This document shows positions 1-64,000 of a stretch of 64,000 nt of DNA, in pieces (positions within the stretch are counted from its first letter, which is position 1; every line of letters starts with the position of its first letter). The translations under genes and the position numbers were made by a program. The stretch is taken from the IMG/VR virus record IMGVR_UViG_3300033146_002768, positions 34,305 to 98,304 of that record, one strand, 5' to 3'. This stretch comes from a virus. Below the pieces are notes generated by a model. That model was not told the origin of the DNA and made no database searches. It saw nothing but the letters and a program-made list of their open reading frames with translations.

Positions 1-31
1 TATAATTATAAGTTTAATTGTAATATTTATT

Positions 32-376
32 ATGGTTAGTAATGTACAAGCAGCAGATTGTCTTTCTATAGGTGCTGGAAAAAGTGCTGGTATAAAAAAG
101 ACAGAAGATCATAAGAAAAATTTAAGTAAAGCTCATATGGGTAAAAAATTATCAGATGAACATAAAAAGAGTATAGGCGAATCATGTAAAGGTATACTTG
201 TTGGATCAAAGAACCCAATGTTTGGTAAGACTCATTCTCCAGAAGCTATTGAAAAAATGAGAGAAGCAAATCTTGGAGAAAATAATTATGGTTGGAAAGG
301 TGGTAAAGGTACATATTTACATCAAAAAGCATGGGAAAAATTTGGTGTAGAATATTGTGAACATTGTGTGGTATAA
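32..376 (+). CDS. NUMOD3-repeat DNA-binding protein, probable homing-endonuclease C-terminal region. The ORF is open to the window start and may extend upstream.
   Basis: Repeated H-x-K-x-[LI]-S-x-A/S-x-x-G-K motifs (HKKNLSKAHMGKK, EHKKSIGES, HSPEAIEKMREA) typical of NUMOD3. C-terminal CEHC. No stop codon between position 2 and the ATG at 32. Confidence 0.4.
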   Translation: MVSNVQAADCLSIGAGKSAGIKKTEDHKKNLSKAHMGKKLSDEHKKSIGESCKGILVGSKNPMFGKTHSPEAIEKMREANLGENNYGWKGGKGTYLHQKAWEKFGVEYCEHCVV

Positions 377-511
377 CCTTATTAGAATATAAACAAAATA
401 ATAAATGTAGACTTGAAATGCATTGCACATCTAATCCTAAAGATTATACTATATTGGAAAAATCTAACTGGATGTGTTTATGTAAAAAATGCCATAAAAA
501 GGAGGAAAAAA

Positions 512-1561
512 TTGAAAAATAAAATACAGATAATTTCATGGCTGCTGACCAGGCGCTGTAACTTATCTTGTGATTATTGTGCAATTGTAAAAGATTATAA
601 AAATAAACCTCAAAGTTATCCAGACATGAAACATTATTTTGAAAAGGAGATGAACTCAGAGTATGTAATTAAAACTTTAAGAAGAATTAAAAATCATAAT
701 CCTGATGCTTTCCATATTTTTTATGGAGGTGAACCCTTACTCAGGAAAGACTTAGCGGATATTATTAACTTTTGTAATATTGCTAAAATTCATTATACAA
801 TCATTACAAATAATTCTGATGATATTCAAAAATTAATCGAAGAACTATTAGAAAATGTTGAGTATATTGAAGGTATAACATCATCAGTTGATCCTTTAAT
901 TATGGATAAAACTGCTGATAAGTCGAGTGATAGATATAAAAAATGTGTTGCTGGGCTTGAAAGGTTGCAAGGGTTTAAAGGTAAGATAAAAGATATTGTT
1001 GCAGAGATAACAGTTGATAATAGCAACTTTCAATATTTATATGATTTAGTTAAAATGCTCACTGATATGGGGATTAACAGTGATATAACTACAGTTGATA
1101 TTGCAAAGAATAATTATTATGATTTTTCAAATATTAGAAGTAATAAGAACGCTGACTTAGTTCCGAAGTTGCCAAGCACTATGGCAATGTTTCAAAAGAT
1201 TATTAATGATAAATTAAATGTTCATATGGCTGAGACATTATTACCTCAGATATATGATATTCTACCAGCAGAATTAGATTGTGAATTAGAAAAAAATATT
1301 CATAATATGACTATTGATGCTGATGGAAGCATGCGCATGTGTTTGAGAATTCGTGGAGTATTAACTCCTAACATGAAAGCATATGATTGCATTATGGATA
1401 ATGGAGAATTGCACCCAATATTCAAAGAATTAATTAGTATTGACAAAAGAAATTATTGTTTGGGGTGCAATTGGAGTTGTCCAATTATGAGCCGTTTATT
1501 ATTAAAAGGAGAAGATAATGTTGAATCTTTAGTCCATTATGAAACAAGAAATAAAAAATAA
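512..1561 (+). CDS. Radical SAM enzyme with a C-terminal Cys-rich (SPASM/twitch-like) region
   Basis: CNLSCDYC (CxxxCxxC) about 20 aa from the proposed TTG start at 512. AGGAGG 6 nt upstream. C-terminal CLGCNWSC. The ORF track gives 413 as start, but no RBS there. Confidence 0.7.
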   Translation: MKNKIQIISWLLTRRCNLSCDYCAIVKDYKNKPQSYPDMKHYFEKEMNSEYVIKTLRRIKNHNPDAFHIFYGGEPLLRKDLADIINFCNIAKIHYTIITNNSDDIQKLIEELLENVEYIEGITSSVDPLIMDKTADKSSDRYKKCVAGLERLQGFKGKIKDIVAEITVDNSNFQYLYDLVKMLTDMGINSDITTVDIAKNNYYDFSNIRSNKNADLVPKLPSTMAMFQKIINDKLNVHMAETLLPQIYDILPAELDCELEKNIHNMTIDADGSMRMCLRIRGVLTPNMKAYDCIMDNGELHPIFKELISIDKRNYCLGCNWSCPIMSRLLLKGEDNVESLVHYETRNKK

Positions 1562-2522
1562 ATATTATGTTTATGTTTACTTAAATCCATTTAAACCTGG
1601 TTCATATGAATATTCTAATTATAAATTTTCATATGAACCATTTTATATTGGGAAAGGGTGTGGGAAAAGATTATATGATCATTTAAAAATTGATAAATGC
1701 AATATTATAAAAAATGAAATAATAGAAGAATTATTAGAATACAATAATCCTCCTATTATTATAAAATTTAAAAAATATTTAGATGAAGCAGAAGCATATT
1801 CTATAGAAAAAGATATGATTAATATTATAGGTAGAATTATTAATTCAACTGGTCCATTGTCTAATATTCAACCAGGAGGTAATGGGTTTAAAGGTTGGTT
1901 CATAACTGAAAATTGGTTAAAAAGAAATCGTGAAGGAATAAAAAAACGATGGTTAAAAAAAGAAAATCATATTAATCTTAGTAAATCTTTAAAAAAAGCT
2001 TTTCGTTGTAAAAAAGTTAGAAAAAAAATGAGTGAATTAATGAAACTTGAATGGAAAGATCCTATTAAAAGAGAAAAAAGAATAAAATCCCAAAATACTG
2101 AATATGTAAAAAATAAAAAAAGTATAGCTTCCATTAAAAAAAATAGTTTAACTTGGATATTAATTAGTCCTAAAGGTAAAAGATATAAAACAAATAGATT
2201 AAAAATATTTTGTAAAAAATTTAATCTATCAGTTGAACCTTTACAAAGAGTAGCTATGGCTAAACAATTACATCATAAAAAATGGATTTGTTTTAAATAT
2301 GGAAAAGAATATGAAACAATATGGCTATTAACTTTATTAAGATTAAAAAAAATATTAACTGAAATAAACAGAAGGAGAAAATTAGCAATTACTTCCACAG
2401 GTAGAATTAAAACTATCGAAGAAAAGAATAAAATAGGTTCTTCAACTAAACAAAGATATATTAAATTAAAGAAGGAGACTTCAAATGAAGGAAGATCTAA
2501 AAAAAGTATGTCAGAATTGTAA
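1539..2522 (+). CDS. GIY-YIG homing endonuclease with a Lys-rich DNA-binding tail
   Basis: YVYVYLNP...PFYIGKGCGKRLYDH...E...N matches the GIY-YIG core. Very basic C-terminal half. Confidence 0.7.
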   Translation: MKQEIKNKYYVYVYLNPFKPGSYEYSNYKFSYEPFYIGKGCGKRLYDHLKIDKCNIIKNEIIEELLEYNNPPIIIKFKKYLDEAEAYSIEKDMINIIGRIINSTGPLSNIQPGGNGFKGWFITENWLKRNREGIKKRWLKKENHINLSKSLKKAFRCKKVRKKMSELMKLEWKDPIKREKRIKSQNTEYVKNKKSIASIKKNSLTWILISPKGKRYKTNRLKIFCKKFNLSVEPLQRVAMAKQLHHKKWICFKYGKEYETIWLLTLLRLKKILTEINRRRKLAITSTGRIKTIEEKNKIGSSTKQRYIKLKKETSNEGRSKKSMSEL

Positions 2523-2619
2523 AAGACACAAAAACAATCCCTCAAAATGTAATCTTAAAAATGAATTTGTAGGTAGAAAAAACACCTGCAATGATTTTAA
2601 ATCAAAGTAAGGAGACATT

Positions 2620-2928
2620 ATGGCAGAAGACAATGTATTATCAAGCGCCATTGACTTTTATCAAAAGATAAAAGCAGAGGATGAGGTTAGGATAAAATTT
2701 AGAAAGTTAAGTGGTGAAGAAAGAATTATGAGATGCACCTTAGATTTTTCTAAAGTTCCAAATAATAAAAAACCTAAGGATGTAAATATAGGTAAAATTC
2801 TAAAACTTGTCCAGGATCATAAGATGGTTCATGTATTTGATCTTGATATAGGTGATTGGAGAACTGTACCATTTGATAGAAGTGAATGGTTAGAAACCGA
2901 TACAGCAAGATTTAGAATAAAGAAATAA
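2620..2928 (+). CDS. hypothetical protein
   Basis: 102-aa ORF. AAGGAGA RBS 7 nt upstream. Confidence 0.5.
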   Translation: MAEDNVLSSAIDFYQKIKAEDEVRIKFRKLSGEERIMRCTLDFSKVPNNKKPKDVNIGKILKLVQDHKMVHVFDLDIGDWRTVPFDRSEWLETDTARFRIKK

Positions 2929-2938
2929 AGGAGATCTA

Positions 2939-3298
2939 ATGTCAATTTTAAAAGATCTATTAAAGGAAGTTAAATCATTAAAATTAGATGAACAACTTAG
3001 AGTTATTTGTGATGAAATTTTTAAAGAAGAGGTTCCTGATCCTGATGAATATGAAGGACCACAGGGAGCAAATATCTTTTTGTCAATTCCAGTTGTTATA
3101 CCTCAAAATAAAAAACATGCACATTTTATTTGTTTAGAGAGGGAAGCTGCTGGAGCTTATATTGTTTCTTATTGGAGTAATTTAATTACTACAGAAGCAC
3201 CTCCAAAAAGACATAAGGCATGGGACATAAAAAATGATGATCCACAAAAAATTTTAAAGGAGTTTGTCGAAAGACTACAATTTTTGAAAGGAGAATAA
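2939..3298 (+). CDS. hypothetical protein
   Basis: 119-aa ORF. AAAGGAGA RBS. Confidence 0.5.
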   Translation: MSILKDLLKEVKSLKLDEQLRVICDEIFKEEVPDPDEYEGPQGANIFLSIPVVIPQNKKHAHFICLEREAAGAYIVSYWSNLITTEAPPKRHKAWDIKNDDPQKILKEFVERLQFLKGE

Positions 3299-3302
3299 AA
3301 CT

Positions 3303-5879
3303 GTGAATACAGATGAAGTTATTATAGGTCCTGATTATACAAGTATTATTGCTGGGAATGATGATGTACAAGGATTCCATAGAGACTTGAAAATCGGAGA
3401 AAAAACTGAAGTTCCATTTAATCCTTTATGTAGAAGAAGGACTATTAGAACAAGTGATTTTTATGCTAATTTGAAAAATAAAATTTCACCAACAACTGAG
3501 GTTTTACCTGACGGATGTAAGTTTTTTGATATTAGCACAACTGGTAGTAAAATGTTTGTTATTGAGCAACCGCCAAACATTAGAACCATTAGGGTTGATA
3601 TTGGGATAGAGCAGTTAATTGAAAAATTAAGATTAACTGGTAAATTAAAAGAATATGGATATGAGAATTATAAAAAAGATTTTAAAAGACATAAAGACGG
3701 ATATTATAATTTTCAACTTGCATTTCCATTTGTTGTTTTAATTATTGTATTAAATTCAAGAAATGAAATGTGCGAAATTCAACCATTCTTTAGAACTACA
3801 CCAGTTACAAGTGTATTAGATCATTTATATATAGCACCATTGTATAATGTTCCTACTGAACAAACGATGTGTATGGGGAGTGGTATTAGATCTTACAATA
3901 GTATTTCCGAAACGATTGATAACATTGTTGAACATTTCTGGATAAATGTCTATAACCAAGATTATACAAACAACTTGACTAAATATGGAAAAACTGAAGA
4001 ATACCGAGTTCATGATTATTTAACTTGGGCATACTTTACAAAACAAGATCCGATGTTTGTATTTGATGTCGACTGGATTCCATATCATTTAAAAATAGTT
4101 GATATTTTAAACAATATTAATACGAAGAGAGGTAGAACAAATTCATCTCATGATTCATATAATAGTATTTTTGGATCGGCATTTGAAGCTACATCGACAA
4201 GAAATAATACCAAAGCAATAGTTCATAATACAACATATTCAATGGCAATAAAACAGGGAGTCACAATAACTGTTGGTGATGAAATTTCATACAAAGATGA
4301 AAAGATGTATTTATATTCAATTTTAGCTGATAAAAATGGTTCATATGCAGGAGTTGAACTTGAAAATGAAAAGGGTGAAATTGAACATATAGAGTTTAAA
4401 ACTTTTGAGAAAAACTACAAAAATGCAATTAAAATTGTAAAACTCGATAAAGTTATTATAAACGGTAAGACGCTTAGCGAAGGGGATATTATTTCTTTTG
4501 ATGTTCTTGGAAACACAGTTTATAAAACAGTTCAATCAATCAGACAAGCTAAAGATGGTAGATTGGAAGCACTGATGAATAATGATCACTATCTAATTGA
4601 TAATTTAAAATTTGATATATTCGATTCATCAGCAATAAAAATAAATGGCTTACCTATTGATAAGAAAGGCACGTATCATATGCTTGCTATTCAAGACAGT
4701 AGCTGTCCTCTTTATCAAGTTTATGATTGTAAATTTCATTCACTTAGTGTTGGAAGTGGTAGTAGTATATCAATTAAATTTGAAGCAACAAATGGTAATA
4801 TGTATTACTTGAATCATAAAAATCATTTAGCTGGAACATCTGAATATGAGTTTATCAATAATGATTTAATTGAAATTCCTCCAGTTTTAATGTGGTTTGA
4901 TAAATTAATGACTAATAGAAAGGTAACTGAGTATAACGAACATTTTAAAATTATAAAGGGTCGTGGTATAAGTGTTGGTATTGGAATGAGAGTTAGAAGT
5001 TATTTTAATGGTGGTCAAGAGATATTAAAAACAATATTAATAGAAGACAATACTAGGTTACATATTCCAACTATTGGAACAGATATTGACTTTAGAGTTG
5101 GTGATCCAATTGTTTATGCTGGATGGAAAAATCCAGAAGATATGTTATTGATTTCTTCTATTACAAGATTTGAATATGATGAAAATCGGAATATGTTTTA
5201 TGTTTATAGTATGACTTTGAATAAAAAGAAAGAGTTTAAAATTCCTTTTATTAATTTTGGAAATAATAGAGTTAATGTTGGAATTATTAGGAAAGTTACA
5301 TCAAAATTTGGTACCTGGTCATCTGGTGATAAAATTATTGCTGAAACGCCTGGAGTAACTAACTTTCCTAAAAAGGATGTTAATACTATTATTGCTTTTA
5401 TTGATGATGGTAATGTTAAATATCCATTAGCACTTTGTTCTAACTTATGTACTTTATGGATGAATGATGATACCATGAGCAAGTTTAAAGTACTTAAGTT
5501 TAAATCAGCACCATGGAAAAAAGTTGAGAGTAATTTATTTAATATAGAAAAAATTAAATATCAACATGGTGATATGTTTAGATCTACTCAATATAATTTC
5601 TCATCTATTTATGTTGCTACAAAACGAAATGGATCAAGTTATGGAATGGATCTATCATATTGTAGTAATTATGGAACTATCGACAATGGAGGAGAAGCTA
5701 ATAAAAGCTATCTAGATCGTTCTTTTATAAGATATGGAATTTTAACACCTCGATATGCAACTACATCTTCTCAAGCTTCCAAGATTTCACAAGGATTCCC
5801 GAATATGTTAGGTGGATATTATTTTAACAAGTATGCAGGAACTTACTTTAGAAGTGATCAATTTAAGGAGGATTTTTAA
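3303..5879 (+). CDS. large hypothetical protein (858 aa), GTG start
   Basis: Long uninterrupted ORF. It ends 2 nt before the JAB gene start. No recognisable motifs. Confidence 0.6.
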   Translation: MNTDEVIIGPDYTSIIAGNDDVQGFHRDLKIGEKTEVPFNPLCRRRTIRTSDFYANLKNKISPTTEVLPDGCKFFDISTTGSKMFVIEQPPNIRTIRVDIGIEQLIEKLRLTGKLKEYGYENYKKDFKRHKDGYYNFQLAFPFVVLIIVLNSRNEMCEIQPFFRTTPVTSVLDHLYIAPLYNVPTEQTMCMGSGIRSYNSISETIDNIVEHFWINVYNQDYTNNLTKYGKTEEYRVHDYLTWAYFTKQDPMFVFDVDWIPYHLKIVDILNNINTKRGRTNSSHDSYNSIFGSAFEATSTRNNTKAIVHNTTYSMAIKQGVTITVGDEISYKDEKMYLYSILADKNGSYAGVELENEKGEIEHIEFKTFEKNYKNAIKIVKLDKVIINGKTLSEGDIISFDVLGNTVYKTVQSIRQAKDGRLEALMNNDHYLIDNLKFDIFDSSAIKINGLPIDKKGTYHMLAIQDSSCPLYQVYDCKFHSLSVGSGSSISIKFEATNGNMYYLNHKNHLAGTSEYEFINNDLIEIPPVLMWFDKLMTNRKVTEYNEHFKIIKGRGISVGIGMRVRSYFNGGQEILKTILIEDNTRLHIPTIGTDIDFRVGDPIVYAGWKNPEDMLLISSITRFEYDENRNMFYVYSMTLNKKKEFKIPFINFGNNRVNVGIIRKVTSKFGTWSSGDKIIAETPGVTNFPKKDVNTIIAFIDDGNVKYPLALCSNLCTLWMNDDTMSKFKVLKFKSAPWKKVESNLFNIEKIKYQHGDMFRSTQYNFSSIYVATKRNGSSYGMDLSYCSNYGTIDNGGEANKSYLDRSFIRYGILTPRYATTSSQASKISQGFPNMLGGYYFNKYAGTYFRSDQFKEDF

Positions 5880-5880
5880 T

Positions 5881-7005
5881 ATGTTTCCAATTTGGATGAA
5901 TGATGGAGAAACAGAAATGCCGACAGACGATATATTTTATATCGTAGCGAAAGATGGAATTTATTTGAAGAAGAGTATGGGACATTTTGATACTGTATCA
6001 AAAGTAGATGAAATCTCAATGCTCGGAGAATGTGAATCGTTTGCATTACTCCATGTATCAAAAATTACAACGAGACAATTTGCTCAGATCCTTACTTTAT
6101 TTAGGGAGGTTTATAAAAAATATAAAGCAGAATGTAATGTAATTTTACATTATAACATCAAAAGAAAAAGATATAGAATTGAAGTACCTCGACAGGACGT
6201 ATCAGGAGCAAGTGTTGATTATGCAAATGGTGAAGAATCTTATAAAAATTATATAAGAATCGGAACTATTCATAGTCATGCTAATATGACAGCATTTCAT
6301 TCAGGAACAGATCAGAGTGACGAAGAAGGTTGGGATGGATTACATATCACTCTTGGAAAGATGGATGAAGATTATTTTGAAATATCTTGTTCTGTTATGT
6401 CAAGTGGTGAAAGATTCATGGTTAATCCAGAAGATTACATTGAAGGAGTTGAGCTTATTGAATATGAAGTTCAGCGAAGTTATAAAGTTTATTCGTGGGA
6501 GAAAGGAAAGCAAATTGAGAAACCCCTTGAAAGAAAACTGGGTTATATCACTAATGCCCCTGAGAAAGATTTATGTCATCCAAAGAAATGGATGGACAAT
6601 GTTGATAAACATATACCAAAAGCGGTATCTCGTTATGGTGGTTACAATTATGGACAGTATGGAATGTATGGACATAATTATGTACCTGGTATGTATTCCA
6701 GTAGAAGATCAATAGAAAATTTCTATGATTATACAAATCCAAAAGGAGATGGTTTAACGGTTGGTCAAAATGCATTATTTTCTGATTTGGAAATCGGAGA
6801 CGATGAATGGAATGCTTGTATTCAATGTCCTTATAAAGAACATAAAGTTGGTGCATTAATTGAATCATATTTGAAACAGGCAACAGAAGATGAATTAGCA
6901 GAAATGGGGTTATTTTATCTTGAACTTGCTGATGAAACAGACAATTCTTTTGATGTTAATGAAAATGGTATAGACATAAACAAAGGCACTCAAGCTAAAA
7001 AATAG
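5881..7005 (+). CDS. JAB/MPN+ (JAMM) zinc metallopeptidase, candidate Ubl-processing or deconjugating enzyme
   Basis: JAMM motif E...HSHANMTAFHSGTDQSD (HxHx7Sx2D). Strong RBS AAGGAGG 9 nt upstream of the ATG at 5881. The ORF-track start at 5812 is rejected. Confidence 0.75.
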   Translation: MFPIWMNDGETEMPTDDIFYIVAKDGIYLKKSMGHFDTVSKVDEISMLGECESFALLHVSKITTRQFAQILTLFREVYKKYKAECNVILHYNIKRKRYRIEVPRQDVSGASVDYANGEESYKNYIRIGTIHSHANMTAFHSGTDQSDEEGWDGLHITLGKMDEDYFEISCSVMSSGERFMVNPEDYIEGVELIEYEVQRSYKVYSWEKGKQIEKPLERKLGYITNAPEKDLCHPKKWMDNVDKHIPKAVSRYGGYNYGQYGMYGHNYVPGMYSSRRSIENFYDYTNPKGDGLTVGQNALFSDLEIGDDEWNACIQCPYKEHKVGALIESYLKQATEDELAEMGLFYLELADETDNSFDVNENGIDINKGTQAKK

Positions 7006-7017
7006 GAGATTTAGAAT

Positions 7018-7698
7018 ATGAACATTGTAGTTATAGGATTGGGTGGAGTTGGATCTATACTTTGTGACAATTTAGCCAGATATTTAAATTACTCAGATGA
7101 CTTAAAAGCAACTGTTAATTTAATTGATGGTGATCACTTTGAAGCAAAGAATAGTATTAGACAAACATTTATTAGATTGGGTGACAAAGCTGCAGTCAAA
7201 AAGGCTGAATTAAGTCATAGATTTGATAACGTTAATTTTCTGGATTTCAATGAGTTTATCAATGAAGATAATGTAAGTGCATTGATTCCTGAAGATTCAA
7301 TTGTTTTTATATGTGTTGACAATCATATATCAAGAAAAGTTATTTCTGATCATTGTTCAACACTTCAAAATATTACTGTCGTATCTGGTGGAAATGAATA
7401 TACAGATGGTAATGTGCAACTACATAAACGAGAAGGAGGTAAGAATGTCACTGCGTCATTAACGGAGTATCATCCAGAGATTGAGTACCCCGAGGATCAA
7501 TCTCCAGAAGATATGAGTTGTGAAGAGTTATCACACTCTGAGCCACAGCTATTGTTCACGAATTTAACCGTTGCAACAATAATGTGTTGGGTGTTCTATG
7601 CAATTCATAAAGGTGAAGATGTAACAAAATGTGGCGAAATTTATTTTGACATAACGTCAATGGCTACATTAGCGAAAAAGAGAAATTCTAGAATTTAA
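7018..7698 (+). CDS. E1-like ThiF/MoeB-family adenylyltransferase (first copy)
   Basis: VVIGLGGVGS Rossmann GxGxxG. LIDGDHFEAKNSIRQ aligns with E1 D-x-D-x-V-E-x-SNLNRQ. FICVDNHISRKV aligns with DCTDNxxTR. Confidence 0.7.
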   Translation: MNIVVIGLGGVGSILCDNLARYLNYSDDLKATVNLIDGDHFEAKNSIRQTFIRLGDKAAVKKAELSHRFDNVNFLDFNEFINEDNVSALIPEDSIVFICVDNHISRKVISDHCSTLQNITVVSGGNEYTDGNVQLHKREGGKNVTASLTEYHPEIEYPEDQSPEDMSCEELSHSEPQLLFTNLTVATIMCWVFYAIHKGEDVTKCGEIYFDITSMATLAKKRNSRI

Positions 7699-7729
7699 CT
7701 TAAGAAAAAATTATTTAGGAGAATTAAAC

Positions 7730-8689
7730 ATGACTACCGAAACTATTGAAACTTTGAATACTAAAACAGTTGCACAGCTTAAAGACATCCTTAGAGCAAG
7801 AAAAATCGTTGGGATGTTCAAGAAACCCAAAGCAGTTATTATTAAAGCAATCGTTGATGCTGCTACTTCTGCATCAGTTGCATCTGCAAAACCTGCTATT
7901 AAATCTAAAGCTGCAGTACCTACAAAGATTACTGCTGCAAAATTTAATATGTCAAGTGTTATGACAAAACCCAATGCAAAACCTGGCGACAAAACTACAA
8001 CTACCATTCAGGTATCTTGTGGTGCTAACTCTGCAGATTTCCCTGTTACTGGAAAACCTGTTGGTGCTGTTCAGGAATTTCTTAAAGAAGTTCTTAATAT
8101 CGACAGACTCGCTGAGGGTCAGGTTGCTGGTAAACCTGTTGGTTCTGATTATATCTTGAAAGAAGGCGATGTACTTGAGTTCATCAAACCTGCTGGTCGT
8201 AAGGGTGCTGATGAAACTGCCACATCTCTTGATAAACTAACTGTTGTTGGACTTAAAGATATTCTAAGAGCCCGTAAAATTGTTGGATATTTTAAAGCTG
8301 GTAAAGCTGGAATCATTGCTGCTATCCTTGCTGATACTGCTGCAAAAGCTGATTTCCCTTCTACTGCACCTGCTGCTGTTAAAGCTAAAAATGCTGTACC
8401 TACAAAGATTACTGCAGCAAAATTTAACATGACAAGTGTTATGACAAAACCTAATGCAAAGGTTGGTGATAAAACCACAACTACCATTCAGGTATCTTGT
8501 GGTGCTAACTCTTCTGACTTCCCTGTTGTTGGTAAACCTGTTGGGGCAGTTCAGGAATTCCTTAAAGAAGTCTTGAATATTGATAGACTTGCTGAGGGTC
8601 AGGTTGCTGGTAAACCTGTAGGTTCTGATTATGTACTTGCAGAAGGTGATGTACTTGAGTTTATTAAACCTGCTGGTCGTAAAGGCTAG
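7730..8689 (+). CDS. Tandem-duplicated HeH (Rho_N/SAP-like) plus ThiS/MoaD-like ubiquitin-like beta-grasp polyprotein, 2 x 160 aa
   Basis: Each half has LKDILRARKIVG...K..IIKAI (Rho_N-like helix-extended-helix), an Ala/Lys/Pro linker, then TIQVSCGAN...VQEFLKEVLNI...LKEGDVLEFIKPAGRKG. Compare MoaD ...L.DGDEVAFFPPVTGG. Both halves end in ...AGRKG. Confidence 0.7.
   Translation: MTTETIETLNTKTVAQLKDILRARKIVGMFKKPKAVIIKAIVDAATSASVASAKPAIKSKAAVPTKITAAKFNMSSVMTKPNAKPGDKTTTTIQVSCGANSADFPVTGKPVGAVQEFLKEVLNIDRLAEGQVAGKPVGSDYILKEGDVLEFIKPAGRKGADETATSLDKLTVVGLKDILRARKIVGYFKAGKAGIIAAILADTAAKADFPSTAPAAVKAKNAVPTKITAAKFNMTSVMTKPNAKVGDKTTTTIQVSCGANSSDFPVVGKPVGAVQEFLKEVLNIDRLAEGQVAGKPVGSDYVLAEGDVLEFIKPAGRKG
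7730..8689. repeat. Tandem direct repeat, 2 x 480 bp. The 3' approximately 300 bp of each unit (7907-8206 and 8387-8686) are about 87% identical at the DNA level.
   Basis: Direct comparison of the 7921-8206 and 8401-8686 blocks. The periodicity is exactly 480 nt. Confidence 0.9.
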
Positions 8690-8706
8690 TATTTAAAGTT
8701 GAATAA

Positions 8707-8740
8707 ATTAAGGGGTGGGTTAATTCTCACCCCTTAATTA
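8707..8740 (+). promoter_or_regulatory. Perfect 12-bp inverted-repeat hairpin (AATTAAGGGGTG / CACCCCTTAATT, 10-nt loop) with no U-tract, placed between the Ubl gene and the next gene
   Basis: Read directly from the sequence. Followed by AAAAGGAG and the ATG at 8752. Confidence 0.6.
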
Positions 8741-8751
8741 AAAGGAGAATC

Positions 8752-9234
8752 ATGACTGATATAACTTTAATTGAAGAAACAGAAAAGTATTATCTTGGTG
8801 AAATTGATAATAAAGTAGTAAAGTTATTTAAAATTAATACAAAAGATATGGAGACTAAACGCCAAGAAGAATTGAATATACTTGCTGGATTTTTAGATGA
8901 TGAAAACATAATCAATTTATTAATTCAATGTGATCAAATTATAACTATGCCTCCAACAGTTGATGTTTATATGGAAGTATGCAATGTATTAATTACAAGA
9001 CTTAAAAATATTGAAGAAGAAATTTTAAATAAAGGAAATGCGAGAAACATTTGTTTTCAATATATAAAACAACTTGATCCTTCTTACTATGGAAAAGCTC
9101 AAACTTTTATGAAGAATATAAAATTCTTATATTCAGATTTAATTCAAATAATGAAGTTAATGGAACATAGAGGTTTAACTGATTATAAATTAAAAGATAC
9201 AGAACTTCTAAGTTTTGATAAAATTAAGTCTTGA
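8752..9234 (+). CDS. hypothetical protein (160 aa) within the Ubl/E1 operon
   Basis: AAAGGAGA RBS. No recognisable motif. Confidence 0.5.
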   Translation: MTDITLIEETEKYYLGEIDNKVVKLFKINTKDMETKRQEELNILAGFLDDENIINLLIQCDQIITMPPTVDVYMEVCNVLITRLKNIEEEILNKGNARNICFQYIKQLDPSYYGKAQTFMKNIKFLYSDLIQIMKLMEHRGLTDYKLKDTELLSFDKIKS

Positions 9235-9283
9235 TTTATGAAATTGTATCATATATAATATGAAACAAATTGGAGTGAATGAA

Positions 9284-27724: not shown

Positions 27725-28061
27725 TTTTATTACTAATAGTTCATCAGCATCTTTTATTATGTCATTTAAAACTAAAGACAATATAAATCATGACGAGTTT
27801 AGAACTTTGTTTAATAAATATTTGGAAAGTTATAAAAGACAACATCCAAATAAATTAAGATTTTGGGATGCATCCATAATTTCAAAAGGTACTGATGACA
27901 AAGGTGATCTGATTTATACAGTAGAAGATGGAACTACCATGTATAATGATATGCATGATATACCTGAATACATGAGACTATTAATGATTGAATCTTATGT
28001 TAATGAATATGATTGGGGATTTCAAGTTGTTGGGTTTAAAGTAGAAGATGAACACTATTAA
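27708..28061 (+). CDS. DF-TNSSS family acidic protein, member 2
   Basis: MKLKSDFITNSSSASF. GGAGG 7 nt upstream of the ATG at 27708. Confidence 0.6.
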   Translation: MKLKSDFITNSSSASFIMSFKTKDNINHDEFRTLFNKYLESYKRQHPNKLRFWDASIISKGTDDKGDLIYTVEDGTTMYNDMHDIPEYMRLLMIESYVNEYDWGFQVVGFKVEDEHY

Positions 28062-28073
28062 AGGAAAATTAAT

Positions 28074-28457
28074 ATGAAACAAAAAACAGATTTTGTAACT
28101 AATTCAAGCTCATGCTCTTTTATCTTTGTTGGTTGGATTTTCAATAAAGAAGAAGGAAAAGTTAAAGAGTTAATGGAAATGTTTGGTTCTAAATATGATC
28201 CAGAATTTAGTGATTCTGAAAATATTTATGAAGTTTATGAAATTGATAATAATAACGGTCCTGATATTGTAATTGGAGATTATGATAATGGACTTAATGA
28301 AGATAAAATATACGTAGGTAATCATAACAGAGTCAGTGAAGATGATACTATGGAATTATCAATTCAAGATATTATTGATTCTAATAAAGAAGTCAAAGAT
28401 AAAGAAGGGTTTGATCCCAAAGATATTAAAATAGTCTCGAGGATTATGATGTGTTGA
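28074..28457 (+). CDS. DF-TNSSS family acidic protein, member 3
   Basis: MKQKTDFVTNSSSCSF. Confidence 0.6.
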   Translation: MKQKTDFVTNSSSCSFIFVGWIFNKEEGKVKELMEMFGSKYDPEFSDSENIYEVYEIDNNNGPDIVIGDYDNGLNEDKIYVGNHNRVSEDDTMELSIQDIIDSNKEVKDKEGFDPKDIKIVSRIMMC

Positions 28458-28458
28458 T

Positions 28459-29004
28459 ATGAAAATTAAACAAGACTTTGTTACAAATAGCTCAAGTACT
28501 TCTTTTACCTTTGTATTTAAAGGTACTACGAGAAATGATCTATTTGAACAACTTTATAAAAATAAAGAAGAATTTAATCTGGAGTATGATACCTGGGATG
28601 ATAGATTATTTAAAATGGAAGTTTGGGATATAATATCAACTATATTAGGTTTTATTAAAAAAGATAAATATGACAGATATTATAAACCAGATATTTATCC
28701 AGTTGCATCATTAGTAGAATATATTGAAAAAGAAATTCAAGATATGAAAAAGTATATTCAGGATACAGATGATGGCAATAAGTCTATGATTAGTTATTAT
28801 GATTCTGATATAAATAAAAGAGAAAAAGATCTCAAAGAAATAAATAGATTAATTGATACAGGTGAAATATTTTCAACATTTGAATTATCGTTTGGTAATG
28901 ATGGTGTTGTTAGTGGTGATTTAGGAACTGTTATGGAGATGGAATGTGTTTGGGATGATTATGAGAATAAGGAATTTTTTATAGTCCGTGATAGTCAACA
29001 TTAA
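28459..29004 (+). CDS. DF-TNSSS family acidic protein, member 4
   Basis: MKIKQDFVTNSSSTSF. Confidence 0.6.
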   Translation: MKIKQDFVTNSSSTSFTFVFKGTTRNDLFEQLYKNKEEFNLEYDTWDDRLFKMEVWDIISTILGFIKKDKYDRYYKPDIYPVASLVEYIEKEIQDMKKYIQDTDDGNKSMISYYDSDINKREKDLKEINRLIDTGEIFSTFELSFGNDGVVSGDLGTVMEMECVWDDYENKEFFIVRDSQH

Positions 29005-29039
29005 AAGAAATTATTTTCATATAAAGGAACATATTAAAA

Positions 29040-29417
29040 ATGAAAGACTTTAAATATTATACATTGTTTGGAGTTCGTCTTAGAAGAGGTGACAACATGA
29101 TTCCTAAATATGATAGGGATTTTCTATTAAGATGGACTTCACATGAAAGAACTAATGCCGATAGAGCTAAAGCTATGGTTGATAATAAGATGTTTAAAAC
29201 AACTGATGGTCAAGCTATTGCTGCTGTTGGTATTGGAAATGAAGCTCATTCTATTCATGGTATAAAATTGAGAGTAATTTATAATCCAGAAATATCTAGT
29301 CATCTATATGAAACAGATTTTGTTTTGACAGATGAATGGTTAGATTTATTAATTGACTCGGCTAACTATTCCGATCATGGTAAAAAAATGTTAGCTGAGT
29401 CTAAAATCCGTTTATAG
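29040..29417 (+). CDS. hypothetical protein
   Basis: 125-aa ORF interrupting the paralog array. Confidence 0.45.
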   Translation: MKDFKYYTLFGVRLRRGDNMIPKYDRDFLLRWTSHERTNADRAKAMVDNKMFKTTDGQAIAAVGIGNEAHSIHGIKLRVIYNPEISSHLYETDFVLTDEWLDLLIDSANYSDHGKKMLAESKIRL

Positions 29418-29426
29418 GAGAATGAT

Positions 29427-29882
29427 ATGAAACAGAAGCAAGATTTTATTACAAATTCAAGTAGTTGTAGTTTTGTTGCTTGGGGAATTTCAATGAATGC
29501 TGAAGCTCTAAAAGAAACATGCGGGAAGAGATTATTTGAATTAAAACAAAGAAAAGATGACTTAGAAAAAGCTAAAAAAGCAACTGAGAGTGGAGCTTTT
29601 ATGGTAATTAAAAGTGATTTAAAAGAAGACCCAAAAGAATTAGAAGAATTTCTTGAAGATGTTGACTTTGTTTGGGAAATTGAAAGTTTAATTCCAGGTC
29701 TTGATGTTCAAACAATGCCTTATGAAGATGAAATTATGATTGGGGAATCTCCATTTGCTCAGAAACCTAACCAAACATTAACTGAATTTAAACAAGATAT
29801 TAGCGATAAGTTAACTGATCTTGGTATTGAAACTAAACCGGATGAACTTTTACAAATAGAAGAATGTTGGATGGACGGATAA
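29427..29882 (+). CDS. DF-TNSSS family acidic protein, member 5
   Basis: MKQKQDFITNSSSCSF. TAGGAGA RBS. Confidence 0.6.
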   Translation: MKQKQDFITNSSSCSFVAWGISMNAEALKETCGKRLFELKQRKDDLEKAKKATESGAFMVIKSDLKEDPKELEEFLEDVDFVWEIESLIPGLDVQTMPYEDEIMIGESPFAQKPNQTLTEFKQDISDKLTDLGIETKPDELLQIEECWMDG

Positions 29883-29892
29883 AGGAGGATAT

Positions 29893-30060
29893 ATGTTTAC
29901 AGGTATAGTAACAGCGTTATCAATATTCATTAGTATCGGCATAACAAAAAATGTTATAACTGATAGTTCTGGTAAAACAAGTCATGCTGTCAAAGGGATT
30001 CTTAAAGATGCTATTATATGGCCGAAAGATTTATATAACAAATATAAGGATAAAATATGA
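29893..30060 (+). CDS. small hydrophobic protein (55 aa), not in the ORF track
   Basis: AAGGAGG upstream. MFTGIVTALSIFISIGIT. Its stop overlaps the ATG of the next gene (ATGA). Confidence 0.35.
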   Translation: MFTGIVTALSIFISIGITKNVITDSSGKTSHAVKGILKDAIIWPKDLYNKYKDKI

Positions 30061-30662
30061 AAAGTTTTTTAAATATAGCTGCAGGTAAGATCAATCCATT
30101 AAAGTTTGAGAATAAGGAATGTTTCTTAGTTCAGTTAGATAAAATGTATTGGGCAATTAATCCACCAAATGTAATTGAAACAGAACATGCCATGTGGTTA
30201 GAGAACCCTAAAGATAAAAATGTTATATGTCATACTGATCTTGATGTTTTTGAATTTCTTGGAAATTATAAATTTCAATTTGATAATATATCATGTTATA
30301 GATTTCTTGAGCACATAACAAAAACTGAAATCCAAACATTTATTTATCTTCTTTCAACTGCATTAAAGGTAGGTGGTGAGCTTGATATCATTGTTCCTAA
30401 TTATGAAACCTTAGCTGATATGATTCTTACTGAGAATCTTGATGATAAAGTTAAACATAGTGATTGGGAAAAACATGATACAATGTTAACGTATGAACTA
30501 TTAAATGAACCATCTATGCCTCATGCATCTATATGGACTCCAGCAAGAATAAGGTATTTCTTTAATTTAGAAGAAAGATTTGAATTGCGGGTGATAGAAC
30601 CAAACTATGAGTTTGATGGAAGAGATTTATATATAAGAGCAGTTTTTAGAAGAATTAAATAA
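30057..30662 (+). CDS. class I SAM-dependent methyltransferase-like protein
   Basis: YRFLEHI...LKVGGELDIIVPN resembles the Methyltransf_11/23 post-motif II. N-terminal NIAAGK. Confidence 0.45.
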   Translation: MKSFLNIAAGKINPLKFENKECFLVQLDKMYWAINPPNVIETEHAMWLENPKDKNVICHTDLDVFEFLGNYKFQFDNISCYRFLEHITKTEIQTFIYLLSTALKVGGELDIIVPNYETLADMILTENLDDKVKHSDWEKHDTMLTYELLNEPSMPHASIWTPARIRYFFNLEERFELRVIEPNYEFDGRDLYIRAVFRRIK

Positions 30663-30777
30663 TATGTCCGACTCCTTTAACAGGTTAGTGCATTTTGTTT
30701 TTTTGAATGTCTGCAAACTCTGCATTAGTTGATTAGTTTGCACTATAAAATGAATTGCTTTTCAACTACTCCACAGG

Positions 30778-30837
30778 TGGAAAGAAAAGCGGGGGATAAT
30801 CCTTTAACAAGAGTTTGCAACCCCCGCACCCTTTCCA
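30778..30837 (+). other. Nested GC-rich stem-loop: outer stem TGGAAAG / CTTTCCA, inner stem GCGGGGG / CCCCCGC, 25-nt loop
   Basis: Read from the sequence. Lies in the 252-bp intergenic region 30663-30914, which also holds an 8-bp palindrome TGCAAACT...AGTTTGCA at 30712-30742. Confidence 0.5.
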
Positions 30838-30864
30838 TTATAATCATTATAAAAATGAGAATTT

Positions 30865-30875
30865 ATATATATTAA
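30865..30875. promoter_or_regulatory. ATATATATTAA motif copy (extended tTATATATATTAAtata), about 40 nt upstream of the ATG at 30915
   Basis: Exact 11-mer recurring in intergenic regions. Confidence 0.4.
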
Positions 30876-30914
30876 TATACATAACATAACACAGATATTT
30901 GTAGGAAAAAAGTT

Positions 30915-31277
30915 ATGAAAAAGAAAATTGATTTTGTGACAAATAGCTCAAGTGTTTCATTTATAATCGCCACTGATAAAGAAGATACTTCATTGAAAAT
31001 TAAGTTAGAAATTGAAGTTGATTTGAGGGATTATATAGTCGCATCATGTTCTACTAAACAAGCTCTTAAAGATTATTGGCTTGATGATATGCATGGTGAT
31101 GATGAAGATGAAGAATATTTGAATTATCAATCTTTAATTGACGAAGGTAAAACTGTTCATTTTCTTGATTGTAGTGATGAAAATGAAACAACAGAAACAT
31201 TACTTTGTTATAAAGGATTAAATGATATTAAATTTCCCGATGACGTTATAGTTATGCAGGGACAAGGAGGTTATTAA
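30915..31277 (+). CDS. DF-TNSSS family acidic protein, member 6
   Basis: MKKKIDFVTNSSSVSF. Confidence 0.6.
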   Translation: MKKKIDFVTNSSSVSFIIATDKEDTSLKIKLEIEVDLRDYIVASCSTKQALKDYWLDDMHGDDEDEEYLNYQSLIDEGKTVHFLDCSDENETTETLLCYKGLNDIKFPDDVIVMQGQGGY

Positions 31278-31346
31278 ATGCACAAGTAGACTTTAAATGT
31301 TAACTGGTGAAAACAAATTATTAATTTAAAGAATGGAGAAAAAGTT

Positions 31347-32693
31347 ATGTACGAAAATGACAATGAAAATACCACATTTATGGGGTTGTCTATTAAAAAA
31401 GTTAGTTCTATTAGTGTTCTTCTGGCAATCGTGATATTTGGTCTTATCTTTATGCCTCAGCTTATTGATACGGTTGATAAAGGTACTTATCAAATTAAAC
31501 AGGCAGCAGTTTCTGGAAAGATGTCAGCAAAGATGACTCCTGGTATTTGGATGCAAATGTTTGGTGATATTGATGTATGGCCAAAAGCTCAGACTTTCTT
31601 CTTTACACATGACAATGATGTAAAGGGAGATGTTGATGCAGATAAATCAATTGAAGTAAGATTCAATGATGGTTCTATTTGTAATATATCTGGAACTGCA
31701 CGTATTTTAATGCCTACTTCTGAAGCAGCTGCTATTCATTTAGTAACTGAACTTGGGCATAGAACATATGCTGATGTTGAATCTAAACTTATTAAACCTA
31801 CTGTAAGAAATGTCTTGCGTCATACTGCTAACCTTATGAATGCAACTGAATCTTATATGACCAAACGTGGTGAGTTTATTAGATATGCAAGAGATCAGAT
31901 TACTAATGGTCTTTATGAAACTGATACTACAACCAAACAAATTAAAGATTTAGTTTCTGGTGAGATGACTTGGAAAGAAATAACTATCATCAAAATGAAA
32001 GATGGTAAACCTATTTATCAATTTAACCCACTTGCTGGTACTGATATTGGCATTAAGAACTTTGAAGTTAAAAAGTTTAAATATAAAGATAAGGTTAAAG
32101 AGCAGATTAGTAAACAACAGACTGCAAGAATGGCTGTAGCAACTGCTAAAGCTAAAGCTCAAGAAGCTGAGCAGGATAAGCTTACTATTGAAGCTCAGGG
32201 TAAAGCAAGAGTTGCAAAAGCTGAATATGCTGAGTTGGAAAAGAAAGCTATTGTAATTGTACAGGCTGAAAGAGATAAGGAAACAGCTCTTATTAAGTCT
32301 AACAAAGAAAAAGAAATGGCTGCTATATCCAAAGAAAAAGCTATTATTGAAGCAACTAAAAAGAAAGAAGTTGCTGCTCTTGATGCCAAAGCTGCTTATG
32401 AGGAAAAGAAAGCTAACATCCTAAGGGGTGATGGTGAAGCTCATAGAAAAAGAGTTGTTATGAAAGCTGATGGTGCTCTTGAAAAGAAACTTGCTGCATG
32501 GTTATCTGCTCAGGAAGTTTATGCCCGTGAGTTCGGTAAACAAAAGTGGGTTCCAAATATTCAGATGGGGACTACTGGAGATACAACTGGTGGTGGCGCT
32601 GTAAGTCAGTTCATGGATCTTTTAAGTGCTAAAGCTGCAAAAGAACTTGCTTTAGATCTTGATATGAATATGGGAAACAAAGTAACTCAATAA
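31347..32693 (+). CDS. SPFH/band-7 (flotillin/prohibitin-like) membrane protein
   Basis: N-terminal transmembrane segment VSSISVLLAIVIFGLIFMP, a central globular domain, and a long Ala/Lys/Glu-rich coiled-coil C-terminus typical of SPFH proteins. Confidence 0.5.
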   Translation: MYENDNENTTFMGLSIKKVSSISVLLAIVIFGLIFMPQLIDTVDKGTYQIKQAAVSGKMSAKMTPGIWMQMFGDIDVWPKAQTFFFTHDNDVKGDVDADKSIEVRFNDGSICNISGTARILMPTSEAAAIHLVTELGHRTYADVESKLIKPTVRNVLRHTANLMNATESYMTKRGEFIRYARDQITNGLYETDTTTKQIKDLVSGEMTWKEITIIKMKDGKPIYQFNPLAGTDIGIKNFEVKKFKYKDKVKEQISKQQTARMAVATAKAKAQEAEQDKLTIEAQGKARVAKAEYAELEKKAIVIVQAERDKETALIKSNKEKEMAAISKEKAIIEATKKKEVAALDAKAAYEEKKANILRGDGEAHRKRVVMKADGALEKKLAAWLSAQEVYAREFGKQKWVPNIQMGTTGDTTGGGAVSQFMDLLSAKAAKELALDLDMNMGNKVTQ

Positions 32694-32704
32694 ATTAAAC
32701 AATA

Positions 32705-32731
32705 ATGTCCCCATGTAGTTTGTGGGGACAT
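32705..32731 (+). other. 9-bp stem hairpin (ATGTCCCCA / TGGGGACAT) after the SPFH gene, with no clear U-tract
   Basis: Read from the sequence. Confidence 0.4.
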
Positions 32732-32750
32732 ATTACTACAGGAGAATTAT

Positions 32751-33023
32751 ATGCAATATTTTTTCATATTAGTATTAATCTTCTTCTTTTGTTTCTTCTC
32801 TTGGAAATGGTGGGGTAAAAAATTAGCTAATTATTTAGCATCTGAAACTCCTGAAAAACAAAAAGTTACATTAATCAATAAAATTGAGGCTCTTAAACAA
32901 GCTGCAGAGGAACTCAAACAAAATGATGATGAATTAAAAGTAACTAAGATGCTTGCTGAACTCCAGAAACAAATTGATGAAAAAGAAAAAGAGTTAAAAG
33001 AACTTAATAAAAATCTGAAATAG
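32751..33023 (+). CDS. small membrane protein with coiled-coil tail
   Basis: N-terminal hydrophobic FFILVLIFFFCFFSW, then a heptad-rich Lys/Glu tail. Confidence 0.4.
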   Translation: MQYFFILVLIFFFCFFSWKWWGKKLANYLASETPEKQKVTLINKIEALKQAAEELKQNDDELKVTKMLAELQKQIDEKEKELKELNKNLK

Positions 33024-33050
33024 ATTCAGATTAAAAGAAAGGATGAAATT

Positions 33051-34148
33051 ATGACAGAAACAAATTTAAATGAAATGGTAGAAGATGGTTCTGAAAACAC
33101 TGAGCAAGTAGACGTTAATGTTGAAGCTTCCGGTGATTTACAAAACGATTCTCTTGCAGACTTTGTTGATATTACACAAACAGAAGGTGATAATGTAAAT
33201 GAAGAAAATGCAACTGATACAACTCCTGCTCCTGCCAATACTCCTGCACCCAGACTTACATTTGCTGAAAGAGCAGTAGATATGGGACTCACAATTCTTG
33301 ATGAGGGTACTTATGTATATGAAGATGACTTCAGTAAAATTGCTTATAAAGTTCTGAAAACCTTGGAAGGTTCCGACATTGTTGGTGATCTTGTAATTCC
33401 TGATCTTGGTATCTTTACAAGCGGTCTTGAAGCAGATGCTGAATGGGGTTATCATAAATCAATTTCTGATTCTTATAAATTTCTCGGAAATGCAACCCTG
33501 ATTAACCAAATCAAAGAATCCATTCTTGCTGTTGGTAATGCTGATCTTGAAGAAACACGTTTTATGTCAGGTAACTTATGTGAAATTCGTCATGAGATCA
33601 TTGTTAAAAATGGTCATGATATTCCAGAAATTGGATCAGTCTTTCCAATGTTGAATATTAAAAATACTTATAATGGTTCCGGCGCAGCAGCAATTACTTT
33701 TGGTATGTCCATTGCAGCCGCTGATGGTGTTACAAGTTCCATTTCTGATGAAGTGTTTGGACAGATCAAACAAATTCATCTTGAAGGTGCTAATGCCGAA
33801 TTGACAGCAAAGTTCGGAGATTTTATTACAATCTTCGATGATAATATTCAGGACGTAGTTGCCAGCAACTTTGCAAATGAGGTAACTCCGGAAGAAATGA
33901 TGTCACTTCTTAAAAGAATCCAGACTAAAGCTGGTAAACAAAGAAGCGTTGCCTTTTCAAAAGAAATTTCCTATGAAGAAGGTCAGGCAATTAATATGAA
34001 TCATTGGCAACTTTTCCTTGCATTAACCAGGTTCACCTCTGTTGAAAGAAATATCAACCAGAAGAAAGCCATGGAAAGTGTTGTTGAAAGTGTGTTGGTT
34101 CTACCTGCAGAAATGATTAGCTCACTGAAAGCTATAAACGGCAGGTAA
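33051..34148 (+). CDS. hypothetical protein with a highly acidic N-terminal region
   Basis: 365-aa ORF. AAAGGATGA RBS. Confidence 0.5.
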   Translation: MTETNLNEMVEDGSENTEQVDVNVEASGDLQNDSLADFVDITQTEGDNVNEENATDTTPAPANTPAPRLTFAERAVDMGLTILDEGTYVYEDDFSKIAYKVLKTLEGSDIVGDLVIPDLGIFTSGLEADAEWGYHKSISDSYKFLGNATLINQIKESILAVGNADLEETRFMSGNLCEIRHEIIVKNGHDIPEIGSVFPMLNIKNTYNGSGAAAITFGMSIAAADGVTSSISDEVFGQIKQIHLEGANAELTAKFGDFITIFDDNIQDVVASNFANEVTPEEMMSLLKRIQTKAGKQRSVAFSKEISYEEGQAINMNHWQLFLALTRFTSVERNINQKKAMESVVESVLVLPAEMISSLKAINGR

Positions 34149-34178
34149 ATGTTGTAACCATTGTATTTAGCCGCACAG

Positions 34179-34216
34179 AAAACTCCCAGGTCTTAATTGA
34201 TCTGGGAGTTTTTTTT
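34179..34216 (+). terminator. Rho-independent terminator: 11-bp stem AAAACTCCCAG / CTGGGAGTTTT followed by a T8 run
   Basis: Read from the sequence. Confidence 0.8.
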
Positions 34217-34262
34217 GTTGTCATTTTTTTGGAACAAACTATAAACTTATAGAGGAGAAATT

Positions 34263-35531
34263 ATGGCGACTGAACCAGACATCCTTAGACCTTCAAGAAG
34301 TTATGAGATTAATTTAAGGATAAAGGGAGAAAATTATTCTAACGATATAACAAGGGTTAGACTTTCATCATCATTAGCGACTGGGTATCAAATAGTTTCA
34401 TTAACAATTAATATAACACCTCAATCAATTTTACTAAACAAATTATATGGACAAGATTCTATTGAACTTGTTATAAAAAGATTGGATGAAAGTGAAGTTG
34501 TTTCAGAAACAATGGTATTCGATTTAATGATATTAAATTCAGAATTTGAGATTCCTGTGTCGGATTTAATAACAACAGATCAACAAATGGATAGAACAAG
34601 TTTTGAATTAGTAACTGTAACAAGAACACCTTTTGAAATTATGACAACCATGGTGAGTGCTGTGTTTGGTCCAACTCCAACAAAAACTGTTTGGACAGCT
34701 CCAAAAACTATTAAAGAAATGATTGAAACTATAATAGATGAACAAATAACAGCACCATTACAACTTAAATATGATACTGTCAATGAAAATCTTGACCAAA
34801 TAAGACAAAGTTGTATTCCTCCTACTACATTATATCAAGCAATTAAATACTTAGATAGAAATTATGGTTTATATAACGGAGTCCCAGCAGTATTTTGTCA
34901 ATATGATAATACATTACAAATAATGAATTTATCTTCAAGAATTAAAAAAGGTTATACTATATTTGTTGAACATTTGAATAATCAAACTAAACAAGAAGAT
35001 ATTGATAAAGCAACTCAAGATAAAAAATATTTTTATACATATGATAATTTATATACTAATTATGTAGGCAATTCAAAATTTGGAGTAATAGGTCAAACAT
35101 TAAAACATGTAGTATTACCTTCTGATAAATTGTCTCATGTAATAGTTCAAAACTTACAAGATGTATGTGCATCTTATGGATTAATTTCAGATACTAAAGA
35201 TAAAAAACCTCATGTTAATACATCAGTAACAAATAGAATTAAATATTACATTGATAACAATGGTTATGATATATCAGAAGTATTCGCTAATTCAAAAATA
35301 GCTAAACAAATTTCTGATATTTCAAGATTAAGTTTTAGTATTGAAAGAAATTTGCCTATTGAGGATTTAATAAAAATTGGAGTTTGTGTTAAAATAAAAA
35401 CATTAACTCAAGAGCATATTGATATAAGTGGAAAGTATATTTTGTTTTCTAGTGATTTAGTTTGGAATAAACAAGGTGATTGGCAAACTGTTGCTAAATT
35501 AGAATTAATTAGAACTAATAAAACTGTATAA
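34263..35531 (+). CDS. hypothetical protein (422 aa), possibly structural
   Basis: AGAGGAGA RBS. Located just upstream of the terminase region. Confidence 0.5.
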   Translation: MATEPDILRPSRSYEINLRIKGENYSNDITRVRLSSSLATGYQIVSLTINITPQSILLNKLYGQDSIELVIKRLDESEVVSETMVFDLMILNSEFEIPVSDLITTDQQMDRTSFELVTVTRTPFEIMTTMVSAVFGPTPTKTVWTAPKTIKEMIETIIDEQITAPLQLKYDTVNENLDQIRQSCIPPTTLYQAIKYLDRNYGLYNGVPAVFCQYDNTLQIMNLSSRIKKGYTIFVEHLNNQTKQEDIDKATQDKKYFYTYDNLYTNYVGNSKFGVIGQTLKHVVLPSDKLSHVIVQNLQDVCASYGLISDTKDKKPHVNTSVTNRIKYYIDNNGYDISEVFANSKIAKQISDISRLSFSIERNLPIEDLIKIGVCVKIKTLTQEHIDISGKYILFSSDLVWNKQGDWQTVAKLELIRTNKTV

Positions 35532-35921
35532 AAAACATACAATAAAAATCTCCCGAAGAAGACCCCATCTACCTGAAAACTAGCAGAATGTTTTTTGGGG
35601 GTTTATAATTAGGTTAAAAGGTTAATTTTAAAATCCAGGTTGTAATTTCTACATTTGTTGAGGTCGAATACATTTGAAATGTTCCTTTTTAAGAGAACGT
35701 TTTTCTGTAGCTCAGCCATCTCCGAAATAACCAGAAACCTGTAGCTTTGCGTGGACCTAAGTCCGTGCCCTTTAGAACGCTAATTTAATAGCCGAAAAGA
35801 CTAAACACAAAACAATAAAACAAGATTCTATAATTTTAATGTGTCAAATTAAAATTTTTATTTTAATATACACCCAATGTATATACTAAATATTGTACGA
35901 GAATCTCTTGCTTTAGGTAAA

Positions 35922-35932
35922 TTAATATATAT
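35922..35932. promoter_or_regulatory. Inverted copy of the ATATATATTAA motif (plus strand TTAATATATAT) in the 456-bp non-coding region upstream of terL
   Basis: Exact reverse complement of the 11-mer. Confidence 0.3.
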
Positions 35933-35987
35933 AATTGTACATTCTATCCAAGACAACATTTAGAACAAATAAAAAAGGGAGAATAGT

Positions 35988-37625
35988 ATGAATGCAATTA
36001 TGAATAAACAACAAAAGGTACAACAATCAGCTCAACGTTATGTACAAGAGTGGATGAAATGTAAAAATTCATTTGATTATTTTTGTTCTAAATATATATT
36101 AATAGAAATGCCTGGTGGAGATATACCATTAAATCCATATAGACCACAATCAGAACTTATTAAAGCTATAAATAAAAAACATTATGTATTAGTATTAAAA
36201 TCAAGACAGATCGGTATATCAACTATTATTCAAGCTTATTCTGCTTGGTTGGCAACATTCTTTGATAATGTTGTTATAGGGATTGTTTCAAAAGATGGTA
36301 AGGAAGCAACCGACTTTGCAAGATTCATTAGAGGAATGATAGAGAAGTTACCTAAATGGATGGGTGCAATATTTGATAAAAAGACTGAGCAATCATTTAT
36401 TTTAACTAATGGTGCAAAAGTATATGTTTCACCTGTTAATCCTAATGCTCCAGAGAAAACCCTTCGTGGTAAGGCAATTACATTCTTAGTAATAGATGAG
36501 GCAGCTTTTATTAAATTTCTTGATACTGCTTGGACGTCAATGATTCCTGCATTATCTACTAATCAGATGCATGCAAGAAAAGCTAATGTTCCATATGGTA
36601 CTGTAGTATTATCAACACCAAATAAAACAGTTGGTCCTGGTAAATGGTTCTATGAAAAATATCAAAGAGCAGTTGGTGGTGATGATATATTTACAGAATT
36701 TACAATACATTGGAGAGATGTAAAAGAATTATCTGATGATCCAGGTTGGTATGATACTCAATGTCAACTATTTGAAAATGATCCAAATAAAATTCAACAG
36801 GAGTTAGAACTTAAATTCCTTGCTACAACTGGGTCTTTTTATAATGATCAAGTAACTCAAATATTACAAGAGCTTGATACTGATCCAATAGAAAGAATTA
36901 AATTATTTAATGGCGAATTTTGGAGATTTAAACATGCTATTCCAAACACTCATTATATAATTGGAGTTGATACTGCACCTGAACATGGTGAGGATAAGTC
37001 AGCCATAACAATATGGGACTATCAACATTTAGAACAAGTGGCTGAATATCAAGGAAAATGTAGAGTTGTTGATTTTGTTAAAGTTGTTAAGGTTGCTGCT
37101 AGTCAATATCCTGGGACTATAGTAGTAGAGTCAAATTCATATGGTAATCATGTAGTTGAAGAAATGATGCGAAGTGAATTTTCTCATATGATGTATAAAG
37201 AATCAAGAGGTAATACAAAGGTTCCTGGTCTTCAAACAACTGCTAAAACAAGACCATTAATCATTGATGCTTTATATTCATTAGTAACAGAGTTTCCAGA
37301 AATTGTTAAATCAAAAAGATTAGTCCTTGAATTAATAGGACTTATTAGTAAACCGAGTGGAAGAGTAGAAGCTGATATAGGATGTCATGATGATATTGCA
37401 TTATCAGCGGGATTAGCTTTCTATGTTCATAAATATGATCCTGTATTAATGATGCAAAATAATACAGTAGCAAGCAATTTATTCACAGATGTTATGGCAT
37501 TAAATGATTATGGACCAGAAGTTATTAATGATACTTCTATTATGAGGCATGTCAAAGATAATTTAAGTAAACAAAAAGGTGTAATAAATACAATGGATTT
37601 CTTTTTTGGAGCTGATAGAGGATAA
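35988..37625 (+). CDS. terL: terminase large subunit
   Basis: Walker A-like VLVLKSRQIGISTII. Walker B FLVIDEAAF. C-terminal RNase-H-like nuclease region (IGVDTAPEHGEDKSAITIWD...CHDDIALS). Confidence 0.85.
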   Translation: MNAIMNKQQKVQQSAQRYVQEWMKCKNSFDYFCSKYILIEMPGGDIPLNPYRPQSELIKAINKKHYVLVLKSRQIGISTIIQAYSAWLATFFDNVVIGIVSKDGKEATDFARFIRGMIEKLPKWMGAIFDKKTEQSFILTNGAKVYVSPVNPNAPEKTLRGKAITFLVIDEAAFIKFLDTAWTSMIPALSTNQMHARKANVPYGTVVLSTPNKTVGPGKWFYEKYQRAVGGDDIFTEFTIHWRDVKELSDDPGWYDTQCQLFENDPNKIQQELELKFLATTGSFYNDQVTQILQELDTDPIERIKLFNGEFWRFKHAIPNTHYIIGVDTAPEHGEDKSAITIWDYQHLEQVAEYQGKCRVVDFVKVVKVAASQYPGTIVVESNSYGNHVVEEMMRSEFSHMMYKESRGNTKVPGLQTTAKTRPLIIDALYSLVTEFPEIVKSKRLVLELIGLISKPSGRVEADIGCHDDIALSAGLAFYVHKYDPVLMMQNNTVASNLFTDVMALNDYGPEVINDTSIMRHVKDNLSKQKGVINTMDFFFGADRG

Positions 37626-37628
37626 AAT

Positions 37629-38570
37629 ATGGATATTAAATTTAAAAATACTAGCATTCATCCAAGACTTGTTCAGGAATATAATGCAACTATTCAACAA
37701 GAGTTATTTGCATTGCCTATATTTCCTAAGAAAGTAGCTACATTACATGGTATGGATTTATATTCTTCTGAAAGTCTAAGGAATAAATATATTAATGCTA
37801 TGTATAATATTTCTAAAGTTAAACCAGTAGCTGCTGATATTGAAAGATTAGTAACATCTGGAAAGGTTGTTCCGTGTTGGATTAATAAAGGAATATTTAG
37901 ATTAGCAATATTTAAAAAGTTAGCACCTTATTCAGATCAAGGAATTGCTGGATTCTTTACTCCAAAATCAAAACAAGTTTTTATATTGATGGATAATAAC
38001 ATTAAATGGGGATTTGCTAAGGATAAATTCTTATCTGATTTAATGTTACATGAGTTAATGCATATGGCATCTGATAAATTTAGAAATGGATTCATTAAAA
38101 TGTTTTGGGATCTTTTATTAAAATATTATGTTGCATGTTTTGAAGAAATATTTAAAACTCAAAATCAAAATATAGAAAATGAATGTAAACTTATAATAAG
38201 ATTTTTATTTAAAAATTATGAATATAAAGAATTTACTTCATCAACATTAGAAAAATATTTACAATTAGTTAGTAGTAATTTTAGAAAGAAATCAAACATG
38301 AGTGAAAATGAATTTAATTCAGTGCTTACAGATTTCTATCATTATATTAAATTATACTTCAAAGATTTAAATTCTTTGTTTAGTCAAATAAGAAAATTCA
38401 CTCATATTTATAGAGGATTAACTAAAGGTTATTCTTCTGGATTAGGAGTTAATAATAATATGTCGTTCTGTAGTCAGGAATTATTTTTTCCATCAGAAGT
38501 CATAGCTATGTATATAGAATTATATAAAGGATCACCAAGCAAACCATTTTCTATTATTAAAAAACTATAG
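37629..38570 (+). CDS. hypothetical protein with an HExxH zinc-metallopeptidase-like motif
   Basis: LMLHELMHMA. Confidence 0.4.
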   Translation: MDIKFKNTSIHPRLVQEYNATIQQELFALPIFPKKVATLHGMDLYSSESLRNKYINAMYNISKVKPVAADIERLVTSGKVVPCWINKGIFRLAIFKKLAPYSDQGIAGFFTPKSKQVFILMDNNIKWGFAKDKFLSDLMLHELMHMASDKFRNGFIKMFWDLLLKYYVACFEEIFKTQNQNIENECKLIIRFLFKNYEYKEFTSSTLEKYLQLVSSNFRKKSNMSENEFNSVLTDFYHYIKLYFKDLNSLFSQIRKFTHIYRGLTKGYSSGLGVNNNMSFCSQELFFPSEVIAMYIELYKGSPSKPFSIIKKL

Positions 38571-38579
38571 AGGTAATAA

Positions 38580-41500
38580 ATGGCTGATAAAAGGTTAACT
38601 AAAAATGAAGCTGCTAGACAGATGGCTTCTGCAGACAAAAGAGTAAAAGGTATTAGTAGTATAGCTAATAGCGCTGTTAAAAGAGCTAAAACTTTAGATC
38701 TTAAAAAACAATATGGTACTACTAGTGGTAATAGACAAGCTGTAACGTCTGTTGATAAAGCTTTAAATAGTTTATCTAAGACTACTGAAGCATTAGCTAA
38801 AGGTGTTAAGCAAATTACTGTTGAAACTGCTAGAGGGATTAAACATATTACTACTTCTGGTGCACAAGCAATGGCAGAATATTCTAAAGCTATTGGGGAA
38901 GATATTCATATTAATAGACAAAATTTCATGGTAACAACTATAGGTAAATTTACACCGTTAGTAGGATATGCTGTTGCTAAGATGATGGAAACATCTGTAT
39001 TTAGAAATATGATTGATAAAATGAAACGAGGACTAAACAACGCATTAAATTCAGTTACTTCTAGATTTAAAAAATTAGCAATGCAAGGCTGGGAAAAAGG
39101 TAAAGAGTTTTGGAATTCTATGATGGATAGGATTTCAGGTAAGCGTGGAGCAGTAAAAACTCGAATGTCTAATGCTCGTAAAGCTAAAAAAGATAAAAGA
39201 TATTTCACTAAAGAAGCAGCTATGAAAGAGGCATTAGCGGATGCAAAGGTTGCACAAGCTGCTAGAAGAGCATCTAAAACAAGTGATATTGAAAAACAAG
39301 TTCCTCATATGGCGTCTGGTGGTTATGTACAAAAAGAAGGTTTAGCTAAGGTCCATGCGGCTGAAGTAGTACAACCAGTTGATAAAATTGTTGAGACTAT
39401 TGTTAAGACTGTAAATGAAAGACTTGATGCTAAAGAAAAGAAACAAAAAGATGGATTCTTCTCAGGATCTATGTTTGAGAAAAAGAAAGATCAAGACTTC
39501 TTTGGATTTAATAAAGTTGGTGAAAGTATTAAGAATGCTTTCCAGATTATGCAACGTAAGAATTTACAACTAGAAACAAGAGTTATGAAAAGAGATAAGA
39601 AACAAAGAACTGGTCTTATCAAAAGTTTCTTTAATGCATATTCAGAAGAAGCTAAGCAAGAAGAACTTCCATTAATGGAAAGACAAGTAAGAGCAACACT
39701 TGAATTGAAAAATACAATCTCAGGTGAAAACAAAACTGCTCAAGCTGCTTGGGAAAAGATGTTATACGAACATCCGTTCTTCCATGGTTTAACTTTAGTT
39801 GGTAAAGGTTTAAATAAAGCAATTGCATCTCCATTTTCTTTTATGTTTAGAAGACGTGGTAAATATGTAAATAATTTAAAGCGTGGCGGTACAGCATTTG
39901 AAAAAATGGTTGATATTCAAACTCAAACATATACTGGAATGATGGAGAAGTTTGATGATATTATCGCTAATACATATATAACAGCTCAAGCTACAGCAAC
40001 AACAGTTGATCCAAAAGCTAAACCTGATATTCGTAAAGCTCCTAGTCAATCTGGCTGGTCAGTTACAGGAATGATATATAAAGGGTTAGTTCAAAAACCT
40101 GCAGCAGCTATTGGTTGGGCAGCAAAAAAGTTAGGTTTTAAAAATAAACATCTAACTAATGAGAGAACATTAGGAGAAGAAGCTAAAAGCTTTGGTCGTG
40201 GTGCTAAATCAATTGGGGAAAGTACCCTGAGAGGCATCGGTAAAGGATCTAAGAAACTTTGGGATTATAATAAAAGAGCATTAATGGAAACAGAATCTCA
40301 AACTTATAATAGAAAATTATTAGAAGAAGCGACAAGAGTAAGAAAACAACAAGAACTAGTAGATTCAATTGTAAAAAGTCATGAGAGATCAAAAGAACAA
40401 TTAGCAAATGTACATGATAAATTGAATATGGCAGATAATTTAAAAGCAGGTATGTCTCCTAAAGATGCTGCTAATATAATGAGAAATAGAAAAGATAAAC
40501 GTAAAGGAAAAAGTAATAAAGTTGGTGAAAGTAATTTTGATGCTGCTGTTAGAGGAAGTGATGAATCTATAACAAAATCAAATAAAAAATTCTGGACTGA
40601 TAAACATAAAAAGAATACTGTACCATTTTCATCTGGAGGAAAAGATAGAAGTGGAGCTAAAACTGAAAAAGGTCAATTAGGTCAATTAGTTGATCTTGGT
40701 AAGAAAGAATTAACAACAAGTATTAAAGGTAATAAAATTGCACAAAGTACTGCTAAAGGATTATCTAAAATGGGCGGATTCTTTATGAGAATTTTTACAT
40801 TTTTAGGTAGTAGTCTTAGTGGTATAGCAACAATGTTAGGACCTGTACTTGCTACAATAATTGGTGGAGCATTAGCAGCAGCAGGTGGAGCCGCTATTGG
40901 TACAGCTATAAATAAATATATTGTTAGTCCTATATCTAAAAAGATGTTTGATAAACAAGATAAAAAAAATAGAAAAGCTGGCGGAACAGTTGATAAACAA
41001 GTAACTAGTGGCTATGATGCTTTAAAGCAATTTAGAGCAGGAGAAGGCACTAAAGAAGCAGCTCAAAAAGGTATCAATAAAGCTACATTGTTTGGTGGTA
41101 TCGGAAAACAAATGGAATCAGCAACTAACAATTATATTGGATGGAATGCTAGAGCTAAAAATAATTGGGGGTTAATTAAAGCTGGGTCTGCTGAATATTT
41201 AGAAGAAAATATTGGTGAGTATGGACCGTATGGTTGGGATCAAATTGATAAGTTAAGAACAAAATGGTCAGCAACTTATAAACAAGGAAAAGCTGGAAGA
41301 AATTGGCATGGTATGGGTAGAAAAAGAGAAATGAATTTTCTCAAGTATCTAAAAGCTCATGGCAAACCAATGACATCAGAACAAACAGCAGCTCAAGAAG
41401 CTAAACATTTTGGTGGTAAACATACCCAAATACAAACTGCAACTACCACTATTAGAAGTAACGCTTCAAAAACACCATCACCAGTAACATCGTCAATAAA

Positions 41501-42908
41501 CCCTGTTGGTAATAGAAGTAGTGCTTCAAAAGTTCCAACATCAACAGCAACAACAAAAGAAAAATTTGCTAATTTCCAAGCTACTGCAGCAACATATTTA
41601 CCTTTAGTAAATCAATTTGCTGGGAATACAACATCTGGTATGTTATTAGCTCAATTTGCTCAAAGTAAATTACAAGATGATCCTCATAAATTATATAATG
41701 CAGCTAAGGCAATTCAATCAGTAGGTAAATCTAACTGGATAAAATTTAGTAAAGATCCTGATACATATAAAGCTGCTGAAATGATTGTAAGTTCTAAAAA
41801 TGAATTGTTAAAAGGAAAAGGTTATATAACAGAAAAATATGATAGTTTATCTGGTAAAGTTAAAAAGGGATGGAATAATGCCAAGAAAAGTGTTGAAGAT
41901 GCTGGCGGCATTAAATCTAAAACAAGAGATATAGTAACTAACTTACCTGGTACATTATCGACTATGACTAGTAATGCTCAAATTTCTGCTGAAAAATTAT
42001 ACTATGATCCTAGAACTCAAAAGATAATTAAAGATATTAATGAAAAGGATGCAAAACAATTAATAGCAGAAGGAAAATTATTAGCTGGTACATCTGTAGA
42101 AAATTTAAAAATAAAATATGAAAAATGGGCAGAAAAAAATAATGTTGAAGAAAAAGTTGAATCACTTAAATCAAAAGCTCAAGGTTTATATGCTAAAGGA
42201 TTAGGAATAGCTGAAGATGTTAAAAATAATGCACCTGGTATGATATCAACAATGGCAAGTAATGTAATGGTTACTTTTGAAAAAATGGCTCAAGCATTTG
42301 GTGAAGATCCTCACCAGTTCTATTTAGATACTAAAGAAAAATTATGGGGTGGTATAACTTCAGTTAAAGAGTTTACTAAATCTTCTTATCATACATTACA
42401 TAATATGTATATAATGCAGAAATCTCAATTAGAGTGGGAAATAAGAAAGTATCAAGGTGATTTACCTTATGAAGTACCGCCAGAAGAAAAACCATTAGCT
42501 GCATCAATATCAGGAGCTATTGGTGGAGGATTAAGATTCCCAGGTCCTAAAGGAAAAGCTACAACATTCCAAGTAACTGGACATGGTGGAGAAAAATTAA
42601 TTATCGGTCCTTCCGAAGCTCGTGATATGGGAAATATGAGTAAAATGTCGTCTGCAGCTGTTGCTAAAATAAAATCAAGAGAAGATATATTTAAAGCAAT
42701 GTTAAGTCATGATATGGTTGAAGGTATAAAAGGAGTTAAAGATTCTGTTGACTCTGGAGCTAAATCAACCGCTAATGTATTCACGTCTAGTATAAATAGT
42801 ACTAATTCAGTAAATACTTCTAATACTAATCAAGGTGGCGGTGGACAAGCAATACCAAGATCTGTTGATCCACACCTAATAGAAATTTTAACTTGTGGTG
42901 TAACATAA
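38580..42908 (+). CDS. tape measure protein-like (1442 aa)
   Basis: Very long Lys/Ala-rich helical protein with a central hydrophobic/Gly-rich block (FMRIFTFLGSSLSGIATMLGPVLATIIGGALAAAGGAAIG). No enzymatic motifs. Confidence 0.5.
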   Translation: MADKRLTKNEAARQMASADKRVKGISSIANSAVKRAKTLDLKKQYGTTSGNRQAVTSVDKALNSLSKTTEALAKGVKQITVETARGIKHITTSGAQAMAEYSKAIGEDIHINRQNFMVTTIGKFTPLVGYAVAKMMETSVFRNMIDKMKRGLNNALNSVTSRFKKLAMQGWEKGKEFWNSMMDRISGKRGAVKTRMSNARKAKKDKRYFTKEAAMKEALADAKVAQAARRASKTSDIEKQVPHMASGGYVQKEGLAKVHAAEVVQPVDKIVETIVKTVNERLDAKEKKQKDGFFSGSMFEKKKDQDFFGFNKVGESIKNAFQIMQRKNLQLETRVMKRDKKQRTGLIKSFFNAYSEEAKQEELPLMERQVRATLELKNTISGENKTAQAAWEKMLYEHPFFHGLTLVGKGLNKAIASPFSFMFRRRGKYVNNLKRGGTAFEKMVDIQTQTYTGMMEKFDDIIANTYITAQATATTVDPKAKPDIRKAPSQSGWSVTGMIYKGLVQKPAAAIGWAAKKLGFKNKHLTNERTLGEEAKSFGRGAKSIGESTLRGIGKGSKKLWDYNKRALMETESQTYNRKLLEEATRVRKQQELVDSIVKSHERSKEQLANVHDKLNMADNLKAGMSPKDAANIMRNRKDKRKGKSNKVGESNFDAAVRGSDESITKSNKKFWTDKHKKNTVPFSSGGKDRSGAKTEKGQLGQLVDLGKKELTTSIKGNKIAQSTAKGLSKMGGFFMRIFTFLGSSLSGIATMLGPVLATIIGGALAAAGGAAIGTAINKYIVSPISKKMFDKQDKKNRKAGGTVDKQVTSGYDALKQFRAGEGTKEAAQKGINKATLFGGIGKQMESATNNYIGWNARAKNNWGLIKAGSAEYLEENIGEYGPYGWDQIDKLRTKWSATYKQGKAGRNWHGMGRKREMNFLKYLKAHGKPMTSEQTAAQEAKHFGGKHTQIQTATTTIRSNASKTPSPVTSSINPVGNRSSASKVPTSTATTKEKFANFQATAATYLPLVNQFAGNTTSGMLLAQFAQSKLQDDPHKLYNAAKAIQSVGKSNWIKFSKDPDTYKAAEMIVSSKNELLKGKGYITEKYDSLSGKVKKGWNNAKKSVEDAGGIKSKTRDIVTNLPGTLSTMTSNAQISAEKLYYDPRTQKIIKDINEKDAKQLIAEGKLLAGTSVENLKIKYEKWAEKNNVEEKVESLKSKAQGLYAKGLGIAEDVKNNAPGMISTMASNVMVTFEKMAQAFGEDPHQFYLDTKEKLWGGITSVKEFTKSSYHTLHNMYIMQKSQLEWEIRKYQGDLPYEVPPEEKPLAASISGAIGGGLRFPGPKGKATTFQVTGHGGEKLIIGPSEARDMGNMSKMSSAAVAKIKSREDIFKAMLSHDMVEGIKGVKDSVDSGAKSTANVFTSSINSTNSVNTSNTNQGGGGQAIPRSVDPHLIEILTCGVT

Positions 42909-42920
42909 GGAGATATAATT

Positions 42921-44102
42921 ATGGCTGATGGAATGTCTTTAGATGGAATGATTTTTGGAATGCCGCCAGGAACTCATGTAAGTGATAATGTAATGTTAAA
43001 TTCAATGCCTACTGCTGAAATAACTCCATGCGAACCTAAGTTTTCAAAAGGGTTATCTTTATTTACTTTAGATCCAGGAAAAGGATTAGAGAAATATCAA
43101 GAAATATTAAAGTCAGTAGGATTTAGTGTTACTGGTCCGTCTATTAAAGTTGCTTATTTAGCAGATAGTTTTCCAACTGATACTTTTAATAATGATTATG
43201 GAGAAACATTTTTAGATAAATTTGCTCAGGTTGCTTCTAGTGGATTAGGAGATTTAGCTCAGATAGCTGGATGGACAAATGCTGAACAAGCTAAAAGTCA
43301 AATGGATAACATAGGTCAAGCTATAGGCGGAAAAGCTTATACAGCAGGAAAAGGATTTGTTGGTGATAAGTTGAAAAGTGTGATGGGTGCATTAAGTCCT
43401 AGTAATCAAAAAATGGCTAAAAGTGTTGGAAAAACAATGGAATCAATGTTGACTGGTGGTAGAATTGATTTCCCTCAAGTTTGGAAAAATAGTAGTTTCC
43501 AACCATCATATAGTATGACAATTAGACTATACAATCCAGATCCTTCTAGTGATGAAGCAACTAAAAGATATATAGTTGGACCGATTGCAGCTTTAGTATC
43601 ATTAGGAGTTCCAAAGGTAGGTGAAGATGCTTCAACTTATAAGTGGCCACTAATGTGTAAAATAAAATCTCCAGGATTATATGAATTGCCTGCTGCATAT
43701 ATAAATAGTATAGCAGTAATAAAAGGTGGAGATCAACAAAGTATTGCTTATAATCAAAATATGGCTATGTGTGATGTTAGAATTGATTTTGGAAGTTTAT
43801 ATAATAGTATTTTAGCTGGAGCAAATAGTAGTAATTTTAGTGCAGATCGTCCTACATTAGGGTCTTATTTAGAAGCTATTGGTGGGAATCCTGCTGGTAA
43901 AGTTTCTATGGGTAAAAGAGATATATATGAAATTCATAATTGTAATATTCTTAAAAAAGCAAAAAAAGGACAAATTTCTGAGGAAATTAAAAAGAAAAAT
44001 CAAGGTATAGTTTCTAATGTTGATATGAAAACACCAGCTAATAATAGAGTAGATGAAAAAAAATCAAATATCTATCATGATTTACATTATGGAGGACGTT
44101 AA
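42921..44102 (+). CDS. hypothetical virion or tail-associated protein
   Basis: 393-aa ORF directly after the TMP-like gene. Confidence 0.45.
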   Translation: MADGMSLDGMIFGMPPGTHVSDNVMLNSMPTAEITPCEPKFSKGLSLFTLDPGKGLEKYQEILKSVGFSVTGPSIKVAYLADSFPTDTFNNDYGETFLDKFAQVASSGLGDLAQIAGWTNAEQAKSQMDNIGQAIGGKAYTAGKGFVGDKLKSVMGALSPSNQKMAKSVGKTMESMLTGGRIDFPQVWKNSSFQPSYSMTIRLYNPDPSSDEATKRYIVGPIAALVSLGVPKVGEDASTYKWPLMCKIKSPGLYELPAAYINSIAVIKGGDQQSIAYNQNMAMCDVRIDFGSLYNSILAGANSSNFSADRPTLGSYLEAIGGNPAGKVSMGKRDIYEIHNCNILKKAKKGQISEEIKKKNQGIVSNVDMKTPANNRVDEKKSNIYHDLHYGGR

Positions 44103-45199
44103 CAAATAGAATTTCTCATTGTCATTGTTAAATAATATGCTAAATACAAATTAATCAACGATTGTGTTTGTTTAGTTAATTTAGCATATTCTTTATCAAA
44201 TTTCATATCTTTAATAATAACTTGAAGTAATACACCTACCTGTTGTTTAAAATAAATTAAAGCTTTAGTTCTTTTAACAGCCATTAAACTACGAACATTT
44301 TTAAAAAATTCATCCCCGCATAAATGTCCTACCTGAGATAATTCCTTAACAAACAACTCAAGAATAAGTCTTAAATTATCTACATGTTTAATATTAGTTA
44401 CTCCCTTTGAAACAGAAGTAGCAAGAGATGCTCTTACTTTAGTTAATGATCTTGCATCGTTAACCGCTTTAGCATCTATAACTTTATAAACAGTTATACT
44501 TTTTATAACATCATTAATTACTCTACTTGATTTTTCTAATTGTTGATATTGTGTAGAGTCTTCATCATCTTTTGGATTTCTCATTGCTGATCCATCTTTA
44601 GCAGCTTTATAATATATCTCAGCGAAACTTTTAATACTTTGAGATATTCTAGTTCGACATTCAGTTATAAACTTAGCAATTCCATCAACACTACTTGCTT
44701 TAATATAAGTACTATATCTTTTATCCATCTCACCTGATAAATAAAATAATGATCCTGATATTGTTTTTTCTCTTGAAAATAAATGTGTTTTCGCTAAATG
44801 CTCTAAAGCATATTTAAATACATCTTCATTACAAAATTGCATTTGTTTATGCATTAGATTAGTATAGTTTCTAATGATATATAATATTAATGCTGACTTA
44901 TATGCCGCAGTTTGTCTACTCTTATTTAATACCCACATTAAAAATATATAAAAATTTGATATAGGATCTCTATGTAATTTCCATTTAGCCATAGGAGTAT
45001 CTTTATAAAATCTCTTAACAAATTCAGTTATATCTTTTTCTTTTAGTTTGCATATATACAATAATTCATAATAGTATTTTTTTAACGATGGATAATAACA
45101 TGGTTCTGTAAGAGAGGATAATTCAGTAGCTGTTATTTTATGTAAGCTTCTTTTAAGCTTTTGTAAATTAATAGTAGCTTGAGAAAGTAGTATTTCCAT
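44099..45199 (-). CDS. hypothetical protein (baseplate-module region)
   Basis: 366-aa ORF. Its stop overlaps the stop of the convergent + strand gene. Confidence 0.5.
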   Translation of the reverse strand: MEILLSQATINLQKLKRSLHKITATELSSLTEPCYYPSLKKYYYELLYICKLKEKDITEFVKRFYKDTPMAKWKLHRDPISNFYIFLMWVLNKSRQTAAYKSALILYIIRNYTNLMHKQMQFCNEDVFKYALEHLAKTHLFSREKTISGSLFYLSGEMDKRYSTYIKASSVDGIAKFITECRTRISQSIKSFAEIYYKAAKDGSAMRNPKDDEDSTQYQQLEKSSRVINDVIKSITVYKVIDAKAVNDARSLTKVRASLATSVSKGVTNIKHVDNLRLILELFVKELSQVGHLCGDEFFKNVRSLMAVKRTKALIYFKQQVGVLLQVIIKDMKFDKEYAKLTKQTQSLINLYLAYYLTMTMRNSIC

Positions 45200-45205
45200 A
45201 TTTTA

Positions 45206-47734
45206 TTAATCCATTGTAAAAATTCTAATTGTTATATCATCTGCTGTAAAATACATCCACTCTGGAGTATATTCTAACAGTTGTTGTTGACTGAAATCAT
45301 CTATATTATAATCAAAGAATATTCCACTCTCTGGTTGTATTAAACGACAATGAGAAACACCATTGATATTATGAACTAAATCAATAATCTTAGATCGTCT
45401 AATGTCTAATTTCGGACCAAAAGAATCTTGATAGTATTCAATAATAGCGGTCTTAACATCATCTATTAAGTCGGTTTCACCTATAGATGAATCATTCACC
45501 TTAAACAATTCTATCTCAATTTTAAGAGGTATTCCATACTCAGGAACCTTCCATCCATACTCAGTATAAATATAATTAGATCCCTTATTTGTAATATATA
45601 CAATATCATTATCTTTAGGTTCTAAGAAACTCCAAATTTGAGCAGTTGCATCAACACAAGTTGCTATTTGATCTCTTTTACCTGACCAGGTACCACCTTC
45701 TATTCCAGTTACTATATATTTATCAGCTAAAAGTCCAATCGGTATTGTAGCTGATCCTATATCAACAACAGAATCTTTTGTAGGAGTATTCTTTAACATA
45801 TTTCTTGAAACTCCAGTAGTATTACACAATTTAATATTAATAAAATCAGTTAACATTCTATAATTTTTAAATTCAAATGATGACATATATGCTTGTAATA
45901 CTTGACTTTCAAATACTCTTTGATCAATACTATCATAATATGTTTTTAGAATAACAGGAATATCATATATTGTTGTTGTGCCCCCTGATACAACTGTGTT
46001 TGATAACATATAAGATTTTAAATCTCTCCTAAAAGTAAATTCAGCAGAGTATTGACTAATCAATGGTTGAAATAATAATGTAGTTGGATTACTAATAGTA
46101 AAATAAAATACTTGACTCCCCATAGGAATATCTAAATAATTTGTAAAAGTATATACAAATTTACCTCCTCCTACACCAGGTACATTTGTCATTATAAATG
46201 AATCATCGGTTGATACAATTTTCATTGAACATTCACAATTAGCAAAGTCAACCTCATTAGAATAATATGATAATTCAAATACTGCAGTTGATGTTGAATC
46301 ATTCGCTAGAATTTCTAAATTATTTATATGTAAATGATATAAGTCTTGTTGAGCATGATTCCAACTTTCAATTAATGTAGGAACTAATTCTAATTCTCTC
46401 ATTATATAATGATAGTAAGCAGCTTCATTCATATTATCAAGAGTCATTTCAAATAGTGTTGTATAATCAACACTATCAATATTAATTATAGTATTTCTTG
46501 GTAAATAAGTTGTTGTTGAAGGAACTTCATATTTGACATTTCTTGATGGAACTATATCTTTACCAAATTCTAATATAGTATACAATTGTATTTCATTAAC
46601 TTTTAAATCAGATCTTTTCAACACAGGAATTGAATTAGGTTTAATAGGTGCGTCAGGTATAACAACATCAAAATTTTGATAATCTTGCTCTGAAACTAAT
46701 CTATTTAAACTAGTAAGACTTTTAATAGAATTACTTCTAACTTGTTGCAGGTCTTCTTCATCTTCTCCATTATAAGCAGGTGAAGGATTTATAGCTGAGT
46801 AATCAACAATAGTGGTAACACCAGACTGTTGACTATAAATTCTATCTCCGGTTACTATTGAACCAGCTATAACATTTCCGTCTGTACCTTCTGTTTCTTG
46901 TATATGAATAACTGCAGTAGACCCAGATAATGGTTGTTGTCCTATTATACCATTTCCAAAATATATTTTTCTACCTTCTGGTGATACTCTTAAAACATAT
47001 CCATAATCATCATTACTCATTAAGTATAAACTATTAAATTGAGTATATAACCTACCAGTATCATTTTCTCCTGCATCCGGGTCTTTCATATATACTTCAA
47101 TTCCAGCAACTCTTCCAGCAATAGGAACATCAATATCAGTGAATTGAAATGGTTGAAGATCATCATCTATTTGAAATTCTTGAATAGATGTTTTATATTG
47201 TCTTGTAGGCATGATAAAGAAAAAGCTTGAGTCAGCAGATGTTGTATCTATATTTACAGGAACATCATATACCTTACCATCTTGATCAGATGATATTGTT
47301 ATAGATGTATTATTTGTTATAGTTACTGTTGTACTATAATAAGTTATGAAAGTAAATCCTTCTGCAGTTGTAAATTTAAAACCAGACGGAATGTTGAATA
47401 TAGTGTTAGGATCATCAAATGGTAAAGGAATTTGCATTAATACATCAGCAACCGCATACTTAGCTTCTTTCGGACTATACCCAAGAAATGAACTTAAGTT
47501 ATGAATTGATTCTGGTAGTTGTGCTTGAGTAAGAAAGAATTCTCGATAGATATTGCTTTGATAGAACATTAAGTTAGATGATAAGGTTGTAAGAATATCT
47601 ATTATATATGATAGAAATGAAGACTGAGTGAGATCTACTTCATTCAACTCCATATATTGTTGAAGAAAATCTATTACTTGTGCTCTTATAGCATCTCTTG
47701 ATGCGTAAATTGTCTCAGATACTGGTGTTGTCAT
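45206..47734 (-). CDS. putative baseplate wedge protein (J/gp6-like) by size and position
   Basis: 842 aa. Adjacent to and co-transcribed with the gp25-like gene. No motif confirmation. Confidence 0.4.
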   Translation of the reverse strand: MTTPVSETIYASRDAIRAQVIDFLQQYMELNEVDLTQSSFLSYIIDILTTLSSNLMFYQSNIYREFFLTQAQLPESIHNLSSFLGYSPKEAKYAVADVLMQIPLPFDDPNTIFNIPSGFKFTTAEGFTFITYYSTTVTITNNTSITISSDQDGKVYDVPVNIDTTSADSSFFFIMPTRQYKTSIQEFQIDDDLQPFQFTDIDVPIAGRVAGIEVYMKDPDAGENDTGRLYTQFNSLYLMSNDDYGYVLRVSPEGRKIYFGNGIIGQQPLSGSTAVIHIQETEGTDGNVIAGSIVTGDRIYSQQSGVTTIVDYSAINPSPAYNGEDEEDLQQVRSNSIKSLTSLNRLVSEQDYQNFDVVIPDAPIKPNSIPVLKRSDLKVNEIQLYTILEFGKDIVPSRNVKYEVPSTTTYLPRNTIINIDSVDYTTLFEMTLDNMNEAAYYHYIMRELELVPTLIESWNHAQQDLYHLHINNLEILANDSTSTAVFELSYYSNEVDFANCECSMKIVSTDDSFIMTNVPGVGGGKFVYTFTNYLDIPMGSQVFYFTISNPTTLLFQPLISQYSAEFTFRRDLKSYMLSNTVVSGGTTTIYDIPVILKTYYDSIDQRVFESQVLQAYMSSFEFKNYRMLTDFINIKLCNTTGVSRNMLKNTPTKDSVVDIGSATIPIGLLADKYIVTGIEGGTWSGKRDQIATCVDATAQIWSFLEPKDNDIVYITNKGSNYIYTEYGWKVPEYGIPLKIEIELFKVNDSSIGETDLIDDVKTAIIEYYQDSFGPKLDIRRSKIIDLVHNINGVSHCRLIQPESGIFFDYNIDDFSQQQLLEYTPEWMYFTADDITIRIFTMD

Positions 47735-47742
47735 AATTACCT

Positions 47743-48387
47743 CTATCCTTCAAGTAGACCTGAATTATCGTTCCACATGTCCACAAGATTATTTTTTAGT
47801 TCCTCATCCTTAGCAAGCATTTTTGCTAAAGTTGCCGCTTCCTCTACTGTATGAACTTTTTTGTCATAATCAAAAAATACATATGTATCTTCTGTTTTAG
47901 CTTCTAATTTTTCTGTTCCTTTGCTATCATATACTTTACATCTTAATTTCCAATATCGTTTTTCTGTATTAGGATAAGGTTCAACCCCAGTGACTTTAAA
48001 TATTGGGTAAGAATCATTTTCGGATTGTAAAAATTCTGATTCAAATTTTACAATATCTCCTGCATATGGAGTTATACCATAAACAGAAGGAAAGACAATG
48101 CTTGTTTCTTGTTCTTTTATTAGTCCTGTTTCAGAACCATCAAACTGTGTTGATATTTCCTCTGAAAAATATACAGGTAGTAATAAGTATTTGTCCCATT
48201 TCATACCAGACAACTTACCTGTTTGTTCATAAGCACCGCCCATTAATTGTTCTTTATCCCACACAGTAGTGTCTTTATTGATATTCCAGTAAGTTGTTAA
48301 AAATGCTACTCCGTGCTTACTATAGACATCTAAAACGAGCTCTTGGTATTCATGTATATATTCATAGAGGCGAGACCAGTTTTGCAT
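47743..48387 (-). CDS. hypothetical baseplate-module protein
   Basis: 214-aa ORF. Confidence 0.45.
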   Translation of the reverse strand: MQNWSRLYEYIHEYQELVLDVYSKHGVAFLTTYWNINKDTTVWDKEQLMGGAYEQTGKLSGMKWDKYLLLPVYFSEEISTQFDGSETGLIKEQETSIVFPSVYGITPYAGDIVKFESEFLQSENDSYPIFKVTGVEPYPNTEKRYWKLRCKVYDSKGTEKLEAKTEDTYVFFDYDKKVHTVEEAATLAKMLAKDEELKNNLVDMWNDNSGLLEG

Positions 48388-48390
48388 TTT

Positions 48391-48903
48391 TTACCTCTTT
48401 TTTATGGAAGCCATAAATTTAGACATTAAAGGTTTAGCTATGGTTTTCTTCTTTAATGCTTTCATTTTCATTTGAATTTTATTTTTAATATTATCAGGTT
48501 GAATAGCTTTAAATTTACCTTCGATAAAATATATTCTTATATCACCTTCGCTGTATTCATTAGAAAAAGATATTATATAATGAGAATTTAAATACCTACC
48601 CTTTTTCTTTAAAATTATTTTAAATTTATCTTCACTTTCTTTAGGTATATCACAAAATATTTCTTCTAGTTGTACAAAATTTTCAGATTCTTCAAAATCA
48701 TCTATAAAAACATCAATATATTCTGATGGTGCTCTTAATAACATTTGAGACACATATCTTCCATCTTCCATCTCGCCTAATATATTTAAAACCCAAAAAG
48801 TTTTCCCCATCTCAATAATAAATATTTGAACATTACCTACATGTTTCTTTACAAAAATTCCCTTGTAGGTTTTTATAATGCCATAAATTATTCTTTTTCT
48901 CAT
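48391..48903 (-). CDS. hypothetical baseplate-module protein
   Basis: 170-aa ORF. Confidence 0.45.
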   Translation of the reverse strand: MRKRIIYGIIKTYKGIFVKKHVGNVQIFIIEMGKTFWVLNILGEMEDGRYVSQMLLRAPSEYIDVFIDDFEESENFVQLEEIFCDIPKESEDKFKIILKKKGRYLNSHYIISFSNEYSEGDIRIYFIEGKFKAIQPDNIKNKIQMKMKALKKKTIAKPLMSKFMASIKKR

Positions 48904-49028
48904 AATATTTCCTATTGATTATATATTAAAAATGTTACAATTAGGTTTTTAACTAGTTGATTTTATTCTAAAAATTTTGACTATTTTTAAGGTTCTTGAT
49001 AAACACCAGGAACCATTTAAGTTTGTTT

Positions 49029-49457
49029 CTAACCCTCTAATCTTAAAACATTTTGGTCATTTATCTCTACTTCTAATGCTGCTGAATCACCTTTGTATTC
49101 TAAATCAATGTTGACAATAAAGCCATGTCGATCCCCCATAAATGATATATTTATGTTAGTTAACATAGCTCTATTATCATATAACATTAATCTATATTGT
49201 ATCTCTTGTTTTATATTTTCTATAGTTACATCATCAGCAGGGTCAAATATATATTTATACAAGTTACTCCCATATTCAGGATTAGCAACATAAGTTCTAA
49301 TTGGAGTTAATAATATATTATTCCATGAAGTTAAGATAGCTTGGATATTATTAACCATAGAAAAATCACCTGATGCAGCTACTACAGGAATATAATCGGT
49401 AATCTTTTCTTTAGACCCAACTACATTTTTATGAAATTTTTCTAATGCTGAACTCAT
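49029..49457 (-). CDS. baseplate wedge protein, GPW/gp25-like
   Basis: About 140 aa. ...NIQAILTSWNNILLTPIRTYVANPEYGSNLYKYIFDP...IKQEIQYRL fits the gp25/GPW lysozyme-like family pattern. Confidence 0.6.
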   Translation of the reverse strand: MSSALEKFHKNVVGSKEKITDYIPVVAASGDFSMVNNIQAILTSWNNILLTPIRTYVANPEYGSNLYKYIFDPADDVTIENIKQEIQYRLMLYDNRAMLTNINISFMGDRHGFIVNIDLEYKGDSAALEVEINDQNVLRLEG

Positions 49458-49687
49458 TATCGTTTCTTCTCCTCTATTAGTTTCATTCTTTGATCTTCTA
49501 TATCAGCTTTCCATTTTAAAAGATCATTGAATCGTTTGACTGGCATAAACATTACATCTAAATAACCTTGGTGAAGCATTTCTATGCAGGCGTTTATCGA
49601 ATCACTCAAAATTTCCTTATAATTTTCTATAAGGTTATGCTGAGTACACCATGCGAAAAAATTGAGAAACCAAATCGATATCCACAT
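49457..49687 (-). CDS. small hypothetical protein
   Basis: 76-aa ORF. Confidence 0.3.
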   Translation of the reverse strand: MWISIWFLNFFAWCTQHNLIENYKEILSDSINACIEMLHQGYLDVMFMPVKRFNDLLKWKADIEDQRMKLIEEKKR

Positions 49688-50426
49688 CCTCTTCCGCAGA
49701 ACAATGCGGACAAAATGTTTTCATTTTTAAATCAACCCCATACTTACCAAATTCTTCTTGATAAGTTTTATGGATGATTCTTTTATCCCTGGCAGGTAAA
49801 GTTAGATAAGCATCTAAAACATCTACTCTATCAGAATAAGTCTTAGGTTTCTTATCACTTTCAATATCTTGCTCAAATCTAAGAACTATCAATGTTTCAG
49901 TGATAAGCTCTATTGAAGACCCAGGTCTACTGCTTAGATTTTTAATTGCCATCATTTCATCATATAATGATGGTTGTCTTATAACTGCAGTAACACCCTT
50001 TGATACTGGTAGTTTAATTGAAATTTGTTTCTTTAGAATATCTTTATCAGGAAACATATTAAAATTAAAAGTGTCAGATGCTTGAATAGTAACTGGGTAA
50101 CTCTTACTACATGTTGAACATGTTATATCATAATTTCTTACTTCTTCATAAGTAATATGATATAAACCATATAACAATGCGTCCCTATCTTTAAGAGTAC
50201 AAGTCTTTAAAAAAGTTTCAAAGTCTTTAATCTTTGCTGGTTTCTTAACAAGAGTTTCATAAATACATTTGTTTAAATGTTCGGTAATTTTATTTGGTGA
50301 TACTAAACTACCTTTCATTCTCTCTTCTTCAGAAACGTTTAAACTCCTTACATTGAATGCAAGATTAGTATGTGGTGTATTAACCTCATACTCCGGATAC
50401 TTTAAATCAAATCCTGTAAATGGCAT
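49635..50426 (-). CDS. hypothetical protein with CxxC...CxxC zinc-ribbon motifs
   Basis: ITCSTCSK and FCPHCSAEE. Confidence 0.45.
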   Translation of the reverse strand: MPFTGFDLKYPEYEVNTPHTNLAFNVRSLNVSEEERMKGSLVSPNKITEHLNKCIYETLVKKPAKIKDFETFLKTCTLKDRDALLYGLYHITYEEVRNYDITCSTCSKSYPVTIQASDTFNFNMFPDKDILKKQISIKLPVSKGVTAVIRQPSLYDEMMAIKNLSSRPGSSIELITETLIVLRFEQDIESDKKPKTYSDRVDVLDAYLTLPARDKRIIHKTYQEEFGKYGVDLKMKTFCPHCSAEEDVDIDLVSQFFRMVYSA

Positions 50427-50469
50427 TTTAAATCTCCCTTTCCTTCATATCTATAATGTTGTGTTTCAT

Positions 50470-51216
50470 TTACTTCTTAATGTTATCTACTTTAGACTGT
50501 AACTTACCGATTTTCTTTTGTAAACTCTTTTTACAGGCATCAGCATTTTTAGCTTTGTTACAAGTCGACATTCCAGACCTTAGTTTTGCTATTTTCATTG
50601 TTAATGCTTTATTTTTATAAGATCTCATGCAAGCTGCTTTTTCAGGTTTTCCTTTACATACTTTAGCAGCTTTACTTAAAAAGTTTTGATATATTTTATT
50701 AGCAGCAAATGCTATAATAGTAGCTGCTGCGCCACCAGCGACTCCAACTGCTATAGTTTGTAATGGTCCTTCTGATGCTTTAGAAGCTGCTGCATCTACT
50801 GTTGCTTTAGTTCCTTTTGCTAACATTGATTTAGAATTAGACATTGCTGTCTTCATACTATTATATAATTTTTGTCCATAATTTTGTTGAGGTGATGCCT
50901 CTAGTATAAATTCCGAAATAATTTTTGATGAAGACAAATTATATTCACATATCGGACCCATTTCAAAAAACAATTTCTTTAACTCTTTATCTTCAATGAT
51001 CTCTTGAATTATGTTTTGAAATAAATTCCATACTTTATATTCTTCACTTATATTATATTTTGTTTCAGGTATTTTATTATTGACTAAGATATTAATTATT
51101 TGATAATCAGAAGCTTCATTTTGAATAAAATATTGTAACTCTTTATTATCGGACATTTCACATATAGTATTTCTTCCTATACTTAAAAATAATAGAGAGT
51201 TTTTAATATTTTTCAT
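50470..51216 (-). CDS. Lys/Ala-rich basic-tailed protein, paralog of 51608-52504
   Basis: Shared N-terminal LFL.I.RN..CE...YIQNEASDY and FEMGP. Basic C-terminal tail. Confidence 0.5.
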   Translation of the reverse strand: MKNIKNSLLFLSIGRNTICEMSDNKELQYFIQNEASDYQIINILVNNKIPETKYNISEEYKVWNLFQNIIQEIIEDKELKKLFFEMGPICEYNLSSSKIISEFILEASPQQNYGQKLYNSMKTAMSNSKSMLAKGTKATVDAAASKASEGPLQTIAVGVAGGAAATIIAFAANKIYQNFLSKAAKVCKGKPEKAACMRSYKNKALTMKIAKLRSGMSTCNKAKNADACKKSLQKKIGKLQSKVDNIKK

Positions 51217-51217
51217 T

Positions 51218-51526
51218 TTATTTTTTCCTATTATTTTTTAGTGAAGCAACTTTTTTAGATGCCATGATTTTTTTATTATCATTATCAAATCGTTGAAAAT
51301 CTTCAACGCTGCCAAGTGGTTTATTTGGATTTTTTCTTTTATATTCTTCTACTTCTTTTTTTTGTTGTTTAACTCTTTTCAAAAAATTAGAAAATTTACC
51401 CTCACTCATTAAACTTTCTTTTAAACGATCCCAACCTTTATTAAAAATAAAATCGTTAACTTCACTAAGATTTGTTATTCCTTCTTCTTTAATAAGAGAT
51501 TGTATATGTTTTTTAATAAGATTCAT
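51218..51526 (-). CDS. hypothetical basic protein
   Basis: 102-aa ORF. Confidence 0.4.
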   Translation of the reverse strand: MNLIKKHIQSLIKEEGITNLSEVNDFIFNKGWDRLKESLMSEGKFSNFLKRVKQQKKEVEEYKRKNPNKPLGSVEDFQRFDNDNKKIMASKKVASLKNNRKK

Positions 51527-51607
51527 GGTTATATTTTCTCCGTTACTATGAAAAAAAATAGTCGAACTTTAATTAAAAAGTCCGACTATTTTATTATTTA
51601 ACTATCT

Positions 51608-52504
51608 TTATTTCTTTTTAGCTTTTTTAATTTTAGCTTGAGCTTTAGCCATACCTTTCTCAGCAGCAGCTTTAGCTTCTGGAGTCTTAGCAGCAGCTCG
51701 TTTTGCTTTCCAAGCTTTATATGCTTTATAAAGACCATAAATACCAGCAGCGCCAAGAGCAGCAGCACCAGCATATTTTCCGCCTTGAATAGCTTTTCCC
51801 TTTAATGCTTCTCTTTTTTTCATTTTTTCTTTATAAGCAGCAGTATTTGTTCTATCAGTTTGATTCATTTTAAAAAGTTGACCTTGAGGAGATTTTTGCC
51901 AATCTTTCTTAGCATTATCAGCAGATATTCCAGCAAGTTGTTTTTTACTGTCTTGTCTTCTCATTTTTTCTCTATACTCTGGAGAACTATTTAAATTAGA
52001 AGTATGTTGAGCTTTTTTCATACTTTTTGATGTTTTTTTCCAGCTAGCAACTTCAGCACTTTGAGCACGTTTAGCTTTATTTTTCTTTCTTGCATCATCT
52101 TCCCAAGAACCTTCATTAAGTGCATCAGGATCTAATTGCCCATTTTCTCTTGCAAACTCAAGAATAGGAGCAGCAGAAGAAAGACCTAAATCTGAAACAG
52201 GTCCCATTTCAAATATCAATGTATTGATATCTGCTGGTCTACAAGTTTCTCCAATAATATCTAAATTTTCTACTATACCTCTTCTAAACATTTCCCAAAC
52301 TGCTAACTCATTTCCAGAGTCAAATTTTTGTTCAGGCATTTCACCTAAAGTGATAAGGTGCATTACTTCATAATCAGAAGCTTCGTTCTGAATATAACTT
52401 GTTAATTCTTGTTTGCTATCAACATCTGAATCATTGATTGATTCACATACTTGATTTCTTGCTATTTTTAGAAAAAACAAAGTTTCTAGTGTTGGATGTA
52501 ACAT
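51608..52504 (-). CDS. Lys/Ala-rich basic-tailed protein (histone H1-like tail), paralog of 50470-51216
   Basis: YIQNEASDY, FEMGP. C-terminal AKRAAAKTPEAKAAAEKGMAKAQAKIKKAKKK. Confidence 0.5.
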   Translation of the reverse strand: MLHPTLETLFFLKIARNQVCESINDSDVDSKQELTSYIQNEASDYEVMHLITLGEMPEQKFDSGNELAVWEMFRRGIVENLDIIGETCRPADINTLIFEMGPVSDLGLSSAAPILEFARENGQLDPDALNEGSWEDDARKKNKAKRAQSAEVASWKKTSKSMKKAQHTSNLNSSPEYREKMRRQDSKKQLAGISADNAKKDWQKSPQGQLFKMNQTDRTNTAAYKEKMKKREALKGKAIQGGKYAGAAALGAAGIYGLYKAYKAWKAKRAAAKTPEAKAAAEKGMAKAQAKIKKAKKK

Positions 52505-52539
52505 AATATTCCTCCTGTTTGTATTTACTTTTTTTTATA

Positions 52540-53268
52540 TTATTTATTTGATTTACCGTATTGACTAATTACACCATCTTTTCCATTAGCTGGATTAATA
52601 TGAGTTTTATGGAATGATAGACATTTATCATAAACCCATTTTTCATGCCATGCATAATCAACATTAAATTCTATTTCTATATCTAATTTTCCTATACTTT
52701 CTACATCACTTGCATGTAAATCAGCAGGATCTTTAGTTGGAAATACACCATCGTAACAAGCATAATATTCAATAGTCTTGGCATCTGGAGCAGTTGTCCA
52801 GTAATATAATAATGATGAATAACTAGATTTTGAATAACCTTTACCACCATCTGTATCTTCTTGATTAGAAGCTCCAGTTCTATAATCTCGCATCATTTTT
52901 ACCCAAGCATGCATCATACTTGTAATAGGCAATCCTTGCATTTCAGTAAATTTTACAGATACTGAATTACCATAATCAAGATTACCAGGTACTGCCCATT
53001 TTACTCCACCGAGTCCAGTGAACTCAATTTTATTAAGTGTTCCGCCAGGAGGCGTTACACCTGTGCATGTTGCAGCTAAAACCTTTTGTCTTTGACCTAA
53101 TTCTAATGAACCACTTGCTTGATCATCTAAGTTAAAAGTAGGCAATTTATCAAACCATATAAAATGATATCCAGTTATATAAGGATCGGCAACACCAGTA
53201 GTGTGTCCTCCCCAACGTCTTGATAACATATTATCTGCTGTTTTTATAAAAGCATTCTTTAAAGCCAT
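52540..53268 (-). CDS. hypothetical structural protein
   Basis: 242-aa ORF with strong RBS GGAGGAATAAAT. Confidence 0.5.
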   Translation of the reverse strand: MALKNAFIKTADNMLSRRWGGHTTGVADPYITGYHFIWFDKLPTFNLDDQASGSLELGQRQKVLAATCTGVTPPGGTLNKIEFTGLGGVKWAVPGNLDYGNSVSVKFTEMQGLPITSMMHAWVKMMRDYRTGASNQEDTDGGKGYSKSSYSSLLYYWTTAPDAKTIEYYACYDGVFPTKDPADLHASDVESIGKLDIEIEFNVDYAWHEKWVYDKCLSFHKTHINPANGKDGVISQYGKSNK

Positions 53269-53385
53269 ATTTATTCCTCCGTGCTAATATTTCTTTTATA
53301 AGATTTTAAATCCTTTTAAGGATCTTGAAAGTTTTCATTATATCCAAATTTTTATTCATTCTTATACCTTCAAACTATGATCCCG

Positions 53386-53396
53386 ATATATATTAA
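53386..53396. promoter_or_regulatory. ATATATATTAA motif copy in the divergent intergenic region 53269-53513
   Basis: Exact 11-mer. Confidence 0.4.
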
Positions 53397-53454
53397 GTTT
53401 ATATTTTGTTCTAAATAAAATGTTAATTAGTCTTCCATTGTAACTTGTTTTGTT

Positions 53455-53465
53455 ATATATATTAA
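53455..53465. promoter_or_regulatory. ATATATATTAA motif copy (extended tTATATATATTAAttag), about 48 nt upstream of the ATG at 53514
   Basis: Exact 11-mer. Confidence 0.4.
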
Positions 53466-53513
53466 TTAGTAGTTAAAGGTGGATTATTATAAACTTTTTA
53501 TGAGAGGTGGGTT

Positions 53514-54494
53514 ATGAAAAAATTAAAGGGCATTGAAAAACTTGGAGAACATATGAATAGTTTTCCAAAATCAAGCAGTCCTTTTGGCAAAGGTGTCAAG
53601 GAGTTTATTCAAACAGAAGAAAAACTTGACGTAATACAAACTTATAATGAAAACATAAAATCAGGTCATGTGTATAGACATCAAAAAGTTAATTTTGTCA
53701 ATACACCAACAGAAACTAAAACATTTATGCCTAAGGAAGTATGGAGGATTAATAATATGAAAGAATTTATGTTTGTTGCAGAATGTCGTAAACGTGGATT
53801 AGCAGATGTTGATGGACAGCTAATCATCAAAGGTTCAATAACTACTACAGTTAGACATATGATAATAATATGTTTATCTGATTTGCATCGTGTGTTTCTT
53901 ATGATGAATAATAAAATTAAACCAAAGAATACCATGCGTAGTGTTGAAGGTGGGTTCTTTTTTAGAGTTGGTGATCTAGTCAATTTTATATCATATCATT
54001 TTCCAGATGATCTTGCCCTCATTAAAAAGGCTAACAAATCTGACATTCTTAAAAGTATTCATAAGAATATTGAAATGAATCAAGTTCGGAAAAGGAAGCC
54101 TCTTGGTATATTTAAAGTAGTTCCTGTAGGTGGTCTAAATGAATACTGGATGGATAAGGTTATATCATTATTTACACCGGAACAACTTGAATTAATTTTA
54201 AGTAATTCTTTAAAAAGCCCTCATTATACAAAGGTTCAGTATAATCAAATGATTAAATCTCTTGGATTAACTTTCCAGGGTCCGATTACTCAAAAGATTA
54301 ACCCTGAAGAACCAAAAACTCCATCTCATGATGATAGCGCTCTTGAAAATAGAGTTGTTGATAGAGTGGTCAAAGTTATGTTGGCAGCTAAAGCAAATAT
54401 CAAAACCATTGATATCAATGCTTTCATAGATAACATGCCTGCTGGTGATAGCGCAGAAATTTCAGTAAAGTATACAAAAGCCTCTGGTGAATAG
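53514..54494 (+). CDS. hypothetical protein (326 aa)
   Basis: GAGAGGTGG RBS. Confidence 0.5.
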   Translation: MKKLKGIEKLGEHMNSFPKSSSPFGKGVKEFIQTEEKLDVIQTYNENIKSGHVYRHQKVNFVNTPTETKTFMPKEVWRINNMKEFMFVAECRKRGLADVDGQLIIKGSITTTVRHMIIICLSDLHRVFLMMNNKIKPKNTMRSVEGGFFFRVGDLVNFISYHFPDDLALIKKANKSDILKSIHKNIEMNQVRKRKPLGIFKVVPVGGLNEYWMDKVISLFTPEQLELILSNSLKSPHYTKVQYNQMIKSLGLTFQGPITQKINPEEPKTPSHDDSALENRVVDRVVKVMLAAKANIKTIDINAFIDNMPAGDSAEISVKYTKASGE

Positions 54495-54513
54495 TCCACC
54501 TTGACGCCGGGCG

Positions 54514-54561
54514 ATACTCCCACATCATTGATTAATTTCTTTGATATGGGAGTATTTTTTT
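54514..54561 (+). terminator. Rho-independent terminator: 9-bp stem ATACTCCCA / TGGGAGTAT, long structured loop, T7 run
   Basis: Read from the sequence. Confidence 0.65.
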
Positions 54562-54565
54562 GTCG

Positions 54566-54763
54566 CTATTTTGCTTTGTCGTTTGAAATCGAGAAAGAAC
54601 GGAAATCTTTTAGTTGATTTGCAATAGCCATACTGAGTTTTCTAGCCTTTAAAGCTTTTGTTTTGCTTCCACGACCTTCTTTACCACCCTCAGCCATTTC
54701 AACAAATTCTTCAAATGCTTCTCTCAAAGTTTCTACAGATTCATTATACTCTGGTAAACTCAT
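54566..54763 (-). CDS. small basic protein
   Basis: 65-aa ORF. AAGGAGAT RBS. Confidence 0.4.
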   Translation of the reverse strand: MSLPEYNESVETLREAFEEFVEMAEGGKEGRGSKTKALKARKLSMAIANQLKDFRSFSISNDKAK

Positions 54764-54905
54764 GATAATCTCCTTTATTGTTTTATTATAATATCTACAA
54801 TACTTATAGATTTAATATATGTTCTTATATAAATACTATATCAGCATGTATACGGAAAAAACAGAGAATAGAAGACTTTAACATATTCTATTCCCTGCTT
54901 GTTAC

Positions 54906-56888
54906 TTATTTAATAAAGAAATTTAAACTAATTTTTTCTGCAACTCTTGTAGGTTCAAGAGTAATATTTACATGGAAAGTTTTAGTTTTAATCTCATATG
55001 CTGTTGCACCAACATCGACACTAAAGTTATATAACCCTCTTCTTGCTTTAATATCATCTAAGAATGCAACAATTCCGCCAGATACTTGAGACCAAGTAAC
55101 AGCATCATTTTGTTCGAAGATAAAATATCTACAGTATTGTTCTAATGCACGTTTACAATAAAGAACAAGTCTTACAATATTTAAATCTTGAAGTGCACTT
55201 GGTTTAACCTGAGTTGTTAATTGACCCCAGTTTGTATATCCTGGATTAAATTTAACAATTGGGTTAAGTTGTTTGAGATACATTTGATCTCTTTGACCAA
55301 GTCTTGGATTATATCTTAACTCTTTAATAGTATCAATTGAAGCTCTATTGAAACCAGCAGCAGCAAACCAAACTTCAGCTACATTATCATTTCTAGGTAA
55401 TAGATATGACATATGAAATACTGGTGATACCCAAATATCTTGACCTGTAAATGAATCATATACTTTATTATATTCTTCATATAGTGCACAGAAATAATTA
55501 TTAAATACATGAACATCATTACGTTTAGTCATTGAAGCATTATATGTTGAATTATCTCCATTATCCAGAATAGCTACACAATCACGTCTTGTTTGGCATA
55601 ATGTTGAAATACTAGTTTTAACATCAGATGGATAACCACAATCAAATACTAATGTAAAATAGATGTTTTCTTGGTCAAGTAAATCATCGACCATACTTAA
55701 TCCATCAATTTTACTTGTTAATTGACCAAGATAACCTTGAGATAAAATCTGAGTAGCAATAGTAGTATTTAAACCACCACTAGAATCAATAAGACTTCCA
55801 TCGCTACCTTTCTTCAGTGGAACAGGATCAGCAGATGCAAATGCTGTTGCTACAGAAGTAAAAGCTTTTCTGATAGTATATGTAATTTCACCAGAAGTGT
55901 CAAATAATGCAGTATCTCCGATCCAATTTTGAGCACCGCCCATAATTCTATCGTTATAAATTTCAATTTCATCATCATCTGCTCCAACTGCACCTAACCA
56001 ACCTTGAAGTTTATTACCTCTTTGGTCAATAAGCTCTACACAATAAGTGTAAGGATAAGTTGAACCTGCCCAATCAGAAAAATCCTGTTTGGTATCAGTT
56101 AACATAGCAGAACCAGCAATAATAGAAGCTGATACAGTACCGATTTCTTTATCATATGTTTTGATTAATGTGTTAAAACCTTCTGACATAATTTCATCGC
56201 CATCAGTAGTCATCTCACATCGTAATACACTTGAGTAGTTATTTAAGATATACTGAATCCAAATTGAATCTCCAGTACTATCTTTAACATTAGGATCAAA
56301 TGAAATCTCAAATGATTCAATTATAACTTCTGAACCATCAGATTGTTTTTCATATACATCTAATACATAAATACCATCAAGGATTGGATTAGCATGTGCT
56401 ATTAATCTAATACTTAATGCATTATAATATTCTCCCCTGCCAATTGGGTATAGAACACATAGAGGGAATGTTGTTCCTGTTGGAGCTAATTGAGTTCTAA
56501 TTTCAGATACTGAATTAATGTTTGTTGAATTTATATATTCATATGAAACAGTTGCTGTTGAATCAACATCAGCTAAATCAACATTAATTTTAATATTTGA
56601 ATAAGAAGCATCGTCAGGCATACATCTTATGAAGAATAATGAACCTGATTCTCCAAGATAGTTATATGCACAATAAGGACCTTGACCATAACTTTTACCA
56701 TATTCAGTAATGTTTGGTTCTCCATATTCAGAAATAAATTCCGCTCTGCCCCCAATAAATTTTAATACGTTGTCTTCACCCTTTTTAGTAATACCACAAA
56801 TTAGTCCGATAGTACTTGGAACAGCAGCAACATAGCTGCTTAAATCTGTAATTGTAGTATATACACCTGGTGATATTGGACTTGCCAT
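54906..56888 (-). CDS. tail sheath protein
   Basis: N-terminus MASPISPGVYTTITDLSSYVAAVPSTIGLICGITKKGEDNVLKFIGGRAEFISEYG matches the conserved sheath N-terminus (SPGVY..E.DLS...ST.G.VG...KGP...I.S..EF...FG). Size 660 aa. Confidence 0.75.
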   Translation of the reverse strand: MASPISPGVYTTITDLSSYVAAVPSTIGLICGITKKGEDNVLKFIGGRAEFISEYGEPNITEYGKSYGQGPYCAYNYLGESGSLFFIRCMPDDASYSNIKINVDLADVDSTATVSYEYINSTNINSVSEIRTQLAPTGTTFPLCVLYPIGRGEYYNALSIRLIAHANPILDGIYVLDVYEKQSDGSEVIIESFEISFDPNVKDSTGDSIWIQYILNNYSSVLRCEMTTDGDEIMSEGFNTLIKTYDKEIGTVSASIIAGSAMLTDTKQDFSDWAGSTYPYTYCVELIDQRGNKLQGWLGAVGADDDEIEIYNDRIMGGAQNWIGDTALFDTSGEITYTIRKAFTSVATAFASADPVPLKKGSDGSLIDSSGGLNTTIATQILSQGYLGQLTSKIDGLSMVDDLLDQENIYFTLVFDCGYPSDVKTSISTLCQTRRDCVAILDNGDNSTYNASMTKRNDVHVFNNYFCALYEEYNKVYDSFTGQDIWVSPVFHMSYLLPRNDNVAEVWFAAAGFNRASIDTIKELRYNPRLGQRDQMYLKQLNPIVKFNPGYTNWGQLTTQVKPSALQDLNIVRLVLYCKRALEQYCRYFIFEQNDAVTWSQVSGGIVAFLDDIKARRGLYNFSVDVGATAYEIKTKTFHVNITLEPTRVAEKISLNFFIK

Positions 56889-57011
56889 AATGTTTCCTCC
56901 CTTAAACGGATTCTTGTTAAATGAAATAATCTTTACAATACTTTCTTCAGCTCTACAACTTTATGAAAATCCTTTGGAGGTATCTCTAATTAACCTGTAT
57001 AAATATTTTTA

Positions 57012-57689
57012 TTAGCAGTATAAGTACCAGTAAAATACTAATTGTCTTGAATTATCTTTAACAATTGTTGGGAATGTTACAATACTAAAAATATTAAATG
57101 GACCTGTATGTTCGCCTGCATCACTATTTGCTGTAAATAATGCTGCTTCATTTAAATTATATCCATTTACATCTTCAATTGAGATTGTTGTGGTAACTTT
57201 TAGTATTAGCCAATTATTGTTATTAGATGTATCTTGTTGAAATTCTACCATATCAAACGGATGTTTATAATATGCGCCTGCTCTATAGTCGGCGTAGTTA
57301 GTATCCGTTGCATTCATTGGGACTTCATTTGATAACCCTGTCATTGTATTAACCGGAACATTTGGATTTAATGGATCTCCTATTGGAGTACCACCATCAC
57401 CTAGTCCAAACCAAGATAAAAATTCATCTTCGTTTGCTACAATGTTTGGGTTTTCTACATTACAAAGTCTTGAAGCGATCCATTCACGACCAGCGAAAAG
57501 AACTAAGTTACTCTTACCAACTTTTTTCTTCTCACCAAACTCGTCAACAGAATAAATTTCAACATAACCCTGTGGTTTTCTTGATTTGCTACCTATACTA
57601 TTAACTGTATCTGTTATGCATTTGTCACCATAGTTTTCGTCTACACTTATAACTATAGTTTCTGGTTCTTTAATAATTTTATCTTCCAT
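57012..57689 (-). CDS. hypothetical virion protein
   Basis: 225-aa ORF upstream of the sheath gene in the same transcriptional direction. Confidence 0.45.
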   Translation of the reverse strand: MEDKIIKEPETIVISVDENYGDKCITDTVNSIGSKSRKPQGYVEIYSVDEFGEKKKVGKSNLVLFAGREWIASRLCNVENPNIVANEDEFLSWFGLGDGGTPIGDPLNPNVPVNTMTGLSNEVPMNATDTNYADYRAGAYYKHPFDMVEFQQDTSNNNNWLILKVTTTISIEDVNGYNLNEAALFTANSDAGEHTGPFNIFSIVTFPTIVKDNSRQLVFYWYLYC

Positions 57690-57773
57690 TACGTAACTCC
57701 TTTATGATCATTACGAATCTACTAGAACTTTTTATTTTGTTCTTATTTTTGGTTATGATTAGCAATAAGTTCT

Positions 57774-57784
57774 ATATATATTAA
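57774..57784. promoter_or_regulatory. ATATATATTAA motif copy (extended cTATATATATTAAtaaa) in the divergent intergenic region 57690-57828, about 44 nt upstream of the ATG at 57829
   Basis: Exact 11-mer. Confidence 0.4.
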
Positions 57785-57828
57785 TAAATAATATAAAACT
57801 TAATTGTAAAATTTAATAAGGAGAAACT

Positions 57829-60291
57829 ATGTCATTCTTAAGCGGATTCAATATAAGTAAACCAAAAGATAGTTTTATTGAAATGGAAAATATTGTAAAT
57901 TTTGATTTTGGTATTCATAAAATGAAACCAAACCAAAAACTCGTTTATAATTATATAAATGAGAGATTTTTTATTCTTTCAGAACCACCAGGTGCTGGAA
58001 AATCAACAAGTATTAAATTTGTTGTGAATGAACTTCTTAGAAAAAATCCAAAATTAAAAGTTATTATTGCTGTTCCTCAAACATTAATTTCTAAATCTTT
58101 TGGTAGTATTATGTTAGAATATCCAAATGGTGATAAAGTTGAGTGGGATATATCTAATAACTTATGTGATAAAATTGGAATTCTTGATAAAATTGGTGAG
58201 CTTAATAATTTTATTAATAAAGATGAATTTGGAAATAACCCTGCTGATAGAATAACAATGGTTACTCATATCACATTATCAAAATTAAATACTGAAGGAG
58301 AAAATTTTAATGATGTAATGTTTATTATTGATGAGGGTCATCATGTTCTTTATCCAGAAAATGGCGGAACAGAATCAGCAAATAAAATTGGTGCATTAGT
58401 TCATTATATGATGAATCAGAAAAAATCAAATGTTAAAATTTGGTTTGCAACAGCAACATTTTATCGTGGTGATAAAAGTAATATTATACCTCCAGAAGAA
58501 ATGGAGAAATTCACTACTTATCATTTACCTTTAGATGAATATTGGAGAAAGTATATAAAACATATTCAGTCTTTTTCTTATGATTTTGTAATGTATAAAA
58601 ACAGAGATGTTTTTAGTGAAATTAAAGAAATCTTTAAACAAAAAGGTAAAAGAAAAACAATCATCTTTTGTCCATACATTGGTTATTTAGTCAATGATAT
58701 AAATAAACTTCAATTTCGTGATAAAGTTATTGAAGCAATTAAAGAAGTATGGGAAGATTGTAAGTTTTTGGATTTGATTGAAATTGAGGATCGTTATGAT
58801 AAGAAGCAAATTGTTATTAATGATTCAGAAGATTTCGATGTTGTTCTTTCAGTTAAATTATTTGATGAAGGAACTGACTGGATTCAAGCAGAAAGCATCA
58901 TTGATCTTTGTCCTTCAAACTCTTTAAGAATTCAAGTTCAAAGATTTGGTCGTTTGCTTCGTGATATAGTTGGTAAGACTCACATTGATTATAATGTGTT
59001 TCTACCATATGAATCAAAATTTAAAGATGATGAAGAAAGAAGACTTCATATGAGTAGAAGTTTTAATGCTTTTACAGCAAGTTGTCTTTTGCATGAAGCA
59101 ATTGAACCTGTTATGAAACCTGTTGTTAAGAATAATGTTAAATCTAAAATAAATCTTGGAATTAATGATTCTAAAAAACAAGAATTAATTGGAAAAGTCA
59201 TAAAAGATTTAATGTTTCTAAAAAATATAGTTAATATTCCTTCTCTTTCAGAATCTAAAGAATGTATTATTAATTCTATAAAAGAGTTTGGAATTAAAAA
59301 CAACATTGAGGAAGGTGTTGAATTTGTTGTAAAAACTTTAAGAAGATCATCTATTCCTAAAACAACTGAATGGGAATCTCAAACAATTGATATTTCTTGG
59401 ATGATTGAAAAAGGATTTGATAAAATATGGGATAATAGTTTATATGATTCTATATTAAGTTTTTCAACTGGAGTTTGTGGAGTTGGTACTTTTAATGAAT
59501 TTAGAAGTGTATATGATGGTAGAAAAACTAAATTAGAATGGCAAAAATTCGCTGAAGAAATATTTACTAAAACAGGAGAATTTAAACCATATAGTAAATA
59601 TATGATAAAAAAATATCCTGGATTTTCTGTATGTGTTACACGTTTTCCAGAATATTTTGAACATTTAATTCCAATGAAACCAGATGAAAAGTGGAGAACA
59701 TTTGTTGATAAATTAGCAGATGATAATAGTGGTATTTTACCAAGTTGTGGATATATCAAAAGAAAACATCCTACATTATCTACTTATATGTATGCTCATC
59801 CAGATGTATTTAAGGGTGTTTGGCAGTATTATGGTACAGGAGTTTATAGAGTGATAAAAGTACTAGGTACAAATATAGAGCATGATGCTCCACAATTAGA
59901 AAAACATTTTACAATAATCAATAATCTTTTAAAAGAAAATAATATATTACCAAATAACCAAGCTTTAAATAAAATAGATTATGGTTTATCGGATATGTTA
60001 TTAGATCATCCAGAATTTTTTCATGGGATAAAACAATTTTATGGCAGAGGATATGATATAGTAATACAAACAATAAATACAAATAAAAAAGAAAAAGGAT
60101 ATAAATATCACCCGAATTTTATTAAAGTAAAAAAATTGGCTGAAGAGAATAATGGAATAATTCCAAGTCATAAATATTTAAAAAGTATTGGAGAAGAAAA
60201 TTTAGGAAAAGAAATTTGGAGAAGATCAGATATTTTCTCTGGTATGAAAATGCATAAATATAGTAAAATAGTAACTATAGGGAAAAAATAA
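57829..60291 (+). CDS. SF2 helicase (DEGH box) with four C-terminal 65-70-aa repeats
   Basis: Walker A EPPGAGKSTS. Motif II IIDEGHHV. C-terminal repeats with the pattern W..F..L....G.LPS..Y......HP..F.G...YG. Confidence 0.6.
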   Translation: MSFLSGFNISKPKDSFIEMENIVNFDFGIHKMKPNQKLVYNYINERFFILSEPPGAGKSTSIKFVVNELLRKNPKLKVIIAVPQTLISKSFGSIMLEYPNGDKVEWDISNNLCDKIGILDKIGELNNFINKDEFGNNPADRITMVTHITLSKLNTEGENFNDVMFIIDEGHHVLYPENGGTESANKIGALVHYMMNQKKSNVKIWFATATFYRGDKSNIIPPEEMEKFTTYHLPLDEYWRKYIKHIQSFSYDFVMYKNRDVFSEIKEIFKQKGKRKTIIFCPYIGYLVNDINKLQFRDKVIEAIKEVWEDCKFLDLIEIEDRYDKKQIVINDSEDFDVVLSVKLFDEGTDWIQAESIIDLCPSNSLRIQVQRFGRLLRDIVGKTHIDYNVFLPYESKFKDDEERRLHMSRSFNAFTASCLLHEAIEPVMKPVVKNNVKSKINLGINDSKKQELIGKVIKDLMFLKNIVNIPSLSESKECIINSIKEFGIKNNIEEGVEFVVKTLRRSSIPKTTEWESQTIDISWMIEKGFDKIWDNSLYDSILSFSTGVCGVGTFNEFRSVYDGRKTKLEWQKFAEEIFTKTGEFKPYSKYMIKKYPGFSVCVTRFPEYFEHLIPMKPDEKWRTFVDKLADDNSGILPSCGYIKRKHPTLSTYMYAHPDVFKGVWQYYGTGVYRVIKVLGTNIEHDAPQLEKHFTIINNLLKENNILPNNQALNKIDYGLSDMLLDHPEFFHGIKQFYGRGYDIVIQTINTNKKEKGYKYHPNFIKVKKLAEENNGIIPSHKYLKSIGEENLGKEIWRRSDIFSGMKMHKYSKIVTIGKK

Positions 60292-61034
60292 TGCCACATT
60301 ATAAAGATCCTAATTACGTTGCTGCAAGTCCTTGGGAATCTAAACCAAAACAAATTGCAAGAGAGTTAACAATTGTTGATTCTTATAAAAAGGTTTTTGG
60401 TAAGAAGATTCCTAAGGATAAGCAATATTGGACAATGTGTGGAGCTCATTTCGATAAAAATGTGCTTCCTCTTTTAGGTGAATTTGGTCAGATAGTAAAC
60501 AAAAAACTTATTGAACCATCTCAGTTTTATGGAGTGGATCAAGAAGAAAGTATCATCAATAAGAATAGAAAATTATTTCCAGATACTAAATGGATACATG
60601 GGGATTTTGTAGGTACTATGTTATCTCATTCATTATCTGAAAATTTTAATCCTGCTATTATAAATTATGATGGGGTTTTACAACCTGTATATGGAAGTCG
60701 GTACCTTAAGAAAATTATGAAACTTCTAGATTGGAATTTTGATGGAGAGGTTTTATTAGTAGCGAATTTTGTATTGAAAAATCCATATAGAAATGATGAT
60801 AAACTTTCATTTTCAATTGATGATACTATTAAGGAATTAGCTAAGATTTATTTCTTTCCTGATCATTGGTCAATAATACCTGAAGCATATGTTTATAGTG
60901 GACACAGTACTAAATCTAACTCTCAAATGGGAGTTATAATGTTCATTAAAAAGAAACATGATATTAACAACATTAAAATAACTCCAAATAGAATAATTGG
61001 AAAAGGAGATAAATATGGCTGGAGTCATATATGA
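60291..61034 (+). CDS. hypothetical protein
   Basis: 247-aa ORF, translationally coupled to the helicase gene (ATGA-type overlap). Confidence 0.5.
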   Translation: MPHYKDPNYVAASPWESKPKQIARELTIVDSYKKVFGKKIPKDKQYWTMCGAHFDKNVLPLLGEFGQIVNKKLIEPSQFYGVDQEESIINKNRKLFPDTKWIHGDFVGTMLSHSLSENFNPAIINYDGVLQPVYGSRYLKKIMKLLDWNFDGEVLLVANFVLKNPYRNDDKLSFSIDDTIKELAKIYFFPDHWSIIPEAYVYSGHSTKSNSQMGVIMFIKKKHDINNIKITPNRIIGKGDKYGWSHI

Positions 61035-61761
61035 ACCAAAAGGAACAGCTAAAGAGTATGGAGAGTTAGCATTAAATCTTTATACTGGTTGTTCTCATGG
61101 GTGTGTATATTGTTATGCACCAAGTGTTATATGTATGAAGCGTGATAAATTTCATAGTGAAGTAAAACCAAAGAAAGATATAATTGAAAGACTTAAAAAG
61201 AATCTCAAAAGTCTTGATAAAAAAGGTGTTGATAGGAAACCCGTATTTATGTCTTTTACTTGTGATCCTTATCAACCAATTGAAGAAGAATTAAAATTAA
61301 CTCGTCAAGCCATAAAACTTTTAAATGAATATGGATTTCCAGTAAATATTTTGACTAAAGGAAATGAGTTAGCTCAAAGAGATTTTGATCTTCTTTGTTT
61401 AAATGATGAAAACAGATTTGGTGTAACATTTACTGTATGGAATGAACCTCAATGTAAAACATGGGAACCAAATGCTTCAAGACCTGTTGAAAGAATTATA
61501 AACTTAGGTGAAGCAAAAGCTAAGGGTATAAAAACATGGGTTAGTCTTGAACCAATAATTGATGTAATACAAGCTTTGAATATAATTAAAGCTACATCAC
61601 CATATTCAGATTTTTATGGAATTGGTAAATTAAATTATCATAAACATTCTTCAACAATAGATTGGGCTGACGCTTTAATTAGAATTGAAGAACAACTTGA
61701 TAAATATAAAAAAGATAGACTTATCCATAAATCATTGTTGGATTATAAAGAAGCAGCATAA
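61015..61761 (+). CDS. Radical SAM enzyme, SplB/COG1533-like (DNA-repair-photolyase family)
   Basis: LNLYTGCSHGCVYCYA. ATG at 61015 with AAGGAG 6 nt upstream. The ORF track begins at TTG 60997. Confidence 0.6.
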   Translation: MAGVIYEPKGTAKEYGELALNLYTGCSHGCVYCYAPSVICMKRDKFHSEVKPKKDIIERLKKNLKSLDKKGVDRKPVFMSFTCDPYQPIEEELKLTRQAIKLLNEYGFPVNILTKGNELAQRDFDLLCLNDENRFGVTFTVWNEPQCKTWEPNASRPVERIINLGEAKAKGIKTWVSLEPIIDVIQALNIIKATSPYSDFYGIGKLNYHKHSSTIDWADALIRIEEQLDKYKKDRLIHKSLLDYKEAA

Positions 61762-61769
61762 CGGAAAAA

Positions 61770-61820
61770 TGTGGGGACTCAGCAATTAAGTTGAGCCCCC
61801 ACAGTCCATCTATTTTTTTT
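61770..61820. terminator. Bidirectional terminator between convergent genes: 12-bp stem with one mismatch (TGTGGGGACTCAG / TTGAGCCCCCACA), T8 on the + strand and TTTTT on the - strand
   Basis: Read from the sequence. Confidence 0.6.
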
Positions 61821-61829
61821 GTTTATTTT

Positions 61830-62660
61830 TTATCTAACTGTAACTTGTATATTAGTACCACACTCTGGGCAATATTTAACACCATGTCTTGATTTAGTTC
61901 CACAAGTAGGACATTCAAATTTGGTTGATACAAATAGAGGCATTTTTACAGGTTTATCTATTTTATCAGTACCTTTTAGTCTAATAATAATTACATCATT
62001 ATCTTCAATGGTACCAACATGAGTTGAATTAAAATCTTGTTTCAATTCAGATCCAGGAACTGTTATACCTTCTTCAGCTTGAGGAACTTCACATTGACCA
62101 AGACTATCCATAGTTACATTACTTGAAATGTTAGCACATACTACTGGATCAGATGGTCCTGTAATTCTTCTTGATGAACCCACTTCACCACCTTTACAAG
62201 TAGGACCTTCATTAAAATCACCATACTTTATATCACTTTGATGAAAGAAAGATCTATATAATGTTGGGTAAGTATAAGTTGATGTCCATGTTGTAGTAGA
62301 TTCTAATTGTCTTTCAAACCCAAACTTAATACGGATGAATCCATCATCAATTTTATCACCACGATGATCTTGTATTTTTTTTGTTTTTTGAATAAATTTG
62401 AAAGCATTCTTGACTGCATTATCTACCATGACACCTTTTAACTCAGTATCTTTATTAGCATCAATTACAAGTCTTCTACCATTTAATACATCAGATCCAT
62501 CAATAGAAACTTCTACAACCGCTCTTCTATCATCAAGATTTTTTAATAGGATTGAATACTCTGCTCCAAAAGGAAGGATGACATCATTCTCTTTAGTTAC
62601 TTCTCTAAGAATTTTACCATTACATTTGATTACTGCTACGAACTTATTGCTATATACCAT
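61830..62660 (-). CDS. hypothetical protein with a C-terminal zinc ribbon
   Basis: ...CPTCGTKSRHGVKYCPECGTNIQ. Confidence 0.5.
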   Translation of the reverse strand: MVYSNKFVAVIKCNGKILREVTKENDVILPFGAEYSILLKNLDDRRAVVEVSIDGSDVLNGRRLVIDANKDTELKGVMVDNAVKNAFKFIQKTKKIQDHRGDKIDDGFIRIKFGFERQLESTTTWTSTYTYPTLYRSFFHQSDIKYGDFNEGPTCKGGEVGSSRRITGPSDPVVCANISSNVTMDSLGQCEVPQAEEGITVPGSELKQDFNSTHVGTIEDNDVIIIRLKGTDKIDKPVKMPLFVSTKFECPTCGTKSRHGVKYCPECGTNIQVTVR

Positions 62661-62737
62661 AATTTCTCCTAAGCATACAGACTAGATGCTTTAAGTTTAA
62701 AGTCTGTGGAATAAGATGGACTATTTATAATATGTTC

Positions 62738-63814
62738 TTATACAACAGTTAAATTACCATCAATTGCAGTTACTGACTCAGAGTTAGATGTTAAGACCTT
62801 AGCATTAATTATCAACTCACTATCAAATGTAGTGGTTGAATTAGATGCAGTACTTAATATTTCAATAATTCCTATTGTTAACTCACCATCAATTATAGTT
62901 ACAGATTCAGAACTAGCAATAATTGCATAATTCACTCCTGTTACAATATAACTATCAATAATGTTACTTGAAATATTAACAGAACCTTCAATAGAAGCAT
63001 TTACTAAATCAATAACAACAATATTACATTCAACAACACAAGTACTAGTAAGACTTGATTCAAGACCGATCATTAATTCAGCATCAGTAACAGTATTAGC
63101 AGCATTAACACTTGATAATAATTCTTTAGCTATACCAAACACTAATCCAATAGTTGATGCATTAGTACCACAATTTGCAGTACCAAGAATCATGATATAG
63201 AAAGCACCAACAACATTACTATTAACTACACAAGTTGATGTTAATCCTTCACTATATCCAACAGTAAGATCTGTTATAATATTTGATATAGAGTTTGAAG
63301 TACTAGTCATATTTTCATTAATACCAAGAATAACTATATTTTCAATTGAACTTTCAACAACACAACTACTTGTTAATTGTTCTATTTTAAATCCAATCCA
63401 TAATTCTTGAAGAGTATATACATTAGTAGTACATGAAGATCTACCCCACATTCCTTCAACTCTTCCTATAGTAAGATCACTATCAACTGAAGAAACAACA
63501 TTAGTCATAGCTAATAAGATTGTTACATCAATATTACCTTGAATATCAGAAACAACATTTATTGTTGAACTTAATGCTTCTTCATCACCTGATGTTAAAT
63601 CAGATATAATATTAACAATTGAAGCACTTGTTGATTCAAGAATAGTATCTGAACCTAATTCCATATTTAAATTAACAATTGAAGTGAATGAGATTGAACT
63701 AGTTAATTCTTCAATAACACCAAATTCCATATCAAGATTCATTCTTACATATGATCCGCAGAATGGTCGAGCAGACATAAATTCAACTCTACCTACAATT
63801 AAATCAGTAGTCAT
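62738..63814 (-). CDS. tail-fibre-like repetitive protein. Further fibre coding sequence probably continues to the window end.
   Basis: Ser/Thr/Asn/Ile-rich internally repetitive sequence (repeated ...DLT.G..E.L.ST.NV.S...). Degenerate DNA repeats. Confidence 0.4.
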   Translation of the reverse strand: MTTDLIVGRVEFMSARPFCGSYVRMNLDMEFGVIEELTSSISFTSIVNLNMELGSDTILESTSASIVNIISDLTSGDEEALSSTINVVSDIQGNIDVTILLAMTNVVSSVDSDLTIGRVEGMWGRSSCTTNVYTLQELWIGFKIEQLTSSCVVESSIENIVILGINENMTSTSNSISNIITDLTVGYSEGLTSTCVVNSNVVGAFYIMILGTANCGTNASTIGLVFGIAKELLSSVNAANTVTDAELMIGLESSLTSTCVVECNIVVIDLVNASIEGSVNISSNIIDSYIVTGVNYAIIASSESVTIIDGELTIGIIEILSTASNSTTTFDSELIINAKVLTSNSESVTAIDGNLTVV

Positions 63815-64000
63815 TACATTAGAAACGACTGGTGTATTACTAAATATTCTTTTTGTTGTTGTAGCATCAGATCTTGAATTAGAAGAACCAGATAGAGAAG
63901 TAAATATTCCAAGGTTTAAGTATGCTAATGAATCATAATTAGATCCTGTATCATAATTATATTGAACTCCACCATAAGTTGTTTCAATATCAATAGTACC

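Follow-up and report, generated by a model that had tools for sequence, protein, structure and literature searches.

A probable polyubiquitin-style precursor of two ubiquitin-like modifiers with SAP/HeH heads, encoded by a phage beside E2-like, JAB and E1 genes

The IMG/VR virus record IMGVR_UViG_3300033146_002768 was analysed over 64,000 nucleotides (positions 34,305 to 98,304 of the record, hereafter the window), where a gene at 7730..8689 on the plus strand encodes the same arrangement twice, a helix-extended-helix (HeH/SAP) head, a Lys/Ala/Pro linker and a ubiquitin-like (Ubl) domain. The question raised by this locus is whether the product (319 aa, 33.2 kDa, pI 9.7) works as one protein or is a precursor from which two modifiers are cut. 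Unit 1 (7730..8206, plus strand; aa 1-159, 16.7 kDa), as delimited by alignment with the other unit and with homologues, has its HeH part at about 7730-7864 and its Ubl core at 7988-8206, and ends in ...EFIKPAGRKG. Unit 2 (8207..8686, plus strand; aa 160-319, 16.5 kDa) has a fast-diverged HeH part at about 8207-8344 and a Ubl core at 8468-8686, and ends in the same ...EFIKPAGRKG followed by the stop codon.

The reading frame is single, uninterrupted and open across the unit junction. The initial annotation had described the first Ubl as ending in ...KPAGRKG with the second repeat (ADETATS...) directly after it, and this is what the sequence reads: the units are laid head to tail as in polyubiquitin, with no spacer and with no in-frame start codon for unit 2, and the stop codon follows Gly319 immediately, with no cap residues. 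The cleavage junction is predicted between Gly159 and Ala160 (GGT/GCT, 8204..8209, plus strand) from the position of the C-terminal G.KG that is conserved throughout the family. We favour, with a probability of about 60%, the reading that the gene is a polyubiquitin-style precursor of two paralogous Ubl modifiers, which would be cleaved by the co-encoded JAB peptidase and then conjugated by E1a and the E2-like protein; like the other functional assignments below, it was derived from comparison of sequences and modelled structures.

The two units were compared by codon-aware pairwise alignment. They do not form the exact 2 x 480-nt repeat that had been described, since the first unit has 477 nt and the second, not counting the stop codon, 480 nt, and small indels fall in the N-terminal part and the linker. 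Tandem Repeats Finder reported no array in the gene (7730-8689) because the 5' halves are too diverged. The Ubl-coding 300 nt had been given as about 87% identical, and the last 100 codons indeed showed 86.7% nucleotide and 93% protein identity, far above chance, with mostly synonymous differences (dN 0.059, dS 0.52, dN/dS about 0.1). Over the first 58 codons the identity was 59% in nucleotides and 55% in protein. About 43 of the differences there were nonsynonymous and about 28 synonymous (dN 0.44), which contradicts the earlier statement that the HeH parts diverged mostly synonymously. Gene conversion or selection on the Ubl had been offered for this pattern; selection stands and gene conversion is not required, as a three-taxon dN analysis, in which the dS estimates were too noisy to decide against conversion, explained the pattern by purifying selection on the Ubl together with fast, one-sided evolution of the unit 2 HeH. 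Taken alone, the retained internal AGRKG of the window protein is hardly informative, since the duplication is recent when judged by protein divergence (dN about 0.05).

These differences bear on the possibility that the gene is an artefact of assembly or was fused by accident. A minor deletion or an error in sequencing would then have joined adjacent paralogues and left an internal copy that has no precursor role. The fused gene is one observation on a single metagenomic contig (P0001, with one member on one 207-kb contig), the other 57 phage loci are single-unit, and an out-of-frame ATG 3 nt past the junction, preceded by AAGGG, could be a relic start site. However, 23% of the aligned nucleotides are different between the copies, which speaks against a collapsed or duplicated assembly, and the dN/dS of about 0.1 indicates that both Ubl copies have been under selection since the duplication. 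With the frame open over the junction and unit 2 lacking a start of its own, we consider an accident of this kind extremely improbable.

A search for single- and multi-copy relatives found all 57 IMG/VR phage homologues to be single-unit, so that this duplication is specific to the lineage of the window, and found multi-unit arrays in the wider family. The tandem form occurs in 1 of about 65 phage loci. Among GenBank phages there was no DNA match and no protein match, PHROGs gave nothing informative, and no description of a phage HeH-Ubl module was found in the literature searched, the coverage of which was incomplete.

Homologues without a terminal Gly had been named in advance as evidence against processing, and the single-unit homologues all have ...G.KG, in about a quarter of cases with a short cap after it (16 of the 57 phage HeH-Ubls). 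Such caps have 1-9 residues, often a lone Cys, and occur in about 35 of the 150 best family clusters; examples among relatives are VVRIG, VQRINIIV, ESK, MLIE and C. At least 12 relatives are arrays of 2-4 units with no spacer, the units being 35-82% identical to each other. The tail EF.K..G.KG is kept on the internal units in all 12 arrays, the last unit carries one or more extra cap residues, often a single Cys, and a fourfold and a threefold array adjoin the same E2/JAB/E1 genes. One match, P0092 (1123 aa, 10 matched stretches), was discarded as a false positive, being a CxxC-repeat protein. Taken together, the caps and the tails kept inside diverged arrays suggest that cutting after KG is needed across the family, and the earlier proposal that cleavage after RKG would be necessary gains support from this comparison.

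The same relatives have to be weighed for another reading, an uncleaved di-Ubl modifier comparable to ISG15, FAT10 or the Ubl2/Ubl3 proteins of Bil and Bub systems, in which all 319 aa stay together with two heads and two beta-grasp domains and only Gly319 is activated. Relatives with 2-3 HeH heads per Ubl occur (P0004, P0007 and P0099). Internal beta-grasp domains that lack the tail are present in P0076, P0091 and P0071 (unit 3), so the Ubl family also includes uncleaved multi-domain forms. In Bil and Bub systems a Ubl built of 2-3 beta-grasp domains functions as a single entity (PMC11601603; PMC10557695), and an internal tail is uninformative in so young a duplicate as that of the window. 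On the other hand, the duplication took the whole unit, with its N-terminus and its complete tail, and the 12 older arrays keep internal tails at 35-82% unit identity, which is sensible only if these tails become exposed. A JAB that is catalytically intact, as judged by its motif, is moreover always co-encoded, and an intact di-Ubl is in our view unlikely.

The processing reading draws further on the neighbouring genes, which stand in the order E2L-JAB-E1a-Ubl with the Ubl last, an order kept in four close relatives. The JAB peptidase had been noted as adjacent, and both it and a ThiF-type E1 do adjoin the Ubl gene. The E2-like protein (E2L; 3303..5879, plus strand; 858 aa) has an N-terminal domain of the Prok-E2_D type at about aa 60-260, with Asn182 and the candidate catalytic Cys190, and a C-terminal region of about 600 aa that may serve in target recognition. 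Its motif PLYNvPxxQTxCLG is similar to the UBC HPN...C motif, and the Cys is conserved in 49 and the Asn in all of 50 sequences. Pfam Prok-E2_D matched E2L of the window weakly (21.7 bits, cut-off 25), as it did three of four orthologues; the standalone E2 P0177, which a profile of the E2 domain recovers at E 2.7e-33, scores above that cut-off (30.4 bits) and has a neighbour that passes Prok-JAB, so the membership of the window E2L in Prok-E2_D is only transitive.

The JAMM/JAB metallopeptidase (5881..7005, plus strand; 374 aa; Glu84, His131, His133, Ser141, Asp144) is the candidate for both processing and deconjugation. Its start was placed at ATG 5881 according to the orthologues, not at GTG 5812, and its match to Prok-JAB is weak, with the L010 orthologue above the cut-off (34.2 bits). 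The motif E...HxHx7SxxD is invariant in 54 of 54 orthologues, always within the same operon. E1a (7018..7698, plus strand; 226 aa; Pfam ThiF E 3.2e-17) is a single-domain ThiF/MoeB-type adenylating enzyme with GxGxxG from Gly7, Arg48, Asp101 and the loop Cys168. Its adenylation residues (GxGxxG, Arg finger, Lys, Mg-binding Asp) are conserved in 52-56 of 56 sequences and the Cys of its MSCEEL loop in 54 of them. The E2 domain profile, the JAB and E1a gave nothing significant against PDB sequences.

All 57 IMG/VR phage loci have the E2-JAB-E1-Ubl operon wherever the flank exists, on contigs of up to 277 kb. Metagenome-assembled GTDB genomes were scanned with the JAB alignment, the Ubl core having no stretch conserved enough, and of the 45 loci with this JAB, 43 had the E1, 41 the E2 and 39 the Ubl; the E1 that the cassettes of binned genomes encode shares 42% identity with E1a. 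With the precursor lying in an operon of E1-, E2- and JAB-like genes, cutting apart before attachment is most likely required. That the co-encoded JAB is the protease cutting after KG is likely, as had been suggested, given the complete motif in every orthologue, the shared operon and the analogy with BilC and BubCD, JAB enzymes that have been shown experimentally to cut Ubl precursors after a conserved Gly (PMC10557695, PMC11601596).

A perfect 14-bp GC-rich hairpin (8706..8739, plus strand) lies 17 nt past the stop codon (-22.5 kcal/mol, z = -4.5), and six other loci have hairpins of different sequence at the same place (z -4.0 to -6.8). The hairpin probably marks the end of the E2-JAB-E1-Ubl transcription unit, either as a terminator or by stabilising the 3' end; a terminator scan did not pick it up because it has no U-tract. 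Beyond it lies a second ThiF-like protein, E1b (9260..10159, plus strand; 299 aa; Pfam ThiF E 3.9e-12), which almost all of the 57 phage loci contain and which matched only PaaA and UBA5, weakly, among PDB sequences. E1b is without the Arg finger, the Lys, the loop Cys and the Asn found in the CVDN motif of E1a; it is predicted to be unable to adenylate and may pair with E1a as a heterodimer. It ends in ...LLPETGAA, and a tail of the form [LI][LI]x[ED]TG[AG]A was seen in about 55 of 60 sequences. A fused Ubl of this family in its C-terminal region was considered, and hhalign gave no support for it (probability 1-3%). The gene always just downstream of E1b, p160b (10168..10650, plus strand; 160 aa), was detected in 40 of the 57 phage loci and had no match in Pfam or the PDB. 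It has an invariant His62-Pro-Asn-Ala and Cys85 in an alignment of four orthologues, and its assignment as a second E2-like protein is speculative.

The HeH motif that had been assigned to the head was recovered, with a SAP match at aa 9-25 above the Pfam SAP cut-off and modelled N-terminal helices that resemble the SAP domains of DEK, FAN1, PIAS1 and Ku70. The fold of the head suggests DNA or RNA binding, as do the linker, which is basic, and a pI of 9.7. The Ubl has a ThiS-like beta-grasp fold with about 15% sequence identity to ubiquitin. The window protein scored above the Pfam cut-offs for TGS (PF02824, 32.4 bits, cut-off 22.2) and ThiS (PF02597, 23.7 bits, cut-off 22.5), mostly over the C-terminal strand. 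Four relatives also matched ThiS, P0160 (24.1 bits) and P0166 (25.6 bits) over most of the profile, and P0010 and P0013 with 40.8 and 43.2 bits; the Ubl profile had no significant match among PDB sequences. The C-terminal G.KG is invariant among close homologues and conserved across the 150 best clusters, the tail is flexible in the model (pLDDT about 48), and the penultimate residue is a nearly invariant Lys instead of the usual Gly. Adenylation of this C-terminus would be expected from its adjacency to an intact ThiF-type E1.

A ThiS-like fold beside such an E1 could also belong to a sulfur carrier, after the manner of ThiS/ThiF, CysO/Mec+, QbsE/QbsD or TtuB. E1a would then thiocarboxylate the Ubl, and the HeH head would bring the sulfur donor to nucleic acid, for instance for thio-modification of phage DNA or RNA. 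The sulfur carriers ThiS, CysO, QbsE and TtuB end in GG, whereas the tail here is ...KG. The operon also contains, in phages and in binned genomes, an E2-like protein with a near-invariant Cys (49/50), and neither a rhodanese nor a cysteine desulfurase nor a sulfur-acceptor enzyme was present among the operon neighbours scanned. As arrays and large N-terminal fusions are likewise foreign to known sulfur carriers, this function is very unlikely.

Under the precursor reading, each modifier would consist of an N-terminal SAP/HeH head, a basic disordered linker, a ThiS-like beta-grasp domain and the tail ...EF.K.AG.KG. The co-transcribed JAMM/JAB peptidase would cut after Gly159 and release two products of about 16.6 kDa that both end in a free Gly, and in relatives the same enzyme would remove caps or separate array units. 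E1a would adenylate the exposed Gly and probably hold it as a thioester on Cys168, as its conserved residues suggest, and the Ubl would then be passed to Cys190 of the E2-like protein, whose large C-terminal region would pick the targets. Target lysines would thereby gain a tag with a putative DNA- or RNA-binding head, and the JAB could also reverse the modification. With both Ubls under strong purifying selection and the second HeH evolving fast, one mRNA may supply equal amounts of two modifiers with different heads. The predicted unit masses differ (16,698 and 16,517 Da), which makes the tandem gene a natural substrate for a JAB assay, and the Ubl family as a whole offers the simple assay of JAB-dependent monomer release.

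Where bacterial Ubl conjugation has been characterised, in type II CBASS and in Bil, it serves antiphage defence, and the same is presumed for Bub (PMC10557695, PMC11601596, PMC11601603). Here such Ubl-conjugation machinery is a conserved module of phages themselves, on at least 57 IMG/VR contigs, with a modifier that carries a DNA-binding-type head, which points to a phage-directed protein-tagging system with possible roles in host takeover, counter-defence or genome organisation. A wider proposal is put forward only tentatively, and we hold it to be doubtful in its full extent. It states that a clade of large tailed phages carries its own complete cascade (an E1 that is active and an E1-like partner that is not, an E2 joined to a large region for putative substrate recognition, a JAMM peptidase and a SAP/HeH modifier), that conjugation attaches a DNA/RNA-binding head to host or phage proteins, that polyubiquitin-like and capped precursors evolved repeatedly and independently of eukaryotes, and that the window gene yields two modifiers with different heads. 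If this were true, tagged proteins would perhaps be tethered to the genome beside the phage's own RNA polymerase genes.

Among known systems, the Bil operon (BilA Ubl, BilB E2, BilC JAB, BilD E1; types I and II) shares the combination of Ubl, E2, JAB and E1. Bil belongs to bacterial defence islands, whereas the system described here is phage-encoded; the Bil E1 is one IAD-AAD-CYS polypeptide, in place of a 226-aa single adenylation domain (E1a) and a separate, inactive-looking E1b. Further differences are the fusion of the window E2 domain to a region of about 600 aa and the SAP/HeH head of the Ubl. The tandem beta-grasp domains of Bil have not been described as cleavable units (PMC11601603). 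The PADLOC Bil models gave only a marginal BilD match on E1a (E 0.0095) and none for the Ubl, E2 or JAB, proteins of the binned genomes included. Membership in Bil or Bub was not accepted, the PADLOC matches being generic E1 matches.

The likeness to Bub (6E/DUF6527) lies in a precursor that is cut after Gly by the JAB of its own operon, as would be the case here. BubCD cuts the larger precursor BubAB endoproteolytically after a conserved Gly, which sets the Ubl free (PMC11601596). The Ubls of Bub contain 1-3 beta-grasp domains, their N-terminal domains vary, and Bub consists of Ubl-E2 and JAB-E1 fusions with oxyester (serine) chemistry and a DUF6527 serine protease. In the system studied here, by contrast, the genes are separate and the E2 Cys (49/50) and E1a loop Cys (54/56) are conserved, and DUF6527 had no match among the operon neighbours.

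Operon type 6d of Iyer, Burroughs and Aravind (2006) has separate Ubl, JAB, E1-like and E2-like genes, as here, and a His on the C-terminal side of the catalytic Cys is absolutely conserved in its E2s (PMC1779556). At the single column checked beyond the Cys, a His was present in only 2 of 50 sequences (VEHFW in the window), and a six-sequence alignment of the E2 domain had no invariant His; nor did a seven-sequence JAB alignment have the invariant Arg/Trp pair of the JAB-N type. With CysO/Mec+ and QbsE/QbsD the system shares a ThiS-like beta-grasp protein beside a ThiF-type E1 and a JAB peptidase, and in ThiS/MoaD-type carriers JAB trimming exposes the C-terminus (PMC1779556). The E2-like enzyme, KG tail, HeH fusions and arrays set it apart from them. 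Of the two analogies first drawn, that with polyubiquitin processing is supported; that with QbsD/Mec+ fits less well than Bil or Bub because of the conserved E2-like protein.

Polyubiquitin genes (UBB, UBC, UBI4) have the same head-to-tail units, each closing with the reactive Gly and joined with no spacer, and yield monomers only through a peptidase. The polyubiquitin unit is the bare 76-aa fold, against a 160-aa HeH-linker-Ubl unit here; the two units here are unlike each other, with heads that are 55% identical, the tail ends in KG where polyubiquitin has GG, and the protease, in place of the DUBs that mature polyubiquitin, would be a JAMM enzyme of the same operon. As the fold is ThiS-like with such low identity to ubiquitin, the polyubiquitin-style layout is of independent origin. 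The family adds prokaryotic and viral polyubiquitin-style precursor genes and capped Ubls, a convergence with eukaryotic ubiquitin genes, and the system is a phage-encoded variant of known Ubl-conjugation systems.

The HeH-Ubl gene (7730-8689, plus strand) is an uninterrupted ORF of 319 aa with a good upstream ribosome-binding site (AGGAGAATTAAACATG), encoding two units of helix-extended-helix (HeH) head, linker and ubiquitin-like (Ubl) domain. Unit 1 (aa 1-159) ends ...GDVLEFIKPAGRKG; unit 2 (aa 160-319) begins ADETATSLDKL... and closes on the same eleven residues, immediately before the stop codon. The internal ...AGRKG with the next unit immediately after it, as described in the initial annotation, was borne out by the ORF and by codon-aware alignment of the units. 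Over the last 100 codons (Ubl part) nucleotide identity was 86.7%, matching the ~87% first described, and protein identity 93%, with a dN of 0.059 and a dS of 0.52; over the first 58 codons (HeH and linker) the values were 59%, 55%, 0.44 and ~1.3. Two details were corrected, after which the original observation is essentially correct. The repeat is not an exact 2 x 480 nt, as the units measure 477 and 480 nt with small indels, and in the HeH halves most of the divergence is amino-acid replacement, not synonymous change (~43 nonsynonymous vs ~28 synonymous differences in the first 58 codons). The 7730-8689 repeat was not reported by Tandem Repeats Finder.

No in-frame start codon for unit 2 exists at the unit junction, so unit 2 could be made only within the fusion. 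The identical 319-aa protein was recorded once, on a 207-kb JGI contig, so evidence for the fused state comes from one assembly. That the gene is an accidental fusion or artefact is hardly credible, given that the units differ at 23% of nucleotides and that selection acts on both Ubl copies.

Pfam SAP matched the start of each unit (26.8 bits), and TGS (32.4 bits) and ThiS (23.7 bits) matched at the C-terminal strand, all above cut-off; Ub-Mut7C and the C-terminal domain of YchF, also beta-grasp families, matched more weakly. An initial AlphaFold model of a whole unit, with only nine input sequences, gave HeH helices at pLDDT 80-91, a disordered linker and a poorly predicted Ubl part. Structural matches were usable for the head only, which resembles the SAP domains of DEK, FAN1, PIAS1 and Ku70. 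The SAP/HeH head, the basic linker and a pI of 9.7 suggest that the tag may bind DNA or RNA.

Single- and multi-copy versions were compared in related phages, as the initial annotation had proposed. A single unit was present in all 57 IMG/VR viral loci collected with the HeH-Ubl profile, in seven close homologues and in four related contigs, which makes the tandem form specific to the lineage of the window; other arrays came from the wider Ubl family. On this distribution, the tandem gene arose once, in this lineage alone. Branch lengths in dN were calculated for a three-taxon set of the two units and L013, the closest single-copy orthologue locus. In the Ubl part the branches were 0.03 (unit 1), 0.02 (unit 2) and 0.08 (L013), the units being mutual nearest relatives; in the HeH part they were 0.04, 0.36 and 0.23, unit 1 having barely changed and unit 2 greatly. 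The short Ubl branches, against the long HeH branch, point to purifying selection on the Ubl domains (dN/dS ~0.1), and the internal HeH head of unit 2 may be either relaxed or adapting. Of the two causes first suggested for the similarity of the Ubl parts, selection was upheld; gene conversion is not needed to account for the pattern, though it may have contributed, given the noisy dS values.

A word-indexed search returned only seven homologues, all single-unit (177-222 aa), two of them with two HeH heads before one Ubl. All end in ...KPAG[RSQ]KG with a free Gly, contrary to the possibility, raised initially against processing, that homologues lack it. Searched exhaustively as a profile, the Ubl part gave 939 clusters at E <= 1e-3 (178 at E <= 1e-10), and architecture and tails were surveyed in the best 150 of the 939. 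Among these 150, many were HeH(1-3)-linker-Ubl proteins and others bare Ubls of 68-70 aa; most terminated exactly at G.KG, ~35 were capped by 1-9 extra residues (very often one Cys), two had Lys/Ala-rich extensions of 67-75 residues and ~15 were head-to-tail arrays. Twelve arrays, of 2-4 units each, had inter-unit identities of only 35-82%, yet every internal unit carried a complete EF.K..G.KG tail, whose variable residues were often identical across the units of one protein. Retention of the tail in arrays so diverged makes little sense if internal tails never become free C-termini, which supports cleavage after KG as a probable general need of the family. Polyubiquitin genes follow the same logic, including the cap after the last unit.

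Uncleaved multi-domain forms exist in the family as well, since in a minority of relatives (protein clusters P0076 and P0091, and the third domain of P0071) the tail is missing from internal beta-grasp domains. The main alternative, which we consider unlikely, is that the 319-aa protein stays intact and works as a modifier with two domains, as do ISG15 and the multi-domain Ubls of Bil and Bub; the Ubl2 and Ubl3 proteins of the latter systems were described as intact multi-domain units forming monomers, dimers or filaments (PMC11601603). We favour, with a probability of roughly 0.6, a precursor cut by the JAMM peptidase (JAB) into HeH-Ubl modifiers for conjugation by the ThiF-type E1 (E1a) and the E2-like protein (E2L). 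JAB would cut after Gly159, yielding two HeH-Ubl proteins of 16.7 and 16.5 kDa; E1a would adenylate the C-terminal Gly of the Ubl, which would pass to Cys190 of E2L, and the ~600-residue C-terminal region of E2L would select targets. The scheme is proposed by analogy with BilC, which removes the residues that follow a conserved Gly in BilA, and with BubCD, which separates BubA from BubB by cutting their fusion behind a conserved Gly (PMC10557695, PMC11601596). The interpretation first offered, of which this processing is a part, is a prediction with comparative and structural support.

Other tails and settings were also seen. In L056 and L057 the Ubls end in ...SGRKGDRKGC, where the tail itself is duplicated over a short stretch. 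The HeH-Ubls P0049 and P0135 carry Lys/Ala/Pro-rich, histone-H1-like extensions of 67-75 residues after KG. P0160, a bare 68-aa Ubl on phage-like contigs (L006:8001-8207; L007:4815-5021), adjoins Rad52-like and DNA polymerase III alpha genes, with no E1, E2 or JAB gene within the sequence fetched (8 kb in L006); it may be an orphan modifier, or its enzymes may be encoded elsewhere.

HeH-Ubl is the last of four operon genes, after E2L (858 aa, 3303-5879), JAB and E1a (226 aa, 7018-7698). The N-terminal domain of E2L gave a weak Prok-E2_D match, as did three of four orthologues. Its motif PLYNvPxxQTxCLG resembles the UBC HPN...C motif, and Asn182 and Cys190 are conserved in 50/50 and 49/50 sequences. 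A standalone 222-aa relative (P0177), flanked by Prok-JAB, ThiF and a 68-aa Ubl, scores above the Prok-E2_D cut-off and is found by the E2 domain profile at E 2.7e-33. The E2 assignment of E2L is based on these four observations. A sulfur-carrier role for the Ubl is highly unlikely, since this E2-like protein is conserved, the tail is KG and no sulfur-transfer partners were found among the neighbours scanned. The full JAMM motif of JAB (Glu84, His131, His133, Ser141, Asp144) was present in 54/54 distinct sequences, and the GxGxxG, Arg finger, Lys, Asp-Asn pair and loop Cys168 of E1a were kept in 52-56 of 56. The mechanical JAB call began at a GTG at 5812, adding 5812-5880 and overlapping the E2L gene; all orthologues begin MFP..., which puts the start at the ATG at 5881, two bases beyond the end of E2L. 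In the phage protein the E2 domain is N-terminal, followed by ~600 aa of no recognised fold. In the ~730-aa proteins of L005:4032-6269 and L008:4101-6281, on contigs binned as Candidatus Falkowbacteria and a bacterium, it lies in the C-terminal half, and the N-terminal half has several hydrophobic membrane-span-like segments, so in cells this cassette may act at the membrane.

The order E2L-JAB-E1a-Ubl recurs in four close relatives and, wherever flank was available, in all 57 viral loci (contigs up to 277 kb). Genome bins assigned to CPR bacteria, Chloroflexi, Lentisphaerae, Planctomycetota and other groups also include contigs with the operon. In 45 GTDB loci with this JAB family, E1 was present in 43, an E2-like protein in 41 and a Ubl in 39, ordered E2-JAB-E1-Ubl or Ubl-E2-JAB-E1; the Ubls were mostly bare, often with three-residue caps (e.g. 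...GVKG-LAA). Arrays of four and three Ubls adjoin E2, JAB and E1 genes of the same kind. In Chloroflexi MAGs (L082, L091, L092, L097, L102-L111) and Lentisphaerae (L083-L085, L093, L112) the Ubls were almost always capped by three or four residues after the conserved Gly (...GVKG-LAA, -QQA, -INA; ...GEKG-VAA, -CLAA), so JAB trimming would be obligatory there.

A perfect 14-bp hairpin (8706-8739, plus strand; z = -4.5) follows the Ubl stop codon; it runs into the ribosome-binding site of the next gene and hence lacks a U-tract. GC-rich hairpins of 10-19 bp were found at this position in every locus tested, the window and six others (L001:10569-10604, L003, L004, L013, L016, L039), with unrelated sequences. 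The hairpin probably acts as a terminator or attenuator, or stabilises the 3' end of the mRNA, and its conserved position suggests a single transcription unit for the four genes. Downstream lies a second ThiF-like gene, E1b (9260-10159, plus strand), with orthologues in L001, L003, L004 and most of L013-L069; it accompanies phage modules and is absent from nearly all binned-genome cassettes. In E1b GxGxxG is kept but the Arg finger, Lys, Asn and loop Cys are missing, so that it looks like the inactive partner in a heterodimeric E1. Its last residues, [LI][LI]x[ED]TG[AG]A in ~55/60 sequences (...IELLPETGAA in the window), could pass for a small tail with Gly or, superficially, for an LPxTG motif; hhalign of the C-terminal region of E1b against the Ubl family gave no similarity. 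Always just downstream is p160b (160 aa, 10168-10650, plus strand), with His62-Pro-Asn-Ala and Cys85 invariant in four orthologues. The HPN...Cys pattern, ~150-aa size and E1-like neighbour suggest a possible second E2-like enzyme, but the HPN-Cys spacing (~20 residues) is longer than in UBC enzymes; Pfam and PDB sequence searches gave no match.

Undivided RNA polymerase beta' (906 aa, 10987-13707) and beta (1028 aa, 13732-16818) homologues, both on the plus strand, lie directly downstream of the module, as in L001 and L003. Other genes are a radical SAM enzyme (413-1561), a LEM-3-like GIY-YIG nuclease (1539-2522), a WYL_2 protein (2620-2928) that relatives also have immediately upstream of the module, a FolE2 GTP cyclohydrolase, possibly for 7-deazaguanine chemistry (17520-18365), an RtcB RNA ligase (23864-24997) and a T4-type large terminase (35988-37625). 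The source is a tailed phage of ~207 kb and 30% G+C.

More important than the tandem gene is the module it belongs to, a widespread, conserved, phage-borne and predicted ubiquitination-like system with a DNA-binding-type modifier; the gene also led to a Ubl family with many capped and polyubiquitin-style precursors. Neither a phage-encoded HeH-Ubl module nor cleavable Ubl arrays were found described in the literature searched, whose coverage was incomplete and gives no proof of absence, and a 224-genome jumbo-phage review does not mention such a phage module. For the 6e (Bub) systems, tandem Ub-like domains had been called "reminiscent of poly-ubiquitin" in 2006 (PMC1779556), and no report was found of these being cut between domains. 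Bil/Bub membership was rejected, the sole PADLOC Bil match being a marginal BilD on E1a. By Pfam the window operon is related to the Prok-E2_D and Prok-JAB families, whose descriptions match operon type 6d (Iyer et al. 2006, PMC1779556); type 6d has a conserved His after the E2 Cys, whereas the window family has His in 2/50 in the column checked. The invariant Arg/Trp pair of the JAB-N type was not seen in the window JAB family alignment. Bil is likewise a Ubl-E1-E2-JAB conjugation operon in kind, from which the window operon differs in its single-domain E1, and from Bub it differs in its conserved catalytic cysteines.

Follow-up and report, generated by a model that had tools for sequence, protein, structure and literature searches.

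A non-coding insertion of about 180 bp next to a conserved candidate promoter in an uncultured giant myophage

The intergenic gap of 252 bp at positions 30663-30914 of the analyzed DNA (a stretch of 64 kb, hereafter called the window) is a real, if minor, feature and most likely marks a transcript boundary. Comparison with related phages shows that it is composed of two unrelated parts, namely a single-copy insertion at its 5′ side and an ancestral promoter with leader at its 3′ side. The insertion contains a GC-rich hairpin, and we tentatively, at somewhat less than even probability, regard this hairpin as the boundary itself (a terminator, attenuator or processing site) ahead of the promoter. 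An earlier note on this sequence had described the gap as one element. The coordinates and sequence features given there are confirmed here but the gap is composite, as its 3′ third, including a copy of the motif ATATATATTAA, belongs to the conserved promoter/leader block outside the insertion.

Genomic setting and comparison with related phages

The window has a GC content of 0.302 and is densely coding. Two large proteins resembling the beta and beta′ subunits of RNA polymerase are encoded at 10987-16818, and further genes encode RtcB, radical-SAM enzymes, a large terminase, a tail sheath and baseplate proteins. The gap separates an open reading frame (ORF) at 30057-30662, a methyltransferase-like gene of 201 codons, from an ORF at 30915-31277, which is the sixth member of a series of paralogs. 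A comparison of the methyltransferase-like protein with 5.8 billion protein clusters gave one identical entry, located on a JGI metagenome contig of 207 kb, and all remaining matches had an identity of 72% or less. Based on the polymerase, terminase, tail sheath and baseplate genes together with the 207-kb source contig, we assign the window to an AT-rich giant myophage that is uncultured and encodes its own multisubunit RNA polymerase. The earlier note placed the gap in an otherwise gapless region, which is true locally but not for the window, where five other gaps of 245-456 bp are found. A possible origin of replication at the gap was considered and rejected, the GC-skew dip at 30700-30999 being merely a local run of C.

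Relatives were gathered via the flanking proteins, which resulted in 12 distinct syntenic relatives. They have in common the gene order paralog 5, small gene, methyltransferase-like gene, paralog 6 and SPFH gene, which is ancestral. The segment 30663-~30842 is absent in all 12 of them. The methyltransferase-like and paralog genes are spaced 57-80 bp apart in L001, L003, L006, L047 and L173-L176, compared to 252 bp here, and in L048-L050 the two genes abut with 0 bp between them. DNA alignments with L001 and L003 skip from window position 30662 to 30845. Both the spacing in the relatives and this skip in the alignments identify the segment as an indel unique to this phage, with a length of about 180 bp, a single copy, boundaries that are accurate to about 3 bp and a GC content of 0.379. 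In L001, L003, L006, L047, L173/174 and L175/176 the stop codon is directly followed by ATACATTTAAAAAATGTT..TTATATATATTAATATACATAAC, and in the more distant L179/L180 a promoter-like motif likewise lies directly after the stop codon. The insertion occurred precisely at the junction of the methyltransferase-like gene's stop codon and the paralog gene's promoter.

Several lineages of relatives are at about the same distance from the window's proteins (66-75% identity). Given this equidistance and the position of the motif right after the stop codon in L179/L180, a single gain in this lineage is more parsimonious than several precise losses. One of the candidates put forward in the earlier note, the scar of an insertion, is thus supported by the lack of these ~180 bp in every syntenic relative found. 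The accompanying claim that the insertion had separated paralog 6 from paralogs 1-5 does not hold, because the relatives that lack the insert have the same gene order, with paralog 6 already set apart by the methyltransferase-like gene and the small gene. In the window, these two genes (201 and 55 aa) lie between paralogs 5 and 6, and paralogs 4 and 5 are also separated, by an unrelated gene of 125 aa (29040-29417).

The plus-strand segment 30843-30914, which follows the insert, is ancestral and represents the candidate promoter, with leader, of the paralog gene at 30915-31277; a conserved block and an AGGA ribosome-binding site lie in front of the start codon (ATG at 30915). This reading is based on conservation in the relatives and on the enrichment of ATATATATTAA. 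A block of 31 nt, TTATATATATTAATATACATAACATAACACA (30863-30893), is identical in L001, and its first 22-24 nt are kept in L003, L047, L173 and L175, although the flanking proteins of the relatives are merely 45-72% identical. Conservation in relatives, whose absence would according to the earlier note speak against the element, is found for 30843-30914 but not for the insert, which none of them contains. The copy of ATATATATTAA reported before is present at 30865-30875. The window contains six exact copies of this motif compared to 0.6 expected, a number reached in none of 100 shuffles; five of the six are intergenic, and the motif lies 50-59 bp upstream of the plus-strand ATGs at 30915, 53514 and 57829. 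The other copies of the promoter motif in the window have no adjacent GC hairpin. Copies with one mismatch are found on the minus strand at 30862-72 and 30872-82. The last 70 bp of the gap have a GC content of only 0.171 (0.7th percentile of the window).

Giant phages with their own polymerases have conserved AT-rich motifs of about 10 nt upstream of their early genes, centered near -10 (PMC7598289). The 3′ part of the gap agrees with this in its conserved and recurring AT-rich motif, about 10 nt long, and in the polymerase genes that the phage encodes. The likeness to the early promoters of phiKZ and AR9 (PMC7598289) is confined to 30861-30893, a conserved AT-rich motif of at least 10 nt that is present upstream of several genes; the motif sequence here differs in being specific to this clade, and it is known from sequence alone. 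In addition, sigma-70-like hexamers (TTGCAA-18-TATAAT, 30815-30844, plus strand) match at 10 of 12 positions across the right edge of the insert. Such promoter-like sites number 11 in 2 kb compared to 11.7 expected from shuffles, so that this pair does not exceed chance.

Another gap, 456 bp long (35532-35987) and located ahead of the terminase gene, contains a full-length, near-threshold match to the c-di-GMP-I (GEMM-I) riboswitch aptamer on the minus strand (35703-35779; 33.7 bits compared to a gathering threshold of 35, E of about 5e-5 for the stretch searched). On the same strand the match is preceded by an exact copy of the promoter motif (35932->35922), and an ORF of 19 codons and a short hairpin that has a T-run are located downstream. 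The gap is wholly missing in L006 and contains unrelated sequence in L003. This unit at 35.7 kb is a second lineage-specific non-coding cargo.

Internal organization and origin of the insert

The insert contains two hairpins, of which the structural elements had been correctly described in the earlier note. An 8-bp palindrome, with TGCAAACT at 30712-30719 and AGTTTGCA at 30735-30742, forms the hairpin TGCAAACT-N15-AGTTTGCA (30712-30742). The second hairpin is bipartite (30776-30839), with a 9-bp lower stem, an internal loop, a 7-bp upper stem consisting entirely of GC pairs and an apical loop of 25 nt. It comprises the nested stem-loop of 60 nt (30778-30837) noted before, in which the inner stem GCGGGGG/CCCCCGC (30789-30795 and 30821-30827) lies within the outer stem TGGAAAG/CTTTCCA (30778-30784 and 30831-30837). 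Folding of both strands, as proposed in that note, predicts that this large hairpin is stable on each of them, with -26.1 kcal/mol on the plus strand (z -4.2; none of 200 dinucleotide shuffles as stable) and -26.3 kcal/mol on the minus strand (z -3.7), but gives the palindromic hairpin by itself little stability (-9.6 kcal/mol, z -2.2). The minus strand of the insert region folds into three consecutive hairpins (z -2.5). Only when read on the minus strand does the upper stem have a T-rich run, TTTTCTTTCC, behind it; after the stem on the plus strand comes ACCCTTTCCATTAT, which is no U-tract. A local GC content far above the background had also been claimed. This is correct for the hairpin (0.483, 99.6th percentile) and the insert (95th percentile), but the gap as a whole has a GC content of 0.321, which is close to that of the window (68th percentile).

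Direct repeats connect the two hairpins. A repeat of 20 nt occurs on the plus strand at 30673-30692 (TCCTTTAACAGGTTAGTGCA, which contains an anti-Shine-Dalgarno-like CTCCTTT) and at 30800-30819 (TCCTTTAACA followed by AGAGTTTGCA), the latter copy being situated in the apical loop of the large hairpin. Both copies are identical over their first 10 nt and at 16 of 20 positions overall. The shorter direct repeats listed before are present as well, TCCTTTAACA at 30673 and 30800 and AGTTTGCA at 30735 and 30812. Both window sites of TCCTTTAACA are inside this stretch, and the window contains no perfect complement of it. The left palindrome arm, when extended, reads TGCAAACTCT and is perfectly complementary to 30810-30819. 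Since the loop segment AGAGTTTGCA pairs with 30712-30721 at 10 of 10 positions, the left arm has two alternative partners, and an alternative or pseudoknot pairing between 30712-30721 and 30810-30819 is possible. Internal repeats are more numerous than expected by chance. The number of inverted repeats of at least 7 nt (11) was reached in none of 2000 mononucleotide shuffles, and the length of the longest direct or the longest inverted repeat (10 nt each) was reached in 22 of 2000 for either.

The arrangement of these repeats could reflect a function at the DNA level, as an operator or a recombination site, which we consider improbable. As an operator, TGCAAACT-N15-AGTTTGCA, a third site (AGAGTTTGCA) and a degenerate fourth copy would be bound by a dimeric regulator just upstream of the promoter. 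The palindromic arrangement, the clustering of three of the five window sites of AGTTTGCA within 108 bp of this stretch and the position of the sites 45-150 bp upstream of the promoter agree with such a function. The palindrome is, however, found in none of the related loci compared, where the same promoter is regulated without it, other promoters of the window lack the motif, and no candidate regulator gene arrived with the insert.

The only ORF that comes into consideration is a doubtful one of 22 codons (MSDSFNRLVHFVFLNVCKLCIS, 30664-30732, plus strand). Its ATG lies one base past the upstream stop codon (TAATATG), and the strong hairpin follows 45 nt after its end, an organization that might be interpreted as a micro-protein of 22 residues coupled to the methyltransferase-like gene and equipped with its own terminator hairpin, i.e., a minimal “moron.” We consider this very improbable. 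The ORF has no ribosome-binding site of the GGAG/AGGA type seen ahead of other genes of the window, its length is what chance gives in AT-rich DNA, and the peptide shows no clear transmembrane or other signature. We found no coding remnant in the insert, as all six frames are broken by stop codons and tblastx gave no similarity to the compared sequences.

Known families and further copies were searched as well. No match to Rfam reached the gathering threshold in the whole window, and with E-values up to 10 the region 30400-31200 merely gave generic hairpins of microRNA models (21-23 bits compared to gathering thresholds of 73-90). ARAGORN predicted no tRNA or tmRNA in the window. A tRNA-like hairpin, with GCGGGGG/CCCCCGC as T-arm followed by CCA, was rejected, as its loop would be 27 nt long and a 5′ acceptor strand to match is lacking. 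Searches of the 64-kb window and of the relatives L001-L007 with blastn-short and tblastx revealed no second copy of the insert or the hairpin. In public phage genomes, the 2-kb region showed no resemblance at the DNA level; this region and the insert alone merely gave chance-level matches of 31-37 nt in unrelated coding genes (E at least 0.2). The IMG/VR, metagenome and genome collections were scanned with exact or degenerate patterns. In IMG/VR, a 21-mer across loop and stem and a structural pattern of the stem only both gave zero matches. A 16-base loop pattern gave 39 matches there, about the estimated chance number, in unrelated contexts and none with flanking stems, and a palindrome pattern, which is too unspecific, gave at least 120 chance matches, none of them alike beyond the pattern. 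A 20-mer of the loop matched once in the metagenome contigs, within a coding region of a 411-kb contig (judged to be chance), and the stem pattern matched once among 185,579 genomes, in an unrelated, GC-rich Ardenticatenales genome.

An element of the MITE type or one derived from an insertion sequence was rejected, since the ends (TATGTCCGAC... and ...CCTTTCCATTATA) do not form inverted repeats, the sequence is single-copy in the window and L001-L007, and there is no target-site duplication but merely a TA/TAT coincidence at the flanks. It is possible that the insert originated by illegitimate recombination or from a decayed inserted cassette. The insert may accordingly be neutral debris, left by illegitimate recombination, template switching or a decayed cassette (an eroded “moron”), with hairpins and repeats that would record how the sequence arose. 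We regard this as rather unlikely. The loop of the large hairpin consists of a copy of 30673-82 and the reverse complement of 30712-21, as serial copying yields, and a single-copy sequence that lacks homologues in the collections searched and is absent from every relative fits such an origin. Intergenic indels are moreover common here, given that the gap at 35532-35987 also varies between relatives. Against debris stand the very high stability of the hairpin for a genome with 30% GC (z -4.2, GC at the 99.6th percentile), the location of the insert exactly at the junction of operon and promoter, the lack of a detectable coding trace, and the compactness of giant-phage genomes, from which useless DNA tends to disappear.

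The hairpin as a candidate transcript boundary

We tentatively prefer a transcript boundary because a stable hairpin is located between a block of plus-strand genes and a conserved promoter, in a layout similar to that of known intergenic cassettes, and because gene-end hairpins also occur elsewhere in this clade. The insert would then form the 3′ untranslated region of the plus-strand operon located upstream, in which the bipartite hairpin of 60 nt may stop or attenuate read-through, perhaps that of a phage polymerase. Alternatively, the hairpin may be cut and then shield the 3′ end of the upstream mRNA. In either case, most expression of the paralog gene would come from its own promoter, uncoupled from read-through.

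GC-rich perfect hairpins are scarce here, as the 64-kb window contains eight of them, and five are found in intergenic gaps just after genes. The hairpins at 34179-34212 and 61770-61803 are canonical terminators with T-runs, and those at 8706 and 32705 have no T-runs. The hairpin after the SPFH gene occurs at the same position and with the same structure in six relatives, with differing stem sequences and no U-tract. That its position is kept despite these differences clearly points to the use of gene-end RNA hairpins in this clade, some of them without U-tracts.

Several observations argue against a boundary. The hairpin is located 116 nt past the stop codon, compared to 10-25 nt for the other gene-end hairpins of the clade, which have simple stems. 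On the plus strand it has no U-tract behind it, and usual intrinsic terminators have much smaller loops than its 25 nt; a scan for consensus terminators across 29800-31800 gave zero sites. This explanation gives no role to the left 115 nt of the insert, which include the palindrome and repeats. All relatives manage without a hairpin at this position, so that the insert may be neutral. Finally, the T-rich run after the GC stem on the minus strand would rather point to a terminator for that strand.

This last observation also bears on a small RNA gene in the insert, which we consider unlikely. In a minus-strand version, an RNA of about 85 nt would start from the near-palindromic motif (ATGTATATTAA, 30882->30872) and end at the hairpin and the UUUUCUUUCC run. 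The T-rich run that follows the GC stem on this strand only, the three consecutive hairpins (z -2.5) and the one-mismatch promoter motifs at 30862-72 and 30872-82 are consistent with it, as is the analogy with the other gap, in which a minus-strand motif, a riboswitch-like aptamer and a terminator resemble a stand-alone RNA unit. The promoter block is, however, conserved in the relatives for the plus-strand gene and not for a minus-strand RNA, and a 25-nt loop is atypical for a terminator. In a plus-strand version, the RNA would expose two anti-Shine-Dalgarno-like UCCUUU segments, one of them in the apical loop, that pair with ribosome-binding sites. The repeated TCCTTTAACA, which is found nowhere else in the window, might be seen as supporting a small RNA gene, but the window has no perfect complement of it. 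Moreover, no Rfam family matches and there is no homologue to reveal covariation. Less likely still is the more specific proposal that the insert is a newly acquired regulatory RNA gene without a family, giving either the reverse-side RNA of about 85 nt or a plus-strand RNA with two UCCUUUAACA that silence ribosome-binding sites. A transcript boundary on the plus strand remains our preferred, albeit tentative, reading.

Relation to known phage elements and implications

The junction of insert and promoter belongs with the known intergenic stem-loop/promoter junctions and the non-coding indels of phages. The closest layout is that of the PeSL cassettes of T4-type phages (Arbiol et al., 2010, PMC2839356; Comeau et al., 2014, PMC4122927), which combine an intergenic promoter with a stem-loop of a G-run and a C-run, terminate transcription and occur at indels (PMC2839356). 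The locus here likewise has a stable stem-loop with a G-run and a C-run beside an AT-rich phage promoter with ribosome-binding site, and is located at an indel between related phages, among small genes without assigned function. The succession of elements also corresponds, with the stop codon at 30662, the hairpin at 30776-30839, the motif at 30863-30893 and the ATG at 30915. There are nevertheless clear differences. PeSLs occur in about 50 similar copies per genome and serve as recombination linkers, whereas the structure described here is unique in the 64-kb window and has no counterpart in L001-L007. The promoter is not clearly sigma-70-like, its conserved motif being of another type. The stem-loop lies about 25 nt upstream of this motif, within a 180-bp insert that contains about 115 nt of extra sequence, and the phage itself is not of the T4 type.

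The likeness to intrinsic terminators consists of a GC-rich stem (7/7 GC) in an AT-rich genome, situated after a gene. It does not extend to the loop, with 25 nt here compared to the usual 3-8 nt, to the stem, which is bipartite with an internal loop, or to the U-tract, since the plus strand has none and a T-rich run exists for a hypothetical minus-strand transcript only. In the early and late mRNAs of phage T7, hairpins between genes are processed by RNase III, and cleavage leaves a protective 3′ stem-loop on the upstream mRNA. The predicted fold of the irregular intergenic hairpin of about 60 nt, with two stems and an internal loop, resembles these processing hairpins, but there is no sequence relationship. 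With morons, the insert shares that extra DNA is located precisely between two conserved genes, ends with a terminator-like hairpin and is absent from relatives. Morons, however, carry a protein gene with a promoter, and the insert contains at most the 22-codon ORF and no convincing promoter.

What the gap means depends on the reading. If the insert is debris, it merely documents intergenic indels in this clade. If a small RNA gene is present, it would join the very few non-coding RNAs known from giant phages and, together with the riboswitch-like unit at 35.7 kb, would indicate that this lineage gathers non-coding RNA “cargo” in intergenic sites; that unit may even be of more interest than the 252-bp gap. 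Regardless of what the insert does, this phage group can be annotated with the conserved AT-rich motif TTATATATATTAATA as a good promoter candidate. If the boundary element works, it would be a natural case of a giant phage that rewired an operon by one non-coding insertion of 180 bp, with the relatives showing the “before” state of the uncoupled gene. The stem-loop and promoter logic of T4-type phages would then extend to an unrelated group of phages that use their own RNA polymerase.

The candidate promoter motif and its surroundings

The motif (T)TATATATATTAA(T) occurs tenfold above chance in the window and nearly all of its copies are intergenic (30863-30893, 35922-32 on the minus strand, 36092, 53386, 53455, and 57774), making it a candidate clade-specific promoter. 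The copy at 36092 falls within the ORF annotated as terminase (35988-37625), about 100 nt from its start, so either the start codon of this ORF may be wrong or this motif copy may be internal. Just 5′ of the copy at 30863-30893, there is a small AT palindrome (30846-30859; 4604-4620 in L001, the locus of a relative), with arms that read TCATT..AATGA in the window versus ACATTT..AAATGT in the relatives. Its symmetry appears to be retained despite the change in the flank. The palindrome might serve as a binding site upstream of the promoter, or might have arisen by chance.

Further upstream, CAAACT-ATG-AGTTTG and ATGGAA occur near the 3′ end of the coding sequence of the methyltransferase-like gene (30601-30621) and echo the CAAACT/AGTTTG and TTCCAT motifs located 50-230 nt downstream in the lineage-specific insert (direct repeat D3 and inverted repeats I2, I15, and I16). 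Template switching when the insert arose may have left these echoes, or they may be a coincidence.

The paralog family

Six paralogous ORFs (27146, 27693, 28074, 28459, 29427, and 30915) are located within 27146-31277, immediately preceded by a radical-SAM gene (26049-27092). They are alike only in the N-terminal ~20 residues (MKxKxDFxTNSSSxSF), followed by tails that are unrelated to each other and often acidic. A Pfam search of the six proteins gave no match, and PHROG 7397 was their only, weak, PHROG match. The relatives keep both the family and its order.

Candidate RNA elements

The non-coding gap 35532-35987 contains a full-length Rfam match to the c-di-GMP-I (GEMM-I) aptamer on the minus strand (35703-35779). 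This near-threshold match scores 33.7 bits, the gathering score being 35, with E ~5e-5 over the region scanned. Still on the minus strand, the match is flanked on one side by an exact copy of the promoter motif, ATATATATTAA (35932→35922), and on the other side by a 19-codon ORF and a hairpin with a T-run (~35562→35540); no ordinary gene is present downstream. The gap is wholly missing in relative L006, while L003 carries unrelated sequence at this position, and no c-di-GMP-I match was found among the relatives L001-L007. The RNA could be a stand-alone cyclic-dinucleotide-binding RNA.

Four more non-coding gaps measure 260-440 bp (19776-20039, 22121-22381, 23422-23863, and 54495-54905). The first and last of these fold somewhat better than shuffled sequences (z ~-2.3 to -3.3). 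No credible match emerged when 19700-23900 was scanned against Rfam under relaxed settings, and a scan of the whole window at the gathering threshold gave none in 54495-54905.

A hairpin lies directly 3′ of the SPFH/Band-7 gene in seven phages, i.e., in the window (32705-31) and in six relatives (L001, ~6498-6531; L002, ~6369-6397; L003, ~6366-6389; L006, ~5144-5175; L047, ~4524-4556; L048, ~4897-4930). Position and structure are constant among these phages but the sequence is not, and most copies miss a U-tract. In this comparison, the hairpin has the appearance of a gene-end RNA element that is conserved and carries compensatory changes.

Follow-up and report, generated by a model that had tools for sequence, protein, structure and literature searches.

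Genes and repeated elements at the locus

The window analyzed here is a contiguous stretch of 64,000 nucleotides from an uncultured giant phage (IMG/VR record IMGVR_UViG_3300033146_002768). It encodes the two large subunits of an RNA polymerase (RNAP), a terminase, tube-like and virion proteins and several short non-structural units, and an 11-mer, ATATATATTAA, recurs in the spacers between genes (Table 1).

Six exact copies of ATATATATTAA are present on the two strands. A sequence-only reading of the window had listed five of them (30865+, 35922-, 53386+, 53455+ and 57774+), all of which were recovered, and had overlooked the sixth, 36092+. It had also described the motif as confined to intergenic, mostly divergent, regions. 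The intergenic placement holds for five of the six copies but not for 36092+, which lies within the terminase gene (35988-37625); non-coding DNA makes up 4% of the window yet holds these five copies. The gaps at 53269-53513 and 57690-57828 are both divergent, as described, whereas those at 30663-30914 and 35532-35987 are co-directional. The 13-mer said to be common to three copies, TATATATATTAAT, is exact at 30864+, 53454+ and 57773+ and ends 38, 47 and 43 nt from the ATGs at 30915, 53514 and 57829, respectively, consistent with the reported position shortly upstream of a start codon. A fourth exact TATATATATTAAT lies on the minus strand at 35921-35933.

Table 1 Features of the window related to the two motif classes, in order of position
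Feature	Coordinates	Strand	Details
Phage RNA polymerase	10987..16818	+	β′ 10987-13707, β 13732-16818, both unsplit
Putative class-1 promoter element	30849..30884	+	core TATATATATTAAT 30864-30876; PWM 27.4
Hairpin and T-run, intrinsic-terminator-like	34172..34224	+	-26.9 kcal/mol, z = -6.5; ends unit from 30864
Weaker class-2 match TGGAACAAACTATAAAC	34212..34246	+	precedes gene 34263-35531; PWM 11.6
Class-1-like element	35913..35948	-	core 35933 down to 35921; PWM 21.9
Class-2 motif ATTTAGAACAAATAAAAAAG	35943..35977	+	19 nt before terminase ATG; PWM 25.6
Exact 11-mer copy	36092..36102	+	in terminase coding sequence, codons K-Y-I-L-I
Exact 11-mer copy	53386..53396	+	within conserved 5' leader of minus-strand late gene 52540-53268
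Class-2 motif ATTTAGAACAAAATATAAAC	53397..53431	-	precedes tube-like gene 52540-53268, leader ~130 nt; PWM 24.3
Putative class-1 promoter element	53439..53474	+	core 53454-53466; PWM 22.1
Hairpin and T7 run	54508..54562	+	-21 kcal/mol, z = -7.2; ends unit from 53454
Weaker class-2 match TATAAGAACATATATTAAAT	54810..54844	-	precedes gene 54566-54763; PWM 15.2
Class-2 motif AATAAGAACAAAATAAAAAG	57728..57762	-	precedes virion-protein gene 57012-57689; PWM 29.9
Putative class-1 promoter element	57758..57793	+	core 57773-57785; PWM 28.7
Hairpin then T8 run	61766..61822	+	-21.9 kcal/mol, z = -5.4; ends unit from 57773
Weaker class-2 match GTATAAGAACATATTATAAAT	62723..62757	-	precedes gene 61830-62660; PWM 14.3

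Copies of this kind might be chance matches of TA-rich low-complexity sequence in AT-rich spacers. Chance is the best account of two of the six (53386 and 36092), and among the IMG/VR matches listed, a 14-mer of the motif is found at further sites of the phage family as well as in unrelated AT-rich viral contigs. However, ATATATATTAA is as rare by chance as the sequence-only reading had argued: 0.60 +/- 0.90 copies are expected per window on both strands versus 6 observed, and in the shuffled control proposed there, run on the window, none of 100 dinucleotide shuffles reached six copies. In intergenic DNA, five copies are observed versus 0.04-0.16 expected (Poisson P <= 8e-7) under Markov models (order 0-3) fitted to the intergenic DNA of the window (2,616 nt, 71.7% AT). 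The occurrence is non-random, with an enrichment one to two orders of magnitude above any composition model, and the position is conserved. Chance is refuted for the four canonical sites and, as a general account of the motif, has practically no probability left.

Sites of the two motif classes were scored by PWM, with a threshold for calling. Four copies (30864+, 53454+, 57773+ and 35933-) match the extended consensus described below, and the remaining two are probably not promoter sites. The 53386 copy scores below threshold, has G at positions 1 and 13 and no Y-R pair, and relatives carry ATATATATCGAGAT or ATATATTCAGGATCAT at this place in the late leader, without the motif; it is probably not a promoter. 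The 36092 copy likewise scores below threshold and its flanks vary among relatives, as coding constraint predicts; judged by this alignment, it is a coding coincidence.

Extended class-1 consensus and its distribution

Judged by conservation, the functional unit exceeds the 11-mer and comprises CTATATATATTAAT together with flanking positions, from now on referred to as class-1. The extended consensus runs from an A-rich tract through CTATATATATTAAT to wwn-Y-R. Numbered from the first T of TATATATATTAA, the A-rich tract occupies positions -15 to -9, C stands at 0 and TATATATATTAAT at 1-13, followed by w, w, n, a pyrimidine at 17 and a purine at 18. CTATATATATTAAT is conserved in 41 distinct contexts, with C0 present in 31, T13 in 39, Y17 and R18 in 40 each and A-11 in 35 of them. 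Fourteen positions hardly vary between phages with protein identities of 45-85%.

The motif was surveyed in the window and its relatives L001-L061 (639 kb, non-coding share 7.4%), a regional census whose site sets were gathered around the sheath and terminase genes and in which many sites are orthologous and not independent: 47 of 51 matches to a 12-mer of the motif are non-coding. The coding-region check proposed by the sequence-only reading, run on these 639 kb, finds the 12-mer in coding DNA only 4 times out of 51. Among A/T-only 12-mers in the non-coding DNA of the family it ranks first, with 47 occurrences versus a mean of 1.0 for 12-mers of the same composition. Across about 40 diverged contexts, the motif is conserved, strictly oriented and held at a fixed distance from the start codon: its end lies a median of about 48.5 nt (IQR 43-52) from the same-strand start codon that it faces, and the gene on its opposite side is 22 to 243 nt away.

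The motif co-occurs with divergent and inserted genes, being found in 28 of 37 divergent, 13 of 170 co-directional and 2 of 46 convergent gaps. At the orthologues of the virion-protein gene at 57012, it is present only with a divergent upstream neighbor and absent with a co-directional one. A role in serving late genes had been suspected since TTAATATATAT precedes ATTTAGAACAAA upstream of the terminase; it was rejected because the motif is absent with a co-directional neighbor and tracks the divergent gene. The genes downstream of class-1 sites encode a helicase, radical-SAM proteins, a PilZ protein and many small unknowns, and no structural gene was found among them. In this large family of giant phages, which are uncultured and have RNAP genes of their own, class-1 stands at the head of non-structural units.

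Between phages the motif and its neighboring late genes are conserved, but the genes that it precedes vary. Promoter-early stem-loop (PeSL) units have been proposed to shuffle genes in T4-type phages, and they would offer the closest analogy for a motif serving chiefly as a recombination site or border of mobile accessory cassettes, with promoter activity secondary. The inserted gene 53514-54494, which lies between the motif and a hairpin terminator, would suit such a cassette. Against this, a start-codon spacing of 43-52 nt, strict orientation and a Y-R pair are requirements of promoters and not of recombination sites. The motif also precedes conserved genes, such as the L018 helicase and the L001 and L002 orthologues of gene 30915, whose proteins are only 45-55% identical. 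We consider a boundary function very unlikely.

Class-1 sites in the window

The 30864 element heads the unit 30915-34148, with a predicted start at A30881 and a 34-nt leader to the ATG. The block TATATATATTAATATACATAA at this site is kept in L001 and L002, where the downstream protein is only 46-55% identical. For the 53454 element, the predicted start is A53471 (43-nt leader) and the unit consists of one inserted gene, 53514-54494; this gene and the class-1 motif are both missing in nine relatives that retain the rest of the gap. The 57773 element, with a predicted start at A57790 and a 39-nt leader, heads a helicase / unknown / radical-SAM unit (57829-61761). At the equivalent position, before divergent genes, the class-1 motif is found in L009, L010, L012, L013, L018, L019, L020, L030 and others.

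The fourth site, 35933-, faces the gene-poor gap 35532-35987 (456 nt) and has C and C at positions 17-18 instead of Y and R. It is exact in L001 and L008, occurs at the same place as a variant with 1-2 mismatches in L002 and L007, and is absent in L003, L005 and L006, whose gap measures only 35-52 nt. In L008, the equivalent element is followed by a Shine-Dalgarno sequence, an ORF of ~35 aa and a hairpin. Downstream of 35933- in the window there is no conserved ORF, and the terminator is weak and not significant. A minus-strand non-coding RNA at this place was considered and rejected: a conserved block exists here, yet it shows only weak covariation, and the terminator in the window lacks significance.

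A companion motif precedes structural genes

A second conserved motif, TwAGAACAAAwwAwAAA (class-2), precedes structural genes, and class-1 elements usually lie back-to-back with it, being located 25-40 nt upstream of it in 23 of 37 divergent gaps. This arrangement could be taken to mean that class-1 is an operator or activator site regulating the adjacent divergent late (GAACA) promoter and is itself no promoter. However, class-2 is found without class-1 in 61 co-directional gaps and in nine of nine relatives at gene 52540, and relatives have many class-1 sites without class-2, as does the window at 30864. Further, the spacing from class-1 to class-2 is variable, whereas that from class-1 to its own gene is fixed. 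A purely regulatory role of class-1 is therefore highly improbable.

Upstream of the terminase, TAGAACAAA is invariant in nine of nine aligned relatives. The class-2 site before the virion-protein gene lies 28 nt from the class-1 site at 57773, back-to-back with it, and is conserved ~45 nt before the start codon in ~45 relatives with 43-76% protein identity. The site before the tube-like gene stands back-to-back with class-1 at 53454 and is conserved in nine relatives. Among the weaker matches, the one at 34212 directly follows the terminator at 34172-34224, and the one at 54810 forms repeat D11 together with the site at 62723-62760.

Late promoters of AR9, AACA-(6N)-T(A/G), and, more tentatively, of T4, TATAAATA, are the closest known counterparts of class-2. 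Class-2 combines AACA with an A/T-rich TAwAAA-like stretch behind it, is located a short way upstream of structural genes and has no -35 element. It departs from the AR9 form 6 nt past AACA, where A-A prevails instead of T-R, and it additionally conserves a T-w-A-G flank.

RNA polymerase genes

The β′ and β genes carry Rpb1 domains 1-5 and Rpb2 domains 3, 6 and 7 (Pfam). Their PDB matches are to bacterial β′/β (E = 1e-101 and 1e-86), and the AR9 nvRNAP is matched only at 2e-22. The encoded β′/β may read class-1, class-2 or both. A second RNAP, a sigma factor or a gp226/gp68-like factor was found neither in the window nor in 2.3 Mb of related loci, which comprise RNAP, terminase and sheath neighborhoods from genomes of about 200-280 kb. 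Class-1 sites are absent from the RNAP gene block, of which more than 40 kb were covered, and in the 10 kb further upstream, as seen in a close relative, the genes are co-directional and closely spaced, with no site of either motif class. A 1442-aa protein (38580-42908) gave no Pfam, PHROG or PDB sequence match, and no RNA gene was detected in the window by Rfam or tRNA scans. The window's RNAP has 299 relatives in IMG/VR. A near-identity search of GenBank phages with both motif regions matched nothing, and hence there is no annotated relative; the terminase had no match in bacterial genomes. Sheath identity with PaBG, phiR1-37 and AR9 is only 26-30%, the structural genes being distantly related.

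Comparison with known promoter systems

In the Bacillus phage AR9, the virion RNAP recognizes early promoters of the form AAATATATATTAT-(6N)-G+1, which share divergent gaps with the oppositely directed late promoters of virion genes (PMC5312081). Those of phiKZ and 201phi2-1 are TATATTAC, and KATATTATY is the early promoter of OBP (PMC7058600) and also of N1M2 (PMC7058600, PMC7598289, PMC8244752). Generally, jumbo-phage early promoters are AT-rich motifs of ~10 nt centered near -10 (PMC7598289), and phiKZ leaders are typically 31-40 nt long (PMC8244752).

Class-1 shares the 10-mer ATATATATTA with the AR9 early promoters. A conserved purine follows the core after 7 nt here and after 8 nt in AR9, and both systems combine near-invariance over ~13 nt with the lack of a -35 element. 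Both are also placed in divergent gaps facing promoters of virion-protein genes and have a companion late motif with AACA. In contrast to AR9, class-1 begins with C-T and not A-A, ends in AAT and not AT, and has a start site predicted from sequence alone; nor were signs of a virion RNAP or of uracil DNA obtained here. The phiKZ-related early promoters resemble class-1 in an AT-rich TATATTA core centered near -10 (relative to the predicted start here), an A/T-rich upstream region, leaders of ~30-45 nt and motifs that are detectable bioinformatically before early operons; the invariant block is longer in class-1, and its 3' end is AAT instead of C. Two features of the phiKZ/AR9 type are present, namely, an AT-rich, near-invariant motif of 10-13 nt with a TATATTA-type core, located before non-structural operons that are often divergent from late virion genes and whose early timing is presumptive. 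These likenesses make class-1 a genuine signal of a known type, close to AR9/phiKZ-type early promoters. The enzymes seem to differ: phiKZ/AR9-type phages have two multisubunit RNAPs of split β/β′ fragments, a virion-packaged and a non-virion one, whereas one unsplit bacterial-type β′/β pair is seen in the window and no paralogue in the 2.3 Mb of related loci. In phiKZ/AR9-type phages, early transcription requires neither the host RNAP nor newly made proteins.

Bacterial sigma-70-type promoters consist of TTGACA-17-TATAAT, and the early genes of many phages are transcribed by host RNAP. Class-1 could accordingly be an ordinary early promoter for the host housekeeping sigma-70/sigma-A holoenzyme, with TATATT or TATTAA as -10 and the upstream A/T-rich tract replacing the -35 or UP element, while the phage RNAP would read only other promoters, e.g. 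the GAACA class. The two -10-like hexamers, TATATT (positions 5-10) and TATTAA (7-12), are suitably spaced from the conserved Y-R, and a weak TTwAAA is located 16 nt upstream of TATTAA. Further, the encoded RNAP is of bacterial type and its genes are not preceded by the class-1 motif, and therefore another enzyme must act first. However, neither a TTGACA-like -35 at 16-18 bp nor a TG-extended -10 is found in the 41 contexts, and a sigma-70 consensus scan misses the three plus-strand sites and yields calls that are not enriched across the region. Host promoters are degenerate, far from the 14 nearly invariant positions observed here across phages, and the class-1 core matches promoters that a virion RNAP is known to use without the host enzyme (PMC5312081). 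We regard this reading as rather unlikely. A Bacteroidetes-type promoter (TAnnTTTG) was also considered and rejected, since the genes have strong Shine-Dalgarno sequences and the pattern does not fit.

Proposed function of class-1

The sequence-only reading had proposed a promoter element facing the downstream plus-strand genes, a proposal supported by the enrichment, the start-codon spacing, the tracking of divergent and inserted genes and the conservation. Class-1 is probably a conserved promoter for early or accessory units and would most likely be read by phage-specified transcription machinery. As the phage is uncultured and known from its sequence alone, we infer the start site and the temporal class (early or middle, not late), and likewise the reading enzyme.

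We hypothesize that the element acts in one orientation as an AT-rich, easily melted stretch spanning about -18 to -5 from the start, and that transcription begins at the conserved purine 5 nt past the motif, which would yield leaders of 34-43 nt with a Shine-Dalgarno sequence. Every canonical copy in the window would then head a short, self-contained non-structural unit ended by a hairpin and T-run. These units lie within or beside the late structural cluster, whose genes the class-2 motif would drive. As with the early promoters of AR9 and phiKZ, the reader may be an RNAP delivered with the virion, or else the encoded β′/β assisted by a specificity factor of the phage. A phage-specific enzyme or factor is favored because a -35 element is absent and because of the likeness to AR9/phiKZ-type early promoters; the host housekeeping holoenzyme is the less likely reader.

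The existence of such a promoter is expected and will not surprise specialists. The two promoter classes, predicted starts and unit boundaries provide a testable transcription map for a widespread family of uncultured phages, in which early and late genes and inserted accessory cassettes become annotatable from sequence. The presence of AR9/phiKZ-like promoters beside an unsplit bacterial-like RNAP also raises the question of how promoter recognition evolved in phage multisubunit RNAPs. One speculative and on balance unlikely answer is that a lineage with unsplit bacterial-type β′/β uses both promoter grammars of AR9, ATATATATTA-type early and AACA-type late, and that both are read by the encoded enzyme, or by a copy of it packaged in the virion, without a canonical sigma factor. 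Were this so, the lineage would form a bridge between bacterial RNAP and the RNAPs of phiKZ-type phages, with promoter specificity conserved across the transition.

Recurrence of the 11-mer in the window

The AT-rich 11-mer ATATATATTAA is genuinely recurrent, with six exact copies in the window, one of them in coding sequence. All five positions reported by the sequence-only reading (30865+, 35922-, 53386+, 53455+ and 57774+) were recovered exactly, and four of the six copies share the 13-mer TATATATATTAAT. Shuffled controls gave an expectation of 0.60 copies, and six or more were seen in 0 of 100 shuffles. Based on a crude gene map, gaps of at least 30 nt total 2,616 nt (4% of the window) and contain five of the copies; Markov models (orders 0-3) fitted to this intergenic DNA predict 0.04-0.16 (P <= 8e-7). 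The element had been described as confined to intergenic regions, which holds for these five copies but not for an overlooked sixth (36092+) that lies within the terminase gene and codes for K-Y-I-L-I.

A conserved element in uncultured relatives

The window has a G+C content of about 30% and stems from a large contractile-tailed phage, with baseplate and virion proteins also among its identified structural genes. No close relative was found among GenBank phages and the best protein matches show 25-30% identity, with the best full-length sheath matches coming from the phiKZ-related phages PaBG, phiR1-37, AR9 and PBS1. IMG/VR contains many uncultured relatives on contigs of up to 277 kb. A census of the window and 61 loci of such relatives (L001-L061; 639 kb, 7.4% non-coding) yielded 51 exact occurrences of TATATATATTAA, 47 of them non-coding, making it the commonest A/T-only 12-mer in non-coding DNA (mean for the same composition, 1.0; next unrelated word, 10).

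The resulting consensus, from now on referred to as the class-1 element, was derived from 41 distinct contexts and has TATATATATTAA as its core (position 1, first T; position 0, the base before it). Upstream, it is A-rich from -15 to -9, with A at -11 in 35/41 and C at 0 in 31/41 contexts, and no sequence resembling a -35 hexamer was found in the consensus. Downstream of the core follow T at 13 (39/41), w w n, a pyrimidine at 17 (40/41), a purine at 18 (40/41) and A at 21. The same grammar is found at additional family sites from IMG/VR, among the matches listed. The distance from motif end to the start codon ahead has a median of 48.5 nt (IQR 43-52) and includes a Shine-Dalgarno sequence, while the gene behind lies 22 to 243 nt away. 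Class-1 motifs occupy 28/37 divergent, 13/170 co-directional and 2/46 convergent gaps; several seemingly misoriented sites are followed by small ORFs missed by gene calling. Conserved position, orientation and start-codon spacing among relatives thus back, and refine, the original proposal of a promoter element.

As a promoter, the class-1 element would place its conserved AT-rich block at about -18 to -5, with transcription starting 5 nt farther downstream, at the conserved purine. The genes served are non-structural and differ between relatives (helicase, radical-SAM proteins, a PilZ protein and many small unknowns), and class-1 is therefore assigned to the early or middle class, as distinct from a second motif that would act before structural genes.

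A second motif and the orientation of class-1

Aligning the six 11-mer copies brought out a second recurrent sequence, TTTGTTCTAAAT (reverse complement ATTTAGAACAAA). This class-2 motif has the logo T-w-AGAACAAA-w-w-A-w-AAA, with ACYAA upstream. Before the terminase gene, TAGAACAAA is invariant in nine relatives, and AAGAACAAAATAwAAAG is found about 45 nt before the start codon of orthologues of the virion-protein gene 57012-57689 in about 45 relatives with only 43-76% protein identity. All 61 class-2 motifs in co-directional gaps point toward the following gene (0 reverse). Class-2 motifs precede genes for terminase, tube-like, virion and other structural proteins, and are probably a late promoter class. 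In 23 divergent gaps, class-1 and class-2 motifs stand back-to-back.

The possibility that the class-1 motif is read on the other strand as part of the late genes was rejected on comparative data, because the motif tracks the divergent or inserted gene. At 57012 orthologues, it is present only where the upstream gene is divergent, then lying 40-50 nt ahead of the start codon of that gene, and absent where the upstream neighbor is co-directional. Nine close relatives missing gene 53514-54494 retain the class-2 motif and the long tube-like leader and have no class-1 motif; the window, unlike these, carries both gene and motif.

In the tube-like gene, class-2 motif and start codon are separated by about 130 nt of 5' leader (53269-53400, minus strand), with blocks such as ATATATATCGRGATCAT and AAAGGATTTTAAA conserved across nine relatives, and this may be a regulatory leader.

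Class-1 sites and their units in the window

Window copies were scored with a weight matrix built from family class-1 sites, and four sites were retained. The 53386 and 36092 copies fall below threshold, and comparison with relatives places the former within the leader conserved ahead of the late tube-like gene. All three plus-strand sites carry T/C followed by A at positions 17-18, predicting starts at 30881, 53471 and 57790 with leaders of 34, 43 and 39 nt. Each of the three units ends in a strong hairpin and T-run (z -5.4 to -7.2). Despite protein identities of only 46-55%, L001 and L002 both retain the block TATATATATTAATATACATAA upstream of their orthologues of gene 30915.

Features of the window
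Feature	Position	Strand	Detail
Class-1 site	30864	+	PWM score 27.4; first base of 13-mer core
Class-1 site	53454	+	PWM score 22.1; first base of 13-mer core
Class-1 site	57773	+	PWM score 28.7; first base of 13-mer core
Class-1 site	35933	-	PWM score 21.9; first base of 13-mer core
Class-2 motif	34230-34238	+	
Class-2 motif	35961-35969	+	
Class-2 motif	53405-53413	-	
Class-2 motif	54825-54835	-	
Class-2 motif	57736-57744	-	
Class-2 motif	62737-62747	-	
Hairpin and T-run	34172-34224		closes class-1 unit
Hairpin and T-run	54508-54562		closes class-1 unit
Hairpin and T-run	61766-61822		closes class-1 unit
RNA polymerase beta'	10987-13707		906 aa, unsplit
RNA polymerase beta	13732-16818		1028 aa, unsplit
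Large terminase	35988-37625		
Tube-like protein	52540-53268		
Tail sheath	54906-56888		

The gene that the 30864 promoter would drive (30915-31277) is the last of five or six small paralogues (27146-31277) with the common N-terminus MKxKQDFITNSSS. Just upstream of this site is a stable long hairpin (30776-30838, -26 kcal/mol, z = -3.8) with a good sigma-70-like match (TTGCAA-18-TATAAT, 30815-30844), in a stretch of about 180 nt absent in L001 and L002. Gene 53514-54494, encoding 326 aa with no family match, its predicted class-1 promoter and its terminator make up an insertion flanked by late genes (53514-54565).

The 35933- site faces into a 456-nt gap upstream of the terminase gene. Site and long gap co-occur, both being absent in relatives with 35-52-nt gaps. 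Within 35532-35920, a block of about 45 nt (GCTCAGCCATC...AGAAACCTG...CTTTGCGT) is conserved in L001 and L002, and comparison of the window with these two loci revealed no conserved ORF. In another relative, L008, the same site precedes an ORF of about 35 aa with a terminator. On the minus strand of the gap, L001, L002 and L007 show hairpin and T-run signals, which are weak in the window. The motif may thus precede a small RNA or peptide, with the RNA-gene evidence in the window being weak.

Likeness to known promoters and the reading enzyme

Early promoters of phage AR9, AAATATATATTAT-(6N)-G+1, are read by its virion RNAP, its late promoters are AACA-(6N)-T(A/G), and both face each other in divergent gaps adjoining virion-protein genes (PMC5312081). 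The class-1 motif shares ATATATATTA with the AR9 early promoter, its conserved purine being at most 1 nt off the AR9 spacing, and class-2 shares AACA with the late one. Early promoters are TATATTAC in phiKZ and 201phi2-1 and KATATTATY in OBP and N1M2 (PMC7058600); jumbo-phage early promoters have been summarized as AT-rich, highly conserved, about 10 nt long and centered near -10 (PMC7598289). Leader lengths in phiKZ mostly fall between 31 and 40 nt (PMC8244752).

This likeness to AR9 and phiKZ early promoters suggests that phage-specific machinery may read class-1. The element also lacks a -35 element and TG extension, its sites are not called by a sigma-70 scan, and 14 of its positions are nearly invariant in diverged phages. 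Alternatively, the host holoenzyme may be the reader, given the -10-like hexamers within the motif and the bacterial type of the phage-encoded RNAP. Further, neither type of motif occurs in the co-directional block of more than 40 kb that contains the RNAP genes, and some other enzyme or kind of promoter must therefore come into play before them. Taken together, the data support class-1, with refinements, as a phage-specific, early-type promoter consensus of an uncharacterized phage family.

A 2021 survey of jumbo phages assigned split RNAPs to phiKZ-like phages and sigma factors to other groups (PMC7824862), and the unsplit bacterial-type pair of the window falls outside these categories. Its beta' and beta are far nearer to bacterial enzymes (E = 1e-101 and 1e-86) than to split phiKZ/AR9-type RNAPs (AR9 non-virion enzyme, 2e-22), and 299 relatives of this RNAP are found in IMG/VR. 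In beta', the region that aligns best (residues 179-448) corresponds to E. coli beta' 237-516 and is almost as long; this span includes the sigma-binding clamp helices, and the phage RNAP may thus work with a sigma-like factor. The parts of the genomes covered by the search yielded no sigma factor, no second RNAP and no gp226/gp68-like protein. Possibly, the bacterial-type RNAP of the phage reads promoters with a grammar like that of AR9.

Other genes in the window

Directly upstream of the RNAP genes lies an apparent ubiquitin-like conjugation set (3303-10159), comprising weak matches to E2-like (3303-5879) and JAB-like (5812-7005) domains, two ThiF/E1-like proteins (7018-7698 and 9260-10159) and a protein with ThiS/TGS ubiquitin-like repeats (7730-8689), in which a 300-nt internal direct repeat recurs at a spacing of 480 nt. 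Three tandem paralogous small genes at 21586-22382 encode CxxC DnaJ-type zinc-finger repeats. Genes for nucleic-acid repair or modification (413-1561, 16819-18365, 23864-24997, 26049-27092 and 60997-61761) encode three radical-SAM proteins, GTP cyclohydrolase FolE2, a polynucleotide-kinase-like ATPase and RtcB RNA ligase, a cluster that may serve base modification or tRNA repair. Homing-endonuclease-like genes with NUMOD3 and GIY-YIG domains are located at the window start (32-376 and 1539-2522).
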